Counted from the stretch's first letter, positions 1-64,000 are shown. The stretch: 64,000 nt of DNA from Nitrospiraceae bacterium (GCA_050246315.1 JBFWWG010000001.1:288001-352000), one strand, 5' to 3'. The notes: generated by a model from the letters alone, not told the origin. Numbers and translations are program-made.

Positions 1-188
1 AGACGCTTCGTCGCCGCTCGCGCATAGAGTTCAGGCTTTTTCGTTTTCATTTGCTTCAAAGCGGCAGAGACTGCTTGGGCTTCGCCGTACGGTCCGATGC
101 CTGGATGGAATTCCTTGTGGGGCGTACGCGTGCTATCGACAGCAACTAGCCCATCGGCAAAATCAGCGACCAACTCGACCAATGTCAT
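1..188 (-). CDS. hypothetical protein, 5' part (runs off the window edge)
   Basis: Open frame from ATG at 188: MTLVELVADFADGLVAVDSTRTPHKEFHPGIGPYGEAQAV..., no stop before position 1; protein-like composition. Confidence 0.5.
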   Translation of the reverse strand, partial: MTLVELVADFADGLVAVDSTRTPHKEFHPGIGPYGEAQAVSAALKQMKTKKPELYARAATKR

Positions 189-404
189 TTCATGACGGCC
201 AGCTGTAGGCGAGCCGCCGAGGCACTGCGCCTTCTGGCGGCCTAATCTCGTGTGGTCCTCGGTCAGAACCCCTCAAAAATCTGCCGGATTGTCTGAGAAA
301 CACAAGAAGGTGTCAACGTGGTCCTTGCTGGAGAACCCCGCCACTACGGCGGCCTATCGGGGGTTGTAGCAGAAATCCCCTCGGACCCCGGTGACCGTGC
401 GTTT

Positions 405-652
405 CGGCTTCGCTCACCACAGGCGGCTCGACGGGCTCACCACAGGCGGTTCGACCGGCTCACCACAGGCTTCGACAAGCCTGTCCTGAGCCAGTCGAAG
501 GGCCTGTCCTGGGAAAACCAACCGTCTCCTTCGAGAGCCTCAGGACGAACGGTTGGTTTATCGAAGGGCTCAGCACGACTGGAGAAACATCCTGGTTTCA
601 TGGACAGATCCGTTCGCCCTGAGCCCGTCGAAGGGCTCACCACGAACGAGTT
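405..652. repeat. cluster of REP-like palindromic units (TTCGA..GCTCA family) with three tandem GCTCACCACAGGC copies
   Basis: ~23-bp tandem units at ~412-470; CCTTCGAGAGCCTCAGGACGAACGG (528-552) pairs imperfectly with CCGTTCGCCCTGAGCCCGTCGAAGG (~610-634). Confidence 0.7.
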
Positions 653-666
653 TCTGGAACAGGACG

Positions 667-1809
667 CTAATCCAGCGTCTGCCTGTACCGTTTCACGCCG
701 ATCATCAGGGCGACCGCAGCGAAGAGCGCAATCTGCCAAAGTTGAAGCGAGACCTCCTCGATGCCGTTGCCCTTTAAGAGAATCCCCCGCACGATGCGCA
801 GAAAGTGCGTGAGCGGGAACACTTCACCCAGGGCCTGCGCCCACTGCGGCATGCCGCGGAACGGGAACATGAAGCCGGACAGCAAGAGTGACGGCAGGAA
901 GAAAAAGAAGGTCATCTGCACCGCCTGGAGTTGGTTCTGCGCCAACGTGGAAAAGGTGATGCCCACCGCCAAGTTGGCGGCGATGAACACCAGGGTCACG
1001 GCGAGCAGCAGCAAAATGTTCCCGACCATCGGCACGTGGAAGAGAAAGGAGGCGGCCAGGAGGATCAACCCGACCTGCACGTAGCCGACGACAATGTAGG
1101 GGAGGATCTTGCCGCTCATGACCTCGAAGGGGCGGGTGGGCATCGAAAGCAGATTCTCCATAGTGCCGCGCTCGCGTTCGCGCGTAATAGCCAGGCCGGT
1201 GATCATGATCATGGTCATCGTGAGGACGACACCCATCAGGCCCGGCACGATGTTGTAATGGGTGATGGCTTCCGGGTTGTACCGCGGATGGATGCGCAGG
1301 TCGATCGCGCCGTCGTCCGCGGCGAGAAAGGCGAGGGGCCCCTTGAAGTCTTCCCGCAGCGCGGTGTTTATCACCGTGCGAAGAGACCCCATCGCGTTGC
1401 TCGTGGCGGCAGGGTCGGTCGCATCGGCTTCAAGCAGCACGGCGGGTCTATCACCACGAAGCAGGTCTCGCGTGAAATTCTCAGGAATGTTGACGACGAA
1501 CTGGACCTCGCCTCGCGCCAGCGCCTCCTGCGCTTCGGCTTCGGTCTGCACCTGACGGACGAATTCGAAATAGCCGCTGTTCCGGATTCCATAAAGCAAC
1601 GAACGGCCTTGCGGTCCCTGATCGGCGAGAAGCACGGCGGTGGGCAACTGCTTCGGGTCGGAATTGATCGCAAACCCGAACAGCGTGAGCTGGATCAGCG
1701 GCACCCCGACCATCATCCCGAACGTCAGGCGGTCCCGTCGCATCTGGATGAACTCCTTCACCACGATCGCCCAAAACCGCGCAGGAGAGAATTCGTATCG
1801 CTTCCTCAT
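667..1809 (-). CDS. ABC-2 type transporter permease (YbhR/YbhS-like)
   Basis: KEFIQMRRDR start, RERERGTMENLL motif, LLSGFMFPFRGMP, multiple TM helices. Confidence 0.92.
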   Translation of the reverse strand: MRKRYEFSPARFWAIVVKEFIQMRRDRLTFGMMVGVPLIQLTLFGFAINSDPKQLPTAVLLADQGPQGRSLLYGIRNSGYFEFVRQVQTEAEAQEALARGEVQFVVNIPENFTRDLLRGDRPAVLLEADATDPAATSNAMGSLRTVINTALREDFKGPLAFLAADDGAIDLRIHPRYNPEAITHYNIVPGLMGVVLTMTMIMITGLAITRERERGTMENLLSMPTRPFEVMSGKILPYIVVGYVQVGLILLAASFLFHVPMVGNILLLLAVTLVFIAANLAVGITFSTLAQNQLQAVQMTFFFFLPSLLLSGFMFPFRGMPQWAQALGEVFPLTHFLRIVRGILLKGNGIEEVSLQLWQIALFAAVALMIGVKRYRQTLD

Positions 1810-2744
1810 CCCGAAACCTTCTCCGAGACCCGTTCCGGCGCATTGTCCATCAGATGAATGAACACGTCCTCCAACCCCGTTTCAATCCGCCGCCATTCAT
1901 AGGGCGTGGTTCGAAACGGCGCAATGGCCTGGTCGAGTGCCGCCGCGTCGTCTCCGCTGACGTGGAGCATGGTGCCGAACGCCACGGCCTGTTGGACGCC
2001 CGGCGCTTCCCTGAGTCGCTGCGCCAGTTCGAGCAGATCAGGTCCGCCGACCGACCAGGTCGTGAGGCGCGAGTGCTCGATCACTTCCGCGACCGTGCCA
2101 TGGGTGAGCAGCTTGCCGGTGGTGATATAGGCCAGTCGATGGCATCGTTCGGCCTCATCCATGTAGTGCGTGGTGATCAGAAACGTCAGTCCTTGCGCGG
2201 CCAGCTCATGGATCTGCTCCCAGAATTCGCGGCGTGCCTTGGGATCGACCCCGGCGGTCGGCTCGTCGAGGAGAAGCAACTTGGGGTCGTGAATCATACA
2301 GGCCGCGAGGGCGAGGCGCTGTTTCCATCCGCCGGATAACTGGCCCGCCAATTGCTGTTTCCGCGCGGACAGGCCGAGCCGGTCTAGGCTGGCACGGACC
2401 GCATCACGGCGGTTCGGAACCGCATACATCCGGGCCACGAAATCCAGATTTTCCGCGATGCTCAAGTCCTCGTAGAAACTGAACCGTTGTGTCATGTAGC
2501 CGACCTGGCGTTTGATGGTCTCGCTCTCGGTAATGACATTGTGACCCAGGCAGGTGCCGCGGCCTTCGTCCGGGCGGAGGAGCCCGCAGAGCATGCGAAT
2601 GAACGTCGTCTTCCCGCTCCCGTTCGGGCCGAGAAACCCGCAGATTTCGCCCCGGCGAACATCCAGATCGATATGGTCCACGGCCGTCAACGCACCGAAC
2701 CGCTTCGTCATCCCGCGCACGCTGATAGCCAGGTCGTTCGTCAT
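1806..2744 (-). CDS. ABC transporter ATP-binding protein
   Basis: Walker A GPNGSGKT, signature LSGGWKQR, Walker B LLLLDEP; 4-bp overlap with permease. Confidence 0.95.
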   Translation of the reverse strand: MTNDLAISVRGMTKRFGALTAVDHIDLDVRRGEICGFLGPNGSGKTTFIRMLCGLLRPDEGRGTCLGHNVITESETIKRQVGYMTQRFSFYEDLSIAENLDFVARMYAVPNRRDAVRASLDRLGLSARKQQLAGQLSGGWKQRLALAACMIHDPKLLLLDEPTAGVDPKARREFWEQIHELAAQGLTFLITTHYMDEAERCHRLAYITTGKLLTHGTVAEVIEHSRLTTWSVGGPDLLELAQRLREAPGVQQAVAFGTMLHVSGDDAAALDQAIAPFRTTPYEWRRIETGLEDVFIHLMDNAPERVSEKVSG

Positions 2745-2916
2745 GGTCGGCGTCCTTCACGCTCAGGCGCAGGGATATTTCTGACGCGTCACGCGTCACG
2801 CGTATCGGAGCGAGTCATCGCATCGTGTCCCCGTCCTCACTCCTCGATTGGCGGATGACGTTTGACGCATGACGACGGTTCAAAGCGTCGCGATCACCAG
2901 CCAAGAGGGTACTCGG

Positions 2917-3927
2917 CTAGCGGGCTTCTTCAACATGCTGCGTGATTCCAACACGCACATCCACCGGCTGGCCCGGATGCAGATTGGCCGCGACCTGTGG
3001 CTCGAACGTCGCTTCGATCATGAACACCAGCTTGTCCCGACTCTCCCGGCTATAGATGACCGGCGGGGTGTACTCGACTCGCGGCGAAATAAAGCTCACG
3101 GTGCCGACAAACGGCTGGGCCACGCTGTCCATGCTGACCGCCACCTGCTCGCCGAGATGAATTGTTCCGATCCTGGCCTGCGGCACAAACGCGCGAACCT
3201 TGACGTTTTGCGGCGGCAGCAACGCAACGACCGGCCGGCCCGCCGCCACCCATTCGCCTTCGCGATACAGCGTGTCGAACACCAGCCCTCCCTTCGGCGC
3301 GCTTTGCCGCTTCTGCGAGAGATCCCATTCCGCCTTGGCCAGCGCCGCTTCCCGCGCCCGGACTTCGGCTTCTGCCGCGATAACCTGATCGCTGCGCGAG
3401 CCGAGCTGTGCCGTCGTCAGGTCGGCTTCGAGTTGCGCCACCCGCTGCCGTTGCTGGTCTCGTCCGGCACGGGCCCGGTCGAACTCCAGCTCCGCCGTCG
3501 CACCTGGCACGCTCATCAACGCTTCGTGCCGCGCGAACTCGCTCTCTGCCAGTTTCAGCGCCGCCCGCGCTTGCTTGAGCTGCGCCTTGACGGCTTCAAT
3601 CTCCGTCGGCCGCTTGCCCTTCCTGACATCCGCCAGCGTCGCCCGAGCCTGCGCGAGCCTCCGCTCCGCCTCGTCTCTACCGGCCTGTTCCGCCGCGCTG
3701 TCCAGTGCAAACAACGGATCGCCTTCCTTCACCTGTGTCCCGCGTCGGACCGACAAGGATTCCAGCGCGCCCGGGAGCGGCGAGGCCACATAGACATACT
3801 CGCCTTCGACATACCCCTGGACCAGGTTGGGGTCCGAGTTGGTGCACCCGGCCGCAACCGCCATCCATGCCAGCGGAACCACCATGCCACGGACGATGCG
3901 CCGAAATAATGGATCACGACCGGTCAT
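2917..3927 (-). CDS. HlyD-family periplasmic adaptor (YbhG-like), probable lipoprotein
   Basis: AAGC lipobox-like, GYVEGEYVYVASP, coiled-coil hairpin, EYTPPVIYS, LHPGQPVDV. Confidence 0.9.
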   Translation of the reverse strand: MTGRDPLFRRIVRGMVVPLAWMAVAAGCTNSDPNLVQGYVEGEYVYVASPLPGALESLSVRRGTQVKEGDPLFALDSAAEQAGRDEAERRLAQARATLADVRKGKRPTEIEAVKAQLKQARAALKLAESEFARHEALMSVPGATAELEFDRARAGRDQQRQRVAQLEADLTTAQLGSRSDQVIAAEAEVRAREAALAKAEWDLSQKRQSAPKGGLVFDTLYREGEWVAAGRPVVALLPPQNVKVRAFVPQARIGTIHLGEQVAVSMDSVAQPFVGTVSFISPRVEYTPPVIYSRESRDKLVFMIEATFEPQVAANLHPGQPVDVRVGITQHVEEAR

Positions 3928-4546
3928 GACTTGACCTTCCCGTCTCGGTCATCACGCCTTCCAGGACGACCTTCATGATGGCGGCATAGCCGGTCTTCGG
4001 GCTGAGCGCGAGTTCGGCCATCTTCGGGGGATTCATGACGGCCTGCACGGCGCCGAGCAGAATCTCCATGATCAGGGTGGCCGGGATGTCCTTTCTGATC
4101 ATGCCGGCCCTGCGCCCTTCGCCGAGGATCTTGCCGAAATGGCGTTGAATCACGTCCCGCCGCCGAGTTTCCACGATCTTGAACAACTCCGGCGACTCCC
4201 GGCGCATGTCGCGTACAAACGGCGGTTGAATCTCTTCCGTGTGATGCTGCATGCAGGCCAAAAGCCGGTGCAGGGCATTGAGGACGTCGGAGGAGCAGGC
4301 GGCCGTGATCCCGTCGAGATCCGCCTCGACGCTCCGGAACTTGTCCAAGAGCACGGCCTCCAGGAGCGCGACTTTGCTCGGGAAGCAGGCGTACAGCGTT
4401 TTTTTACTCATGCCGAGCTCCGCCGCGAGATCGTCCATCGTGACGTGGCGAAACCCATGGCGCATGAATTGATGCCGGGCGGCCGTGACCACGCGTTGGG
4501 TGACGGACAGACCGGACGACACGATGGAGGCTCGGTGGGATCGCAT
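3914..4546 (-). CDS. TetR/AcrR family transcriptional regulator
   Basis: HTH GFRHVTMDDLAAELGMSKKTLYACFPSK; start placed at ATG 4546 just below a predicted promoter. Confidence 0.9.
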   Translation of the reverse strand: MRSHRASIVSSGLSVTQRVVTAARHQFMRHGFRHVTMDDLAAELGMSKKTLYACFPSKVALLEAVLLDKFRSVEADLDGITAACSSDVLNALHRLLACMQHHTEEIQPPFVRDMRRESPELFKIVETRRRDVIQRHFGKILGEGRRAGMIRKDIPATLIMEILLGAVQAVMNPPKMAELALSPKTGYAAIMKVVLEGVMTETGRSSHDRS

Positions 4547-4559
4547 AGCCGACAGGCTA

Positions 4560-4594
4560 ATCCTAAGGAAACTCAAATCGTATTGCAAGTTTCC
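4560..4594 (-). promoter_or_regulatory. sigma70 promoter overlapped by a palindromic TetR operator
   Basis: Minus strand TTGCAA-17nt-TAGGAT; inverted repeat GGAAACT(4567-4573)-N14-AGTTTCC(4588-4594). Confidence 0.65.
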
Positions 4595-4748
4595 ATTTAG
4601 CGCGCGAGGCCACGTGGGGTATCGCAGGGCCGCGCATCCCATCATGAGGACATCTTCATGGTCCCTTCATCGCCTTCTCATCTTCCGACCGTACAGTCCT
4701 TCCAAGAACTGACACGGTCGGGAACTGGACGCTCGAAGGGAGGAACCC

Positions 4749-5690
4749 ATGGCACGAGGGCACTTGTGGTCGATTGTGTTGGCGGGAGGAGACGGAGTTC
4801 GGGCGAGGGCCTTCATTCGTCAGTGGCTGGGATCGGCTAGCCCGAAACAGTACTGCGCCTTCGTCGGGACCCGCTCCATGTTCCAACACACGCTCGACCG
4901 TGCGGCCCTCCTCACGCCTTGGGAGCGTATCGTCGTGGTGGCCGCACGGCACCATCAGCCGGAGGTGTGGCATCAGCTCCACCGGAGGCCCGCAGGCCTG
5001 GTGCTCTTGCAGCCCGAGAATCGAGACACGGCGGCCGGAGTGTTTCTTCCGCTGACCTATATCCTCGCGCGCGATCCCGGCGCGAGCGTCGTGGTCTATC
5101 CATCGGATCACTTCATCTATCCGGAAGACCGGTTTGTCTCGGCGGTGGACCATGCAGTGCGGGGAAGCAACCTGCTGGGGGGACGGCCCGTCCTCCTGGC
5201 CGCAAGGCCGGATTTCCCTGAATTGGAGTACGGATGGATTCATCCCGGCCGGTTTCTCGGCTGGACGGGCGATGCCCCCGTCTTGGCGGTGGACAGCTTC
5301 ATCGAGAAACCGGAGGCGGCGGCCGCACGACTAGCCAAAGATCGCGGCGGTCTGTGGAATACGATGGTCCTGGCGGCGGGAGGCAAGCAGCTCTGGGATC
5401 TCGGGCTGGACTGCGTCCCGGAGATGATGGCCCTCTTCGACCGGTTGAGACGCGCCATCGATACGACGGACGAGCCGAAGGTCCTCTCTGCGATCTATGA
5501 CACCATGCCGCGGAGGAGCTTCTCATCGCATCTGCTGCAGCGCAGGCCGGACCGGCTGGGGGTCATGGAGATGCGCGAGGTTCTGTGGAGCGACTGGGGG
5601 AACCCTGCGCGAATCACGGAGACCCTCGACAGGATCGGGAAGCAACCGGCTTTCGCGGAGGAAACGCGCGAACTGCTTCCCACGGGGTGA
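4749..5690 (+). CDS. sugar-phosphate nucleotidyltransferase (mannose-1-phosphate guanylyltransferase-like)
   Basis: IVLAGGDGVR, PKQY, QPENRDTA, YPSDH, FIEKP, WNT, WSDWG; RBS GGAGG. Confidence 0.85.
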   Translation: MARGHLWSIVLAGGDGVRARAFIRQWLGSASPKQYCAFVGTRSMFQHTLDRAALLTPWERIVVVAARHHQPEVWHQLHRRPAGLVLLQPENRDTAAGVFLPLTYILARDPGASVVVYPSDHFIYPEDRFVSAVDHAVRGSNLLGGRPVLLAARPDFPELEYGWIHPGRFLGWTGDAPVLAVDSFIEKPEAAAARLAKDRGGLWNTMVLAAGGKQLWDLGLDCVPEMMALFDRLRRAIDTTDEPKVLSAIYDTMPRRSFSSHLLQRRPDRLGVMEMREVLWSDWGNPARITETLDRIGKQPAFAEETRELLPTG

Positions 5691-5794
5691 GGCACGCGAG
5701 AGAAGGCATTGCCGGGGAGCGGGCTGCGGTCAGAGACCGGCCACCTCACCCGGCTTGGACATTGAGGAATCGGACTTTCAAGAAGGAGGCAGTG

Positions 5795-6454
5795 ATGACG
5801 ATGGCGACGCTCCCTTATCAAGCGAAAACCTTCAATCTCAGCGGCCTCACCGGCATTTCTGACCGGACCGTCGAGCTGCATCTTTCGCTCTATCACGGGT
5901 ACGTTCGTGAGGCCAATCGCCTCAGCGAACGGATTCGCACCTTTCTGGCGGATGGGCCCGTCGATCAGGACGATATGCCGTTGTTTTCCGAACTGACCCG
6001 CCGGCTGGGGTTCGAATACAACGGTATGGTCCTGCACGAATATTATTTCGGCAACCTCATCCGGCACGGAGCAGGCGATCCCGGCCGTTCGTCATTGTTC
6101 ACGCGAGCGGCCGAGGGCAGCTTCGGGTCATACGACGTCTGGAAAACGGATTTTGTGGCCACGGCGTCGATGCGGGGGATCGGGTGGACCATCTGCTATT
6201 ACGATCCGATGACGGGTCGGTTGTCGAACCACTGGATCAGCTCGCATGAAGTTGGCGTCGTCGCCGGCTTCGTGCCGTTGCTCGTGCTCGATCTGTGGGA
6301 ACATGCGTACCTGCTCGACTACGCACCATCGGAACGGCAAACCTATGTTGAGGCCTTCTTCTCCAACATTCGTTGGGAGGCTGTGGACGAACGATTGAAC
6401 GAATGCGCAAGAACGCGCATGGAGCGGGTGCGACAAGAACTCTACGGGCCGTGA
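5795..6454 (+). CDS. Fe/Mn superoxide dismutase family protein
   Basis: LHLSLYHGYV, NGMVLHEYYF, DLWEHAY metal-ligand motifs; RBS AAGGAGG before start. Confidence 0.88.
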   Translation: MTMATLPYQAKTFNLSGLTGISDRTVELHLSLYHGYVREANRLSERIRTFLADGPVDQDDMPLFSELTRRLGFEYNGMVLHEYYFGNLIRHGAGDPGRSSLFTRAAEGSFGSYDVWKTDFVATASMRGIGWTICYYDPMTGRLSNHWISSHEVGVVAGFVPLLVLDLWEHAYLLDYAPSERQTYVEAFFSNIRWEAVDERLNECARTRMERVRQELYGP

Positions 6455-6519
6455 CCGATCACGTTGGCGATCCATTGCCCAGCCTGGGAAGACCACCAAT
6501 GGAGGAAGGAGGCATTCGG

Positions 6520-6711
6520 ATGTCCGCGGCATTCGCGATTGTGTTGATATCGATGATCTTCGGCTGGGCTGTAGTCCTACGGGCGGCCTATCTTGACGAT
6601 CGGCCCGCTCCGCCTCCACGTGCCGGTGGAAAGAGGTCTTCGGTAACGTATGCGGGTATCCAATCCATCATCGGCAATTCCGGGCTGGCCGGCGCCCGTG
6701 GGGGTTCGTGA
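6520..6711 (+). CDS. small membrane protein (63 aa)
   Basis: RBS AAGGAGG then MSAAFAIVLISMIFGWAVVL hydrophobic segment. Confidence 0.45.
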   Translation: MSAAFAIVLISMIFGWAVVLRAAYLDDRPAPPPRAGGKRSSVTYAGIQSIIGNSGLAGARGGS

Positions 6712-6980
6712 GGGATCAGCCTTCTCTGCCCAGAAACCGGGGCACCCATGGCTCCATGGCATGCGATGCATCGAGACCACCGGACCCGTCGCCCTGCAGG
6801 CGACGGAATGCGCCGCGCGAGGTCGCCGCTGCCGATTCGGCGTTGCATTCATTATCGAATCGAGTAAGAATCACGCTCGAAGCACCGGGGAGCCATTTCC
6901 GCGATAGCGGGGAGTGTGCTTGCCGGGTCTGAGCCTGATGGTTCAACTGTTTCTGGAGAAGCAACACAAAGGAGGGCGGC

Positions 6981-7460
6981 ATGGCTGAAGCGAGGATCAG
7001 CGTCACGTTTGAGAAGGACCACGAGCGGCTGGATGCCCTGTTTCTCTCATTCCAGGAACAGAAGCGAACGGATTTCGCAAAGGCCAAGGACGCGTTCGTC
7101 GCATTCAAATTCGGCCTCCAGCGTCACATCGTGTGGGAGGAGGACATCCTTTTTCCGAAATGGGAAGAAAACGCGGGGATGGCGGAGGGCGGGCCGACGG
7201 CAGTGATGCGGACGGAACATCGGTTGATCGGCGATTGTCTGGAGGCCATCCATCAGAAAGTCCAGGAGCAGAATCCGGACAGCGACCGGGAGGAGCAGCG
7301 ATTGTTGGAATTGCTGAAGTCGCACAACATGAAAGAAGAACGCATTCTCTACCCCTCGATGGACCAGGTGATCAGCGAGGCGGAGTTGGCCGACATCTAC
7401 CAAGCCATGAAGGACCTTCCGGAGGAGCGATATCGTGTCTGTTGCGGGAGCGACAGGTAA
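6981..7460 (+). CDS. hemerythrin/HHE cation-binding domain protein
   Basis: DHERLD, RHIVWEEDILFP, EHR, HNMKEERILYP motifs; RBS AGGAGG. Confidence 0.9.
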   Translation: MAEARISVTFEKDHERLDALFLSFQEQKRTDFAKAKDAFVAFKFGLQRHIVWEEDILFPKWEENAGMAEGGPTAVMRTEHRLIGDCLEAIHQKVQEQNPDSDREEQRLLELLKSHNMKEERILYPSMDQVISEAELADIYQAMKDLPEERYRVCCGSDR

Positions 7461-7602
7461 CGGAACCCTCCCGACCGACGCTCAGCCCAGGGAGTTGCAC
7501 CCCTTGAATTTTCCTCCGCTACGACAAAGGAGGGCGGCGGCGCGCCGCAATACTCTGGCGAGATGACACTTGCTCGACTCAGCACCAAGAAAGAGGACCG
7601 AG

Positions 7603-8331
7603 CTACAGAAAAAAGTCCTCACCTTTTGGTCGTAGCTCCAACTCGAAGGTCCAGGCCTCTGGCTTTTGCCTGGTCAACGTCCAATACATCTCGGCCATTT
7701 CCGCGGGATTCAGCATCGGCTCACCGATGGCACCAGGCATCTGCGCTCTCACCGCCTCCGTGTCGATGACACCATCGACGACAATGTGTGCAACATGGAT
7801 CCCCTGCGGCCACAATTCCCGCGCAAGGGAATCGGCCAGCCCTCGAACCGCGAACTTGGCACTGCTGAAGGCGGGCGCTCCCTTGCGCCCCCGGATCGAA
7901 GAAGTTGCGCCTGTAAATAGAATGCTGCCGCCTCCACGGACAAGCATGTCGGGGACAGTCTGCTTGCAGCATAGAAACGCCGCCAACGCGCAACTTTCCC
8001 ACGTCGATCTGAAGCTCTCCGCCGTCAATTCACTGAACCCACCCCAAACCCCACTACCCACATGATTGATCAGGACGGAGGCTGGCCCAAGCTCACTCCG
8101 CACCTGGACAAACGCCCGAGCCACGGCGTCGGCATCCGTCAGATCTGTCGGCACAGGGAGCGCTCGCACTCCAGACCGTCGCAGTTCCTCCGCTAGAGTA
8201 CGAAGAAAATCCGCGGAGCGGGCCAGCAGCGCGACTGCACAGCCTTCGCGGCCAAACTTGCGGGCTAAGGCCGCGCCCAATCCGGATCCCACGCCCGCAA
8301 TGAGGGCAATCTCTTGCTTCGGTGCGCTCAT
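7603..8331 (-). CDS. short-chain dehydrogenase/reductase
   Basis: GVGSGLG Rossmann motif, FTGATSS, FSSAKF, ARELWPQGIHVAH. Confidence 0.9.
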   Translation of the reverse strand: MSAPKQEIALIAGVGSGLGAALARKFGREGCAVALLARSADFLRTLAEELRRSGVRALPVPTDLTDADAVARAFVQVRSELGPASVLINHVGSGVWGGFSELTAESFRSTWESCALAAFLCCKQTVPDMLVRGGGSILFTGATSSIRGRKGAPAFSSAKFAVRGLADSLARELWPQGIHVAHIVVDGVIDTEAVRAQMPGAIGEPMLNPAEMAEMYWTLTRQKPEAWTFELELRPKGEDFFL

Positions 8332-8666
8332 GATACTGTGCCTGAACCTTTCTCCCTACTTCCCGGCCTGCATTGCAGAATGGCCCGTAGAGGGACTCTG
8401 TGGCTCTCGCTATTATCCCGCGCTATCCTGCGATGGCCAATCTACATTGTTCCTGACGCGATTGGCGAGCGAGGCGTTGTCTGTTTTCAGCAGCAACATC
8501 ACCTTCTTATGCATTGGGACTTCCACCCCGCGAACCGTCTGGTGTTCGTTCCGCTTGCCTTCGTGGTCATCTTGAACATACGATTTCGTGACATATTCCA
8601 TCGCATGCCGCCTGTGCAACGCCTCCGACTGCGGCTTGTGTCGCGTCCACGAATGGGGAAGCACCT

Positions 8667-10871
8667 ATGTCTCTTCAACCCTGGATCACATGCCTTCAAA
8701 CCGGCATCATCATCCGCCATCTTGAGACTCGTTATCCTGAACAGGCTTGCAAGGTCGATTATCGACGCGTTCTGGCGGCGGCCGAATCGTTTCGTGAGAT
8801 CCAGGACACCCGTGCCTTTCTGATCGATTCGAGCAACTGGATTCCCCACTCGGCGTTCCGTGAACTGATCAAGAGCTGCGAGTTGGCAACCGGCGAGAAA
8901 GACTTCGCCTATCTGGCCGCCCTGGCCTACTACGACACCGTCAAGACTCAGCCCCCGACCCTTACCGAAACGATCGCCATTCTCCTCAACGACGTTGAAT
9001 CGGTCTTTCGCTCCATCTGCGACTGGGCCTTGGCCTATACGAACTACCTTCAGCTTCAGTCCTTCGTGCGTCCGGATGAAGCTCGGACAGTCCATATCCT
9101 CTCCCGCTACCACTCTGCCGTCGATCCGATCCTCGGAAACGCGCGTCTCCTGCAAGGCAACCTCGAAGGCATCACCAAACTTGATCCGACCGTTGAGACG
9201 GTCGACTGCGAGACGATCTATTCGCAAGTCCGCTTGGAAACACTGGTTGAGGAATTCGGCGATGCCTACTCTATGACGACAGACCGCGATCAGATCACGG
9301 TGGCCCGTCGCTCGACGGGCAAGGTCGTCATTATCGGACGGATGGTTCCGCTCATCCAATCTCCCATCTCGATCAAGCGAAGTTCCGCGCCCGTGCCACC
9401 GCCTCCAGCCGACCAAATCGTGGCGAACCAGGAGCCGGGTGATGTTCTCTCGCTCTGGACCCTCGACAGGGCTCATCGCTCCGGGAAACGCCCTTCCTCC
9501 ACAGCACGGGAGAGTTGCAGCGCCATCCGCATCGAACGAGGGGGGACCCTCACCCAGGGATCACTCAGCACGACCGTCAAAGCCGGAGCGATCTACAACG
9601 CGCCCTACACCCATTATAGACTCCGCTGGACCGCTCACTCTGGCCATGACATTGATCCGTCGGCCGTGGGCCGCGCTCACCTATTGACCGACCGCCGCGC
9701 TTTTGCCCATTTGCTCTTCACGCATTTGAAGAATCTTCAGGCCACCCATCGCCATACCCTCACCATGTTCCTGCGCAACGTTGAACTCACCCAGGAAAAC
9801 GTTCAACTGCGAGAGGAACTGGCGGCATCCCAAGCCACGGGCGGGATCACCGGAAAGAGTCGCGTCATAAAGGATCTTGTCGCCATCATACAGACGATTG
9901 CGCCCTCCGACACAACGGTGCTGATCACCGGAGAAACCGGCACCGGCAAGGAGTTGGCCGCCCGCTTGATCCATCAGTTGAGTCAGCGCAACGACCGCCG
10001 TTTCGTCGCCGTCAATTGCGGCGCGCTCCCCGAAACACTGCTGGAGAGCGAACTGTTCGGCCACGAAAAGGGCTCATTTACCGGCGCAGTCTCGCAGAAG
10101 AAAGGAAAGTTCGAACTCGCCGAGGGCGGCACCCTGTTTCTGGACGAGATCGGCGACATTTCCCCGGCCGTCCAGGTGAAATTGTTGCGAGCCTTACAAG
10201 AGAAAGAGTTTCAACGAGTGGGAGGCCATGCCGACCTCAAGGCGGATGTCCGTATTCTCGCCGCCACGAATCGAGATCTGGACGAGTTGATCGAACAAAA
10301 GCAGTTCCGGCGTGACCTCTATTATCGCCTCAACGTCATCCAGATCTATGTGCCCTCGTTGCGCGAGCGGACCGAGGACATCGCGGAGTTGGCCGATCAT
10401 TTCGCGAAACGATTTGCCGCGCGCGCCGGCAAGTCGCTCAAGGGACTGACCCCCGAAGCCTTACAGCTCTGCCTCGCTTATAAGTGGCCGGGCAATGTCC
10501 GGGAACTGGAGAACGTGATGGAACGAGCCGTGACTCTTGCACCGAAACAGACCCTGTGGATTATCCCGGACCTGCTCCCGGCAAGCATCCGGCAATCGGC
10601 TTCTCGCGAAGTGCCCACGATGGACGTGGCCGAGTTTGTGGATCGCCTCGAGTGGTCGGCGCTGTTGCATACCCTCAGGAAGCACGGGTCGCTGTCCGCT
10701 CTGCTGAACCAGGTCGAATGGGCCATCACTCGTCGCACGGTTGCCGAGTATGGCGGGAACAAGAGCCGCGCCGCGAAAGTGCTGGGACGGACCTATCGGT
10801 GGCTGCGGAAACTCGAGACCGCCATGGCTGATCGTGAATCGTCAGATCCTTCCCCGGAATCACGTCCCTAG
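8667..10871 (+). CDS. sigma-54 dependent transcriptional activator with long uncharacterised N-terminal sensor region
   Basis: GETGTGKE, ESELFGHEKGSFTGA, FLDEIG, WPGNVRELEN, C-terminal Fis-type HTH GNKSRAAKVLG. Confidence 0.93.
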   Translation: MSLQPWITCLQTGIIIRHLETRYPEQACKVDYRRVLAAAESFREIQDTRAFLIDSSNWIPHSAFRELIKSCELATGEKDFAYLAALAYYDTVKTQPPTLTETIAILLNDVESVFRSICDWALAYTNYLQLQSFVRPDEARTVHILSRYHSAVDPILGNARLLQGNLEGITKLDPTVETVDCETIYSQVRLETLVEEFGDAYSMTTDRDQITVARRSTGKVVIIGRMVPLIQSPISIKRSSAPVPPPPADQIVANQEPGDVLSLWTLDRAHRSGKRPSSTARESCSAIRIERGGTLTQGSLSTTVKAGAIYNAPYTHYRLRWTAHSGHDIDPSAVGRAHLLTDRRAFAHLLFTHLKNLQATHRHTLTMFLRNVELTQENVQLREELAASQATGGITGKSRVIKDLVAIIQTIAPSDTTVLITGETGTGKELAARLIHQLSQRNDRRFVAVNCGALPETLLESELFGHEKGSFTGAVSQKKGKFELAEGGTLFLDEIGDISPAVQVKLLRALQEKEFQRVGGHADLKADVRILAATNRDLDELIEQKQFRRDLYYRLNVIQIYVPSLRERTEDIAELADHFAKRFAARAGKSLKGLTPEALQLCLAYKWPGNVRELENVMERAVTLAPKQTLWIIPDLLPASIRQSASREVPTMDVAEFVDRLEWSALLHTLRKHGSLSALLNQVEWAITRRTVAEYGGNKSRAAKVLGRTYRWLRKLETAMADRESSDPSPESRP

Positions 10872-11053
10872 GAGCCTGTCCGACATTGACCTTTCTACTG
10901 CGACAAACGATGCACCAGCATCTACGTCGTTCTCGGCGCAGAAAACTCCTCACCGTATTCCAGCGAATACGCTTCCAGTTTTTCCGCACCTGCGGCCTCG
11001 TATCTGCCGGCGCCTCATTCGTCTCATAACGAACGGCAATGTCGGACAGGCTC
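10872..11053. mobile_element. MITE type A (182 bp)
   Basis: Perfect 17-bp TIR GAGCCTGTCCGACATTG / CAATGTCGGACAGGCTC flanked by CTAG on both sides (10868-10871, 11054-11057). Confidence 0.85.
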
Positions 11054-11057
11054 CTAG

Positions 11058-11294
11058 CCCACATTATTCATGATCGCTTCTCCTGCAATCGCCGACACGC
11101 CGCTGCGACCGGCTTGGATGCCGGTTTCCCGCATCCAGCGGGCAGGCTCGTCGCTCGGTCGGTCCACATACTGTTTCAGGTATGCCTCCCTTCCTCGCGA
11201 CTCCGCGCGAGGGTACCCGTTGCTCTTCCCATGCAATGGGTCCTCCGCCTGGGGTCTTGGCGGTTTCGTCACGAACCGTCATGAATAATGTGGG
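11058..11294. mobile_element. MITE type B (237 bp)
   Basis: 16-bp TIR CCCACATTATTCATGA / TCATGAATAATGTGGG, flanked by CTAG and CAAG; related copies at ~15675-15742 and 19497-19640. Confidence 0.8.
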
Positions 11295-11347
11295 CAAGCC
11301 GTTTCATTGGCCCAACACCTCCCACTCAGCCGTTTCCTCCTCATGAT

Positions 11348-11380
11348 GAACGGTCGTTCGTTCCCTCTGAACGGCCGTTC
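11348..11380 (+). promoter_or_regulatory. putative upstream activator site 1 (tandem GAAC-N4-GTTC)
   Basis: GAACGGTCGTTC-N9-GAACGGCCGTTC, 147 bp before the -24 GG. Confidence 0.65.
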
Positions 11381-11525
11381 GCAAGATTTCTGAGACCGGT
11401 CCCCACTCTTTGCCGTTCTCTCTCCAACTCAGTGCCCCTGGGTGCTCCAAGATAGGACTCCTTCAGCCGCTCCACGGCGGCGATGCGAAACTGCCGCGGT
11501 TCCCGTCGCTGACGATAGCTGTCGG

Positions 11526-11541
11526 TGGCACGGGAGTTGAT
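11526..11541 (+). promoter_or_regulatory. sigma-54 (-24/-12) promoter
   Basis: TGGCACGGGAGTTGAT (GG-N10-GA, one mismatch at -12). Confidence 0.6.
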
Positions 11542-11615
11542 TGACTCGATCGCCGTCGGTGCGGTGATCCAGAACGATGCGCTCGATCTCACAGCTATCA
11601 CACAGGAGGTGCCCC

Positions 11616-12122
11616 ATGAGGAGGCAAGCGATATGGCTTCAAATCTTGCTGACGATGCTGTTCTCCCAAGGATGCAGCCTGTATCTGGCAGCCAGTCAAC
11701 CGCCCAAAGTCGACGTCGGCGCCTTCAGTGCCGGTGGAATGCCGCGGGATGCCGTGGTTGCCAAACTCGGCGCCCCAACGTCCTCGGTGAAACATGAGGA
11801 TGGAACACGCACCGAGCTGTACGAGTTTTACGAGGGGTCCGCGACAGGCTGGAAGGTAGGCCGTGCCACTTTCAACTTGATCGCTGACATCTTCACGCTC
11901 GGCTTATGGGAACTCATCGCTTCGCCGGCCGAGCTGATGATCAAAGGAGATAAGGTATCAGCCCGTGCTGAGTTCGATGATCGTGATCGGCTCACAGAGT
12001 TTGTGCCTTTAGGAGATGCGGATCGAGGCAGAATGGAAAGCAACGAAAAGACGCGCGCCGAGATGACGGAACAATCGCCGACGGTGGAGGTACGCGGTCC
12101 AGGAGACCAAGGGCCAAACTAG
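11616..12122 (+). CDS. hypothetical lipoprotein
   Basis: RBS AGGAGG; MRRQAIWLQILLTMLFSQG-C lipobox; SmpA/BamE-like RDAVVAKLGAP segment. Confidence 0.75.
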   Translation: MRRQAIWLQILLTMLFSQGCSLYLAASQPPKVDVGAFSAGGMPRDAVVAKLGAPTSSVKHEDGTRTELYEFYEGSATGWKVGRATFNLIADIFTLGLWELIASPAELMIKGDKVSARAEFDDRDRLTEFVPLGDADRGRMESNEKTRAEMTEQSPTVEVRGPGDQGPN

Positions 12123-12148
12123 TTTGGACCTGCGATCGCTTGAAGCAA

Positions 12149-12181
12149 GAACGGCGGTTCGGCGACGCTGAACCGCCGTTC
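12149..12181 (+). promoter_or_regulatory. putative upstream activator site 2 (also a perfect hairpin, may terminate the upstream gene)
   Basis: GAACGGCGGTTC-N9-GAACCGCCGTTC, 146 bp before the -24 GG. Confidence 0.6.
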
Positions 12182-12325
12182 ATAGCTTCAGCCCGAGCGG
12201 TCACGGCCCGAGGATTCCGGCTTCGACCTCCATCACACCCGCCATATTCTGCGCGTCTCTGCCGATTCAACAACTTCCACGTCAAAATCGAGACGACGCG
12301 CCATGAACCTCCTTTGTGAGCATGC

Positions 12326-12341
12326 CGGCATGCAACCTGCT
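12326..12341 (+). promoter_or_regulatory. sigma-54 (-24/-12) promoter
   Basis: CGGCATGCAACCTGCT (GG-N10-GC). Confidence 0.55.
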
Positions 12342-12391
12342 GAAGCACGCGTTGACCAGGTTGCCGATGCATTCACTCCACAGGAGGCTCC

Positions 12392-13243
12392 ATGTTCACC
12401 ATGGGCTGTAAACCAACAAACGTGTTCCTGTCGGAACTGATGATGGTCGCCGGGCAGTCCGGTTGTGCGTTCACACATCAGAGGCCAACAGGTTCGGCAA
12501 CACCGGTGGATCAACCGGAAACCATCGGTCTGGTGCTGATCCTGGCTTCGGAGGAGAACAGCCTCTCCGTACCAGAGGTGAGGCAAACACAGGGTGCCGC
12601 AGTCAGAGGCATGGTACAGGGCTTTGGGCAGGGTTTGGTGTAGGGCTTGTGGTGCGGCCTCTATTTTTATGTTTGCTCACCGGCCCTTGCTGTCGGTGGT
12701 GCGGTCCTCGGCGGAGGCATCGGCTGGAGCTATGAGGCCTTGACGACAGAGCCGTCGGAGGCGGTGTCCGCACTGAACCGCGTGCTCGTCGACCTCAACG
12801 TTGATGAGGTTGTCCTGGATCATCTCAGCTCCCAGGCAAGAGGGCAGGGCTACTCACTCACTTCTCTCCCGCCTCAACCTGGACTTGCGTCAATCGACGT
12901 CTCCGAATATCGACCCCTGGCGAAACGGGGAATCGGTACGGTCCTTGAGGTATGCAGGCCGACGATTGAGCTCCAGAAAGGAGTCACACGCCGCCGACTG
13001 GTCATGTCCGTGAATATCAGGTTGATTCGCACAGCGGATGGCATGGTATTCGGTGTAAGCCGCCTCGCCGATGACGAAGGCGGGACGAGGACGCTCGCCG
13101 CCTGGGCCGACCACGATGCCGCTGCGTTTCGTGAGGAGATCAGCCGGGCCGCACGGCGCCTTGCGCAGCAAATCGTCAAAGAGGTTGGTGTCGAACGAAC
13201 ATTATCGCCGGTTCGGAGCTCCGAGGTAGCCAGTACCCGCTGA
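12392..13243 (+). pseudogene. lipoprotein-like gene split by an in-frame TAG at 12641-12643
   Basis: ORFs 12392-12643 and 12647-13243 share a frame; RBS AGGAGG; context QGFGQGLV*GLWCG suggests CAG>TAG. Confidence 0.7.
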
Positions 13244-13391
13244 TTGAGATGGTTTTGGCCGTGGCGCCAAGCAGAGGATTCTCCTCGCAGCCGGATCAGA
13301 ATGGCCGAGGCTGAATGGGCGCGCCTTTCCATGACGGCCGGACAAAGGGACTGCCCCACCACAAGTCTCGCCACATTTTTCCCACTTCCCT

Positions 13392-13424
13392 GAACGAGAC
13401 GACTCTCCCTATGAATGACGGTTC
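13392..13424 (+). promoter_or_regulatory. putative upstream activator site 3 (degenerate)
   Basis: GAACGAGACGAC-N9-GAATGACGGTTC, 144 bp before the -24 GG. Confidence 0.5.
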
Positions 13425-13566
13425 ATAGTTTCCTCAGACTTTATCGAGCATCTGTGCCATAACGGCGCCTCCCAACCTCCTCATCTTCCTCGCTGAGCCC
13501 GCTAAGGCACCGGACATGAAGCGGTCTGCCGGAACAGATTTCCGCTGATCAGCATCCCGTCCGACC

Positions 13567-13582
13567 GGGCACGGTGCTTGCC
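13567..13582 (+). promoter_or_regulatory. sigma-54 (-24/-12) promoter
   Basis: GGGCACGGTGCTTGCC (GG-N10-GC, near consensus). Confidence 0.65.
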
Positions 13583-13623
13583 CATGTCCGTCGGCAGGCG
13601 ATGTCTCTCACCCAAGGGAGGAC

Positions 13624-15537
13624 ATGATGAAAAGGCACTGGCTGGCCACTCTCACATTCCTACTGGCAACCACCGCGGCGGTTCATCTTCTATCGGCCGC
13701 CGAACAAATCGAGCAGCATTGTTTGGGATTGCTATGGTGTACGGAACGGGCGGGTGAATCCGTGTCAACGGACGGGTTGCTCTGGCTTTATACGTCTGAA
13801 GAACGAGCCACCTACTCTCGATTGGCATTCCGTCCTCTCTATTCGATGGAGGAAGACCCGACCCGCGACCTTCTGCGTCGCAGCGTCTTGTGGCCGCTCG
13901 GCACGTACGAGCGCGACGGCGACCGCGTACGGTCCCATGTTTTTCCTCTTTTCTGGCACGCACAAGATGCTGGGACGACATTCACCTTCACCGTCCCGTT
14001 CTATCTCAAGGCGATCGACGGGGACAGTTCATGGCACCATCTGTTCCCCTTGTTCAGTCGCCACGTTGTCGGTGACTACTATGCGAGAAACTTCTGGCTC
14101 GGGCCTCTGTTGATGACGACCAGCGACACCCGTACCGACCTGTCGCGATGGGATTTCTTGTTCCCTCTCGGCCACCATAGTGAGGATCTTTCATTCTCCC
14201 AGACACGGTTTGCCCCGCTGTATTGGGCCGGCGAAGACCGGACGAACGGCGATTCCTATCGTTATGTGCTTCCGTTCTACGGTTCGTCGGAAAGCGAGAC
14301 ACAGCGATACCATTTCGTTTTTCCCTTCTACGGCAGGCTCGATGACTCGTCTGCTCAGGTCAACCGGTTCTCCCTGTTGGGCCTCCCGCCGATGAAGGGC
14401 TTCACTACGGCGCCTTCCCTATCGCTGGTCGAACATGCGACCACGGCCACCGGGACCAGTCATCGCATCTTCCCACTGTACCGCTATCTCGTGGAATCGA
14501 CTGACGACCGCACCTTCGATGTCCTTCTGCTGTACAGTCACCAGACCACCTCGTCCGCCAGCACCGATCGGTTCTTCCCGTTGTATCGTTATGAGCACAA
14601 TGGCGATGACCAAACTCATGAGTTCGGTCTGCTCGGCTATCGCGAGGCGTCTTGGTTTCGCTATCAGGACAGCCCGAGCGGGAATCAGCATCGACTCCTG
14701 GGCCTGTACAGTTACGACCGGAGCCGAGAAGACTCTTGGCAGTTCTCGCTACTAGGCTATCAAGCGGGATCTCTTTACATCCATCGCAGCCAGGCCGATC
14801 TCACCCAAGATCGACTGGTGCCGTTCCATGATTACGTCCGAACTGGTGAGACCAGTTCGCTTTCACTGCTGGGCATCTCCGAAGTCTCGCTCTATAGGAA
14901 CGAGTCCGGTCCTTCGCTCCGTCGTCATCGGCTCTTTCCTCTCTATACCTTCCATCATCACTCGTCCCTAGCGACCACTCGAGCGAGCGTCCTCTTCGCG
15001 TACCAACACGAGGAATCACCCGCTCAATACATCGACCGTTTGATCCCGCTTTGGCAATATGACCAGCGGTATGACCAAGACAAGGCCAGGCTGAATGCCC
15101 TGGGGATCGGACCCTTTTCCCTCTATGAACATGTCACCCAATCGTCGGGAACCTCTGACCGGTTCTTCCCTTTCTACAAGTACGTTTCGAACATCGAGAC
15201 CGATGACGTGGAATTGGCCATCCTTTGGCCATTGGCAGAGTATCGAAGCCGAGAGGACACCGTCACGTCGGCCAGTCTCTTATGGTGGCTGGCTTCATAT
15301 GAGCGTTCTGATGCGGAGCATGCTGATTTTCATCTGCTCGGCGGTCCGACAATGGCGCTGGTCCGCCGAGTGGTCTCTCCGCGCGAGTCGGTGTTCGAAT
15401 TGAATCCGGTCATTCCGCTGTACCGCTACCGACACGAAGCTGATGGAGATTCGTCATGGGACATCCTTGGCGGCGTCTTGGGGATGGAGACGACACCTCA
15501 AGAGACACGATTTGAACTCTTCTGGATGTCTCTCTAA
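13624..15537 (+). CDS. secreted hypothetical protein with many hhP(L/F)Y and LLG repeats
   Basis: RBS GGAGG, signal peptide MMKRHWLATLTFLLATTAAVHLLSA, >20 short aromatic repeats. Confidence 0.85.
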   Translation: MMKRHWLATLTFLLATTAAVHLLSAAEQIEQHCLGLLWCTERAGESVSTDGLLWLYTSEERATYSRLAFRPLYSMEEDPTRDLLRRSVLWPLGTYERDGDRVRSHVFPLFWHAQDAGTTFTFTVPFYLKAIDGDSSWHHLFPLFSRHVVGDYYARNFWLGPLLMTTSDTRTDLSRWDFLFPLGHHSEDLSFSQTRFAPLYWAGEDRTNGDSYRYVLPFYGSSESETQRYHFVFPFYGRLDDSSAQVNRFSLLGLPPMKGFTTAPSLSLVEHATTATGTSHRIFPLYRYLVESTDDRTFDVLLLYSHQTTSSASTDRFFPLYRYEHNGDDQTHEFGLLGYREASWFRYQDSPSGNQHRLLGLYSYDRSREDSWQFSLLGYQAGSLYIHRSQADLTQDRLVPFHDYVRTGETSSLSLLGISEVSLYRNESGPSLRRHRLFPLYTFHHHSSLATTRASVLFAYQHEESPAQYIDRLIPLWQYDQRYDQDKARLNALGIGPFSLYEHVTQSSGTSDRFFPFYKYVSNIETDDVELAILWPLAEYRSREDTVTSASLLWWLASYERSDAEHADFHLLGGPTMALVRRVVSPRESVFELNPVIPLYRYRHEADGDSSWDILGGVLGMETTPQETRFELFWMSL

Positions 15538-15674
15538 GCAACCGCCGCCACAGTTCCGCTTGTCCGGTCCGACGCGATGGACGAGCTGTCTAGAGCCTCG
15601 CCCACTGCAGGAGAGTAATGGACACCCCGATTCGATGCCGGGCACCCAATGCGGTTTGCTCCAAGCCACGGGTC

Positions 15675-15742
15675 GAACATGCAATGGGTCCAACGCGCGG
15701 CATCTCAACGGTTTCGTCGCGCATTCTCGTGAATAATGCGGG
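15675..15742. mobile_element. MITE type B remnant (one end)
   Basis: CATGCAATGGGTCC...CGGTTTCGTC...GTGAATAATGCGGG followed by CTAG, matches the right end of 11058-11294. Confidence 0.6.
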
Positions 15743-15790
15743 CTAGCAGTTTCGATCACGGGAACAGTTTCTGAGCTTGCCTAGTCCGTC

Positions 15791-16099
15791 CTACCGATTC
15801 TCGGGCGGAATCGTTCTGATCTTTGCTGAAAACTTCACGCGTTCCGCCGCGCCGACCGGCCTGTGTTTGACGGTTGTGCTTACCGGGTCCTTCCCAAGAT
15901 AGTTGTCACCCTTCCAGTTCTTTGACGGTCTGATAGGTCTAGGGACGAAGCCACCCCCACAGTTCGGGCAGACATTGCCCAGCACGTGATCGACACAGGC
16001 GGCGCAGAACGTACATTCATAAGAGCAGATTCTTGCCTCGGTCGAGTTGGGCGGCAGGGCCTTGTCGCAAGGCTCGCAAGTCGGTCTGAGGTCCAGCAC
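15791..16099 (-). CDS. DUF1272 family Cys-rich protein
   Basis: LRPTCEPCDKALPP, ICSYECTFCAAC, CPNCGGGFVPRP. Confidence 0.85.
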   Translation of the reverse strand: MLDLRPTCEPCDKALPPNSTEARICSYECTFCAACVDHVLGNVCPNCGGGFVPRPIRPSKNWKGDNYLGKDPVSTTVKHRPVGAAERVKFSAKIRTIPPENR

Positions 16100-16110
16100 G
16101 AGCTTTCCTT

Positions 16111-17118
16111 TTATCGTTTCGCCATATGGCGATCATTCGTCGATGCTCGGCTGCGAGCCGATTTTGATTGAGTGCGAAATCGAGCCGGCGGGAGGCCGAA
16201 CTCGCGTTTGAAGGCACGGTTGAAAGACGGCTCTGATTCATAGCCAACCTCAGCGGCGATCTCGTTCACGCCACGGCTCGTGGAGGTGAGCAGTTGCGCG
16301 CCAAGTCGGAGCCGCCATCCGGTGAGGTAGGCGATGGGCGTCTCCGAGAGATACCGTTGAAACCGCTCCGCCAAGACGGACCGTGAGATGCCGACCTCGT
16401 TCGCGAGTGAGGCAATCGTCCAGGGATGAGCGGGTTTCCGATGCAAGAGCGCCAGAGCTTTTCCGACTTCCGGGTCGCGAACACCGGCCAACCATCCGGT
16501 CTGTTCCTCCGGAAGCTGCGCGATATATCGTCGCAGCGCTTCGATGAACAAGGCTTCGGACAACTTGGCGAGCACGGCCTCGCCGCCAGGGCCGGAGACT
16601 CCGGGATGGTTGACCGAATAACGAAGGGTGTCTTCCAGCCATTGTCCCGATGCGTTGTCCCGGATATTGATCGTGACGATCGGAGGCAGCCCGGCCAAGA
16701 ACACTCGACTCAGTTGGGGGTCCAATGTCAGGTAGCCGCAGATCAGTTTCGTGAGTTCTCCGCCTCCGCCACATTGTGACAGCAACCGTCGATCGGCAAG
16801 GGCCAATTGGAGTTGCTTGGAGCTGTCGACCGGTGTCACTGGCGGACCATTCCCCATCAGATGCGCGTCACCGTGAGGAAACATGACGATGTCTCCGGCC
16901 ACCAGGGAGGTCGGACGACCATCCTGCCCGATGCGAGCATGGGCGCGCCCCTCGGTAATGAGATGAAAAATAATCACATGGCTGGAATGGGCGGACAGAT
17001 ATGACGCCATGGTAGGGGAGTCCGGTTCCTGCATGCACCATGGCGAGGAGTATTCGCCATTGAAGAACAGCGCCCCGTCGAGTTTCACGGCTTTCAACAC
17101 TTCCGAGAGCACATCCAT
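16111..17118 (-). CDS. AraC family transcriptional regulator (cupin N-terminal domain)
   Basis: MDVLSEVL start, HPWTIASLA..SRS..F, VGYESEPSFNRAFKREFG. Confidence 0.92.
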   Translation of the reverse strand: MDVLSEVLKAVKLDGALFFNGEYSSPWCMQEPDSPTMASYLSAHSSHVIIFHLITEGRAHARIGQDGRPTSLVAGDIVMFPHGDAHLMGNGPPVTPVDSSKQLQLALADRRLLSQCGGGGELTKLICGYLTLDPQLSRVFLAGLPPIVTINIRDNASGQWLEDTLRYSVNHPGVSGPGGEAVLAKLSEALFIEALRRYIAQLPEEQTGWLAGVRDPEVGKALALLHRKPAHPWTIASLANEVGISRSVLAERFQRYLSETPIAYLTGWRLRLGAQLLTSTSRGVNEIAAEVGYESEPSFNRAFKREFGLPPARFRTQSKSARSRASTNDRHMAKR

Positions 17119-17317
17119 CGCGGGCCCCTGGCAGGCAAGACACGTCTGCTAAACGATCCGGACGCTCGGCAAAACGATCACGTAGCTTAGCATCCTCCTG
17201 ATAAGAGAGCCAGACGCGCGGATAAGACGCCGGACGGTCGACTTCGTATAGTACACGCGGAAACGACGCGGCATACAGAGCCACGGTGTCAACCACCCAC
17301 TTCAAGGAGGCAGAGTT

Positions 17318-18139
17318 ATGGTTATCCAGGCGGCGCTCCCGGAAACGAACAGCCTCAAGGCTCGACTGAAACAGATCTGGACGGCCGGGGATTACGATCG
17401 GTTCTCGCGTTACCTCGAAGGCAGCGCCAGAGAATTTTATGAACGACTCGCCATTGCTCCCGGCTCCAGGTTGCTGGACATCGGTTGCGGCTCCGGTCAG
17501 CTCGCGCTCATGGCAGCCAAGGACGGGGTGGCCGTCACCGGCGTGGATATCGCCGGCAATTTGGTGGAGCGGGCAAGGGCGCGCGCAAGAGCCGAAGGAT
17601 TGACGGCTCACTTCGAAGAAGCCGATGCGGAGGCGCTCCCATTCGAGGACGCGAGCTTCGATGTCGTGGCGAGCCTCATCGGCGCCATGTTCGCGCCACG
17701 GCCTGAACTCGTCGCGAAGGAACTGCTGCGCGTCTGTGTGCCGGGTGGAACCATTGCGATGGCGAATTGGACGCCGCAGGGTTTCGTCGGCCAGATGTTC
17801 AAGGCCGTCTCGAAATTCATCGCGCCGTCCGGTATGCCGTCGCCCACTTTGTGGGGTGATCCGCACACGGTTCGAGAGCGACTCGGAAAGGGATTATCCG
17901 ACCTGCAGATGACCAGGCGGACCTACACGTTCAGCTATCCGTTTCCCCCCGCGGAAGTGGTCGAGCTCTTCCGCCTCTACTATGGACCGACCAACCAGGC
18001 CTTCGCCGAGATCGATGCCGACGATCAGGACCGGCTCCGCAGGGAACTGGTCGAACTCTGGGCTTCACAAAACCGGGGCGGACGCGACACGACGACGGTC
18101 TTCGCAGAATATCTCGAAGTGATCGGCATTCGGGCGTAA
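17318..18139 (+). CDS. class I SAM-dependent methyltransferase
   Basis: LLDIGCGSG, DAEALPFEDASFDVV; RBS AAGGAGG; divergent from AraC. Confidence 0.92.
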   Translation: MVIQAALPETNSLKARLKQIWTAGDYDRFSRYLEGSAREFYERLAIAPGSRLLDIGCGSGQLALMAAKDGVAVTGVDIAGNLVERARARARAEGLTAHFEEADAEALPFEDASFDVVASLIGAMFAPRPELVAKELLRVCVPGGTIAMANWTPQGFVGQMFKAVSKFIAPSGMPSPTLWGDPHTVRERLGKGLSDLQMTRRTYTFSYPFPPAEVVELFRLYYGPTNQAFAEIDADDQDRLRRELVELWASQNRGGRDTTTVFAEYLEVIGIRA

Positions 18140-18178
18140 CCGACGCTGACAACAGCGCCGAACTAGAGGAGGGACACC

Positions 18179-19396
18179 ATGACACCATCGAATACACGGA
18201 TGAACGACGCCGGCATGCAGGAGAGAGCCGGTCTGTCCAGGCGGGACTTTCTCGTCAGAGGAGGCTCAGCGCTGGCCCTATTGGCGATGATCGATTCTCC
18301 ACTGTTTGCGCGGATGGCCGGTGCGGCGGATGACGGAGAAATCATCCCGTTTCTGGACCGGCCGCCCGCCCCGCCGGACGCGGCTGTCAAAGCGTACGGG
18401 GAACTGAACCGACTGGACTGGCAGCAGTTGACCCAGTGGATCACGCCGAATGATCAGTTCTTCACCGTGAGCCATTACAACCGTCCGGTGATCCGGCCGG
18501 AAGAGTACAAGCTCGAGCTGACCGGCCTGGTAAGAAATCCCAAGACCTTCTCCCTTGCTGAGTTGAAACGGCGTCCGCGGCAAGAAGTCGTCTTCACTCT
18601 CGAATGTGCAGGCAATCACGGATTCGAGTGGTTCACCGGCGGCATCGGCACCGCCAAATGGGCTGGGACGCCGCTTGCGCCGCTGCTGCAGGAGGCCGGT
18701 CTGAAGCCGGAGGGTCTGGAGGTCATCTTCTTCGGCGCGGATGCGGGAGAGGAGGAGGTGCGGAACGTCAAGATGCGCCAGGAGTTCAGCCGCAGCTTGT
18801 CGGTGCCTGACGCCCTGCGCCCAGACGTGCTGCTGTGTTACGAAATGAATGGCGAACCGCTGCCGCAAGAGCACGGTTTTCCGGTCCGGCTCATCGTGCC
18901 GGGCTGGTACGGAGTGGCGAACGTGAAGTGGCTGTCACGAGTCGAGGTCACGGACAGGCGGTGGGCCGGCCGGTTCATGACGCGCGACTATGTGACGATT
19001 CGTGAGGAGGGACGCCCCGACGGCAAAACGGTCTGGACGCAAAAAGTCGTGGGGCCGGCGCGCGTCAAGTCCGTGACGGCGCGGGTCGTCCTTCGAGGCG
19101 GCCATTATCAGATCGAGGGCGCGGCCTGGGGAGGACCGATCGACCGGGTCGAAGTCCGGGTGGATAACGGACCCTGGCTTCCCGCCACTATCACGCGCGG
19201 CAACGAGCAAGACTTCGCCTGGAAGTTTTGGACTCTCAACTGGACCGGCATCACTCATGGCGAACATACCATCACATCACGGGCTGTGGATCGGCTTGGC
19301 AACGTCCAGCCTGCCGCGGATGATCCGTACTTGAAGAAGAAACACACCTACTGGGAGAGCAACGGACAGATCACCAGGCGGATCCGGATCGCCTAA
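18179..19396 (+). CDS. Tat-exported sulfite oxidase-family molybdoenzyme
   Basis: SRRDFL Tat motif, LECAGN Mo-ligating Cys, HGFPVRLIVPGWYGVANVKWL, C-terminal dimerisation domain. Confidence 0.9.
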   Translation: MTPSNTRMNDAGMQERAGLSRRDFLVRGGSALALLAMIDSPLFARMAGAADDGEIIPFLDRPPAPPDAAVKAYGELNRLDWQQLTQWITPNDQFFTVSHYNRPVIRPEEYKLELTGLVRNPKTFSLAELKRRPRQEVVFTLECAGNHGFEWFTGGIGTAKWAGTPLAPLLQEAGLKPEGLEVIFFGADAGEEEVRNVKMRQEFSRSLSVPDALRPDVLLCYEMNGEPLPQEHGFPVRLIVPGWYGVANVKWLSRVEVTDRRWAGRFMTRDYVTIREEGRPDGKTVWTQKVVGPARVKSVTARVVLRGGHYQIEGAAWGGPIDRVEVRVDNGPWLPATITRGNEQDFAWKFWTLNWTGITHGEHTITSRAVDRLGNVQPAADDPYLKKKHTYWESNGQITRRIRIA

Positions 19397-19496
19397 GAGG
19401 CGTGGAAGCGCGACAGGAAAGGAGCGCGGAACCTGGATTTCATTCCGACGTGGTTGAGGGCTGAAAAATGAAGAGGGTGTGGGTTCAAGGCGCGAG

Positions 19497-19640
19497 CCCG
19501 CAGTATTCATGACGGTTCGTCACGTTCCACCTGTCGCTTGGGCCCGTTGCAACTGGCCGAGCAGTGGGTGCCCCGCGGGGTATCGGCCTGCCTCTCGGCA
19601 GGCAGGCGGCTGCAGGAGCAGCGTTCATAAACAAGGTGGG
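19497..19640. mobile_element. degenerate MITE type B copy, inverted
   Basis: Ends CCCGCAGTATTCATGA and TCATAAACAAGGTGGG; both subterminal regions align with 11058-11294. Confidence 0.65.
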
Positions 19641-19851
19641 TTGGGTCTGCTATGAAATTCGAACCCTGCCGTGCGAGCGACCAATGCGGCAGATTTTGGA
19701 GTGCTTGAAGAGGGAGGTGCAACCTCTCGCCGCCACTTCGGCTTGATGAACCTCAACACAACAAACAGGGTCCGATCCTGCTCAGCGCGCTCGGCTGCCT
19801 CCGCCCCATCGGTTTTGAGCAGTCAATTGAATGATTTAGAGGTTGACCCTG

Positions 19852-21918
19852 CTACCGCGGCCGCGTGATCCCCAGTCTCTGCATTTTGGATTGGAGGGTG
19901 GTGCGCTTCATGCCGAGGCGGGCCGCCGCGCCGGCCGCGCCGCCGATCGTCCAGTTCGTCTCGCGCAGGGCCTTGAGGATGTGGTCCCGTTCCGCCTCCT
20001 CCAGCGTGGTGGGGGCGCCGTTACCGGAGGCAGGCTGGTGGGGTTTCAATTCCGAGATGGGCACGAACAGGTCCGCTCCCGCGGTGAGAATGACGGCCCT
20101 CTCGATGAAATTCTCCAGCTCTCGGATGTTGCCGGGCCACGAATAGCGTTGAAGCGTCTTCATCGCCTCGGCTGGAATCGTCTCGATCCGCTTTTTCATC
20201 CTCATGCCGAACTTCTGGACGAAGTGGCGGACGAGTATGGGAATGTCCTCGACTCGCTCCCGGAGCGGCGGCACGGTGACCGGAAAGACGTTCAGCCGAT
20301 AGTAGAGATCGCTCCGAAACTGCTGCTCCTCGACCATCTTCGCCAGGTCGCGGTTGGTGGCGGCGACGACGCGCACATCCACTCTGATCGTCCGGGTGCT
20401 GCCCAGCCGCTCGAACTCCTGCTCCTGCAACACCCGCAAGAGTTTGACTTGCAGCTCCAGCGGGATTTCCCCCACCTCGTCGAGGAAGATCGTCCCACGG
20501 TCCGCCAGCTCGAAGCGCCCGATCTTGGTGCTGATGGCCCCGGTAAAGGCCCCCTTCTCGTGTCCGAACAGCTCGCTTTCCAAAAGACCGGTCGGGATGG
20601 CGGCGCAGTTGAGCTTGACGAAGGTCCGGTCCTTCCGTTCGCCGAGATTGTGCAGCGCGCGAGCAATCAGTTCCTTGCCGCTCCCGGTTTCGCCGAGAAT
20701 CAAGACCGTGGAATCGGTCGGCGCGACCGTTTGCACCTGCTTGAGCAGCCGTTTCAGGGGCTTGCTGTCACCGACGATCTCGTCGAAGTTGTAGGCGGTC
20801 TGAATTTCCTCTTCGAGATAGAGCTTCTCCTTCGCCAGCCGGTCCTTCAGTTTCGTGATCTCCTGATAGGCGAGGGCGTTCTCCACAGCCAGCGCAACCT
20901 GGCCGGCGACCTGACTGAGGAAGTCGACGTCGGGTTCGGAAAAGGCCTCTGCGCGGCGACTCGCCAGGTTCAGACACCCGATGGCGCGGTCCCGGGATAG
21001 AAGCGGAAGAGAGCAGATCGACTTGAAGCCCTTTCCGACGAGCAACCGGACCACGTCGTGTCCGAACGTCGCGAGCTTCTCCTCCCCTACGACCACAGGA
21101 CGCTTGGTGCGCAGGGCGACCGCGGCGGGCGAGCCGGTCGCGCCGGCTGTCAGGCCTTCGGCGAGCAGACCATCGTTGTCTGGAAAATCCAACGCGTGGA
21201 GGCGTAAGCGGTCCTGCTCCCCGTCGTAGAGCACCAGGCTCGCATACTCCTGCGGGACGATCTCGCGCAGGGAGAGACTCACCGCGCTGAACAGCTCGCG
21301 CAGCTCCAGTTTTGAGACCATCGCGTTGGTCATCCGGAGCAGGAGGCCGAACCGGTCTCGCTGCCGTTCGACATCAAGCCGGGACGCCGAGGCGGCCTCC
21401 CGGTTGAGCACGTTATCCACCGCCACGGCCACTTGCCGTGCCACCTGCTGCAAGAGGTCCAGATCGGTCTTTCCATAGGCGTCGGTCTGGAGACTGGCGA
21501 ACTCCAGCACGCCAAGCCTCCGTGTTGGGCTGGTCAACGGCAGGAGGCAGCAGGATCGTATGCCGTCTTCCTGCATGAGCGCGATGACCATCGGCCACCG
21601 GCGCTCGTCCGACAGCTCTCGAATGAACAGCGGCTGCTGCGTCTCCCAGACCAGTCCGGCCGGTGTCGCATCCAGTGTGTGCTCCTGCCCGCCGATGATG
21701 TCGGCCGGCACATTGGCCTCCAGACTATGGAGGCGCATCACCTCCCGCTCCGGATCGTAGAGCGACAATGCGACGAAATTCACCGGAATGATGCGGGGCA
21801 GGCGTTGCGCCAGATCCTTCAACAGCGCGGGGAGATCCGGATGGCGGGCGATCGCCTCGGACACCTCCAGGAGGGCCTGATACTGTTCGATTATGGGATG
21901 GGATTCCTGCATGGACAT
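19852..21918 (-). CDS. FhlA/HyfR-like sigma-54 activator (2 GAF + AAA+ + HTH)
   Basis: Two GAF domains, GETGSGKE, HEKGAFTGA, GAAARLGMKRTTLQSKM. Confidence 0.93.
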   Translation of the reverse strand: MSMQESHPIIEQYQALLEVSEAIARHPDLPALLKDLAQRLPRIIPVNFVALSLYDPEREVMRLHSLEANVPADIIGGQEHTLDATPAGLVWETQQPLFIRELSDERRWPMVIALMQEDGIRSCCLLPLTSPTRRLGVLEFASLQTDAYGKTDLDLLQQVARQVAVAVDNVLNREAASASRLDVERQRDRFGLLLRMTNAMVSKLELRELFSAVSLSLREIVPQEYASLVLYDGEQDRLRLHALDFPDNDGLLAEGLTAGATGSPAAVALRTKRPVVVGEEKLATFGHDVVRLLVGKGFKSICSLPLLSRDRAIGCLNLASRRAEAFSEPDVDFLSQVAGQVALAVENALAYQEITKLKDRLAKEKLYLEEEIQTAYNFDEIVGDSKPLKRLLKQVQTVAPTDSTVLILGETGSGKELIARALHNLGERKDRTFVKLNCAAIPTGLLESELFGHEKGAFTGAISTKIGRFELADRGTIFLDEVGEIPLELQVKLLRVLQEQEFERLGSTRTIRVDVRVVAATNRDLAKMVEEQQFRSDLYYRLNVFPVTVPPLRERVEDIPILVRHFVQKFGMRMKKRIETIPAEAMKTLQRYSWPGNIRELENFIERAVILTAGADLFVPISELKPHQPASGNGAPTTLEEAERDHILKALRETNWTIGGAAGAAARLGMKRTTLQSKMQRLGITRPR

Positions 21919-22119
21919 CGTGGCCGATGCACCACGTTGCGCGCCGACGCGATCGGCGCCGGCCCATTATAGGAGGAAGGGGCTTCTTGGCGCCACCGGG
22001 CGGCGCGCATGGTCTTGCGGGTGAGCCGGCGGAGTCTGAAGGTTGCCGGATGGAGAGCGTAAGGGGCGGTGACCCGGTGGACCCGTTTCCCCCGCATCGC
22101 GTGAAGCCTACATCTTCGA

Positions 22120-22602
22120 CTACTTGATTATCTGAATGGTCCCGCCAAGATGGACGATCCGAATCGTTCCGCCTGGATCACTGTCCCCTCGATGCAAGGG
22201 GCAGAAGAATCGAAACTCTGCTCCTTGTCCTAAAGGAACGACTTGGAATTGCTCCGTGCCGAGCACGACTCGAATGGTTTCCTCCGGGGCTATCGTGACC
22301 CGCAAGGGCCTCGCATCAACCGACCCATTCTCATGGACAATCTGTTCCTCAAGGCCCTCGACGAAAAACACGTGCGTACGAGCGGTGGGGTTCTCCAGGA
22401 TGAAGCTCACTCCTCCGTTCAAATCCGTGTCCCGGTGAATCACCACCTGTTCGGGAAGCCAGGCCGCAGTGTTGTCCGGCAAGTCCATAACCGTGAAGTG
22501 GAACTCCCCGCCACGGGCATCATGTGGGTCGGCAGCAAGGAACAGGCCTGCCCAGACGGTCAACGTCCCGAGCAAGGACCATCGCGCGACGAACGTTTTC
22601 AT
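22120..22602 (-). CDS. secreted cupredoxin-like protein (nitrosocyanin-like group)
   Basis: Signal peptide; NPTARTHVF and FFCPLHRGDSDPGGTIRIV; paralog of 22674 and 47880. Confidence 0.75.
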   Translation of the reverse strand: MKTFVARWSLLGTLTVWAGLFLAADPHDARGGEFHFTVMDLPDNTAAWLPEQVVIHRDTDLNGGVSFILENPTARTHVFFVEGLEEQIVHENGSVDARPLRVTIAPEETIRVVLGTEQFQVVPLGQGAEFRFFCPLHRGDSDPGGTIRIVHLGGTIQIIK

Positions 22603-22673
22603 AAGCCGATTTGCTCCTTCTGTCGGCGTGAAGTCCGCTTACCTACCGACAAGCCAACGCCGGCGGTCAGCAA

Positions 22674-23147
22674 CTACGGAAGCACCCGGATCGTTCCCCC
22701 CAGGTGGGCATTTCCCTTATGGAGCGGACAAAAGAATGGGAACTGCTCCTCGCCTTTCAAGTCGTCGATCGCCCCTCCTAGCGTTGAAAACTGCACCGTG
22801 CTGATTTGTACCCTCACCGTATCTTCCGGTGTGACATTGACCCGCAACGGTTTCCTCGTAAGTTCTCCGCCCGCACCCATGACTTCTTCGAACAGTCCGT
22901 AGCCGGCAAACGCATGGGTGCGATCCGTCGGATTGTCCAGCACGAACACCAACCCGTCCTGCATCTCCGTGCTGCGGTGAATCACCACCTCCTGCGGCAC
23001 CCACAGGGCCCGCTTGTCGCCGATCTCCTGCACCACGAAGTGAAACTCCGCAGCCCAGGTCGGGCTCCAGAGAAGCAACACCCCGAACAGGGCTGTCGCC
23101 ACCCACCGATGCAGCAGCGGGTGTGGGCGTGGGCGCATCATGAGCAT
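22674..23147 (-). CDS. secreted cupredoxin-like protein with C-x2-H-x4-H loop
   Basis: Signal peptide ending TWA; NPTDRTHAF; FFCPLHKGNAHLGGTIRV. Confidence 0.8.
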   Translation of the reverse strand: MLMMRPRPHPLLHRWVATALFGVLLLWSPTWAAEFHFVVQEIGDKRALWVPQEVVIHRSTEMQDGLVFVLDNPTDRTHAFAGYGLFEEVMGAGGELTRKPLRVNVTPEDTVRVQISTVQFSTLGGAIDDLKGEEQFPFFCPLHKGNAHLGGTIRVLP

Positions 23148-23216
23148 AACGCCCTCTCCATCTCCTCCTCGGCATCGCGGTGACGACACTGACCGGGGTT
23201 CTGTGCCCATAGGTTA

Positions 23217-23288
23217 TGGTTAACCATTCGCCTCCCTCTGGACAATGAGATGAACACATCATTGCGTTGGTGAGTGATTCTCACCAAC
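23217..23288 (-). promoter_or_regulatory. tandem operator + sigma70-type promoter, copy 1
   Basis: + strand AATGAGATGAACACATCATT(23244-23263)-N5-GGTGAGTGATTCTCACCAAC; minus strand TTGTCC-17-TAACCA (weak -10). Confidence 0.65.
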
Positions 23289-23541
23289 GCGCTCACGTCC
23301 AGGCTTTCCCATCGGATACCTCGACCTTGCGCACCTGCTTGATACGCCGTTGTCGTACCACTGCCCCGTGGGGCGGGTCAGCCACCGAGAGACATGCCCG
23401 GCACGTGGCGGACCGACTCCTTTCAGGATGGTTCAGATACGACAACCGCGACGGATGAACCGTTCTGTGGCGCACTGGAGTCGGACGGAGGGAATTTGGC
23501 TTTCGTCCTGCTCTCGCATTGTCAGGACCATTGGGCAATGC

Positions 23542-24246
23542 TTACCCTTGTGGTGCGGATCTACCAGGGGGAAACGCGATGGCGAGGGCCTGGAGACGGC
23601 TATGCGCTCCGAGTTTTTCGAGAATGTGCTGAATGTGGTTCCGTACGGTCACAGAACTGATATAGAGCGTGTCGGCAATTTCTTTGGATGTTTTCCCAAC
23701 CGCCAGGAGGCGCAGCACCTCCTTCTCTCGCTCACTCAACGGCAAGGCGCCTGAGACAGCCGGCAGTGCCTCGGCCTCCCGTGAAACAGGGCGTTTGTGT
23801 GTGGTTTCAGACACCGCCTTGGCCCCAGGCGTCGACAAGAGAGCATGGAGTTCCTCGGCCAGTCGCAGCACCTTGATTTGCTTGCTGATGTCTCGAAAGA
23901 GATGCATCGCCAGGAACCGACCCTTTTTTCGAGAGGGAACGGGAAGCGAACTGATGTTGATCCAGATGACACGGCCGGACTTTGCATGGGTCTGCATGTC
24001 ATAGTTTCGAACCCCGCCACCGCCGGCGAGCTTGCTGCCGATCGCGCAGGAGGGCGAACACAGCGGTTGGCCACCCAATGTTTCTCCGCACAGAACCTCA
24101 CGGCAGGGACGGCCGATCACGTCCTGAGCGCGAAATCCTAACAATCGCTCGGCGGCCTTGTTCCAGAGGATCACGTTGCCGTCTTCATCCACCAGCATGG
24201 CGCCGTCGGCGGTTCTCGACACCATCGTCATAACCGAGCGGTCCAT
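23542..24246 (-). CDS. PAS-LuxR(HTH) one-component regulator
   Basis: PAS (WNKAAERLLGF..DVIGRPC) + LSEREKEVLRLLA..IADTLYIS..TVRNHIQHILEKLG. Confidence 0.92.
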   Translation of the reverse strand: MDRSVMTMVSRTADGAMLVDEDGNVILWNKAAERLLGFRAQDVIGRPCREVLCGETLGGQPLCSPSCAIGSKLAGGGGVRNYDMQTHAKSGRVIWINISSLPVPSRKKGRFLAMHLFRDISKQIKVLRLAEELHALLSTPGAKAVSETTHKRPVSREAEALPAVSGALPLSEREKEVLRLLAVGKTSKEIADTLYISSVTVRNHIQHILEKLGAHSRLQALAIAFPPGRSAPQG

Positions 24247-24305
24247 CCGTCCTCCCGGTGTCGCGTCCGGATTGTTGCCAGATTATACAGGAAAATACAT
24301 CCTAA

Positions 24306-24435
24306 CAGGCTGCGGAAAACGCGATTTGTGTGCTTCGACAGGCTCAGCACGATCGGAAAACACCAGTATATTCAATGACTGCTCCGTTCGTCCTGAGGCT
24401 CTCGAAGGATGAACGGAGGGTTTTTCCGCAGCCTG
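24306..24435. mobile_element. MITE type C (130 bp) carrying REP-like palindromes
   Basis: 14-bp TIR CAGGCTGCGGAAAA / TTTTCCGCAGCCTG with CTAA direct repeats (24302-24305, 24436-24439). Confidence 0.85.
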
Positions 24436-24562
24436 CTAATCGCCCGTGATCAGCCGTTCGCTGATCGTGGCCCTTCCTCGATCTCGGGAGCTGCCATCAG
24501 AACGATGCGGATCTCTGTCTCGGTATGCTTCTGCTGGCATCTTATCGCAACGCGCAATGCGT

Positions 24563-24634
24563 CCTGGTGTGGCCGACTCATTCAAAAAATGATGCGTCTG
24601 TCTCATTGCCGGGAGATGATCGTCCGACTATGCT
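24563..24634 (+). promoter_or_regulatory. tandem operator + sigma70-type promoter, copy 2
   Basis: CCTGGTGTGGCCGACTCATT-N5-AATGATGCGTCTGTCTCATT(24588-24607); TTGCCG-17-TATGCT. Confidence 0.75.
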
Positions 24635-24852
24635 TTGAGCATGGATCAACCGGCTTGTAGACGTGCTCGGACCTATCGAGCAGGGGAGAAAGGGGGAGCG
24701 GCGGCCAGGCGAAGTATTCGTCGTCGAGAAGGAGGTGAGGGATGGGGACGAGGAGTGCGGGAATGCATGGTTGAAGCAGCGAAGAAGGAACGCGAGAGTC
24801 GCTTGTACAATGAGCGGCTGCAGCGAGCATCCGGAGAGGAAGGAGAAGCCCC

Positions 24853-25362
24853 ATGAGAATGAGAGGATGCCATAAGGCCATGTTGGCGGTTCCCCTCGCG
24901 CTGGTTACCCTGTCGCTGTCGGGAATCGGAATCGGCAGTGCCAATGCCCAGGCGCCCGGGATGGCCCCTCCGGTCCCAGAGTTGACCATTGTGATTAAAG
25001 ACCGGGATCATGGGTATGAGCTGTTGAAGGGGACGGCGATGGCGGGGTCGCTGATGAAAATCACCGTTCGTAACGAGGACTCGGTCACGCATGGATTTGC
25101 GTCGCGTCTGTTCGAAGGCATCACGGTCAAGATGGAAGGGCAGGGCAAGGAGGTCACGGGAAAGAAGCTCAAGAGCTTTCACCTTGAGCCGGGACAGGTC
25201 ATGACGCTCACCTTCACCAAGACGTCGGCCATCGAGCCCGCAGGCTTGTACGGGGGAAACGAAGCCTATACGCAGTACCACACCATCTGGTGCGACATTC
25301 ACCCGGAGGTGCGGGGGGAGTTGCTGGTCGTTGAAACTTCTGGTGTGCCGGGAGCGGGATGA
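24853..25362 (+). CDS. secreted cupredoxin-like protein (H...C-x2-H-x2-V)
   Basis: Signal peptide ending ANA; NEDSVTHGF; WCDIHPEVRGELLVV; close paralog at 49022. Confidence 0.82.
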   Translation: MRMRGCHKAMLAVPLALVTLSLSGIGIGSANAQAPGMAPPVPELTIVIKDRDHGYELLKGTAMAGSLMKITVRNEDSVTHGFASRLFEGITVKMEGQGKEVTGKKLKSFHLEPGQVMTLTFTKTSAIEPAGLYGGNEAYTQYHTIWCDIHPEVRGELLVVETSGVPGAG

Positions 25363-25620
25363 GTTCCGCGCGTGACATCCGTTGAGAAGCGTTGCGGCCC
25401 TGGTCGGCGCGTCGGCTACACGGCGCACGGCCGGGGCCGCGGCATGTCCTCCTCACGAGCGGGGAAGACGACAGGAGGGTGTGGGCCGCTCGTCGCTTAG
25501 CCTTGGTTATGGAGGGTGGAATCACTTCTCGACGAAGGGTGAGATCCGACGAGTCAGGGTGTCCGGTTTTTTCCGCCGATCCATACGCTTGAGGAGGTGC
25601 ACGTTATATAATGGACTGAG

Positions 25621-27216
25621 ATGCGCCTGGCTCCCTTCCTGTTCCAACGGCTCTTCGACCTCGGTGCCGCCCATGCGTTCGGCATCCCGGGTGATCACGT
25701 GCTCCCCCTGTATGAAGCGCTAGGAGACAGTCCTCTCCGCTCGATTCTGACCACACATGAACCCTCAGCCGGGTTTGCAGCCGATGCCTATGCGCGCCTT
25801 AAAGGGATCGGCGTGGCGATCGGCACCTATGGCGCCGGCGCCCTCAATATGGTGAATCCGATCGCGCAGGCCTATGCCGAGAAGTCGCCGGTCGTCGTAC
25901 TGAGCGGTGCGCCCGACATGGCGGGACGGGACCCGGACCTGTTGATTCATCATAAGGTCAAGACGTTCAACACGCATCTCCGCGTCTACCAAGAGGTGAC
26001 CGCGGCCAGCGCGGCTCTGGAAGATCCCACGACGGCCGCTCGCGAGATCACGCGTGTGCTCGATACGGTGCAGCACGAAAAGCAGCCGGGGTATTTGGAA
26101 ATCCCTCGTGACATGACCTGGGCCGACATCGACCCAACCGAGGCAGGGGTGCCCGTTGCACCACGGCCGGATCAGGCAGCCAGGGCGGAGGCCTTGCAGG
26201 AGATTGTCGCTCGCCTCAACCGGAGCCGGAGCCCCGTGATCCTGGCTGGCATCGAGGTCGTGCGACTGGGTCTTCGGAATCATCTGATTCGGCTCGCCGA
26301 GCGCTACAACCTGCCGGTCGCCACTTCGTTCACGGGGAAGGCGGTCTTTCCCGAGCATCATCCGAATTTCATCGGGACTTATATGGGCGCAGCCGGGCAT
26401 CCCTATGCGCGGCAGATGGTCGAAGCATCGGATTGTCTTCTCCTGTTGGGAGTCTGGTTGACCGACACGGAGACCGGACGATTCACCAGCCTGATCGCTC
26501 GTGACACCTTGGTCCAGGCGCTGGCTCACGAGGTTCGTATCAGCCGGCATCAGTATCGACATACTGGACTCGCCGAGGTCCTGCCATCCTTACTGGAATC
26601 TTCCGAGATCAAGCCGCGGGAATTTCGCAACGACTACGTACCGGAGCCGCTCGACACGAACGGCCGGTCCCTCGTGGCCTCGGTCTTCTCAGAATTGAGC
26701 CGCTTGGACGATCGTCGCTATATCTTCACGACGGACTCCGGCGATTGTTTGTTCGGGTCGGTCGCGTTGAATGCCGAAACGATCCTGAACCCGGGCTACT
26801 ACAGCAGTATGGGGTTCGGGGTGCCGGCTGCATTGGGTGCGGGGCTGGCGGTCCCGAACTGCCGGCCGGTGGCGCTGGTGGGAGACGGCGGGTTCCAGAT
26901 GACCGGCATGGAGCTTGGGACATTGGTTCGATATGGGGTCGATGCGATCATCATTGTGCTCAATAACGGAGGGTATCGATGTCTGGAGGCGTTGGGGGAG
27001 AGACGGGCTGCGTGGGATATCCATCCCTGGGATTACGTGGCTGTGGCCAGAGCCTTGGGAGCCGAGGGTACAAGGGTGCGCACATTCGACGAGTTCAGCC
27101 GTGCACTGCGGCGGGCCTGTGAAGGAACCGGCGTGTCGATGATTGAGGCCGTGCTCGGTCCTGAAGATATCTCACCCACACTCCGGAGGCTGAGCGGGAC
27201 GGCCGGCCCGTCATGA
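25621..27216 (+). CDS. TPP-dependent 2-oxoacid decarboxylase (indolepyruvate/phenylpyruvate decarboxylase-like)
   Basis: FGIPGD, HEPSAGFAADAYAR, LIHH, GDGGFQM...LNNGG TPP motif. Confidence 0.88.
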   Translation: MRLAPFLFQRLFDLGAAHAFGIPGDHVLPLYEALGDSPLRSILTTHEPSAGFAADAYARLKGIGVAIGTYGAGALNMVNPIAQAYAEKSPVVVLSGAPDMAGRDPDLLIHHKVKTFNTHLRVYQEVTAASAALEDPTTAAREITRVLDTVQHEKQPGYLEIPRDMTWADIDPTEAGVPVAPRPDQAARAEALQEIVARLNRSRSPVILAGIEVVRLGLRNHLIRLAERYNLPVATSFTGKAVFPEHHPNFIGTYMGAAGHPYARQMVEASDCLLLLGVWLTDTETGRFTSLIARDTLVQALAHEVRISRHQYRHTGLAEVLPSLLESSEIKPREFRNDYVPEPLDTNGRSLVASVFSELSRLDDRRYIFTTDSGDCLFGSVALNAETILNPGYYSSMGFGVPAALGAGLAVPNCRPVALVGDGGFQMTGMELGTLVRYGVDAIIIVLNNGGYRCLEALGERRAAWDIHPWDYVAVARALGAEGTRVRTFDEFSRALRRACEGTGVSMIEAVLGPEDISPTLRRLSGTAGPS

Positions 27217-27247
27217 TGAGAGCGACGGCCCTTCGGTGGACAGGTCG

Positions 27248-28957
27248 ATGGCTGAAGCCTCGCAGATTCTTGAAGTAGACATCCTGTTCGTCGGCGGAGG
27301 CCCGGCCAACCTCTCGGGGGCGCTTCGCCTGACTCAGCTCATCGCGAAGCATAATGCTCGGGTTTCCGGCGGCGAGACATCCGGCGCTCGACTGGCCCCG
27401 CGCATCGCGCTGATCGAGAAGGGGCGCGATGTCGGCGCACATGCGATCTCGGGCGCCGTCTTCGATCCGATCGCGCTGGAAGAATTACTGCCGGATTACC
27501 GCGAACGCGACTTTCCTTTTTCGCTTCACGTGACTCAGCATAGCCTGCGGTATCTCACGACCGAAGGATCGGTTCGGCTTCCCGATGTCCTGATCCCACC
27601 GTCCTACCGGCAAGACCGCTGTTACCTCGGCTCCCTCCAAAAACTGAACCTTTGGCTTGCAGAGCAGGTCGAAGCCGCCGGCGTCTATCTCTTCGCCGAG
27701 ACCTGCGGGGTGCAGATTCTCTACGACGGCACGAAGGTCTGCGGGGTTCAAACCGGCGCCAAAGGGCTCGACGCCAGCGGCGGGAGAAAAGCCAATTACG
27801 AGCCGGGCACCGACATCCACGCCGCGATCACGGTGTTCGGCGAAGGCTCCTACGGGACGCTGGCTGAGGATCTGATCCAGCGGTTCAAGCTCCGCGAGGG
27901 TCGCCAGGCGCAAACCTACGCGTTGGGGGTCAAGGAGCTGATCCGAGTGAAGTCGGGAGGGACGCCGGGTCTCGCGATGCATACGATCGGCTATCCGCTT
28001 GGCTCCCGTGTCTTCGGTGGAGGCTTCTGCTATGGCCTCGACGAGAACCTGTTCGCGGTGGGCATGGTCTGCGGGCTGGATTGGGACGACCCGCAACTGG
28101 ATGTCCATGCCCAACTTCAGCGACTCAAGAAGCATCCTTCCATTCAGCGGTTGATCAAGGGCGGCGAGGTCATCGCCTATGGGGCCAAGACGCTCCCCGA
28201 GGGCGGCTACTTTGCCGTTCCTCGACCCTATGCCGACGGCGCGTTGCTCGTGGGCGATTCGGCCGCGTTGCTGAATGTGCCGTATCTGAAGGGCATCCAC
28301 TACGCGATGAAAAGCGGCATGTTGGCGGCCGACACGATATTCGACGCCTTGCTGCGCCACGACGCGTCCGCCTCCGTGCTTTCGTCCTATGAAGCCCGCT
28401 TGGACTCGTCCTACGTCATTCAAGATTTGTATCGAGCACGGCACTTCCGGCGAGCCTTTGCTTACGGTCGTCTGCCTGGCCTTCTCCTTGGAGGACTGAC
28501 GATGTGGACCGGACTCGGCCCATTCAGGCCCGCACCCGTCCGCGAGGACTTCAGGCATCTGCGCCCGCTCGACCAAGCGGTTCGGGGCCGTTGGACCTCT
28601 GAGCCGGCCCGATATGACGCCGGCGTGCTGGTTGACAAGCTGACCGACGTCTATCATTCTGGCACGCAACATCGAGAGGATCAGCCTTCGCACATCCGGA
28701 TCCTCGATCCCGCGCGGTGCCTGACCGACTGCATCGCTCGCTTTGGGGATGCGCCCTGTACGCATTTCTGTCCCGCCCGGGTCTATGAGTTGGTCGGCGA
28801 AGGGGCCGGACGGCGCATTCAGATCAACTTCTCCAACTGCGTGCACTGCAAGACCTGCGTGATCAAGGATCCCCTCGACGTCATCCCGGGAGATCATGTG
28901 CAGAACATCCTCTGGCGCGCTCCGGCGGAGGGAGGACCGCGGTATCAGGGGTTGTAG
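27248..28957 (+). CDS. electron transfer flavoprotein:quinone oxidoreductase
   Basis: GGGPA FAD motif, ISGAVFDP, KGIHYAMKSG, C-terminal FCPARVYE...NCVHCKTC Fe-S motif. Confidence 0.92.
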   Translation: MAEASQILEVDILFVGGGPANLSGALRLTQLIAKHNARVSGGETSGARLAPRIALIEKGRDVGAHAISGAVFDPIALEELLPDYRERDFPFSLHVTQHSLRYLTTEGSVRLPDVLIPPSYRQDRCYLGSLQKLNLWLAEQVEAAGVYLFAETCGVQILYDGTKVCGVQTGAKGLDASGGRKANYEPGTDIHAAITVFGEGSYGTLAEDLIQRFKLREGRQAQTYALGVKELIRVKSGGTPGLAMHTIGYPLGSRVFGGGFCYGLDENLFAVGMVCGLDWDDPQLDVHAQLQRLKKHPSIQRLIKGGEVIAYGAKTLPEGGYFAVPRPYADGALLVGDSAALLNVPYLKGIHYAMKSGMLAADTIFDALLRHDASASVLSSYEARLDSSYVIQDLYRARHFRRAFAYGRLPGLLLGGLTMWTGLGPFRPAPVREDFRHLRPLDQAVRGRWTSEPARYDAGVLVDKLTDVYHSGTQHREDQPSHIRILDPARCLTDCIARFGDAPCTHFCPARVYELVGEGAGRRIQINFSNCVHCKTCVIKDPLDVIPGDHVQNILWRAPAEGGPRYQGL

Positions 28958-29046
28958 CGAGGTCGTAGACCATTATCCGTCTTCCGTTATCCGCCATCGG
29001 ATGACGGCCCGCAGCGCGCGGACTACGGACAACGGGGAACGGACCA

Positions 29047-29850
29047 ATGAAGATCATCATCTGCATCAAGCAAGTACCGGCCACCGATGCCAAGCTCGCC
29101 ATCAAAGCCGATGGAACGGATATCGAACGAGCAGGCCTCAGCTTGGTGATGAATCCTTATGATGAGTTCGCCGTTGAAGAGGCACTCCGGATCAGAGAGC
29201 GGTTCGGCGCCGGAGACGTAACCGTGCTGTCGCTGCGCCAGCACGCGGCTCAGAAGCCGGAGGAAGCCTTGCGGACTTGTCTGGCAATGGGTGCGGACAA
29301 GGCGATCGTGTTGAGCGATCCGAGCTTCGAGAGAGGCGACGGCTCTGCGACCGCGCTGGTGCTGGCCGCCGCGCTCGGACGTTTGCCGTTCGATCTCCTC
29401 CTCTTCGGCAGACAGGCGGTGGACGATGATGGCGGGGCAGTGGGTATCCAGGTCGCAGAGCTGCTTGGTCTTCCCCACGTTGCCGTGGTGAGCAAGCTGG
29501 AAGTCGATCCCCAGGCTCGTCGCCTTGTCGCCCATCGTCAAATCGAAGGCGGAACTGAAGTGGTCGAGGCCCCGCTCCCGGCATTGATTACCTGTCAAAA
29601 AGGCCTCAACGAACCGCGCTATCCTTCGCTTCCTGGAATCATGAAGGCCAAGCAGAAGCCGCTCGAGATTTGGAACCGAGAGACGATCGGAGTAGACCCC
29701 GGGACGGTTGGAGCCGCAGGAGCACGACTCAGCGTCGTTCGCTTGGAGCAGCCGCCGGCACGTCCAGCCGGTCGAATCATTCCCGGCGATGCCGCCGCGG
29801 CGGTCAAAGAACTCGTGCGACTGCTTCACGAGGAAGCACACGTCGTCTGA
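29047..29850 (+). CDS. etfB: electron transfer flavoprotein beta subunit
   Basis: CIKQVP, NPYDEFAVEEAL, GRQAVDDD, NEPRYPSLPGIMKAK. Confidence 0.95.
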   Translation: MKIIICIKQVPATDAKLAIKADGTDIERAGLSLVMNPYDEFAVEEALRIRERFGAGDVTVLSLRQHAAQKPEEALRTCLAMGADKAIVLSDPSFERGDGSATALVLAAALGRLPFDLLLFGRQAVDDDGGAVGIQVAELLGLPHVAVVSKLEVDPQARRLVAHRQIEGGTEVVEAPLPALITCQKGLNEPRYPSLPGIMKAKQKPLEIWNRETIGVDPGTVGAAGARLSVVRLEQPPARPAGRIIPGDAAAAVKELVRLLHEEAHVV

Positions 29851-29868
29851 TGAGTGAGAACGGAGACG

Positions 29869-30861
29869 ATGATGAATCCCATCCTAGTCTTCTGTGAGCA
29901 ACGTGACGGCCGGCTGAAGAAGGCTGGGCTGGAAGCGTTAGGCCAAGCCTGTCGCCTCGGCAAGGCGTCGGGCAGAGCCGTGGTCGCGCTGGTGGTCGGT
30001 TCCACAGTCCACTCCCTCGCACAGGAGCTCGCCGGTCATGGCGCCTCGCGAATCTTGGTCGCCGAGGACCCTGCGCTTCGATACTATTCGTCCGAATTCT
30101 TTGCGACGATTATGGCGGAGATCGCCGCTGAGCTTGAGCCGGTTGCGATCATGATGGGCGCGACCGCCATGGGCAGAGACCTCGCGCCAAAATTGGCGGC
30201 AAGGCTCAAGAGCGCGTTGATCCAGGACTGCGTCGCGCTGGAAATGGAACCCGATGGTTCGCTGATCGCCACCCGCCCGATCTATGGCGGGAAACTACGA
30301 GCCGTGGTGAAGCCGACGCATCCGTCCATGCAGATTGCGACGCTCCGCCCAAACGTCTTCTCGCCTGAGGAATCTCATGCAGCCCCGGATGTGATGGTTG
30401 AGAGACGCACGGTTTCGTTCGACAGGCCTCGCCCGATGGCGCACGTGCGCGAAGTACGCGAGACAGACGGAGGGAAGCACGAATTGACAGAGGCCTCGCT
30501 CATCGTTTCAGGAGGCCGAGGTCTCAAAGCACCGGAGCACTTCGCCCTGCTCGAAAAGCTCGCGGCAGCACTCGGAGCCGCCGTGGGAGCGTCTCGCGCG
30601 GCGGTCGATGCGGGCTGGAGACCGCATGGCGACCAAATAGGGCTCACCGGAAAGACCGTCTCACCGCAGCTCTATATCGCCTGTGGGATCTCAGGGGCGA
30701 TTCAACATCAAGCCGGAATGTCTTCCGCGCGGACGATCGTGGCGATCAACAATAATCCCAACGCGCCGATCTTCAAACTCGCCACCTACGGCATCGTCGG
30801 GGATCTCTTCGAGATTGTCCCGCTGCTGACCGAAGAAGTGAACAAACTACGGGCCGGATGA
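29869..30861 (+). CDS. etfA: electron transfer flavoprotein alpha subunit
   Basis: VSGGRG, GASRAAVDAGW, LYIACGISGAIQH, APIF..A.YGIVGD. Confidence 0.95.
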   Translation: MMNPILVFCEQRDGRLKKAGLEALGQACRLGKASGRAVVALVVGSTVHSLAQELAGHGASRILVAEDPALRYYSSEFFATIMAEIAAELEPVAIMMGATAMGRDLAPKLAARLKSALIQDCVALEMEPDGSLIATRPIYGGKLRAVVKPTHPSMQIATLRPNVFSPEESHAAPDVMVERRTVSFDRPRPMAHVREVRETDGGKHELTEASLIVSGGRGLKAPEHFALLEKLAAALGAAVGASRAAVDAGWRPHGDQIGLTGKTVSPQLYIACGISGAIQHQAGMSSARTIVAINNNPNAPIFKLATYGIVGDLFEIVPLLTEEVNKLRAG

Positions 30862-31066
30862 GGTCGCCCGGCGCCTCTCACCCTTCGAGAACCTCTACTC
30901 GCGCGGCTTCATTGGGATGGCTGCCCGCACCCCCGGCGTCGATGCCGCTCGGCCACAACCGATCCACCACGATCCGCTCCCCGTCGGCCTTGGCTGCCGC
31001 CTCATCGAGGTGCCTCACGCGGATCAGGTGTCATTCTGGTCCAGCAGCTCGCGGCATGCGCCTCGG

Positions 31067-32221
31067 CTAGACAAACGCTTTGATCCCGAGCAGATGCGAA
31101 CCAATCAACAGCTTCTGAATCTGCGAGGTGCCTTCATAGATCGTGGCCACTTTGGCATCACGATAGTAGCGCGCGACGGGTGCTTCTTCGGAGTACCCAT
31201 AGGCACCGAAAATTTGCACGGCATCGGTTGCCGCCCGCACCGCCGCTTCAGAAGCGAAGTACTTCGCCATGGAGGTTTCGAGCGTGTTGGGGAGACCTTG
31301 GTTCTTCAGGTGGCCGGCCCGAAGTACGAGCAGACGCGCGGCATCCAAGTCTACCGCCATGCGGGCGATCATGTCCTGTACCAGTTGAAAACTTCCGATG
31401 GGTCTGTCGAACTGCCGGCGCGTCTTGGCGTAGTCCATGCAGGCGTCGAGGCAGCCTTGGATGATCCCGACACAGCCGGCTGCCACGCTGAATCGCCCAT
31501 TGTCCAAGGCCGACATGGCGATCTTGAATCCTTGGCCGACCGATCCCAGCAACGCCGTCTCCGGCACCGAACAATCGTCGAAGATCAGTTCTCCCGTATC
31601 CGACGCGCGAAGGCCCAGCTTGTCGGTGATCGGCCTGGTTGAAAACCCCGGTAGGCCATGGTCTACGAGAAAGGCCGCGATGCCCTCATGGCCTTTGGCT
31701 TTGTCGGTTTGCGCGAAGATCAGCGCGACATCGGCCACCGTTCCGTTGGAGATCCAGGCCTTGGTTCCGTTGAGCACCCACACGGATCCACGCCTCACCG
31801 CCGTGGTTTCCATGGAGGCGGGGTCGCTCCCGGCGTTCGGCTCTGTGAGGCCAAAGCAGCCTAGCATTCGGCCGGTGCACAGGCCCGGTAGGTACCGACG
31901 CTTCTGTTCTTCCGTTCCCCATTTCAAGATCGTGAGCCCGACCAGCGACACTTGAACTGAGAGGGTGGTACGAAGCGAGGAGTCGACTCGTCCGATCTCC
32001 TCGGTGATGACGGCATGACCGATGTAATCCAGTCCTGCGCCGCCGTATTCCTTCGGAAGCGGACCGCCGAGGAACCCCATTTCAGCCATGCGGTCGATCA
32101 CCTCTCGCGGAATACGTCCGGCTCGGTCTCGTTCCGACGCCCCTGGCGCAAGCTCTTGCTCCGCAAACCGCCGAACGGTCTCTCTGATCAGACGCTGCTC
32201 TTCGGTGAGTTCAAAGTCCAT
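31067..32221 (-). CDS. acyl-CoA dehydrogenase
   Basis: MDFELTEEQ, FGLTEPNAGSD, LNGTKAWISNG, RRQFDRPIG, IYEGTSQIQ. Confidence 0.95.
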   Translation of the reverse strand: MDFELTEEQRLIRETVRRFAEQELAPGASERDRAGRIPREVIDRMAEMGFLGGPLPKEYGGAGLDYIGHAVITEEIGRVDSSLRTTLSVQVSLVGLTILKWGTEEQKRRYLPGLCTGRMLGCFGLTEPNAGSDPASMETTAVRRGSVWVLNGTKAWISNGTVADVALIFAQTDKAKGHEGIAAFLVDHGLPGFSTRPITDKLGLRASDTGELIFDDCSVPETALLGSVGQGFKIAMSALDNGRFSVAAGCVGIIQGCLDACMDYAKTRRQFDRPIGSFQLVQDMIARMAVDLDAARLLVLRAGHLKNQGLPNTLETSMAKYFASEAAVRAATDAVQIFGAYGYSEEAPVARYYRDAKVATIYEGTSQIQKLLIGSHLLGIKAFV

Positions 32222-32232
32222 CGTAGCTCCCT

Positions 32233-32850
32233 TCACCCGATCGTCTTGAATCGCTTCATCCGGAACAGATCTTCCCGCTCACGCTCTTCGAGAGCCTGTC
32301 GAATGGTTTTGACCTCTTTGGTCAGAGCGGGAAGCACCACCTCATTGAGCGCATTGATCCGGCGTGTCACCTTCTTGATTTCCGATCCCAGCTTCTTCAG
32401 CCGAATCTCCACCGCCACGCTGCGAAGAATCAGTTCCAGTGCCTGCTCGAAGCCTCGCGCGGTTTCGTCAACATGCGTGGACACTCCTGAGACGGCGTAC
32501 CCCCGAGCATCCCACGCGCGGCGCACCGGAGCGTAGTGCACTTCCGGAAACCGCACGCCCCACACATTGCGTTCGATCCATTCGATGGACAACGTCCGCT
32601 TGGCCGCATAGCCGGCCGATCGGAGCGAGGCTCGGCCCTCCATGCCGAGCGCCAGCGTCAGCGTGGTCAGTGCGTGCCCCATCACGGCTTCCATTTGCAC
32701 CCGGCTTTCCGTCACCCGGTCCATGACGGCAAAGAATTCCCGCCCCAGCGCCTCACGCTTGCTCCGCAGCAGGTCCAGTCCACGCTGAGCGACCTCGATC
32801 TGGCGCTTCAGCAGCAACAGATTCATCCGTGTCCGGCCGGTGCTTTCCAT
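32233..32850 (-). CDS. atpD: V/A-type ATP synthase subunit D
   Basis: TRMNLLLLK..GLDLLRSKR, KVTRRINAL, LEEREREDLFRMK. Confidence 0.93.
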   Translation of the reverse strand: MESTGRTRMNLLLLKRQIEVAQRGLDLLRSKREALGREFFAVMDRVTESRVQMEAVMGHALTTLTLALGMEGRASLRSAGYAAKRTLSIEWIERNVWGVRFPEVHYAPVRRAWDARGYAVSGVSTHVDETARGFEQALELILRSVAVEIRLKKLGSEIKKVTRRINALNEVVLPALTKEVKTIRQALEEREREDLFRMKRFKTIG

Positions 32851-32877
32851 CGGTCGTTCCTCGTCAATCGTCCCGCG

Positions 32878-34383
32878 CTAAGGCCGGTCGTCCTCTTCAT
32901 GTGGGATGGACGGTTGACCGGTCACGTGTGACGTCCCCCCGTAATACCGTTCAATCAACTCCGGTTTCACCCTGGTCAACCGCTCCGGCGGCAGATATCG
33001 CAGGAACTTCCATCCGAGGTCCAAAGTGTCTTCGATCTCGCGCTCGCGTGGACCCTGGTTCACAAATTCCTGCTCAAAGTCCCGAGCGAGCTGCAAATAG
33101 CGTTTGTCGGACTCGCTCAGGCCGTCCTCGCCGACGATGGCGGCGAGACGCCGGATATCTCGCCCATGCGCATAGCAAGCATAGAGTTGATCCGCGACCG
33201 CCCGATGATCCTCTCGTGTTTTACCGGGACCGATCCCGAGATTCATCAGCCGCGACAGACAGGGCAACACATCGATGGGGGGAAAGACCCCTTTGCGATG
33301 GAGCTCGCGGGACAGCACGATCTGCCCTTCCGTGATGTATCCGGTCAGATCGGGAATCGGATGAGTCATGTCGTCGTCAGGCATGGTGACAATGGGAAGC
33401 TGCGTGATTGAGCCGGCTTTACCTTTGATCCGCCCGGCTCGCTCATAGATGGAGGCCAAGTCGGAATACATATACCCGGGGTACCCTCGGCGACCCGGGA
33501 TCTCCTCGCGAGCCATGGCGATTTGACGCAGGGCCTCACAGTACGCGGCCATGTCGGTCAGGATGACCAGCACATGGCGGCCGAGCGCGAACGCCAGGTA
33601 CTCCGCCGCGGTCAGGGCAAATCTCGGTGTCAGGAGCCGTTCGATCGTTGGGTCATCGGCCAGGTTCAGGAACACGACGGTGTGCTCCATGATTCCGCCA
33701 CGCTCGAACTCATCGAGATAGAACGAGGCCTCCCGGAACGTGATCCCCATCGCCGCAAAGACGATCGCGAAGGGAGAGGCGCCGGCCGCCTGGCCGGCGT
33801 CTCTCTCCGTTTCACCGGAAGGGGACGGTCCGCGTGACGAAGGGAGTCTGTCCACCTCCCGCACCTTCGCATGGCGAACGATCTGAGCGGCGACTTCCTT
33901 GGCCGGCAGGCCCGCCCCGGAGAAGATCGGCAGCTTTTGCCCTCGCACCAGCGTGTTCATCGCGTCAATCGTTGAAATCCCGGTCTGAATACAATGCGAC
34001 GGTCTCTCACGAGCGACCGGATTCAGGGGCTGTCCGATGATGTCCGCGCGAGCGTCGGGGATAATCGCCGGCAGACCGTCGAGCGGGACCCCGGCCCCGC
34101 TGAATCGTCGTCCCAAGAGATCGGGCGACAGATCCATGGCGGCGGCCGATTCCGTGAGGCGGACCCGGGTCCCCGTTACTCCCAGGCCCGTCGTCTCCTC
34201 CAGCACTTGGATCACGGCATGCTGCACGGACAGCTCGATGACTTGACCGCGCCGGGCCTCTCCGGTCGGAAGAATGATCTCCACCAGTTCTCCGAGAGAA
34301 GCCTTGCTCAGCTTCTCTGCAAAGAGAAGCGGTCCGGCGATCGCGCTCACGGTCCGATATTCGCGAGTGACCAGGTCATCCAT
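32878..34383 (-). CDS. atpB: V/A-type ATP synthase subunit B
   Basis: [60 protein letters not shown]. Confidence 0.96.
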
Positions 34384-34415
34384 CGTCCACTCCCGACCGG
34401 CCCACCTGACGCTTC

Positions 34416-36161
34416 TCACCCCTCTCCTGACGACATGATCTCCTGCTGCATGTGCTCAATCATCGTCCGGGCTTGCTGGATGCACCTGTCCGGAGGCGTC
34501 TCCTGCATACGTTCCAGCTCGCTTCTCAAGGGCGAGGCGAGGAGCGGCTCGATCGGACGGCCTTTCTTGAGCATGGCCCGACAGTAGGTGAGAAACTCCA
34601 TCTGGGCCTTCAGCATCCAGTACTGCTTCCCAAGCGGACAGGCGGCGTCAACATCGGAATAGGCATTCTGTCTGAGATAGGATTCTCGGATGAGGCGACT
34701 GACCTCTAAGACGATGCGCTCCTGATCCGGGACCGCATCAATCCCCACAAGCTGCACGACCTCCTGCAGCTCCTCTTCCTTCTGGAGCAGCACGCTCAAC
34801 TCGGTTCGAAGCTGCGGCCAGTCCTGGGCCACTTGCGTCTGAAACCAAGGGTCGAGTGCCTGGGTGTAGAGGGAATAACTGCGCTTCCAATTGATGGCGG
34901 GGAAATGTCGCCGGTGGGCCAGATCCGAGTCCAAGGCCCAGAGCCCTCCGGCCGCCTGGATCGAGCCTTGTGTCACCGGCTCTGAAAAGTCTCCACCCGG
35001 CGGAGAGATCGCCGAGACAATCGTGACCGCCCCCTGTCGGCTCGGATCTCCCAAGCAGCGGACCCGTCCACCACGTTCATAGAAGCCGGCCAACTTACCG
35101 GCCAAATAGGTGGGATAGCCTTCCTCTCCGGGCATCTCTTCCAGCCTGGCGGAAATCTCGCGCGTCGCCTCGGCCCAGCGCGAGGTGCTGTCGGCCATGA
35201 GGGCGACCGCATAGCCCATGTCCCGATAATATTCGGCCATCGTGATGCCCGTGTAGATCGACGTCTCCCGGGCCGCCACGGGCATGTTCGAGGTATTGAT
35301 GACCAGGACCGTGCGTTCCATAAGCGGCAGGCCGGTGGCGGGATCCTTCAGGTGGGGGAACTCGGTCAGGACCTCCGTCATTTCGTTGCCTCGTTCTCCG
35401 CACCCGATGTAAATGATGATCTCGGCCTGCGCATACCTGGCGAGCGTCTGCTCAACGACGGTCTTTCCCGTTCCGAAGCCGCCCGGCACAATCACGGTTC
35501 CACCGGCGGCAAGGGGAAGGAGCATGTCGAACACCCGCTGGCCGGTGATGAAGGGCACGACCGGAGGAAGCCGCTCGGCAACGGGGCGGGACGTCCGCAC
35601 CGGCCAGCGTTGCAAGAGGGTCAACGGACCGTAGCCATCAAGCCAGGCAACCGGCTCTTCGATCGTATAGGTGCCTTCCTCAATCTTGGAGAGCGTCCCC
35701 GATAATCCGGGTGGGACGAGGATGCGATGTTCGATTCTTGCGGTCTCTTGGACAACTCCCACGCATGTTCCGCCGCCGACGGCCGTGCCGGGACGGACCA
35801 CTGGAGTGAACGCCCAGCGCCGGTCTCGGGACAGGGCCGGCAGACTCAGGCCTCGCGCCATCCAATCACCGCACTGGGCCGCGATGACGTTCAATGGCCG
35901 CTGGACTCCGTCGAAGATCGAACCAAGGAGGCCGGGCCCAAGTTCCACGTGGAGCGGTTCTCCCGCATCGACCACCTCCTCTCCCAGCATCAGCCCCGTG
36001 GTGTCTTCATACACTTGAATCGTCGCTTCGCTTCCGCGCAGTCGTATCACCTCTCCGAGCAATCCTGTCTTACCGACTGCGACACGATTGAACATGCGGG
36101 TCTGCTCCATGCCCCCCGCGACAACGGTCGGACCCGAGATCTTGATGATCGCTCCGGTCAT
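34416..36161 (-). CDS. atpA: V/A-type ATP synthase subunit A
   Basis: P-loop [50 protein letters not shown]. Confidence 0.96.
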
Positions 36162-36499
36162 CGCTTAAGTTTCAATTGATATCCGATCGCCCGCCGGAGG
36201 AGGCGGGCAAGATACTGCTCTCGCAAGTCTCCCTCATGTTTGGTCCGAGAAACCGGGATCGGATAGAAGACCGGGCTCACGGATTCTTCCATCTCGTTTA
36301 GAGACTTTTCTGGAAGCCTCTCCCGGTACGCCTCGTTATAGATCACGATTCCGGCCTTTCCGCTGCGGAGGAGCGAGAGGAGTTGCTCGACGGCCGCCTC
36401 CTCGGAGTCTACTTCGCTCACATCGACACCGGCCAATCGGAAACCCAGCGCGGTGTCGGGATCGGTCACGACAATCAGATGGGCCATAGGATCAGCCAT
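36158..36499 (-). CDS. atpF: V/A-type ATP synthase subunit F (start may be 36487)
   Basis: DTALGFRLAGV and LLRRAIGY motifs. Confidence 0.9.
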   Translation of the reverse strand: MADPMAHLIVVTDPDTALGFRLAGVDVSEVDSEEAAVEQLLSLLRSGKAGIVIYNEAYRERLPEKSLNEMEESVSPVFYPIPVSRTKHEGDLREQYLARLLRRAIGYQLKLKR

Positions 36500-37551
36500 T
36501 CCTCCACTTGTTCCGGTTGCATGCCCGCGACCTTCCCTCGGAGGATCATCCGGAGGTTCCGGATCTCGTTCGTCTTCCGTTCAAGGTAGGCGATCGCCGG
36601 GCCAATGCCCAATGGGTCAGGCCGAGAAAGGGCAACGCTTTTACGGATGGCCGCGCGGTTCAATTCTCTCTCGACGAGTGGAGGAGACACGGAGTCCTTG
36701 GCTCGAAACAGGTCGGTCAGCCATCCAAAGGAGGTGGCGACAAGACGGTTAAGTCCCTCGCGCAGATCAGGCGCGCCGATGACCGCCTCATACCGAGTTC
36801 GAGTGAACCGGCCTCCTGCCTCAAGGAAATGACGGCCGGCCTCCAACGACGAACGAGCGCCACGTTCAGCCAGGTAGCGGAGCGCCGCCAGGAGATTGGC
36901 ACTGTCCGCGAGAAACCCGAGATAGCTCCCGACGGCTCGATCGTTCTCATCTTCGCTAACCGCCAGTCGGCATGAGTGCAGGAGAGTCAATCGGTCGAGT
37001 TCAGACTCCAGCGGTTGCAAATCGTCGGCCTCCCCAAGCTGGTCCAGTCCCGATCGAACTGGACGAGCGAGCGGTAGTCGCCACATCTCCAGCAAGTGAG
37101 CCACGGCTTGCATGGTCGGCGCTCGCGCCAGTTCGGCCACGGCGATGTCATCGAGGAGTCCGACCGGAAACGTCATGGCCAAGACCTCCTCGATCGGTGC
37201 CGCCGCCCGCTTGCCGCGCAGGACGGTTTTCAGATTGTAGACATCCCATCGGAGGAGGAGCACATCGAGCAATTCACGCGATCGATCGGAGAAGAACCCC
37301 CGAAGGATGCCGAGCGTCTCCACAAGGTCCCGTCGCAGAGCCTCATCGAGGCACCCGATCGTCCGGAGGCCCTGGGCGCGATCGAGTGTTGCGAGGACGG
37401 GTTCCAATGCGCGTGCATACGGCAAACTCCGCAGGCCATGGACCAGGCCATCAAGGGTCGCCTGCGCGAGCAAAGAGTCATACTGGTCTCGGCTGAGGAG
37501 ACGGCCCTCCATGGCGCGGATCCTCGCATTGGTGTAGGCGTAGTCATCCAT
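36475..37551 (-). CDS. atpC: V/A-type ATP synthase subunit C (d)
   Basis: YAYTNARIRAM..RLL, WDVYNLKTVLRGK, EIRNLRMILRGK. Confidence 0.92.
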   Translation of the reverse strand: MDDYAYTNARIRAMEGRLLSRDQYDSLLAQATLDGLVHGLRSLPYARALEPVLATLDRAQGLRTIGCLDEALRRDLVETLGILRGFFSDRSRELLDVLLLRWDVYNLKTVLRGKRAAAPIEEVLAMTFPVGLLDDIAVAELARAPTMQAVAHLLEMWRLPLARPVRSGLDQLGEADDLQPLESELDRLTLLHSCRLAVSEDENDRAVGSYLGFLADSANLLAALRYLAERGARSSLEAGRHFLEAGGRFTRTRYEAVIGAPDLREGLNRLVATSFGWLTDLFRAKDSVSPPLVERELNRAAIRKSVALSRPDPLGIGPAIAYLERKTNEIRNLRMILRGKVAGMQPEQVEEWLILWPI

Positions 37552-37621
37552 GTTCTTACGGTTGAGGCCGAGGTTCAGACGAACGGATTCGCGCACGATC
37601 AGGCTGATCTCAACCCGAGCC

Positions 37622-38200
37622 TTAGCCCTCTCCGAACAACAGCCGGTTCAGTTCGATGGTCAAGGCCGGCTTGGCCTTCGCCAGGCGCGTCGCAAAGGAG
37701 TTCGTGAGTACCTCGCCGTTCCCTTCTACCTTGATCCCCAGGAGAAGCGCATCCTGATGCTGCGCTTCCACTTCGATGCCGCGTTGTTTCAGGCTCTCCT
37801 CAAGGAATGGCCGCTCGCGATCATCAATGAACACGCGAGGCGATGGAGAAGGGGAGGCGGCCAGCACTTCCGCCAGCAGTGCGTTGAGGACTTCCGTCCG
37901 AGCATGGCCGGCGAGCGACCGGACTTTCTCGCCGGCATGTCGCCACACGGCATCCAGGATCTCCTGCTTGGCCTGCAGCACAATCCGGCGGCCGCTCAAC
38001 GCAGCTCGGGCCACCAGGGCGGCCCGCCGGGCAGAGAGGTCTCGACGAATCGTGAGTTCGACCTCACGGGCCAATGCCTCGCTTTCCCGCCTCGCGTCAG
38101 ACAACAGCTCCTCGGCCTCCACCTGAGCCTGGTGCAGGATCGCATCGCGTTTGTTTCTTCCCTCTTCCAACAGCGCCTCGATGAGTCTGTCGTACGACAT
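37622..38200 (-). CDS. atpE: V/A-type ATP synthase subunit E
   Basis: N-terminal coiled coil, LGI...NSFATRL C-terminal pattern, position between K and C. Confidence 0.85.
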   Translation of the reverse strand: MSYDRLIEALLEEGRNKRDAILHQAQVEAEELLSDARRESEALAREVELTIRRDLSARRAALVARAALSGRRIVLQAKQEILDAVWRHAGEKVRSLAGHARTEVLNALLAEVLAASPSPSPRVFIDDRERPFLEESLKQRGIEVEAQHQDALLLGIKVEGNGEVLTNSFATRLAKAKPALTIELNRLLFGEG

Positions 38201-38208
38201 CGTCAGAC

Positions 38209-38430
38209 TCACTTCAGCGCGAAGAGAATCAGAATGGCCACGGTGAAGCCGAAGATGACCAAGGTTTCCGGGATGACGAGTAAGATCAACATCGTCCCGA
38301 AGGTCTCGGGCTTCTCCAAAATCGCGCCAATCGCCGCTGCACCAATCTTCGCCTGCGCCAACGCGGTAGCCAGCGCGGCCAGCCCGATAGCCAAGCCCGC
38401 ACCGATCGCGACGAGTCCGATCTCAGTCAT
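38209..38430 (-). CDS. atpK: V/A-type ATP synthase proteolipid subunit K/c (single hairpin)
   Basis: Two TM helices, AQAKIGAAAIG, conserved Glu in IPETLVIFG. Confidence 0.93.
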   Translation of the reverse strand: MTEIGLVAIGAGLAIGLAALATALAQAKIGAAAIGAILEKPETFGTMLILLVIPETLVIFGFTVAILILFALK

Positions 38431-38457
38431 GATGCCCCTCCCTGGTTGTCCACCGCC

Positions 38458-40377
38458 TCACCCTCGAATGGGCGTGGCCGCATGGAGATGCCGAAACGGT
38501 TTGTACGGCCGACCGCCTGGCGAAAAGAAGTTTTCGAAAAATTCTACATAATGGAGCCGGAGCGCCTGGACGGTCGGCGAGAGAATGCCGAAGGCGAGGT
38601 TGATCCCGTGGAGCGCTCCCGTGACGACGATGCCCAGGAAGACGTTGCCCACCAGGCCGCCCAGCTTGTTGGCGGCAAAGGCGAGCGCGGCCGATGCGAC
38701 ACCGATCCCCATGAGACGCAGGTAGGAGAGCACATTGACGACGTTATGCAGCTCCATGGCCCCGCGGCTCCCGCCGAAAACGAAGATGACGACCAGCGCG
38801 CACAGCAATCCTGAGACCTCGGCCGCCAGCCATTCGCGTCGGGCGAATCCGGCGCCGCTTGCGATGAGAGAGATGAACGACAGCACCAACACCATGCCGC
38901 CGCATTTCGTCAGACACTCTTGCCGGTTCCCATGCCGCCAGGCCGACCGCGCACCCAGGGCAAGCCCGAACACCACATGCACCGTGCCGATCCCGATGGA
39001 CAGGGAGAGAAGCGGCAGGAACGCCTGCATGCGGTTCAGCACCGGATACAGACCGACATACTCACCCAGCTCTCCAAACAGCTCTCCGAACAGGACACCG
39101 AAGGCGATCGCCGAGCCCGAAGCCCACAGGAAGATGGTCGAAATGTCGCGAACAAGCGGATGGGAGCGGTGCCGCCGTCGAACCATGGCCGCGGCGACAA
39201 GCAGGAGCAGTCCATAGCCGACATCGCCGAGGATCACGCCATAGAACAGGGGAAAACATACCGCCATATAGGGGGTCGGATCGATGCTCCCGTACCGCGG
39301 CAAGGCCACGACCCGAGTCAAGGTCTCGAATGGTCGGGCAAGGACCGGGTTCCGCAGTGCCACCGGAACCGTCGCCCATTCCTGGGGGGCAACCGGACAG
39401 GCTTCCAACACAACCTTGCCGCCGAATTCGTCCTCGATCCTGAGACGCAAGGCGGTGAGCAGCTCGGAGGGCACCCAGCCATAGATCAGAATGGTCAGCT
39501 CGGTTTGATAGAACTGCAGACCCACTTCAATGTGTTCGAGGCCACAGGTAATCGCATCGTCGTACTCCGTCAATTCCTGACGCCGCTGGAACGCCACCTC
39601 GTTCAGCTCCCGGCGATAGCGGTCGGCCTCGTGGGGAAGATCCGTTTTTTTCTGAAGGAGCAGACGCAGAGCCTCTCCCAGGGGCTTATCCGCGACGGAG
39701 ACGGGCAGCCGCAGTTCGGCAATGCCTTCTTCCCACAACAGATTCCGAACTCTGACACCATGCACCTTGGGAAACACCAGCAGAACCACAAGGGAGCGTG
39801 CGTCTATCCGTGTGTGGAACAGCTCATACCGATGGTCCGTGATCTTGGCCATCATTTCCCGCAGGATCGGCAGGAGCGCACCGGAACCCTCGCGCTCATC
39901 GAGCGTGACGCCGAGGTGGTCTAGTTCCTCGCTGTCCTGGATGAACCGCAAGAACGGAGCCAGTCCCGCCAAGGCCCTCTCGTATTTGGACAGGAGGGCC
40001 AGCTCTTCCTCACTGGCCTTCAGCCTGGTCGCAAGGTCATCAACCTGCCGACAGACCTCACGAACCCGGCCGGCAAGGCGGATGAGGACGTCTTCCGTCA
40101 GTTCCGAATATTGAGTGGGTCGTGCGATCAGTCGCCTATCGGATGGCATCTCCGGAAGGAGCAGCAGCAGGCGGCGCACCTCATCGCGCAATCGTTCCAG
40201 TTCAGCCCGTCGACGTCTGGCGGATTCATCCATCACCTGCGGCCGAAGAGGAACCTGAGCCGCCTCCAACGGGGTCGGTTCGATATGCAGGATGCCAACC
40301 TCCTGGAGCGTCGAGGTGACTCGATCGATCAGCATCCGGGGAGAGACCACTCGGACCTTTGCCATCGACTCGATCAT
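38458..40377 (-). CDS. atpI: V/A-type ATP synthase subunit I (a)
   Basis: PRYGSIDPT, GDVGYG, NVLSYLRL (essential Arg), LRLHYVEFFENFF..GG..YKPF. Confidence 0.95.
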   Translation of the reverse strand: MIESMAKVRVVSPRMLIDRVTSTLQEVGILHIEPTPLEAAQVPLRPQVMDESARRRRAELERLRDEVRRLLLLLPEMPSDRRLIARPTQYSELTEDVLIRLAGRVREVCRQVDDLATRLKASEEELALLSKYERALAGLAPFLRFIQDSEELDHLGVTLDEREGSGALLPILREMMAKITDHRYELFHTRIDARSLVVLLVFPKVHGVRVRNLLWEEGIAELRLPVSVADKPLGEALRLLLQKKTDLPHEADRYRRELNEVAFQRRQELTEYDDAITCGLEHIEVGLQFYQTELTILIYGWVPSELLTALRLRIEDEFGGKVVLEACPVAPQEWATVPVALRNPVLARPFETLTRVVALPRYGSIDPTPYMAVCFPLFYGVILGDVGYGLLLLVAAAMVRRRHRSHPLVRDISTIFLWASGSAIAFGVLFGELFGELGEYVGLYPVLNRMQAFLPLLSLSIGIGTVHVVFGLALGARSAWRHGNRQECLTKCGGMVLVLSFISLIASGAGFARREWLAAEVSGLLCALVVIFVFGGSRGAMELHNVVNVLSYLRLMGIGVASAALAFAANKLGGLVGNVFLGIVVTGALHGINLAFGILSPTVQALRLHYVEFFENFFSPGGRPYKPFRHLHAATPIRG

Positions 40378-40772
40378 GGCTCCGCCTGCCTCCGGACCTC
40401 GTGACCATGTTGAAGTGAATCGTCCGCGACCCCCTTTGAGCTCGGCAGAATCCGCTCAAGCACCAGTTCGACCGCTTCCTCCATTCTGTCCATGCACCGG
40501 GTCCTCAAATGGCCGACCTTTGCCCGGACATCCGTGAGCAGGTGTTCGGCCTCACGTTCCGCCTCCGCGAGGCTCCTCGCCTCGGCCTCCGCCTTGTTCC
40601 GCTCAAGTGCGCGACGTTGTTCCCGCAACAGGGTTTCAGCCTGGACCTTCGCTCTCTCGAGAAGGGCCGCCGCTTCCTGTCGCGCCGCCTGGACCATACT
40701 GTCCACTCTGCGCTCGGCAGCCTGGATGTGGATGAGAATCTCAGGAGACCGCTGATCCGAAGGCTCCGACAT
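40374..40772 (-). CDS. V/A-type ATP synthase subunit G/H (peripheral stalk)
   Basis: Ala/Glu/Arg coiled coil ending EAVELVLERILP; 4-bp overlap with subunit I. Confidence 0.82.
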   Translation of the reverse strand: MSEPSDQRSPEILIHIQAAERRVDSMVQAARQEAAALLERAKVQAETLLREQRRALERNKAEAEARSLAEAEREAEHLLTDVRAKVGHLRTRCMDRMEEAVELVLERILPSSKGVADDSLQHGHEVRRQAEP

Positions 40773-40794
40773 GGCTGCCTCAGATGCCGACGAC

Positions 40795-42420
40795 TCATCC
40801 GTCCGAGTGGAGTAATTCATCGACCCTGGCGACCGGCACGCCGGAGCCGACCGCGCCGAATCGAGTCATGATGGATGACTGGACGGCAATGAGTTCTCCT
40901 TGACTGTTGAAGATCGGACTCCCGCTGCCGCCGCTCGTGGTCTGGGCATCATGGATTATGCGATTCGGTACGGCATCGCTCACGTGCCCTTGCGTGGTCA
41001 GGGGTCTGATGAATCCGAGATCCGCTAGGTCTTGAATCAGCTTCTGCAAATTGCGCTCTGCTCCCTTCAACAGCTTGATGGCGGATTGCTCATCCAGCCT
41101 CGCCAATATCCCTTCAAGGCCCGAGGGGTAGCCCACAACCACGACCGCCTCACCCGGCACTGCCTGAGGCGGTGGCCTCTCCACGGGAACCATGGCCATG
41201 CCCTTGGGCTCTGGAGTGAGCTGGGCCAGCGCCACATCTCCTTGCTCAGCCACCTTCAGAACGGTGACGTCATACGCCTGCGCGCGGCCGGGAAAATAGG
41301 CGCGCATGATCATAAGACGCGGCTCGAGACCGGCTTGGATCATCTCCGCCGTGCCCTTCGGATCCATGGACCAGGGCTCGGCAAGGTGCCGATTGGTCAC
41401 GATGCGCCCCGTCGCATCGATCAGAAAGCCGGTCCCGGTGTACTCCAATAGGGCATGAGGCGCCTCCGCTCTTGCGCCGGCTTCGACAAACCCGTAGGCA
41501 ATGTACAGCAGGCACGTCGATGGGCCGAACCGTTTGATCAACCGTTCGGCGTTGTTTCGTTCAGCCTCCAACGTTCTGAGACGGAAGGTCAACGCCTGGA
41601 GCTCCTCCGATGAGGCTCTCTTCTTCTGCTGTTCTTCCACCATCGCCATTAAGCGTTGTTCTTCTGCCTCATGGATCGCCAAGGTGTCGGCAAGCCGTCT
41701 CCGTTCGTCTGCGGCCTTCTGCTCTAATTCGGCCAAGGAGACGCGAGAGCGCTCAAGCTCCTTCAGCAAGGAGACGATATGGTGTTCGTGAGCCTCTTCG
41801 GTGAGGTAGTGATGGTAAGCGAGCCCTCCGATGGCCGCGAGAAGCACTGCCATCAGGCCCGCTGCGACGATCTGCGTCGCCAAGGTGGCATTCCGCGCGA
41901 TCTCGAAGGCGAGTTGGCCGACAAATGATCGGAGGGTCATTCGCCCATCAGCACGTCCGGCGGAAGCGACGTCGCGGGCATCTTGCAGAATCTCCTTCAG
42001 TAGTTTGCAACGAGTATATTCTTCGGGACGGATACGGAAACGGAGAGTGGGACCGTTCGGCCCCAGTTGGATCACATCCCTGTCGCGGAGAATGATTTCC
42101 TCAACCGGTTCTCGATTCAGCAATGTCCGGTTTGCCGGGTCGCAGTTGCGCAACCACATCTCGCAACCCGCCTGGAACATCTCGGCTTGCAGCGGAGCAA
42201 CCGGGCACTCACCATTGGAGGAAAACGACACATCCACGCCCGGCGCACTGCCGAGTGTCACCGGTGCGCGCTGGAAGAACTGCGTCTCGCCTCGCCGACA
42301 ACCCGAGAGATGTACGAGCGAAAATTTCAAACCGCTGCCGGACGAGCGCCGCTCCCCGATATCGGGCGCTTCGTCGGGGACAGAGGCCTGCATCATCTCG
42401 CGGCTGGTCACCGTCGCCAT
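40795..42420 (-). CDS. FHA-like domain + TM + coiled coil + trypsin-like serine protease
   Basis: FHA-like (TLG...NRTLLN...LRDRDVIQLG), TM IVAAGLMAVLLAAIGGLAY, triad TNRH / DVAL / GGSGSP. Confidence 0.82.
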   Translation of the reverse strand: MATVTSREMMQASVPDEAPDIGERRSSGSGLKFSLVHLSGCRRGETQFFQRAPVTLGSAPGVDVSFSSNGECPVAPLQAEMFQAGCEMWLRNCDPANRTLLNREPVEEIILRDRDVIQLGPNGPTLRFRIRPEEYTRCKLLKEILQDARDVASAGRADGRMTLRSFVGQLAFEIARNATLATQIVAAGLMAVLLAAIGGLAYHHYLTEEAHEHHIVSLLKELERSRVSLAELEQKAADERRRLADTLAIHEAEEQRLMAMVEEQQKKRASSEELQALTFRLRTLEAERNNAERLIKRFGPSTCLLYIAYGFVEAGARAEAPHALLEYTGTGFLIDATGRIVTNRHLAEPWSMDPKGTAEMIQAGLEPRLMIMRAYFPGRAQAYDVTVLKVAEQGDVALAQLTPEPKGMAMVPVERPPPQAVPGEAVVVVGYPSGLEGILARLDEQSAIKLLKGAERNLQKLIQDLADLGFIRPLTTQGHVSDAVPNRIIHDAQTTSGGSGSPIFNSQGELIAVQSSIMTRFGAVGSGVPVARVDELLHSDG

Positions 42421-42455
42421 CGTGGTCCGGCTCCGACCATCGCGCCATTGCCTCC

Positions 42456-42677
42456 CTACAGACCGGAAGGCCCACCGCCCTCTTTCACGAGCTGTCGCCT
42501 TTTCGCCAGAGCGTCTGCCTGGATCACGTTCTTGCAATGGTCGCAGATCCAATGCCCATACAAGAGGGCCGGCCCCATCTGCCCGCAGAGCAGACACTGA
42601 CCGGGCTTTACGTACGGCGCTGTCGCTTCACCGAACTGTTCGGACTTCATGTCCGTGTGGTTGTCTGTCTTTCCCAT
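42456..42677 (-). CDS. small Zn-ribbon-like protein (CxxC...CxxC)
   Basis: RBS GGAGG; CLLC-x13-CDHC; same strand, between cupredoxin and protease genes. Confidence 0.6.
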   Translation of the reverse strand: MGKTDNHTDMKSEQFGEATAPYVKPGQCLLCGQMGPALLYGHWICDHCKNVIQADALAKRRQLVKEGGGPSGL

Positions 42678-42739
42678 GATGCCCTCCCGCTGCCATTCAC
42701 GATCGGCGGCGGCGAACACCGACTCGGTGGCCTCACTTT

Positions 42740-43189
42740 CTATACCGTGGGAACCTCCAGCACATACAATTCCCCCTTCATGCGCTCGTGCAGGTCGCAG
42801 TGAAAGGGAAAGCTTCCAGGTCTTTCGGCGTTGAACCGGATCACCAGAGTCTTTCCTGGATTCACATAAAATCCTTCCACGCCTTTCCCATAGGTCGCGA
42901 TCTGATCGTCTTCCCCGGAGACGAGGAGTCCGTTCAGCATCGACGAAGTAAAGCCGTGCCGCACCTGGTCACGATTCTGCAAGACGATCTCGAGAGAAGC
43001 GCCTACCTGGAGGGGACCGCCCTTGGCCAGAATGAAGGCGCGATCCTCAATGACGATCTCGATCCGCTGCTCGCGGGTTCCTTGGAGTTGAAACTGGGAT
43101 CGAGCCTCCTTCGGGTTTGAACTCACCACCGTCCAGAGCAGCGCCATGATGCTGATAGTCGCACCAAGGACCGGGAGATGGATTCTCAT
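42740..43189 (-). CDS. secreted cupredoxin with canonical type-1 Cu ligands
   Basis: Signal peptide; NRDQVRHGF and FHCDLHERMKGEL (H...C-x2-H-x2-M). Confidence 0.85.
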   Translation of the reverse strand: MRIHLPVLGATISIMALLWTVVSSNPKEARSQFQLQGTREQRIEIVIEDRAFILAKGGPLQVGASLEIVLQNRDQVRHGFTSSMLNGLLVSGEDDQIATYGKGVEGFYVNPGKTLVIRFNAERPGSFPFHCDLHERMKGELYVLEVPTV

Positions 43190-43326
43190 GGTGCACCTCG
43201 CTGGATGAGAGAGACCACCACCTTCGTTGGTTAGTCACATCCGCTCGCGTTGCGGTCCGAGAAGCCGTCGAAGCGTCCGGTCGGCCTGACCGTTTGCGAT
43301 TCGATCGTTCCGAGAACGGCCACTCA

Positions 43327-44526
43327 TCATACTTGTCCGCTCCGACGATCAATCGGAACGTAGCCTCGGCCATGCTCTCCGTCATAAATCTGGTCAGGAC
43401 GGAAGAGCTTATTGTCCTTGACCTGCTCCAGCCAATGCGCCAACCAACCGCTCACGCGGGCCATTGCAAATACACATGTGAAAAAGTCTGTATCAATGCC
43501 CATCGTCTTGTAGAGCACACCGGAGTAGAAATCCACGTTGACGTGGATGCCTCTCTTCGCCAGCAGTTCCTCTCCCACACGCTCGACCTCCTCCGCCAGT
43601 CTGTAGAGAGGGGAGGGCTCGGACCGCGTCAAAAGACGCTTAGCCAGCTTTTGGAGGATGTTGGCCCTCGGATCTTTCACCTTATAGATCCGGTGACCGA
43701 ACCCCATGAGCCTCTGCTTCGCGGCCAGCCGCTGCGTGATGTAATGCCGGACATGGTCCATGGATCGGATCTCCTCCAACATTTCCACGGTCTCTTGAGC
43801 GGCTCCGCCGTGCAAGGGTCCTTTCAAGGCTCCGATGGCCGAGGAGACGACGGTGTACGGATCGGCCAGAGTCGAAGCGGTCACCATACCGCTGAATGTG
43901 GACGCGTTCATCGTGTGTTCTGCATGAAGGATGAGGCAGGTCTCCAGCATTCTCGCGATCAACGGGTCTGGTACCTTTTCGGTCAACATGTAGAGAAAGT
44001 TGCCGGCATGGTCCAAATCATCGCGGGGCTGAACCTGCTCGTCACCACGTCGGAGCCGATGGTACGCGGCCACAATCGTGGGCAGCTTGGCGATCAGTCG
44101 GACAGCCGACCAGTACTGCACCGCAGGATCCAAGACATGCCTGGCCGGATAGAACATCCCGAGAGCCGCCACGGCCGCTTGGAGCGCATCCATGGGATGG
44201 CCGTGGTCCGGCAAACACTTGATCAGATCCGTGATCCGATACTTGATGCGCCGGTGCTCTGTCACGTCAGTCGTGAACCGGTTGAGTTCCGTCTGATCCG
44301 GCAGGCGATCGTAGAGCAGCAGGTAGGTCGTCTCCAGAAAGGAACTGTGTTCGGCCAGCTCTTCGATTGGAATTCCGCGATATTCGAGCACACCGGTCTC
44401 ACCATTCACAAAGCTGATCGAGGACTTGGCCGCCGGCACACCGGCAAGACCGGGTGAAAACTCCCGCTCAAGAGACTCTGGAGTGGCCGTCGGCTCAGGG
44501 GCGGCGACCTTCACGTCTTCCTTCAT
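43327..44526 (-). CDS. gltA: citrate synthase (or 2-methylcitrate synthase)
   Basis: ILHAEHTMNAST, GPLHGGA, MGFGHRIYK..DPRA, NVDFYSG. Confidence 0.92.
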   Translation of the reverse strand: MKEDVKVAAPEPTATPESLEREFSPGLAGVPAAKSSISFVNGETGVLEYRGIPIEELAEHSSFLETTYLLLYDRLPDQTELNRFTTDVTEHRRIKYRITDLIKCLPDHGHPMDALQAAVAALGMFYPARHVLDPAVQYWSAVRLIAKLPTIVAAYHRLRRGDEQVQPRDDLDHAGNFLYMLTEKVPDPLIARMLETCLILHAEHTMNASTFSGMVTASTLADPYTVVSSAIGALKGPLHGGAAQETVEMLEEIRSMDHVRHYITQRLAAKQRLMGFGHRIYKVKDPRANILQKLAKRLLTRSEPSPLYRLAEEVERVGEELLAKRGIHVNVDFYSGVLYKTMGIDTDFFTCVFAMARVSGWLAHWLEQVKDNKLFRPDQIYDGEHGRGYVPIDRRSGQV

Positions 44527-45150
44527 AGCCCTGACCTCGGTTCAGGATGTATGACACCATTCCACCCGAACCTCGCGCACCCGTTGGGATTGCCGCCACG
44601 GCCCCGCTTGTCGGACCGTTCCATCCGATGCCTCACGACACGCAGATGCAGTCGTTCCCCGCAGAACACACCACGCCGACCCTCGCCCACATCGACCCCT
44701 TCCCCGAACCTCTCCCAAACCAGCAACCCGCCGCATCGAGCACCCCTCTCTTCTGGCGTTCTCGCCGCCCATGCTCGGCTCTGGCTGCTCCATCGGTAGA
44801 CAGGCTCCCCCCTTCGGCTCTTTATTGAGAAGAAGCATCGGACATGCCTGTACCCCTCCCGCTCGACCGTGCGGGACCACTTGGTATCACGGGTACTTAG
44901 ATGCTGAGCGTTTCGTGGAGCGGGTCTGTTGCGAGCCGATTGGGGTGTTTTAGCTCATGAGTCATGTCGTACCTGTCGCAAAATACCTCAGGGAAGAGCC
45001 GGGGCTCATCCCCTGGACTCACGAGCAGAGAAGCACCCCGTGATCGGCTCCGGCGCATCGGCGCGTGACCGATCACGGGAAACACAGAGAATCGTGGCTG
45101 CTCGGCGGCCCTCAACAGGTCCGGTTGAGGACCACCTCTCACCGCATGAC

Positions 45151-45585
45151 TTACCCGTCACCCCAGAAGAATTCGTCCCAGTTGACGGTCTTGTCCCACC
45201 ACTGCTGGTGGCGCTTGACGTCGTGCAAGGCCGGCGGCGTTACCCTGTAACAGTGATCCCAGATCGCATCCGCGGCCTTGGCGCTGATCCCGCCGTCCCT
45301 CGATTCCAGCATGTCCATGAAGCGGTTCATGGCCGCGTAGGTTCTCTCCTGATCCCCATTCTCGTAGGCGCGCTGCACGACGTGGAGTTGGTCCAGATAG
45401 ATCTCAAACATCGTGGATTCCCCCTTGACCAGCGCAGCCCCCTGCTGAGCCACCACGAACCCCTTCAACTCCTCAAGCCATCCACCCTGCGACGGCACAG
45501 TCCCGGATTCACTGCTCGCTGGAAGCAGAAGGATCGCGACCACAAGGCCAGCCAACCACATCCTCTGATTGAATGTTGACTTCAT
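45151..45585 (-). CDS. secreted hypothetical protein, MNRFMDML family copy 1
   Basis: RBS GGAGG, signal peptide; three paralogs within 3.7 kb. Confidence 0.85.
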   Translation of the reverse strand: MKSTFNQRMWLAGLVVAILLLPASSESGTVPSQGGWLEELKGFVVAQQGAALVKGESTMFEIYLDQLHVVQRAYENGDQERTYAAMNRFMDMLESRDGGISAKAADAIWDHCYRVTPPALHDVKRHQQWWDKTVNWDEFFWGDG

Positions 45586-45847
45586 GGTTCAGCCCTCCGT
45601 TTCGTATCGGTCTCCACGCTCCGGTCCGGCTGCCTTCGCAATCAGGACACTCGGAAAGGATGGGCGCGAAACGTGGAGGAGGCCGAAGCCCACGCTTCGC
45701 GCCGCGAGGCCGGGGCTAGCCCCTGAACAACCCCGTACCCCGTCTCTGCCTCTTTTTCGTATCACCGCGACCCCACGACTTCTGATGCTCACCTTCATTC
45801 CACTGCCTCCCGTTCAAGATCCGCCGAGTCATATTCATTGTAGTTCC

Positions 45848-45919
45848 AGCATAGGGTCTTGAATGGTCCCGCACAATGAGCAGGAGGCCTCATTTTGCGC
45901 CTGGGGCGACATCATCAGT
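45848..45919 (-). promoter_or_regulatory. tandem operator + sigma70-type promoter, copy 3
   Basis: + strand AATGAGCAGGAGGCCTCATT(45875-45894)-N5-CCTGGGGCGACATCATCAGT; minus strand TTGTGC-17-TATGCT. Confidence 0.72.
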
Positions 45920-45945
45920 CGATCGAGTAGGCTATGCCGCGGAGT

Positions 45946-46653
45946 TTAGGGGGTGGTGGGCGAACTGGTGCGCGCTGGGTCGGATGGCATCGACCCGGCG
46001 CCCGGAGGAAAAGCGATCGCGAGAGCCTGGAGTCGGCTGTGGGCACCCAGTTTTTCAAGGATGTGCTGGATGTGATTGCGCACCGTCTTGGGACTAATGC
46101 TCAGGGTATCGGCGATGCTTGCGGATGAGGCGCCGGTGGCCACCAAACGAAGGATTTCTCGCTCCCGTTCGGTGAGCGGAAGGGTTGCCGGGATGTCCGG
46201 CGGCGAGTCCGGGCGGATGTCCACCGCAGGCAATCCCGGAGATCCGAGCACGACCTGTAGCTCGTGCACCAAATGGCGGGCTCGCGCTTGGTTGGTGATA
46301 TCTCGGAATAAATGGGCGAGCCAAAACACGGTCCGTTTGCGGGAGGGAACCGGCAACGTGCTCACGTTCAACCAGATGAGGCGGCCTTCCTTCGTTCGTG
46401 TCTGCATGTCGAACTGTCTGACCCCGCCGCCGCTTCGGATGCGGCCCGCGATCGGGCAGGTCGGCGAGCACAGAGGATGACCGTTCAACGTCTCACCACG
46501 AATGACCTCACAGCAGGGACGGCCCACGACCTCCTGAGCTTTGAACCCCAGCAAGCGCTGAGCGGCTCGATTCCAGAACGCCACCCTCCCGTCCTGGGCC
46601 ACCAGCATGGCGCCCTCGGCCGCCCTTTCCAGCATGGCGGTGAGCTGTTTCAT
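45946..46653 (-). CDS. PAS-LuxR(HTH) one-component regulator, paralog of 23542-24246
   Basis: Same architecture; identical TVRNHIQHILEKLGAHSRLQALAIAFPPG. Confidence 0.92.
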   Translation of the reverse strand: MKQLTAMLERAAEGAMLVAQDGRVAFWNRAAQRLLGFKAQEVVGRPCCEVIRGETLNGHPLCSPTCPIAGRIRSGGGVRQFDMQTRTKEGRLIWLNVSTLPVPSRKRTVFWLAHLFRDITNQARARHLVHELQVVLGSPGLPAVDIRPDSPPDIPATLPLTEREREILRLVATGASSASIADTLSISPKTVRNHIQHILEKLGAHSRLQALAIAFPPGAGSMPSDPARTSSPTTP

Positions 46654-46932
46654 GGTCGTTGTCCGCGAACAGCACGCCGCGAATCGCCCGCACTCGGCCG
46701 TGAGCCACTCACGACGTGCTCACTGTTCGGTAGGCTCCTTCGCCTCGGCACCTCAGCAACCGCAATCCGTAGAAGCTCCTGCCGGAGACGGTCCCCTCTT
46801 CATGTGGAATGCCGCATCCTCGCCGGCATCACTCTGATCCGAGCGGCGACCTGCGGTCCACCAGGGATCCGTGCCTCGTCTCCAGCCTCTCATCTTTCCT
46901 CCCCATCGCATCAGGTTCGGACCCTTACATCG

Positions 46933-47376
46933 TTATCGCGGCCAGTGGACGCCTTCGGGCGCTCGGGGCTGTTCAGTTTTCGGAGGTCCGCTGTGCCGTT
47001 CCACATCATGGAACTGTGTCGGCGTCACGAGATTGCAAAAGTTGAACAGCTCATTCGCCGCGACGTCGGGAATCCCGCCCTCACGCGCCTCCAACATGTC
47101 CATGAACCGATTCATGGCGATATAGGTGGCATCGGTGTCTCCTGTTGCGTACTTCGTCTCCACCACTCGTATCTGGTCGAGGTAGAGATCCCAATTGGCT
47201 TTCGGATACTCCTTCTTGTAATACGCATCCCCCTGGTAGAAGATGATCGCGCCGTGGAGATCATCCATCCAGGTAAAGGGGCGCGAGCTCGCCTGGACAG
47301 CCATCGGTGCAAGCACGCAAGCGAGCCCCACCACCAGCGCCATCGCCGTCATGCTTCTGTGAGTGACGTGTTTCAT
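46933..47376 (-). CDS. secreted hypothetical protein, MNRFMDML family copy 2
   Basis: RBS GAGG, signal peptide ending VQA; YIAMNRFMDMLEAREGGI...CNLVTPTQFHDVERH. Confidence 0.82.
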   Translation of the reverse strand: MKHVTHRSMTAMALVVGLACVLAPMAVQASSRPFTWMDDLHGAIIFYQGDAYYKKEYPKANWDLYLDQIRVVETKYATGDTDATYIAMNRFMDMLEAREGGIPDVAANELFNFCNLVTPTQFHDVERHSGPPKTEQPRAPEGVHWPR

Positions 47377-47426
47377 CGTTGCACCTCGGCATGGTCGTTT
47401 CTGACTCTTGCTGCCGTTCGTTCCGT

Positions 47427-47858
47427 TCATTCCCCCCAGAAGAAATTCTCCCAATCCACGGTCTTGTCCCACCGACGTTTATGACGTTTCTCGTCGTGAA
47501 ATGCCGTCGGTGTGACTTGGTAACACAAATCCCAGATGGCCTCCGCGACATCTGACCTGATCCCTCCCTCGCGAGTCTCCAGCATGTCCATGAAGCGGTT
47601 GATGGCTACATAGGTCCCGCGCAGGTCGTGGCTTCGCAACGTGTGCCGCACGAGGAAGAGTTGCCCGAGATAGGGGTCATAGGAGCCTTCCCGTTCAATG
47701 CCCTTCTGGATCAGGGTGAAGCCGGTGAGTTTGTCGATCCACCATTCCGGGAGAGGAGTTTCACCGTCGGCTTCTCGCGGCAGATGCACCAGGGTGGACA
47801 GCGCGAACATACCGAGTATGGCCGGTACCAACGAGAGCGGGCCTGTCATGCGGGACAT
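47427..47858 (-). CDS. secreted hypothetical protein, MNRFMDML family copy 3
   Basis: YVAINRFMDMLETREGGI...CYQVTPTAFHDEKRH..WDKTVDWENFFW. Confidence 0.85.
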   Translation of the reverse strand: MSRMTGPLSLVPAILGMFALSTLVHLPREADGETPLPEWWIDKLTGFTLIQKGIEREGSYDPYLGQLFLVRHTLRSHDLRGTYVAINRFMDMLETREGGIRSDVAEAIWDLCYQVTPTAFHDEKRHKRRWDKTVDWENFFWGE

Positions 47859-47879
47859 GATCCCACCTGTTCGCTCGGA

Positions 47880-48353
47880 TCAAGGAACCACCCGGATCGT
47901 GCTCCGCAGCTCCTCCTCCGGTCCATGTAACGGACAGAAAAACTGATAAGACTCTGGTCCTGCGGCACCTCCCGCTGAATGACGCTTCAACGGTTCCGTG
48001 CTGACCTGGACATGGACGGTTTCTCCCGAGGTCACATAGACCCGTAACGCTTTGGGTGTCGACCCCTCCGTCCCCTCAAGGATTTGCTCGAATAGATCCG
48101 GGGCTTCAAACACATGCGTCCGGGGTGTCGGATTTTCCAGAACAAAGACCAGCTTCTCATCCAGAAGCACGCGTCTGTAAATCACCACCTCCCGTGGAGA
48201 CCAAGCCGCTGCATCTCCTCCCACATCTTGGATGACAAAGTGAAACTCTGCGGCGAGCGCCGTCGGCAGCGCCAGACCGTTCCCCGTGATCATCCCAAGA
48301 AGGACCAGGCCTGCCCGCAACAATCGTTCGTGGACGCGCTTCATGCCGTTCAT
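47880..48353 (-). CDS. secreted cupredoxin-like protein (nitrosocyanin-like group)
   Basis: Signal peptide ending ALA; AEFHFVIQ, NPTPRTHVF, FFCPLHGPEEELRSTIRVVP. Confidence 0.8.
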   Translation of the reverse strand: MNGMKRVHERLLRAGLVLLGMITGNGLALPTALAAEFHFVIQDVGGDAAAWSPREVVIYRRVLLDEKLVFVLENPTPRTHVFEAPDLFEQILEGTEGSTPKALRVYVTSGETVHVQVSTEPLKRHSAGGAAGPESYQFFCPLHGPEEELRSTIRVVP

Positions 48354-48391
48354 CCCTTCGGCGATCGACCTCTCGCTCTCGGCAGTGCCGG

Positions 48392-48826
48392 TCACTCCTC
48401 CCAAAAAAACTTCTCCCAATCGACGGTTTTCTCCCACCATTGCTGGTGGCGCTTCACATCGTGCAGTGCCGGCGGGGTGACCTCATAGCAATAATCCCAG
48501 ATGGCATCGGCGGCCCCGGCGCTGATCCCTCCTTCCCGGTTCTCCAGCATGTCCATCAGGCGATTCATCGCCGCATAGGAGCCGTTCCAATCACTCCGGT
48601 CATAGAGACTCCGCACCAACTGCACTTGCCCGATATAGGGATCGAACGATCCCGGTTCGGCCTTGGCCTGCGCCGTTCCTTGCTGGACCACGACAAATCC
48701 GGTCAATTGATCCAGCCAGCCCTCCGGCCAGGCAGCCATGGCATTGACCGTCCAGAGCATGGCCGTCGCGAACAGCAGGCAGAGGACTAGCGCCGTCTTT
48801 CCTTGTGCTGTGATACCCCGCGCCAT
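48392..48826 (-). CDS. secreted hypothetical protein, MNRFMDML family copy 4
   Basis: RBS GGAGG, signal peptide ending AMA; YAAMNRLMDMLENREGGI...CYEVTPPALHDVKRH. Confidence 0.85.
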   Translation of the reverse strand: MARGITAQGKTALVLCLLFATAMLWTVNAMAAWPEGWLDQLTGFVVVQQGTAQAKAEPGSFDPYIGQVQLVRSLYDRSDWNGSYAAMNRLMDMLENREGGISAGAADAIWDYCYEVTPPALHDVKRHQQWWEKTVDWEKFFWEE

Positions 48827-49021
48827 GACCCCTCCCGATTTGGTCGGCCCTCACTCACCTTGAGGGTACGACCCGGATCGATCCACCCACATCGGCATCA
48901 GTGCAACGGGACTCATCCGCTCCTGTCCGGCCGTTTTGCGAAATGCCGCAGCCCCGGCCCGGCTCCTCTGGGAGCGACGTCCGAGGCTGCGACGGTCTCT
49001 CCACGACCACCAACCTAGACC

Positions 49022-49531
49022 TTATCCCCCTCCAGGGACACCGGAGGTTTCAACCACCAGCAACTCACCGCGCACTTCCGGGTGAATGTCGCACCAGATG
49101 GTGTGGTACTGAGTATAGGCTTCGTTTCCACCGTACAAGCCATCGCGCTGCACATCGGACGGCTTAGTGAACGTAAGCGTCATGACCTTTCCCGGATCAA
49201 GATGGAAGCTCTTGATCTTCTTTCCCGTGACGACCTCTCCTTGGCCTTCAAGCTTCACCGGGAGATTGTGGAACAAGTTTGACGTAAACCCGTGGGTGAC
49301 CGAGTCCTCGTTGCGAACGGTGATCTTCATCAACGACCCGGCCATGGCCGTCCCCTTCAACAACTCATAGCCATGGTTCCGGTCCTTTATGACAATGGTC
49401 AACTCCTGAACCGGCGCCGCCATTCCTGGCGCCTCAGCATACGCAATTCCGCCTCCCAGCCCCGACAGCGTCAGCGCTGCCAGCGCGAGGGGAACCGCCA
49501 ACACGGTTTTGGGGCCTCCTCTCGTTCTCAT
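49022..49531 (-). CDS. secreted cupredoxin-like protein (H...C-x2-H-x2-V), close paralog of 24853-25362
   Basis: RBS AGGAG; NEDSVTHGF; identical WCDIHPEVRGELLVVETSGVPG. Confidence 0.82.
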   Translation of the reverse strand: MRTRGGPKTVLAVPLALAALTLSGLGGGIAYAEAPGMAAPVQELTIVIKDRNHGYELLKGTAMAGSLMKITVRNEDSVTHGFTSNLFHNLPVKLEGQGEVVTGKKIKSFHLDPGKVMTLTFTKPSDVQRDGLYGGNEAYTQYHTIWCDIHPEVRGELLVVETSGVPGGG

Positions 49532-49707
49532 CGTGGCTCTCCTTTCTTCTGTGGATGCGTCCGGCACCCACGACTCCGACGAGTTGATATACGCTTCCTC
49601 ATCTCTGGTCTCGATTATCCTGAAGTCGTCGTGCTCTCGCTCCACCTCCTTCCCTGCCGCGACTTTTCAGCCAATGCGCCGGCACGTCCGCTTCGGCCCA
49701 CACATCA

Positions 49708-49779
49708 ACCGTAATCAACCTGTTATCCCGAGACAATGAGACAGACACATCATTTTCGGACTGAGCCGATTACCTCACC
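49708..49779 (-). promoter_or_regulatory. tandem operator + sigma70-type promoter, copy 4
   Basis: + strand AATGAGACAGACACATCATT(49735-49754)-N5-ACTGAGCCGATTACCTCACC; minus strand TTGTCT-17-TACGGT. Confidence 0.75.
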
Positions 49780-50275
49780 GACACGATGACGATGACGTTC
49801 ACAGCGCATTATCTGGAGCACATAGGAAAGGTCAGGGGAGATGGAGGCATCACCACGTTCATTTACATAGAGGGTCACTATCCCTGAACGGCTATTCTTG
49901 ACTTGCATCACCATGACGTTGCCCCTGCTTCGGCCTTCTGCGAAACCCTTGCCACACCAAATCGTTGATTTTGCGTATCTGTAGAGAGGCCAATCAAACA
50001 GCCTGGGGAGAAACGCGACAGTGTTGCGTTATGACCTAGGGCAGGAAGGTACAGTGACTGGTTGATCGTCAGAAAATCGAAACAACCTGGGGGTGGAACG
50101 TACCCTCACAGGGAAGGGGGCTGTTCTGCCTTCATGGGCGTATCCGTTCGCCCTGAGCCGGTGGAAGCCTGGGGTGAGTGCATCGAACCGGGTGAACGGA
50201 GGATATTGAAGTGACTTCTCGTCCGCATGAATGAGAATCGCTAGGCGTTTCGTCTGCCGACAAGCCCGGCTCGAT

Positions 50276-51202
50276 TCATGGTTGGCGCTGCGAGAGATAC
50301 CGATACATGCCTTCCACATTCTCGGGGAACCATTCGGCGTAGCGCCCCCATTGCTCATATTTTGGAAGCCGGACCGCCTTCTTGGTCTCTTCCAGACTCG
50401 CCCCCTTCTGGACCTGGTCCTGCACGGCGGCCCGGAGGTCTTCCATATAGTTGCGAAATTGCCGCACGTGTTCCTTCCTGCCGACCTTGCCGTGCCCCGG
50501 CACCAACGTCTCGAAGTCCAATTGCTCGACCTGCTTGAGCGATTCGATCCAGTCGTCCGGATAGCCGTCCGGCAATGCCCGATAGGCCACGGTCTCGATC
50601 GGAATAAAGTCTACGGCGAAGAGCAGCTTATGCTGAGGAAGCAGCACCACCAGGCTGTTGTCCGAATGATTCTTGCCGGTATAAATCAACTCGATACGCT
50701 TGCCCCCCAGATCGATGGACATGCGATCGGTGAAGGTGAGATCCGGGACCGGAATCTTTGCATCTCCTTCTTCCACAATCTTGGGCCGGGCCGCCGCCTG
50801 GCTGATGAAGACGGCCGTATCGGCGAACACGCTGCCTCCGGTGATATGGTCGTTGTGATCGTGACTATAGATGACATACCGCACAGGTTGCTCGGTCAGT
50901 TTCTTGATCTCCGCCTTCAGCCAAGCCGCCGCCTCCAGACTGATCGGATCGGTGACGATCACGCCCTTGGAAGTGGTGATGAAGATGGCCTGATGGAAGC
51001 GGTGCCGGAACAGATAGACATCATCGGCCAGTTTCGTGATTTCATCGTCCGGGCGGGACGATTGAGCCGCCGCCTCAGACGCCTGGATCATGAGCCATCC
51101 GGCCACGAGCAAGAGCAGCCCCCACAGAGCCATGGCGACGTGTCCGTTTGTCTGCGATCGGATGCTGCGGAAACAGCTCAGCTTGTCGTCTGTGGTCGCC
51201 AT
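50276..51202 (-). CDS. MBL-fold metallo-hydrolase, exported
   Basis: YSHDHNDHITG motif, NHSDN, VPGHG; hydrophobic N-terminal segment. Confidence 0.9.
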   Translation of the reverse strand: MATTDDKLSCFRSIRSQTNGHVAMALWGLLLLVAGWLMIQASEAAAQSSRPDDEITKLADDVYLFRHRFHQAIFITTSKGVIVTDPISLEAAAWLKAEIKKLTEQPVRYVIYSHDHNDHITGGSVFADTAVFISQAAARPKIVEEGDAKIPVPDLTFTDRMSIDLGGKRIELIYTGKNHSDNSLVVLLPQHKLLFAVDFIPIETVAYRALPDGYPDDWIESLKQVEQLDFETLVPGHGKVGRKEHVRQFRNYMEDLRAAVQDQVQKGASLEETKKAVRLPKYEQWGRYAEWFPENVEGMYRYLSQRQP

Positions 51203-51332
51203 GTCCTTCCTCCTATCGCATCGCCCTGACCATCTCGTCTGACGTCCCCCTCTCCGTTACCAGTTCCCATCGTCCGTTGCAACGGGCTCGCCGGAAAGGA
51301 GACGGCGAGGGGAGACACTTCACGATCCAGAT

Positions 51333-54300
51333 TCATCCTCGGAACGGGACATCCTCTGCCATGGGTGCGGGCCGGCTTTCGAGGCTCGACACGTCCACCC
51401 GGCCATCCGTCTCCGGATGCGTGGACGGCGCAGTGGATCCGGCAGGTCGTCCCGGTCGCGCCGTCCTGCGCGGCGTGAGTGTTCGGATCAGCATGAACAG
51501 CAACGGCACAAAAACGATGGCCAGAAACGTGGCCGCGATCATGCCGCCCATCACGCCGGTCCCGATGGAATGCCGGCTGGCCGCGCCGGCTCCGCTGGCG
51601 ATCACGAGCGGCGCCACGCCCAGAATGAAGGCCATCGAGGTCATCACGATCGGACGGAATCGCAGCCGGGCCGCTTCCATCGCCGCCTCGCGCAGCGCCA
51701 TCCCCTGTTCGTAACGTTGGTTGGCGAACTCCACGATCAAGATCGCGTTCTTGGCCGACAGGCCGATCAACGTCACCAGCCCGATTTGAAAGTAAATGTC
51801 GTTCGCCATGCCCGAGAGCCACACCGCCGACAGGGCCCCGAACACCCCGAACGGCACGGCAAGGATCACGGCGAACGGCACGGTCCAGCTTTCATACTGC
51901 GCGGCCAGCACGAGAAACACCATGAGGAGTCCGAACCCGAAGGCCAGCACCGATTCGGCACCGGCCTTGCGCTCCTGGTAGGAGATGCCGCTCCAATCCA
52001 GATCGAACCCTTGCGGGATCAAGACGTCCTGAGCCGCCCGCTCCAAGGCGTCCAACGCTTGGCCGGAACTATAGCCCGGCGCCGCAGCGCCCAGCACGAG
52101 CGCGGTGTTGAAGCCGTTGAAGTGCGTCACCGGATCGGGCCCGCTGCTATAGGTCGTCGTCACCACGGTGTCGAGCGGGATCATGTTGGGGCCTTGCCCG
52201 TTCAGCGCGCGCACGTAGATCTTGCTGATGTCGGCGGGGGTGGTCCGGTATTGCGGCTCCGCCTCGGTCTGCACGCGATAGACGCGGCCGAACTTGACGA
52301 AGTCGTTGATGTAGAAGTTGCCGAAAAAGGCCTGGAGGGTGTCGAAGACTTCCGAGATCGGCACGCCCAGCGCCTTGGCCCGTTCGCGGTTGATCTTGGC
52401 ATGCACCCGTGGCGCGCTGACGCGAAAGCTCGAACTGATGGCGCCGATCGCCGGATCCTGTCTGGCTTTCGCAACGAACTCCTCGGCGGCCGCGGCGAAT
52501 GTCTTGAAGTGCCCGCCGCTGGGGTCCTGCACCTGAACCGAGAAGCCGCCCGTGGCGCCCAACCCTCGGATGGACGGGGCATTGAAGGCCAGGATGATCG
52601 CTTCCGGGATCTTGGCGAATTTCTTGAACGCCTCGGCGATCAAGGTTTTGACGTGGTGCTCCTTGCCCTTTCGCTCATCCCAATGTTTGAGGGGCGCGAA
52701 CATCGTCGCGGTATTGGTGCCTCGCGTGCTGAAGACGAAGTTCTGTCCTGACAGACTCTGCGTGCCGTAGACCGCCGGCAAGCCGAGGTAGTACGCCTCG
52801 ATCTTGTCGAGGACCGCGTCCGTGCGTTTCTTCGAGGCGCCGTCCGGCAACTGCACGATCGTAATGAAGTACCCCTGATCTTCTTCCGGCAGAAAGGCCA
52901 TCGGGATGGTCCTGAACAGGCTGATGACGATCCCGATCATCGCCGCGAACACCGCCAGCGACAGCAGGCCGTGCCGCAAGGTCAGGCGCACGACCGTGCC
53001 ATAGCGAACCTGGACCCAATCGAACAGTCGGTTGAAGAGCCCGAAGAAGCCTTTCGGTTGGCCATGGCCCGGCTTGAGCACCAGAGCGCACAGGGCGGGG
53101 CTGAGCGTCAAGGCCACGAACCCGGAGATCATGACGGAGAGCGCAATCGTGATCGCGAATTGCTTGTACAGTTGGCCTGTGATGCCGCCCAGGAATCCGA
53201 CCGGCACGAAGACCGCGCAGAGCACCAGCACGATCGCGATCACCGGTCCGGTCACCTCGCCCATGGCCTTCTTCGCCGCCTCTTTCGGCGAGAGCCCGTT
53301 CGCCATGTGGCGCTCCACGTTTTCGACGACCACGATGGCGTCATCGACAACGATTCCGATAGCCAGGACCAGACCGAAGAGCGTGAGGGTGTTGATCGAA
53401 AACCCCAGCGCCGCCATGCCGGCAAAGGTGCCGATCAACGACACCGGCACCGCCGCAGCGGGAATCACCGTCGCGCGCCAGCTCTGAAGGAAGAGGTAGA
53501 CGACCAGCAGCACCAGGATCATGGCATCTCGCAGCGTCGCCACGACCTCCCGGATGGAGACCTCCACAAACCGGGTCGTATCGTAGGGGATATCGTAGGT
53601 CACGCCGGGTGGAAAGACCTTGGCCAGCCGGTCCATCTCGTCCCGAATCCGCTTCACGGTATCGAGGGCGTTGGCGCCGGGCGAGAGAAACGTAAGGAGC
53701 AGGGCGGTCGGCTTCCGTTTGTAGCGACCTTCGAGCACATAAGACTGCGCGCCCAGCTCGATCCGCGCCACGTCCTTGAGCCGGACGATCGAGCCGTTGG
53801 GCAGCGCGCGGACGATCATCTCCTCGAACTCGGCGACCTCCGACATCCGGCCGTCCGTGATGAGGGGGAGGGTCAGCTCGGTGCCGCCCGGGATGGGCTC
53901 CCGTCCCACCGTCCCGGCGGGGAAATCGCGGTTCTGCTCCCGCACCACCGTGACAATGTCCGTCGGCGTCAAATTCAATTGCGCCATGCGCACGGGGTTC
54001 AGAATCAGCCGCATGCTGTAGTTCTGTTGCCCAAAGACCGATGCGTCGCCCACACCGGGCAATCGCTTGATGTTGTCGATGATGCGCAGAATGGCGTAGT
54101 TGGCCAGGGTGAAGGCGTCCTGTTGCGGATCATCCGATTGCAACACCATGACGGTCAGCAAATCGGGGGACATTTTCTTGACGGAGATCCCTTGGCGAAT
54201 GACTTCCGGTGGGAGCTGCGGTTCGGCCAGTTTCTGGCGGTTCTGCGTCTGGACCTGGGCGATATCGATGTTCGTCCCGATCTCGAAGGTGAGCCGGATC

Positions 54301-54569
54301 GTCACGTGTCCGTCGTTCGTGCTCGTCGAATCGAAGTAGAGGAGGTTGTCGATGCCGGGCAATTGCAGCTCGATCGGCCGCGCCACGGACTCCGCCGCCA
54401 CCTCGGCGCTGGCGCCGGGATAGTCGGCCTCGATCTGAACCATCGGAGGCGTGATCGGCGGAAACTGGGCAATGGGCAGAACCTGCATCGCCACCAGGCC
54501 AACGACGACGATGACGATCGACAGGACCGACGAAAAGATCGGCCGGTCGATGAAGAAGGTGGGACTCAT
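51333..54569 (-). CDS. RND efflux transporter permease (HAE1, AcrB/MexB-like)
   Basis: FFIDRPIF, GIVVDDAIVVVENVER, KNAILIVEFA, RFRPIVMTS. Confidence 0.96.
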   Translation of the reverse strand: MSPTFFIDRPIFSSVLSIVIVVVGLVAMQVLPIAQFPPITPPMVQIEADYPGASAEVAAESVARPIELQLPGIDNLLYFDSTSTNDGHVTIRLTFEIGTNIDIAQVQTQNRQKLAEPQLPPEVIRQGISVKKMSPDLLTVMVLQSDDPQQDAFTLANYAILRIIDNIKRLPGVGDASVFGQQNYSMRLILNPVRMAQLNLTPTDIVTVVREQNRDFPAGTVGREPIPGGTELTLPLITDGRMSEVAEFEEMIVRALPNGSIVRLKDVARIELGAQSYVLEGRYKRKPTALLLTFLSPGANALDTVKRIRDEMDRLAKVFPPGVTYDIPYDTTRFVEVSIREVVATLRDAMILVLLVVYLFLQSWRATVIPAAAVPVSLIGTFAGMAALGFSINTLTLFGLVLAIGIVVDDAIVVVENVERHMANGLSPKEAAKKAMGEVTGPVIAIVLVLCAVFVPVGFLGGITGQLYKQFAITIALSVMISGFVALTLSPALCALVLKPGHGQPKGFFGLFNRLFDWVQVRYGTVVRLTLRHGLLSLAVFAAMIGIVISLFRTIPMAFLPEEDQGYFITIVQLPDGASKKRTDAVLDKIEAYYLGLPAVYGTQSLSGQNFVFSTRGTNTATMFAPLKHWDERKGKEHHVKTLIAEAFKKFAKIPEAIILAFNAPSIRGLGATGGFSVQVQDPSGGHFKTFAAAAEEFVAKARQDPAIGAISSSFRVSAPRVHAKINRERAKALGVPISEVFDTLQAFFGNFYINDFVKFGRVYRVQTEAEPQYRTTPADISKIYVRALNGQGPNMIPLDTVVTTTYSSGPDPVTHFNGFNTALVLGAAAPGYSSGQALDALERAAQDVLIPQGFDLDWSGISYQERKAGAESVLAFGFGLLMVFLVLAAQYESWTVPFAVILAVPFGVFGALSAVWLSGMANDIYFQIGLVTLIGLSAKNAILIVEFANQRYEQGMALREAAMEAARLRFRPIVMTSMAFILGVAPLVIASGAGAASRHSIGTGVMGGMIAATFLAIVFVPLLFMLIRTLTPRRTARPGRPAGSTAPSTHPETDGRVDVSSLESRPAPMAEDVPFRG

Positions 54570-55777
54570 CTCGCGTCCTGTTGAGGATCGCGGAGGCCGG
54601 ACGACGGAGGCGCCGACGTTTCCGCTGGGGGAGGCGTCGTTGTTGCTTGCACGGGCTTCACTTGGACACCAGGCATCACCTTTTGGAACCCATCCACCAC
54701 GACCCGCTCGCCCTCGCGCAGCCCATCTTCAATGAGCCATTCCTTGTCCCGCCAGGCGGAGGCCTTGACGTCCCGAAGCTCCACCTTGTCTCCCTCCCCG
54801 ACCACATAGACCACCGGCCCCTTCGCCCCCTGCTGTACGGCCCGTTGCGGAACCAGGATGGCATTGGTCTTGGAGACCCCGTGGAACTTCACCGTCACGA
54901 ATTGCCCCGGCAGCAACACGCGATCGGGGTTCGGGAAGACGACCCGCGCCTGCCGCGATCCCGTTTCCGCGCGCAGGCCGACATCGGCAAAATCCAGGAG
55001 GCCTTGGTGCGGATAGACTGTCCCGTCCACGAACGTGATGACGCCCGTCAAATGGTAGATCCCCGGATGCTGGATGCGCTTCGCAATGATGTCTCGCCGG
55101 CGCTTCAGGAGGAAGCTCTCCGGCGCGCTGACGATGACATACATGGGGTCCATCTGGTGAATCACGGTCAGCAGGTCCGTCTGGGCCGTGACCAGGCGCC
55201 CTTCGTAATAGCGGGTTCGCTCGATCAGGCCGTCGATGGGCGCGATGATCAACGTATTGTCGAGATCGAACTTGGCCTTCACCACATCGCCCCTCGCCGC
55301 TTCGAGCGACGCCTTGGCCGCCAATTCTTCGGCCACGGCGTCGTCCAGGTCTTTCTGACTCACGGCCTGCTCGGCCAACAGCGGCTTGACTCTGTCCAGA
55401 TTTTGACGAGCCTGCACGAGCCTGGCCTGGGATTGAGACACCCGCGCCTTCGCGCTCAGGTAGGCGGCTTGAAACGGAACCGGATCGATACGGTAGAGGG
55501 GGTCCCCTTTGCGGACATCGCGCCCTTCCGTGAAGAAGCGCTCCTTCATGATCCCTGTCACCTGCGAACGGATCTCAACAATGCGGGAGGCCTCCGCCTG
55601 TCCGATGAACTCCGGTTCATCCGGAACCGTCTGAAATGCGACCGGAAGGACCTGCACTTCAGGGACGGGGCGGGGAGGAGACGGGACGGGCTCCTGCTTG
55701 CACCCGATGGAGCCGACGGCCAGCAATGAGAGCGTCAGCACTGTCGTGAGACTCGCGTGGTCGTTGCCTGACATCAC
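54566..55777 (-). CDS. RND periplasmic adaptor (AcrA-like lipoprotein)
   Basis: SIGC lipobox, EIRSQVTG, FPNPDRVLLPGQF, VPQRAV. Confidence 0.93.
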   Translation of the reverse strand: MMSGNDHASLTTVLTLSLLAVGSIGCKQEPVPSPPRPVPEVQVLPVAFQTVPDEPEFIGQAEASRIVEIRSQVTGIMKERFFTEGRDVRKGDPLYRIDPVPFQAAYLSAKARVSQSQARLVQARQNLDRVKPLLAEQAVSQKDLDDAVAEELAAKASLEAARGDVVKAKFDLDNTLIIAPIDGLIERTRYYEGRLVTAQTDLLTVIHQMDPMYVIVSAPESFLLKRRRDIIAKRIQHPGIYHLTGVITFVDGTVYPHQGLLDFADVGLRAETGSRQARVVFPNPDRVLLPGQFVTVKFHGVSKTNAILVPQRAVQQGAKGPVVYVVGEGDKVELRDVKASAWRDKEWLIEDGLREGERVVVDGFQKVMPGVQVKPVQATTTPPPAETSAPPSSGLRDPQQDAR

Positions 55778-55961
55778 TATTCATCCAATACGCAGCCGCC
55801 CGAATCGGCGCGCCAGTCGATGCTCAATGGCTACGATCTCAGCGCTGGCACTGAACTCGTATAGCTGCCGTGACGGACGCTGCCCTTGAGGATCACCAGA
55901 CGAATTCTGTCTGATTGACGTTCCATCGGCTCTCGATCTTAGTCCTTCGTTGTTCCGATGA

Positions 55962-56186
55962 TCAACGGAGACTCTCCACGAGCACTTTCTGGTCCTTGTA
56001 TATCGACTCGCATGTGTGCCCCTGAGATTCCGTCTGGCGCTGCTCAACCCGCCGGCGGGGCTGCAGATGGTCGGCGATGCCGACGTCCCGGGCTACTTGA
56101 GCTACAGGCCGTGCCGAGTCGCGCACCAACCGGACCGCCTCCGCTTTACATTCGTCCCTGTATCGCCGTCGGGTCTTCGTGGCCAT
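55962..56186 (-). mobile_element. IS3-family transposase OrfA remnant
   Basis: TRRRYRDECKAEAVRLVRDSARPVAQVARDVGI matches the IS3 OrfA HTH; degenerates after ~60 aa, no OrfB. Confidence 0.75.
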
Positions 56187-56228
56187 CCATTCTTCCGATT
56201 TGACCATGCTCCTCCTCATACAAAGGTC

Positions 56229-57116
56229 TCATGTCCTTGCCTCCAAGAACGCAAGGTCGAACGCTTCCGGGTCCGGGCCGTTGCGACGGTTTGTGTCGAG
56301 CGTGGCAATCGACGCCATGTCCGTTTCGGAAAGTTCAAAGTCGAAGATGTCGATATTGCTGGCGATGCGCTCCGGGTGAATGGATTTCGGGATTGCGGAC
56401 ACGCCGTTCTGGATGTGCCACCGCAGAACCACTTGCGCCGGCGTCTTGCCGGTTCTCGCGGCGATCTCCGTGAGCACGCGATCGTCTAGCAGTCTCGTGA
56501 TGCGCTCGGGGTCGCGAGGATGATTGGTGAAGATGCCCCCGATAGGTGACCACGCCTGCGTGGCGATACCAAGACGCGCATGGACCTCCCGCAGCGACCG
56601 CTGTGCGAAATACGGATGCAGTTCCACCTGATTGACCGCGGGCGTCACTCCCGTCGCCGCAATCAGGGCTGTGAGACGCGGCTCTGTGAAGTTGCACACG
56701 CCGATGGCGCGCACGCGTCCGTCTGCGAGCAGTTTCTTGGCCGCTTGCCACGCCGCGATTGTCTCATTCCACGAGGACGGGACCGGCCAGTGCAACAGAT
56801 AGAGATCAAGGTACTCAACACCGAGCTTGTTCACGCTCACATCAAAGGCGCGCAACGCCGCATCGTAGCCGTAGTCGCTGATCCACAGCTTAGTCGTCAC
56901 GAACAGCTCGTCACGGGGGACCGCGCCGCGGGCGATGCCTTCGCCGACCTCCCGCTCATTGCCGTAGGCAGCAGCCGTGTCGATCAAGCGATATCCACTC
57001 GCAACCGCGCTCTGCACCGCATTGGCGGTGTCTTTGGGCGAGCTGAGATACACACCGAGGCCCAACAGGGGGAGCTCAACGCCATTGCTGAGGCGGATCG
57101 TCGGCGTCTTGTTCAT
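56229..57116 (-). CDS. aldo/keto reductase (2,5-DKG reductase-like)
   Basis: GYRLIDTAAAYGNE, FVTTKLW, DLYLLHWP, NQVELHP, IPKS. Confidence 0.93.
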   Translation of the reverse strand: MNKTPTIRLSNGVELPLLGLGVYLSSPKDTANAVQSAVASGYRLIDTAAAYGNEREVGEGIARGAVPRDELFVTTKLWISDYGYDAALRAFDVSVNKLGVEYLDLYLLHWPVPSSWNETIAAWQAAKKLLADGRVRAIGVCNFTEPRLTALIAATGVTPAVNQVELHPYFAQRSLREVHARLGIATQAWSPIGGIFTNHPRDPERITRLLDDRVLTEIAARTGKTPAQVVLRWHIQNGVSAIPKSIHPERIASNIDIFDFELSETDMASIATLDTNRRNGPDPEAFDLAFLEART

Positions 57117-57154
57117 CGTCGTCATCTCCTTGTTCAGATTGGTCGCCTCCTTGT

Positions 57155-57916
57155 TCAACGCGCGCAATACCCGCCGTCCGGCGTGAGGGTTTGCCCGACC
57201 ATGAAGCCGGCGCCGGGCGAACAGAGCCACAGCACGGCGGAAGCGATTTCGTCGACCGTGCCCATGCGGCCAAGCGGGATGTCGGCGATGACCGCGTCCA
57301 TGCGGCCCGGCTCGCGTTCCATCAGGCCCGTGACCAGCGGTGTCTCCGTCGTGCCGGGACAGATCGCATTGATGCGGATGCCTTTTCGCGCGTACTCCAG
57401 CCCGGCAGCCTTGGTCAGCCCGATCACTCCGTGCTTCGAAGCGGTGTACGCGCCGAGGCCGGCGATGCCGACGAAGCCGCTTTGCGACGAGCAATTGACG
57501 ATGGCGCCGCTCCCCTGTAGCCGCATCTGACGCAATTCGTGTTTCATGCACAGGAAGGTGCCGCGCAGATTGACGGCGATGATGCGGTCAAAATCGCCGA
57601 CCTCGACATCGGCAGTGTCGGCCTGGACGACGTGAATGCCCGCATTGTTGAAGGCGTAGTCGAGCCGGCCGTATGCCGAGACCGCCTGTTGCACCATGGC
57701 GGCCGCGTCGGCTTCCACCGCGACGTCGCAGCGGACGCCGAGAGCCTTGTGCCCTGCAGCCGTAAGCTGACGCGCTGCCTCCTCCACGACGTCACCATGC
57801 ACACCGGCCAGCACAACCGCCGCGCCCGCCTCGGCGAAGGCTTTGGCGGTCGCCAGGCCGATGCCGGAGCCGGCGCCAGTAACGAGTGCCACTTTGTTTT
57901 CAAATGTGATGTTCAT
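57155..57916 (-). CDS. short-chain dehydrogenase/reductase
   Basis: TGAGSGIG, NNAGI, YTASK. Confidence 0.93.
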   Translation of the reverse strand: MNITFENKVALVTGAGSGIGLATAKAFAEAGAAVVLAGVHGDVVEEAARQLTAAGHKALGVRCDVAVEADAAAMVQQAVSAYGRLDYAFNNAGIHVVQADTADVEVGDFDRIIAVNLRGTFLCMKHELRQMRLQGSGAIVNCSSQSGFVGIAGLGAYTASKHGVIGLTKAAGLEYARKGIRINAICPGTTETPLVTGLMEREPGRMDAVIADIPLGRMGTVDEIASAVLWLCSPGAGFMVGQTLTPDGGYCAR

Positions 57917-58147
57917 CCTTCATTCCTTTTTAGATTGCGTTTGGCTCCGACGCCCAAGATCGGCATCCGCACGCCGTTGTTGATCTTCACCTTCGGCATC
58001 GCGCCGAGGCTCGTGGTCGCCTGGCTGGTGTCGCCGTTCCGCTCCGGCCTACAGCCAAGGAACGACGAAGCCACCAGCGTTCCGGCGGCGGCGATGAGAC
58101 ATTCGCGTCGTGTGGTCCTGTCGTCACACCGATGTGTTCGGTGGACA

Positions 58148-58148
<1 letters not shown>
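57913..58148 (-). pseudogene. truncated, frameshifted Tat-signal aldo/keto reductase fragment
   Basis: TTRRECLIAAAGT..LGC signal then MPKVKINNGVRMPILGVG (AKR first strand), then stop; ATG at 58148 overlapping the upstream TAA is out of frame. Confidence 0.65.
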
Positions 58149-59464
<1,316 letters not shown>

Positions 59465-59504
59465 TCAAGCTTGCTGGGGGAGGGCCGTCGCGTGCATGAC
59501 TGTG

Positions 59505-60497
59505 TCACTTGGTTGTCTTTTGTAAGGGCTTGATCGTTCCCAGCTTTGCGATGTCCTCATCGGTGCGGTTCCCGTGAATAGGAATCTTTGCAAGCTTCGC
59601 TTCGATCTGCTCCAGTTCGCTCGGAGTGATCTCCACATCTGCCGCGCCAAGATTCTCTTCGATGCGTTCGCGCTTACGGGACCCCGGAATGGGAGCCATA
59701 AAGTCTTCCTTCGCGAGCATCCAGGCCAGCGAAATCTGAGCTGGGGTCGCGCCTTTTTCCTCGGCGATGCGGTGTAGCAGATCGATGAGTGGTTGATTGG
59801 CAGCGATGTTCGCCTGATCGAATCGGGTGATCACGCGCCGCACGTCGTCGCCCTGATACCGATCGTCGGCGCGCACCCGGCCTGAAAGAAAGCCGCTGGC
59901 GAGCGGCGAAAACGGCACGAACCCGATACGGAGCTCTTTGCAGAGCGGAATGACGTCGCGTTCGAACATGCGCTCCATCATGGAGTATTCGCTTTGGACA
60001 GCCGTAACCGGAGTGACGGCGTGCGCGCGGCGGATCTCCAAAGCGGAGCACTGCGATAGTCCCCAGCCACGGATCTTCCCTTCTTCGATGAGCCATCCCA
60101 TCACCTGGGCGACATCCTCGACCGGAACCTTCGGATTGATCCGGTGCAGGTAGTAGAGCTCCACGCGATCAGTGCCCAAGCGGGTGAGCGAGGCTTCGAG
60201 GTGCTCGCGAACCTGGACGCTGACGGGGGTCTCCGTTGTGTGTTCGTCGACCCGCAATTTGGTGGCGATCACCACACTCTCACGCATAGGCTTGAGCGCT
60301 TCCCCGACCAACGCCTCGTTGTGTCCGGCCCCGTAGGCTTCCGCGGTATCGAAGTGAGTGCAGCCAAGCTCGAAGGCGTATCGAATCAACCGGATGGATT
60401 CACCGCGTTCAGGCGCGGCTCCGTAGCCGTGACTGAAGCCCATACAGCCAAAACCGATGGCGGACACCTCCAACTCTCTCAGCTTTCGGGTTTTCAT
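59505..60497 (-). CDS. aldo/keto reductase
   Basis: VSAIGFGCMG, FDTAEAYG, LYYLHR, PIPGS; RBS GGAGG. Confidence 0.93.
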   Translation of the reverse strand: MKTRKLRELEVSAIGFGCMGFSHGYGAAPERGESIRLIRYAFELGCTHFDTAEAYGAGHNEALVGEALKPMRESVVIATKLRVDEHTTETPVSVQVREHLEASLTRLGTDRVELYYLHRINPKVPVEDVAQVMGWLIEEGKIRGWGLSQCSALEIRRAHAVTPVTAVQSEYSMMERMFERDVIPLCKELRIGFVPFSPLASGFLSGRVRADDRYQGDDVRRVITRFDQANIAANQPLIDLLHRIAEEKGATPAQISLAWMLAKEDFMAPIPGSRKRERIEENLGAADVEITPSELEQIEAKLAKIPIHGNRTDEDIAKLGTIKPLQKTTK

Positions 60498-60558
60498 GCC
60501 TATCCTCCTCTCTTGATTCACATCGCTTTCGAATTCCTTGCATCCATTGCATCTTGAT

Positions 60559-60829
60559 CTATGGGCGCAACAGCGCCTTGATCGCGCGGCGTTCGTCCAT
60601 GGCACAGTAGCCCTCCGCCACTTGGTCCAGGGGCAGGATCAGGTCGAACACCTTGCCCGGGTTGATCCTCCCGTTTAGCACCAAGTCGATCAGCTTGGGC
60701 AGATAGCGCCGCACGGGTACGGGTCCGCCGTGCAGATGGGCGTACGCGTAGAACAATTGCTCACCGTTCAGTTCAACTTCGTGCGGCACGCCGACATAGC
60801 TGACATATCCGCCTGGACGCGCGGAGCGG
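60559..60829 (-). pseudogene. duplicated 3' end (~270 bp) of the Zn-dependent dehydrogenase gene
   Basis: Direct repeat of 61355-61625 at offset 796 bp with scattered substitutions. Confidence 0.85.
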
Positions 60830-60867
60830 TCGTGGAATGGCACATGGTTGCTTCCGACTCACTCCCC

Positions 60868-61278
60868 TCATCCCGGAAGAATGGCGGTAACGCGGATCTC
60901 GACCCGCATCTTCGGATCGCCGAGGGCAGCGACTCCCAGGCAGGTCCAGACGGGGGCGTGGTCGGGCATGTAGTGACGAAACCGCTCGGTCATGGCCTGG
61001 TTGATTTCCTCTTGATGCCCGTCGAATCCCACGTGGTAAGAGTTTACATGGATTACGTGCTCCCAACCCGCGCCGGCAAGAGCCAACGTTCGCTCGACAT
61101 TGCGGAACGCCTGAGCGATCTCGTCTGTTATCGACTCGGGGAACTCCCAGTCGTCGTTCCAGCCGCCCTGACCTGCGGTCTCGACTCGGTTGCCGATCTT
61201 GACCGCTTGGGAATAGTGGAACAGCCTCAGGTTGCGCTCACCGTAACCGGACGTGACAAAGAATTCAGGCTTATTCAT
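60868..61278 (-). CDS. RidA/YjgF family protein
   Basis: YSQAVKIG..VETAGQGG, WTCLGVAAL..MRVEIRV; RBS GGAGG. Confidence 0.9.
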   Translation of the reverse strand: MNKPEFFVTSGYGERNLRLFHYSQAVKIGNRVETAGQGGWNDDWEFPESITDEIAQAFRNVERTLALAGAGWEHVIHVNSYHVGFDGHQEEINQAMTERFRHYMPDHAPVWTCLGVAALGDPKMRVEIRVTAILPG

Positions 61279-61354
61279 GACGGCCTCCAATCACATCCCA
61301 ACACCGATAAACCTTGTCGTCTTTTGGTTCGTTCCGGCCGCACGCCGCAAGGCC

Positions 61355-62371
61355 TTACGGGCGCAACAGTGCCTTGATCGCGCGGCGTTCGTCCATGGCA
61401 CGGTAGCCTTCCGCCACTTGGTCCAGGGGCAGGATCAGGTCGAACACCTTGCCCGGGTTGATCCTCCCGTTTAGCACCAAGTCGATCAGCTTGGGCAGGT
61501 AGCGCCGCACGGGTGCGGGACCGCCGTGCAGATGGACGTGCGCATAGAACAATTGCTCACCGTTCAGCTCGACCCCGTGCGGCAGACCAACGTAGCTGAC
61601 ATGTCCGCCTGGACGCGTGGAACGGATCGCCTGCATCATAGCTTCCTGCGTGCCGACACACTCCAAAACCGATTCCGCGCCGACGCCTTTGGTCATGTCC
61701 ATGAGGCGCTTCATCCCCTCGTCGCCGCGCTCGGCGATAATGTCGGTCGCGCCGAACTCGCGAGCGAGTTGCTGCCGCTGCTCGTGGCGACTCATCACGA
61801 TGATGCGCTCGGCCCCCATCTGTTTGGCCGAGAGCACGCCGAGCAGGCCGACCGCGCCGTCGCCCACAACCACAACGGTTGATCCAGGCTTCACGTTGGC
61901 CGCATCGGCGGCGAACCAGCCGGTCCCCAGCACGTCCGATGTCGTCAGGAGGCTCGGGACCAGGTCGTCCGATGGAACCCCCGGCGTCGGCACCAGCGTC
62001 CCGTCCGCCAGCGGCACGCGCAGTACCGGTGCCTGCGCCCGAGAGATCCACTCACGGTGCGTGCACGACGACTGGTAGCCGTACTGGCAGTTGGAACACG
62101 TGTTGTCCGACGTGGCGAACGAGCCGATGACAAACTGCCCCGGTTTAACCGAACGCACCGTCCCGCCGATCTCCTCCACGATGCCGCAGTATTCGTGCCC
62201 CATCGGCGTGGGCCTGTCGATCGGCTGCAGCCCTCGATAGGGCCACAGGTCCGACCCGCAGACGCACGTAGCGGCGAGGCGAATCACCGCATCCGTCGGC
62301 TCTTCAATTCTCGGCGATTCACGATCTTCGAAGCGAATGTCTCCGGGTCCGTAAAGTACGGTGCCTTTCAT
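61355..62371 (-). CDS. zinc-dependent alcohol dehydrogenase family protein
   Basis: CGSDL, GHEYCG, GDGAVG. Confidence 0.93.
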   Translation of the reverse strand: MKGTVLYGPGDIRFEDRESPRIEEPTDAVIRLAATCVCGSDLWPYRGLQPIDRPTPMGHEYCGIVEEIGGTVRSVKPGQFVIGSFATSDNTCSNCQYGYQSSCTHREWISRAQAPVLRVPLADGTLVPTPGVPSDDLVPSLLTTSDVLGTGWFAADAANVKPGSTVVVVGDGAVGLLGVLSAKQMGAERIIVMSRHEQRQQLAREFGATDIIAERGDEGMKRLMDMTKGVGAESVLECVGTQEAMMQAIRSTRPGGHVSYVGLPHGVELNGEQLFYAHVHLHGGPAPVRRYLPKLIDLVLNGRINPGKVFDLILPLDQVAEGYRAMDERRAIKALLRP

Positions 62372-62385
62372 GGTAGATCTCCTGA

Positions 62386-63465
62386 CTATTGTAGTTTCCC
62401 AAACATCTTCTTCATTGTTTCGCCGTCGAGGACTGCCATGTCGATCAACTTCAGCGATGTAACCATTTGCGACGTCGAAGTCTTGTAACGCTGAAAATGG
62501 GGTGAGGCGATGTGCGACTCGTAGGCGGCTTGATTCTTGTATATCTCGACGATTCTTACCTGCGTCCGGTCATCGCTGAGTGTCATTGGAAAGATACTTA
62601 CCACGCCTGGCTCGCTTTCCACGGACTTCCGTGCTTCCTCTTCAAGGATGGCCAGGTATTCGGCACGGGACTCAGGCGTGATCTGAATCTCGGAGATTCG
62701 AACGAGCATGTCGTTCTCGATGACCGGCAACTCCGGTTTTCCCATCAGATGACGGAGTTGATTGGCCTGGGTCCTGCTGACGGCGGAATCAATGAGGTCC
62801 GCTATCTGGACCAATTGCTCATCGGTGATTCCGGTGTTTCTACCGATGCCGATGTGCGACTTGAGTTGCGATCCGACACCGCCCATGGACGTCAGTGCAG
62901 CGATGGTTACCAGTTCCCGCTCCCTGTGCGTCAGTATCTTGTTGTCAAAAATGTCGGCAAACAGATGCTCCTTCAGGAAACGGTCGATTTCCGGGCTGAA
63001 TTCTCCGAATCCAGGCGCAGGTTTGGATTGCCGAACACCGGTCAGCTCCTCCAAGGTCGCTCTGCCCCGCTCATAGCGATCACCGCCGATAATGGGTTGG
63101 TGTGATCGCCCTGGCTTATCGCGCACGCCTTGCTTTTCGCGACTCTCGATCACCGCCCTGAGTGTATTGATGCCGTTAAGACTGCGGGGAAATCCACAGT
63201 ACGCATACAGCTGCTCCACGGCTGCTTTGATTTGGTTGACGGTCAGCCCCGTATCCAACCCCGCTCGAAGTGCCGTATCCAGCTCTTCAAGATTTCCGGT
63301 AGCGGTGTGTGCAGAGATGCGGATCAAGGCGATCTCCTGAGCATTCAGGGCGGTGCGGTGCTGTGCGTGGGTCTTGTCGGTCTGTGCATTCATGACATTT
63401 GCTCCAACAACGAAACATCCCAATACACTGGCAAGGAAGCCGAACATCCAACGTTTCGTGTTCAT
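62386..63465 (-). CDS. carboxymuconolactone decarboxylase/AhpD-like protein fused to an ABM monooxygenase-like domain
   Basis: QLYAYCGFPRSLN, LKEHLFADIF, RELVTIAAL; C-terminal EPGV...EIY..AYESHIASPHF. Confidence 0.85.
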   Translation of the reverse strand: MNTKRWMFGFLASVLGCFVVGANVMNAQTDKTHAQHRTALNAQEIALIRISAHTATGNLEELDTALRAGLDTGLTVNQIKAAVEQLYAYCGFPRSLNGINTLRAVIESREKQGVRDKPGRSHQPIIGGDRYERGRATLEELTGVRQSKPAPGFGEFSPEIDRFLKEHLFADIFDNKILTHRERELVTIAALTSMGGVGSQLKSHIGIGRNTGITDEQLVQIADLIDSAVSRTQANQLRHLMGKPELPVIENDMLVRISEIQITPESRAEYLAILEEEARKSVESEPGVVSIFPMTLSDDRTQVRIVEIYKNQAAYESHIASPHFQRYKTSTSQMVTSLKLIDMAVLDGETMKKMFGKLQ

Positions 63466-63986
63466 TGGTGTCCCTTGTACTGTTCGTCAGTCACCTGCTC
63501 CTTCCATACGACATTCTTGCCATCAAGTACGCCGGTGATCACAAGGTGAGTCATGGGAGCATCTGGTGTGGCACCATGCCAGTGCTCAAGGCCCGGCGGG
63601 CACCACACCGTATCACCGGTCTTGAATTGGACGATCTTCCCATCCCTCGTCCCGGTCAGGGCCACACCGGCAGTGACCATCATGTGCTGCCCTGCCGGAT
63701 GAAGATGCCAAGCGCTCCTGGCAGCCGGCTGAAAGGTGACTGAGGCTCCTGAGTAGTGGGCGGTTGGATTGGCCGGAAACAGACGTTCAACCCGAACGTC
63801 CCCGGTGAAATGTTCTTCAGATCCCTTGAAAGCGTTTTGCGGCGCAGCCCTGTACACCGTTTGCGATGCGTCACCTTCTTGGGTGACGCGGCCTGAATCG
63901 GCATGCACGGTGGATGTGCACAGCACCGATAACATCAACATCAAGACCTGTGTTTTCACCGCGTTGCTCCTTTGCAATTGAATCAA
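63462..63986 (-). CDS. cupin domain protein, probably exported (start may be GTG 63959)
   Basis: WHLHPAGQ and HWHGATP cupin motifs. Confidence 0.9.
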   Translation of the reverse strand: MIQLQRSNAVKTQVLMLMLSVLCTSTVHADSGRVTQEGDASQTVYRAAPQNAFKGSEEHFTGDVRVERLFPANPTAHYSGASVTFQPAARSAWHLHPAGQHMMVTAGVALTGTRDGKIVQFKTGDTVWCPPGLEHWHGATPDAPMTHLVITGVLDGKNVVWKEQVTDEQYKGHQ

Positions 63987-64000
63987 AACGTAATCACCTG

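Follow-up and report, generated by a model that had tools for sequence, protein, structure and literature searches.

Four copies of a tandem dyad

Within a 64,000-nucleotide stretch of a Nitrospiraceae genome (hereafter the window), the same 20-bp dyad recurs beside four promoter-like sequences and beside the genes of two PAS-LuxR proteins. This raises the question of whether these proteins bind the dyad and, if so, whether they switch the adjoining genes on or off. The answer that we favor, and consider probable, is that a 45-bp element containing the dyad is the operator of a Nitrospira-specific PAS-LuxR family, which would act by class-II-type activation of weak promoters.

The proximal dyad, AATGAG-N8-MTCATT, is exact at 23244, 24588, 45875, and 49735, where a sequence-only reading of this DNA had reported AATGAG-N8-(A/C)TCATT. 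Site S1 (23244-23263, minus strand) is AATGAGATGAACACATCATT, or AATGATGTGTTCATCTCATT in the orientation of its gene; S2 (24588-24607, plus strand) is AATGATGCGTCTGTCTCATT, with AATGAGACAGACGCATCATT on the minus strand; S3 (45875-45894) and S4 (49735-49754), both on the minus strand, are AATGAGGCCTCCTGCTCATT and AATGATGTGTCTGTCTCATT in gene orientation. The same reading had placed a second, weaker box 5 bp farther from the gene, and all four sites indeed have this 5-bp gap between the proximal dyad and a weaker distal dyad farther upstream. The distal dyads lie at 23269-23288 for S1 (minus strand; GGTGAG-N8-ACCAAC, 25 bp from the proximal dyad, center to center), 24563-24582 for S2 (plus strand), 45900-45919 for S3, and 49760-49779 for S4 (both minus strand).

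With up to one mismatch allowed, the motif occurs in the window at these four places only, which amounts to eight strand-matches; 100 shuffles of the window gave a mean of 0.55 matches, and none reached eight. A scan of the whole genome (4,385,457 bases), which had been suggested as a check on the motif, returned the four window places as the only exact matches, together with eight further places containing one mismatch. Eleven of the 12 near-miss places examined lie under an open frame of at least 113 aa.

S2 and S4 are paralogues, two copies of a single promoter region, so the four sites cannot be counted as four separate events. This paralogy, and that of the target genes, would also be expected if the boxes were a functionless residue of segmental duplication of the cup and X gene clusters. 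The box is, however, far better kept than the sequence on either side of it, in this genome as well as across genera. Between S2 and S4, the boxes are identical at 19 of 20 positions, whereas the 21 nt from box to -10 element agree at only 10, and this better preservation of the box may be counted as a sign of selection. The box also precedes an unrelated 6S-like RNA gene in four other genera. We strongly disfavor a mere duplication residue, which we find barely credible.

A fixed register with weak promoters

At each site, the proximal box runs into a TTG-type -35 element that is followed 17 bp later by a -10 element, as the sequence-only reading had described. The predicted S1 promoter (23217-23245, minus strand) combines TTGTCC (23240-23245) with TAACCA (23217-23222), a -10 element without the final T, and predicts a start near 23210. 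At S2 (24606-24634, plus strand), TTGCCG (24606-24611) and TATGCT (24629-24634) predict a start near 24641 and hence a leader of ~210 nt. The S3 promoter (45848-45876, minus strand) consists of TTGTGC (45871-45876) and TATGCT (45848-45853), with a predicted start near 45841, and that of S4 (49708-49736, minus strand) of TTGTCT (49731-49736) and TACGGT (49708-49713), with a predicted start near 49701. The spacer is 17 nt in all four, and all four score below a plain sigma-70 consensus scan.

An alignment of 21 sites extends this register beyond the window. Its most conserved columns are the box, the G next to it, and then, across a 17-nt spacer, the T, A, and T of the -10 element; sites of the family share the consensus AATGATGC-N4-(g)nCTCATT, also given as AATGATGC..cCg.CTCATT, with a variable box center. 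In a hold-out set of 19 sites, selected solely on their proximal box, TAnnnT stands at the 17-nt spacer in 12, compared with a background rate of 0.0037 per position. Since the sites are drawn from related genomes, all p-values are overstated. The box reaches 2 bp into TTGnnn, with its center at about -43.5 of the predicted start, which is a class-II-type geometry (activator site over the -35 element, center at about -41 to -44), and the conserved register of box, TTG, and TAnnnT fits an activator site overlapping the -35 element. LuxR at the lux box and TraR at the tra boxes offer a precedent: a LuxR-type HTH dimer binds a 20-bp dyad centered ~42 to 44 bp upstream of the start, where the dyad overlaps a weak -35 element. 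The Nitrospira dyad resembles these sites in length and position. It differs in that the sensor domain of LuxR and TraR binds an acyl-homoserine-lactone, whereas the Nitrospira regulators have a PAS domain, and in that the lux box design has no second dyad at 25 to 26 bp.

A site overlapping the -35 element can also repress, and the same PAS-LuxR protein could instead cover the -35 element and the upstream site, blocking polymerase until a signal arrives. The proximal dyad, which overlaps the -35 element by 2 bp and spans about -53 to -34, would be suitably placed, and the tandem layout is one that is common among repressor operators. The target genes are represented in RNA-library contigs, where a constantly occupied site cannot silence them. 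Yet the fixed register seen in the 21 sites and in most of the hold-out set would be unneeded by a repressor, whereas an activator that contacts polymerase needs it. Both promoter elements are weak, as at activator-dependent promoters, and the characterized PAS-LuxR relatives (PimM and its relatives, and VqmA) are described as activators in the parts of the literature available to us. We consider repression unlikely and continue with activation as the preferred reading.

The RNA-library contigs also bear on where transcription begins. Contigs X1 (45706-46672) and X2 (45790-47116) bridge S3, and contig X3 (49082-49802) spans S4. Upstream of S4 lies a promoter-like site, CTGACC-16-GATAAT (49835-49808), and the end of contig X3 matches the start expected from it. 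Because contigs bridge the operators, read-through or upstream starts are possible.

The second box also recurs in the family. When a matrix built from the proximal boxes was run over the upstream sequence, the top match lay at 25 bp in 14 of the 21 sites and at 26 bp in a further four, with scattered positions in the downstream controls; among the hold-out sites, a second box lies at 25 to 26 bp in 11 of 19. At this spacing, ~2.4 helical turns, the dyads face different sides of the helix, an arrangement not readily reconciled with simple side-by-side cooperativity.

The motif accompanies a PAS-LuxR gene

The window encodes PAS-LuxR regulator 1 (P0001, 234 aa; 23542-24246, minus strand) and regulator 2 (P0002, 235 aa; 45946-46653, minus strand), the latter closing the gene run that follows S4. 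They are 58% identical and are the only full-length PAS-LuxR paralogues in the genome; both adjoin sites. We defined this architecture as an N-terminal PAS domain and a C-terminal LuxR HTH in ~190 to 260 aa, with no receiver domain, and Pfam accordingly assigns PAS_9/PAS to residues 8-122 and GerE (PF00196) to residues 169-223, the latter above the curated cut-off in both proteins (E 1.2e-19 for P0001 and 3.4e-20 for P0002). Searches of NCBIfam and of PDB sequences gave generic PAS and GerE matches only and no close sequence relatives; the PDB sequence matches were DesR, GerE, DosR, and NarL. The recognition helices, which had been read as identical in the two proteins, do coincide: the stretch TVRNHIQHILEKLGAHSRLQALAIAFPPG is the same letter for letter. 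T200, R202, N203, and H204 of this helix are invariant in 22 homologues, which would fit a motif kept across genera.

We then compared other Nitrospiraceae genomes. Of 18 loci, 16 contain a site with no more than one mismatch, located 7 to 165 bp behind the stop codon of the PAS-LuxR gene and oriented toward the gene that follows. At locus L043 only a degenerate site is present, locus L038 has the regulator and no site within 2.4 kb downstream, and at locus L040 an extra site precedes the regulator gene. The strict pattern, applied to 121 family genomes, gave 35 matches in 25 genomes (one match for the reversed control), and the regulator gene was detected in 30; 21 genomes contain both, four the motif only, nine the regulator only, and 87 neither (Fisher p = 7e-13, overstated as the genomes are related). 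Two of the nine regulator-only genomes, G004 and G011, contain one-mismatch sites. This comparative evidence supports a tie between the motif and the PAS-LuxR gene, and both the adjacency and the co-occurrence support the reading of the motif as the site of the adjacent PAS-LuxR protein.

Might the motif belong instead to another factor, of the Fur family or some other global regulator, with the PAS-LuxR gene merely a member of its regulon? Half-sites of the form AATGAT/ATCATT resemble classical Fur box hexamers, and such a factor could account both for the four motif-only genomes and for the nine regulator genomes that lack the strict motif. The Fur box itself is a contiguous 19-bp arrangement of GATAAT-like hexamers. 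We rejected it for this motif, as 8 variable bp part the half-sites at all four window sites and the center is variable in the 21; half-sites 8 bp apart form a 20-bp dyad, which suits the 16- to 20-bp dyads of LuxR-type proteins and not contiguous Fur. Three of the four motif-only matches (L127, L133, and L135) are without a -10 element and without a second box and look like chance; the fourth genome, G013, has a full tandem site and no detected PAS-LuxR gene in an assembly that is 90% complete and in 310 contigs. Given also that the motif adjoins the regulator gene at most loci and is rare or missing where that gene is absent, we regard another factor as quite improbable and retain the PAS-LuxR proteins as the preferred ligands of the dyad.

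Structural prediction is consistent with a dimeric regulator. The AF2 model has a mean pLDDT of 83.8; Foldseek matches it over its full length to VqmA and EL222, and the PAS fold is closest to short LOV proteins (5luv and others). The homodimer model reached an ipSAE of 0.76, compared with 0.00 for the best control, with at least 58% of contacts shared between runs and a partner pLDDT of at least 74; calibration counts for the dimer tool were 20 of 30 true pairs and one of 23 single chains. This pass may echo a likeness to solved PAS dimers.

Cys48, Cys63, Cys67, and His115 of the PAS domain are invariant in the 22 aligned homologues, a set that suggests a bound metal or cluster, or else a thiol redox switch. 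The flavin-binding LOV signature is NCRFLQ, and it is absent from all 22 homologues. We therefore rejected a LOV photoreceptor of the EL222 type; the light-activated LOV-HTH protein EL222 shares the two-domain build, the size, and a structural match (8a5r and 3p7n), but the conserved Nitrospira residues are the three cysteines and the histidine. NreB binds an iron-sulfur cluster through four cysteines of its PAS domain and is a histidine kinase with a separate LuxR/NarL-type response regulator. The Nitrospira proteins share with it several conserved PAS cysteines and a LuxR/NarL-type output, but they carry PAS domain and HTH in one polypeptide, by direct fusion, and their invariant residues are three Cys and one His only.

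Target genes and a model of activation

Behind S1 lie cupB1 (22674-23210, minus strand; the likely start is an internal ATG near 23147), which encodes a secreted cupredoxin-like protein with an invariant H..C-P-L-H, and, as second gene, its paralogue cupB2 (22120-22602, minus strand). S2 faces cupA1 (24853-25362, plus strand), which encodes a secreted cupredoxin-like protein with an invariant H..C-D-x-H, and S3 faces X1 (45151-45585, minus strand), whose secreted, helical product belongs to family X, which is restricted to the Nitrospirota. S4 is followed by cupA2 (49022-49645, minus strand; likely start ATG near 49531), 79% identical to cupA1, and then by X2 (48392-48826), cupB3 (47880-48440), X3 (47427-47858), and X4 (46933-47472), which occupy 46933-48826 on the minus strand between cupA2 and regulator 2. 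The constant families among genes downstream of the operator are the secreted cupredoxin-like protein and the helical Met/Cys/His protein. Cupredoxins proper combine the cupredoxin fold with a His...Cys-x2-His set of copper ligands. A further gene, cupC (42740-43189), passes Pfam Cupredoxin_1 (E 1.9e-10). CupA falls under that cut-off (E 0.0014-0.002) and aligns with CupC, with the invariant H, C, and H in common; CupB is joined to the cupredoxins by profile comparison only (93.8%, E 1.8e-7) and has invariant H99/C161/H164.

Computation gave us the motif and its uniqueness, the link between motif and regulator, the promoter register, the families of the targets, and a dimer model. From these we infer binding, activation, and cooperativity as follows, and the kind of signal as outlined above. 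A dimer formed via the PAS domain and the helix after it would set two LuxR-type HTH domains on the proximal dyad. With the last two bases of the dyad doubling as the first two of the weak TTGnnn, the regulator would recruit or stabilize RNA polymerase at a TTGnnn-17 nt-TAnnnT promoter, much as LuxR does at the lux box and PimM at its sites over the -35 element. The second, low-affinity dyad, centered at about -68.5, would probably take a second dimer cooperatively. The regulon would comprise four promoters, serving cupB1-cupB2, cupA1, X1, and cupA2-X2-cupB3-X3-X4-regulator 2; with the gene of regulator 2 itself downstream of S4, positive feedback would be part of the circuit. The operator would be a new example of a familiar gene switch, with PAS-LuxR sensor-regulators acting on genes for secreted copper-type proteins.

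Relation to known PAS-LuxR systems

PAS-LuxR regulators of Streptomyces bind a 16-bp palindrome, CTVGGGAWWTCCCBAG, in the -35 region, according to the portion of the source available to us (PMC9774167). PimM, PteF, and CfaR resemble the Nitrospira proteins in combining an N-terminal PAS domain with a C-terminal LuxR-type HTH in ~200 aa, in having a palindromic operator in the -35 region, and in the location of the regulator gene inside the controlled cluster, as far as that portion describes them (PMC9774167). By the same partial account, their operator differs from the 20-bp AATGATGC-N4-..CTCATT with its weak dyad 25 to 26 bp upstream, and their targets are antibiotic biosynthesis genes rather than genes for secreted cupredoxin-like and helical proteins. 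The invariant Cys3-His set of the Nitrospira PAS domain is a further difference. With a 21-site consensus unlike the Streptomyces palindrome as given there, we did not assign the proteins to the PimM subfamily of Streptomyces polyene regulators.

VqmA, from Vibrio cholerae and phage VP882, matches the Nitrospira regulator in structure over the full length (6ide, 7dwm, and 6kju). In the part of the report available to us, its PAS domain mediates dimerization and its HTH sets DNA specificity, and it binds an 18-bp palindromic stretch, GG-N6-CC, to activate the promoter of the small RNA VqmR (PMC8284805). Sequence identity is only ~20%, and motif and regulon are different; VqmA binds the ligand DPO, whereas nothing suggests DPO for the Nitrospira regulators. 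An RNA gene behind the operator is, however, a shared feature, found in the four other Nitrospiraceae genera mentioned above.

We rejected the operator-linked RNA as Rfam 6S RNA (RF00013), since it scores 31.7 to 36.3 bits, under the gathering threshold of 46.4; the window genome's own 6S-like copy scores 41.4 bits against the same threshold. At locus L118, the whole 6S model nevertheless aligns, with compensatory changes in 12 of 36 predicted pairs, and we therefore name the RNA 6S-like. In an alignment with the ordinary promoters of homologous 6S-like RNA genes (alignment A6), the box-fused TTG lines up with their -35 TTGA, and the closing stem of the RNA starts ~9 nt past the predicted -10 element.

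The proposed operator is confined to four predicted promoters

The sequence-only reading had placed the motif AATGAG-N8-(A/C)TCATT at four promoters (S1–S4), and all four sites read as claimed. In gene orientation, the proximal boxes are AATGATGTGTTCATCTCATT (S1, 23244–23263), AATGATGCGTCTGTCTCATT (S2, 24588–24607), AATGAGGCCTCCTGCTCATT (S3, 45875–45894), and AATGATGTGTCTGTCTCATT (S4, 49735–49754). In each promoter, a weak and then a strong 20-bp box, separated by 5 bp, precede the bases completing TTGnnn, a 17-nt spacer, and a −10 element (TAACCA, TATGCT, TATGCT, and TACGGT, respectively). Behind the gene for the PAS-LuxR protein P0001 (regulator 1), S1 is 279 bp from the stop codon and points at cupB1-cupB2; S2, 342 bp before the P0001 start codon, points in the opposite direction, at cupA1. 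S3 follows the gene for the second PAS-LuxR protein, P0002 (regulator 2), at 52 bp from its stop codon and points at X1, and S4 points at cupA2-X2-cupB3-X3-X4-P0002.

With at most one mismatch, AATGAG-N8-MTCATT occurs at these four places only in the window (eight strand-matches); the shuffle mean was 0.55, and none of 100 shuffles reached eight. The whole genome (4,385,457 bases in 30 contigs, the window being C1:288001–352000) held no exact match beyond the four, and eight places at one mismatch. Near-miss places lay under open frames of at least 113 aa in 11 of 12 cases. A position matrix built from the four sites scored them at 25–31 bits, values inflated because the training sites are also the scored sites, and the next-best place at 18.8 bits. 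Further regulon members in this genome were considered and rejected, since the position-matrix and one-mismatch matches elsewhere sit inside open frames.

The promoter register and the second box recur in related genomes

Alignment of 21 distinct sites gave the consensus AA-AATGATGC..cCg.CTCATT-GTc, followed by a 17-nt spacer and TAnnnT. The best-conserved columns are the box, the G after it, and the T/A/T of the −10 element, so that the proposed fusion of a TTG-type −35 element to the proximal box, with the −10 element 17 nt on, is kept in register. The G completing TTG flanks the dyad on one side alone, the one facing the gene, and is therefore part of the promoter rather than of the palindrome. 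The same arrangement was examined in a hold-out set of 19 further sites, picked by the proximal-box pattern alone and including some from the same genera as the training sites. TAnnnT stood at the 17-nt spacer in 12 of the 19 (background 0.0037 per position); four members of the set (L123, L127, L133, and L135) look like chance matches.

The weaker second box beyond the proximal box is real but weak, as had been claimed. Over 61 possible offsets, the best upstream match to the proximal-box matrix fell at 25 bp in 14 of the 21 training sites and at 26 bp in another four, and best matches in a control scan downstream of the same sites were scattered. In the hold-out set, 11 of 19 sites had their best upstream match at one of these two offsets. 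Second-box scores ran from −9 to +14 bits versus 19–28 bits for the proximal box, and the gap between boxes is 6 bp, not 5 bp, in more distant genera. We regard a functionless remnant of duplication as extremely improbable. The distal box of S1 was also considered as a hairpin or terminator of regulator 1, in which GTTGGTGAG..CTCACCAAC can pair; this candidate was rejected, as orthologous sites do not preserve the pairing.

Class-II-type activation is the probable mode of action: a PAS-LuxR dimer on the proximal dyad would activate the promoter, and a second dimer on the distal dyad would help the first. Against this reading, the 25–26 bp spacing puts the two dyads on different helix faces.

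The motif accompanies a PAS-LuxR gene

Pfam searches found PAS and GerE/LuxR domains in P0001 (23542–24246, minus strand) and P0002 (45946–46653, minus strand), which are 58% identical and are the sole full-length members in the genome. Their recognition helices are indeed identical, the stretch TVRNHIQHILEKLGAHSRLQALAIAFPPG being common to both. Across 22 homologues, C48, C63, C67, and H115 are invariant in the PAS domain, as are T200, R202, N203, and H204 in the HTH. An AF2 model (mean pLDDT 83.8) comprises a PAS fold, a long helix (121–138), a disordered linker, and the HTH. In Foldseek searches, the full-length protein hit VqmA and EL222; with the isolated PAS domain, the hits were short LOV proteins and DosP. 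A homodimer model passed with an ipSAE of 0.76 (best control 0.00), at least 58% of contacts shared between runs, and pLDDT of at least 74, using a tool that in calibration passed 20 of 30 true pairs and one of 23 single chains; resemblance to PAS dimers of known structure could account for this pass. The modelled interface comprises residues 2–14, the PAS sheet, and helix 123–137.

We examined 18 loci that have a full-length orthologue and downstream sequence (L003–L009, L011, L033–L040, L043, and L045), excluding L041 for lack of downstream DNA, along with the loci of the near-identical genome G002. In 16 of these 18 loci, the stop codon of the regulator is followed 7–165 bp on by a same-strand site with no more than one mismatch; at L043 the site behind the regulator is degenerate, and L038 has none within 2.4 kb downstream. 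Among 121 family genomes, the strict pattern AATGAKG-N7-MTCATTG gave 35 matches in 25 genomes (reversed control, 1), and the regulator (E ≤ 1e-30) was found in 30. Motif and regulator occur together in 21 genomes, motif alone in four, regulator alone in nine, and neither in 87 (odds ratio 51; Fisher p = 7e-13, which is overstated because the genomes are related). The exceptions in this table count against activation by the PAS-LuxR protein and leave some room for another factor binding the site; alongside the overall co-occurrence, we consider another factor very unlikely.

Two of these loci, L033 and L034, lie on one Gaiellales-labelled contig (QZKG01000068.1) and encode regulators sharing 80% and 67% identity with P0001. 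This contig also has the operators and a complete cupA/cupB/X cluster, which suggests a mis-binned Nitrospira contig or gene transfer.

With activation by PAS-LuxR dimers as the preferred reading, the element would work like the Streptomyces PAS-LuxR, VqmA, and lux box systems, lux box geometry providing a comparison for the operator. The palindrome recognized by the PAS-LuxR regulators of Streptomyces is 16 bp long and located in the −35 region (PMC9774167), and VqmA, a PAS-mediated dimer, binds a palindrome and activates a small-RNA gene (PMC8284805). The present system would be a new member of this family, set apart by its motif, the tandem arrangement of its sites, the Cys-rich PAS domain, and its regulon.

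The targets are predicted secreted copper-type proteins

The same gene families lie downstream of the site in every locus. The cupredoxin-like protein CupC passes Pfam Cupredoxin_1, and CupA aligns with it, with invariant H80, C147, D148, and H150. Profile comparison (93.8%, E 1.8e-7) links CupB to the cupredoxin-like set; H99, C161, and H164 are conserved in CupB. The secreted, helical family X has four paralogues here (46933–48826 and 45151–45585) and in Protein Atlas is found in Nitrospirota only (hypothetical proteins, plus a weak FIMAH lead). It conserves M87, M91, M93, C113, H122, and H127, and its model is a helical bundle (pLDDT 85) for which Foldseek found no PDB match at E ≤ 0.001. 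For CupA, CupB, and X, sequence searches against NCBIfam and the PDB yielded nothing useful. Family X may be a periplasmic metal-handling protein, and the conserved residues suggest that the regulon consists of periplasmic copper proteins with possible copper-handling partners. Downstream of cupA1 are TPP decarboxylase and ETF genes.

The predicted leaders of cupA1 (24641–24852, ~210 nt) and cupA2 (49532–49701, ~170 nt) are long and have in common an element, GAAGGAGGTG, well upstream of the likely start codon. Rfam at gathering threshold gave no match in 19000–52000, and thus no known riboswitch lies in these leaders. In the sister genome G001, an S3-type promoter is followed by a cupB-like gene and then X1 (L011:720–1277); that cupB-like gene is absent in the window, where ~250 nt are left between the S3 promoter and X1. 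Among other neighbors, a V/A-type ATPase operon (32233–40820; subunits D, B, A, F, C, and I, and a G-like subunit) sits in the interval separating the two regulated clusters and adjoins a gene for an FHA-domain and trypsin-like peptidase-domain protein (40795–42597). Immediately after the S1 operon, and in the same orientation, comes a gene for a sigma-54 activator with two GAF domains (19852–21918).

A 6S-like RNA is a candidate target in other genera

Four hold-out sites away from the regulator, from four other Nitrospiraceae genera (L014 of genome G013, L118 of G044, L125 of G042, and L121 of G098), each precede, together with a second box, a conserved RNA of ~150 nt; in G013 this arrangement is at L014:1501–1712. 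The operator-linked RNA scored 31.7–36.3 bits against Rfam 6S (RF00013), below the gathering threshold of 46.4, shows compensatory changes in 12 of 36 predicted pairs, and is the sole 6S candidate found in G013 and in G044. The genome studied here has its own 6S-like gene (C2:127293–127367; 41.4 bits) with an ordinary TTGACT-17-TATCGT promoter and no operator. In an alignment of 6S-like RNA promoter regions (A6), the box-fused TTG matches the −35 element of the ordinary 6S-like promoters, giving independent support for the predicted promoter. The RNA link in these genera hints at a signal related to growth state. In G013, the gene for the operator-linked RNA adjoins genes for a V-ATPase D subunit and a P-type ATPase.

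A possible sensor and its significance

In the secondary structure of the regulator model, C48 starts a short helix, C63 and C67 precede the next helix, and H115 is on the last strand; these residues would thus sit where PAS domains usually hold cofactors. It is possible, though doubtful, that they bind a metal or an iron-sulfur cluster, making the protein a one-component sensor of a new class, for redox state, oxygen, or copper. Were this so, the sensor would determine how much of the periplasmic copper proteins (CupA, CupB, and CupC) and of their putative chaperones (family X) is supplied, and these could be hitherto unassigned electron carriers of the Nitrospira nitrite-oxidizing chain. In some lineages it would also drive the 6S-like RNA, coupling a redox signal directly to global RNA polymerase control.

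Nitrospira are the main nitrite oxidizers of soils and wastewater plants, and to our knowledge they have no genetic system. In the literature searched, we found no transcription factor–operator pair defined for Nitrospira and no published description of this operator or regulator; searches on Nitrospira PAS-LuxR proteins, copper, or a 6S link returned AHL-type LuxR only. The gain is a precise proposed 45-bp operator, its likely regulator, and a small conserved regulon of secreted copper-type proteins. In Nitrospira the operator might find use as a regulated promoter part, and it points to what the cell senses through the Cys-rich PAS domain.

RNA-library contigs at S3 and S4

Public RNA runs were kept as assembled contigs, from which starts, ends, strand, and level are not readable. 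The target-gene stretch was present in such contigs from three of the seven studies whose runs contain it (runs X1, X2, X3, and X8 examined; these names denote libraries, not family X genes). Contigs bridge S3 and S4, and one ends at 49802, by an upstream promoter-like site; both observations count against activation at the operator. The four promoters also score below a plain sigma-70 consensus scan, which called none of them and one unrelated site (49835–49808); this too was weighed against activation. Beside the 17-nt register of box and −10 element, we judge repression by the same PAS-LuxR protein unlikely and retain activation as the preferred reading. By the rules of the tool, neither contig depth (high over cupA2) nor a gap in cover (no contig listed for run X1 between 49682 and 49895) is evidence.

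The promoter-like site, CTGACC-16-GATAAT (49808–49835, minus strand), is ~30 bp from the S4 distal box, on its upstream side, and the contig end at 49802 is where it would begin transcription. In run X8, from a related strain, 138 bp are missing at 44564–44703, an apparently noncoding stretch between the citrate synthase gene and X1.
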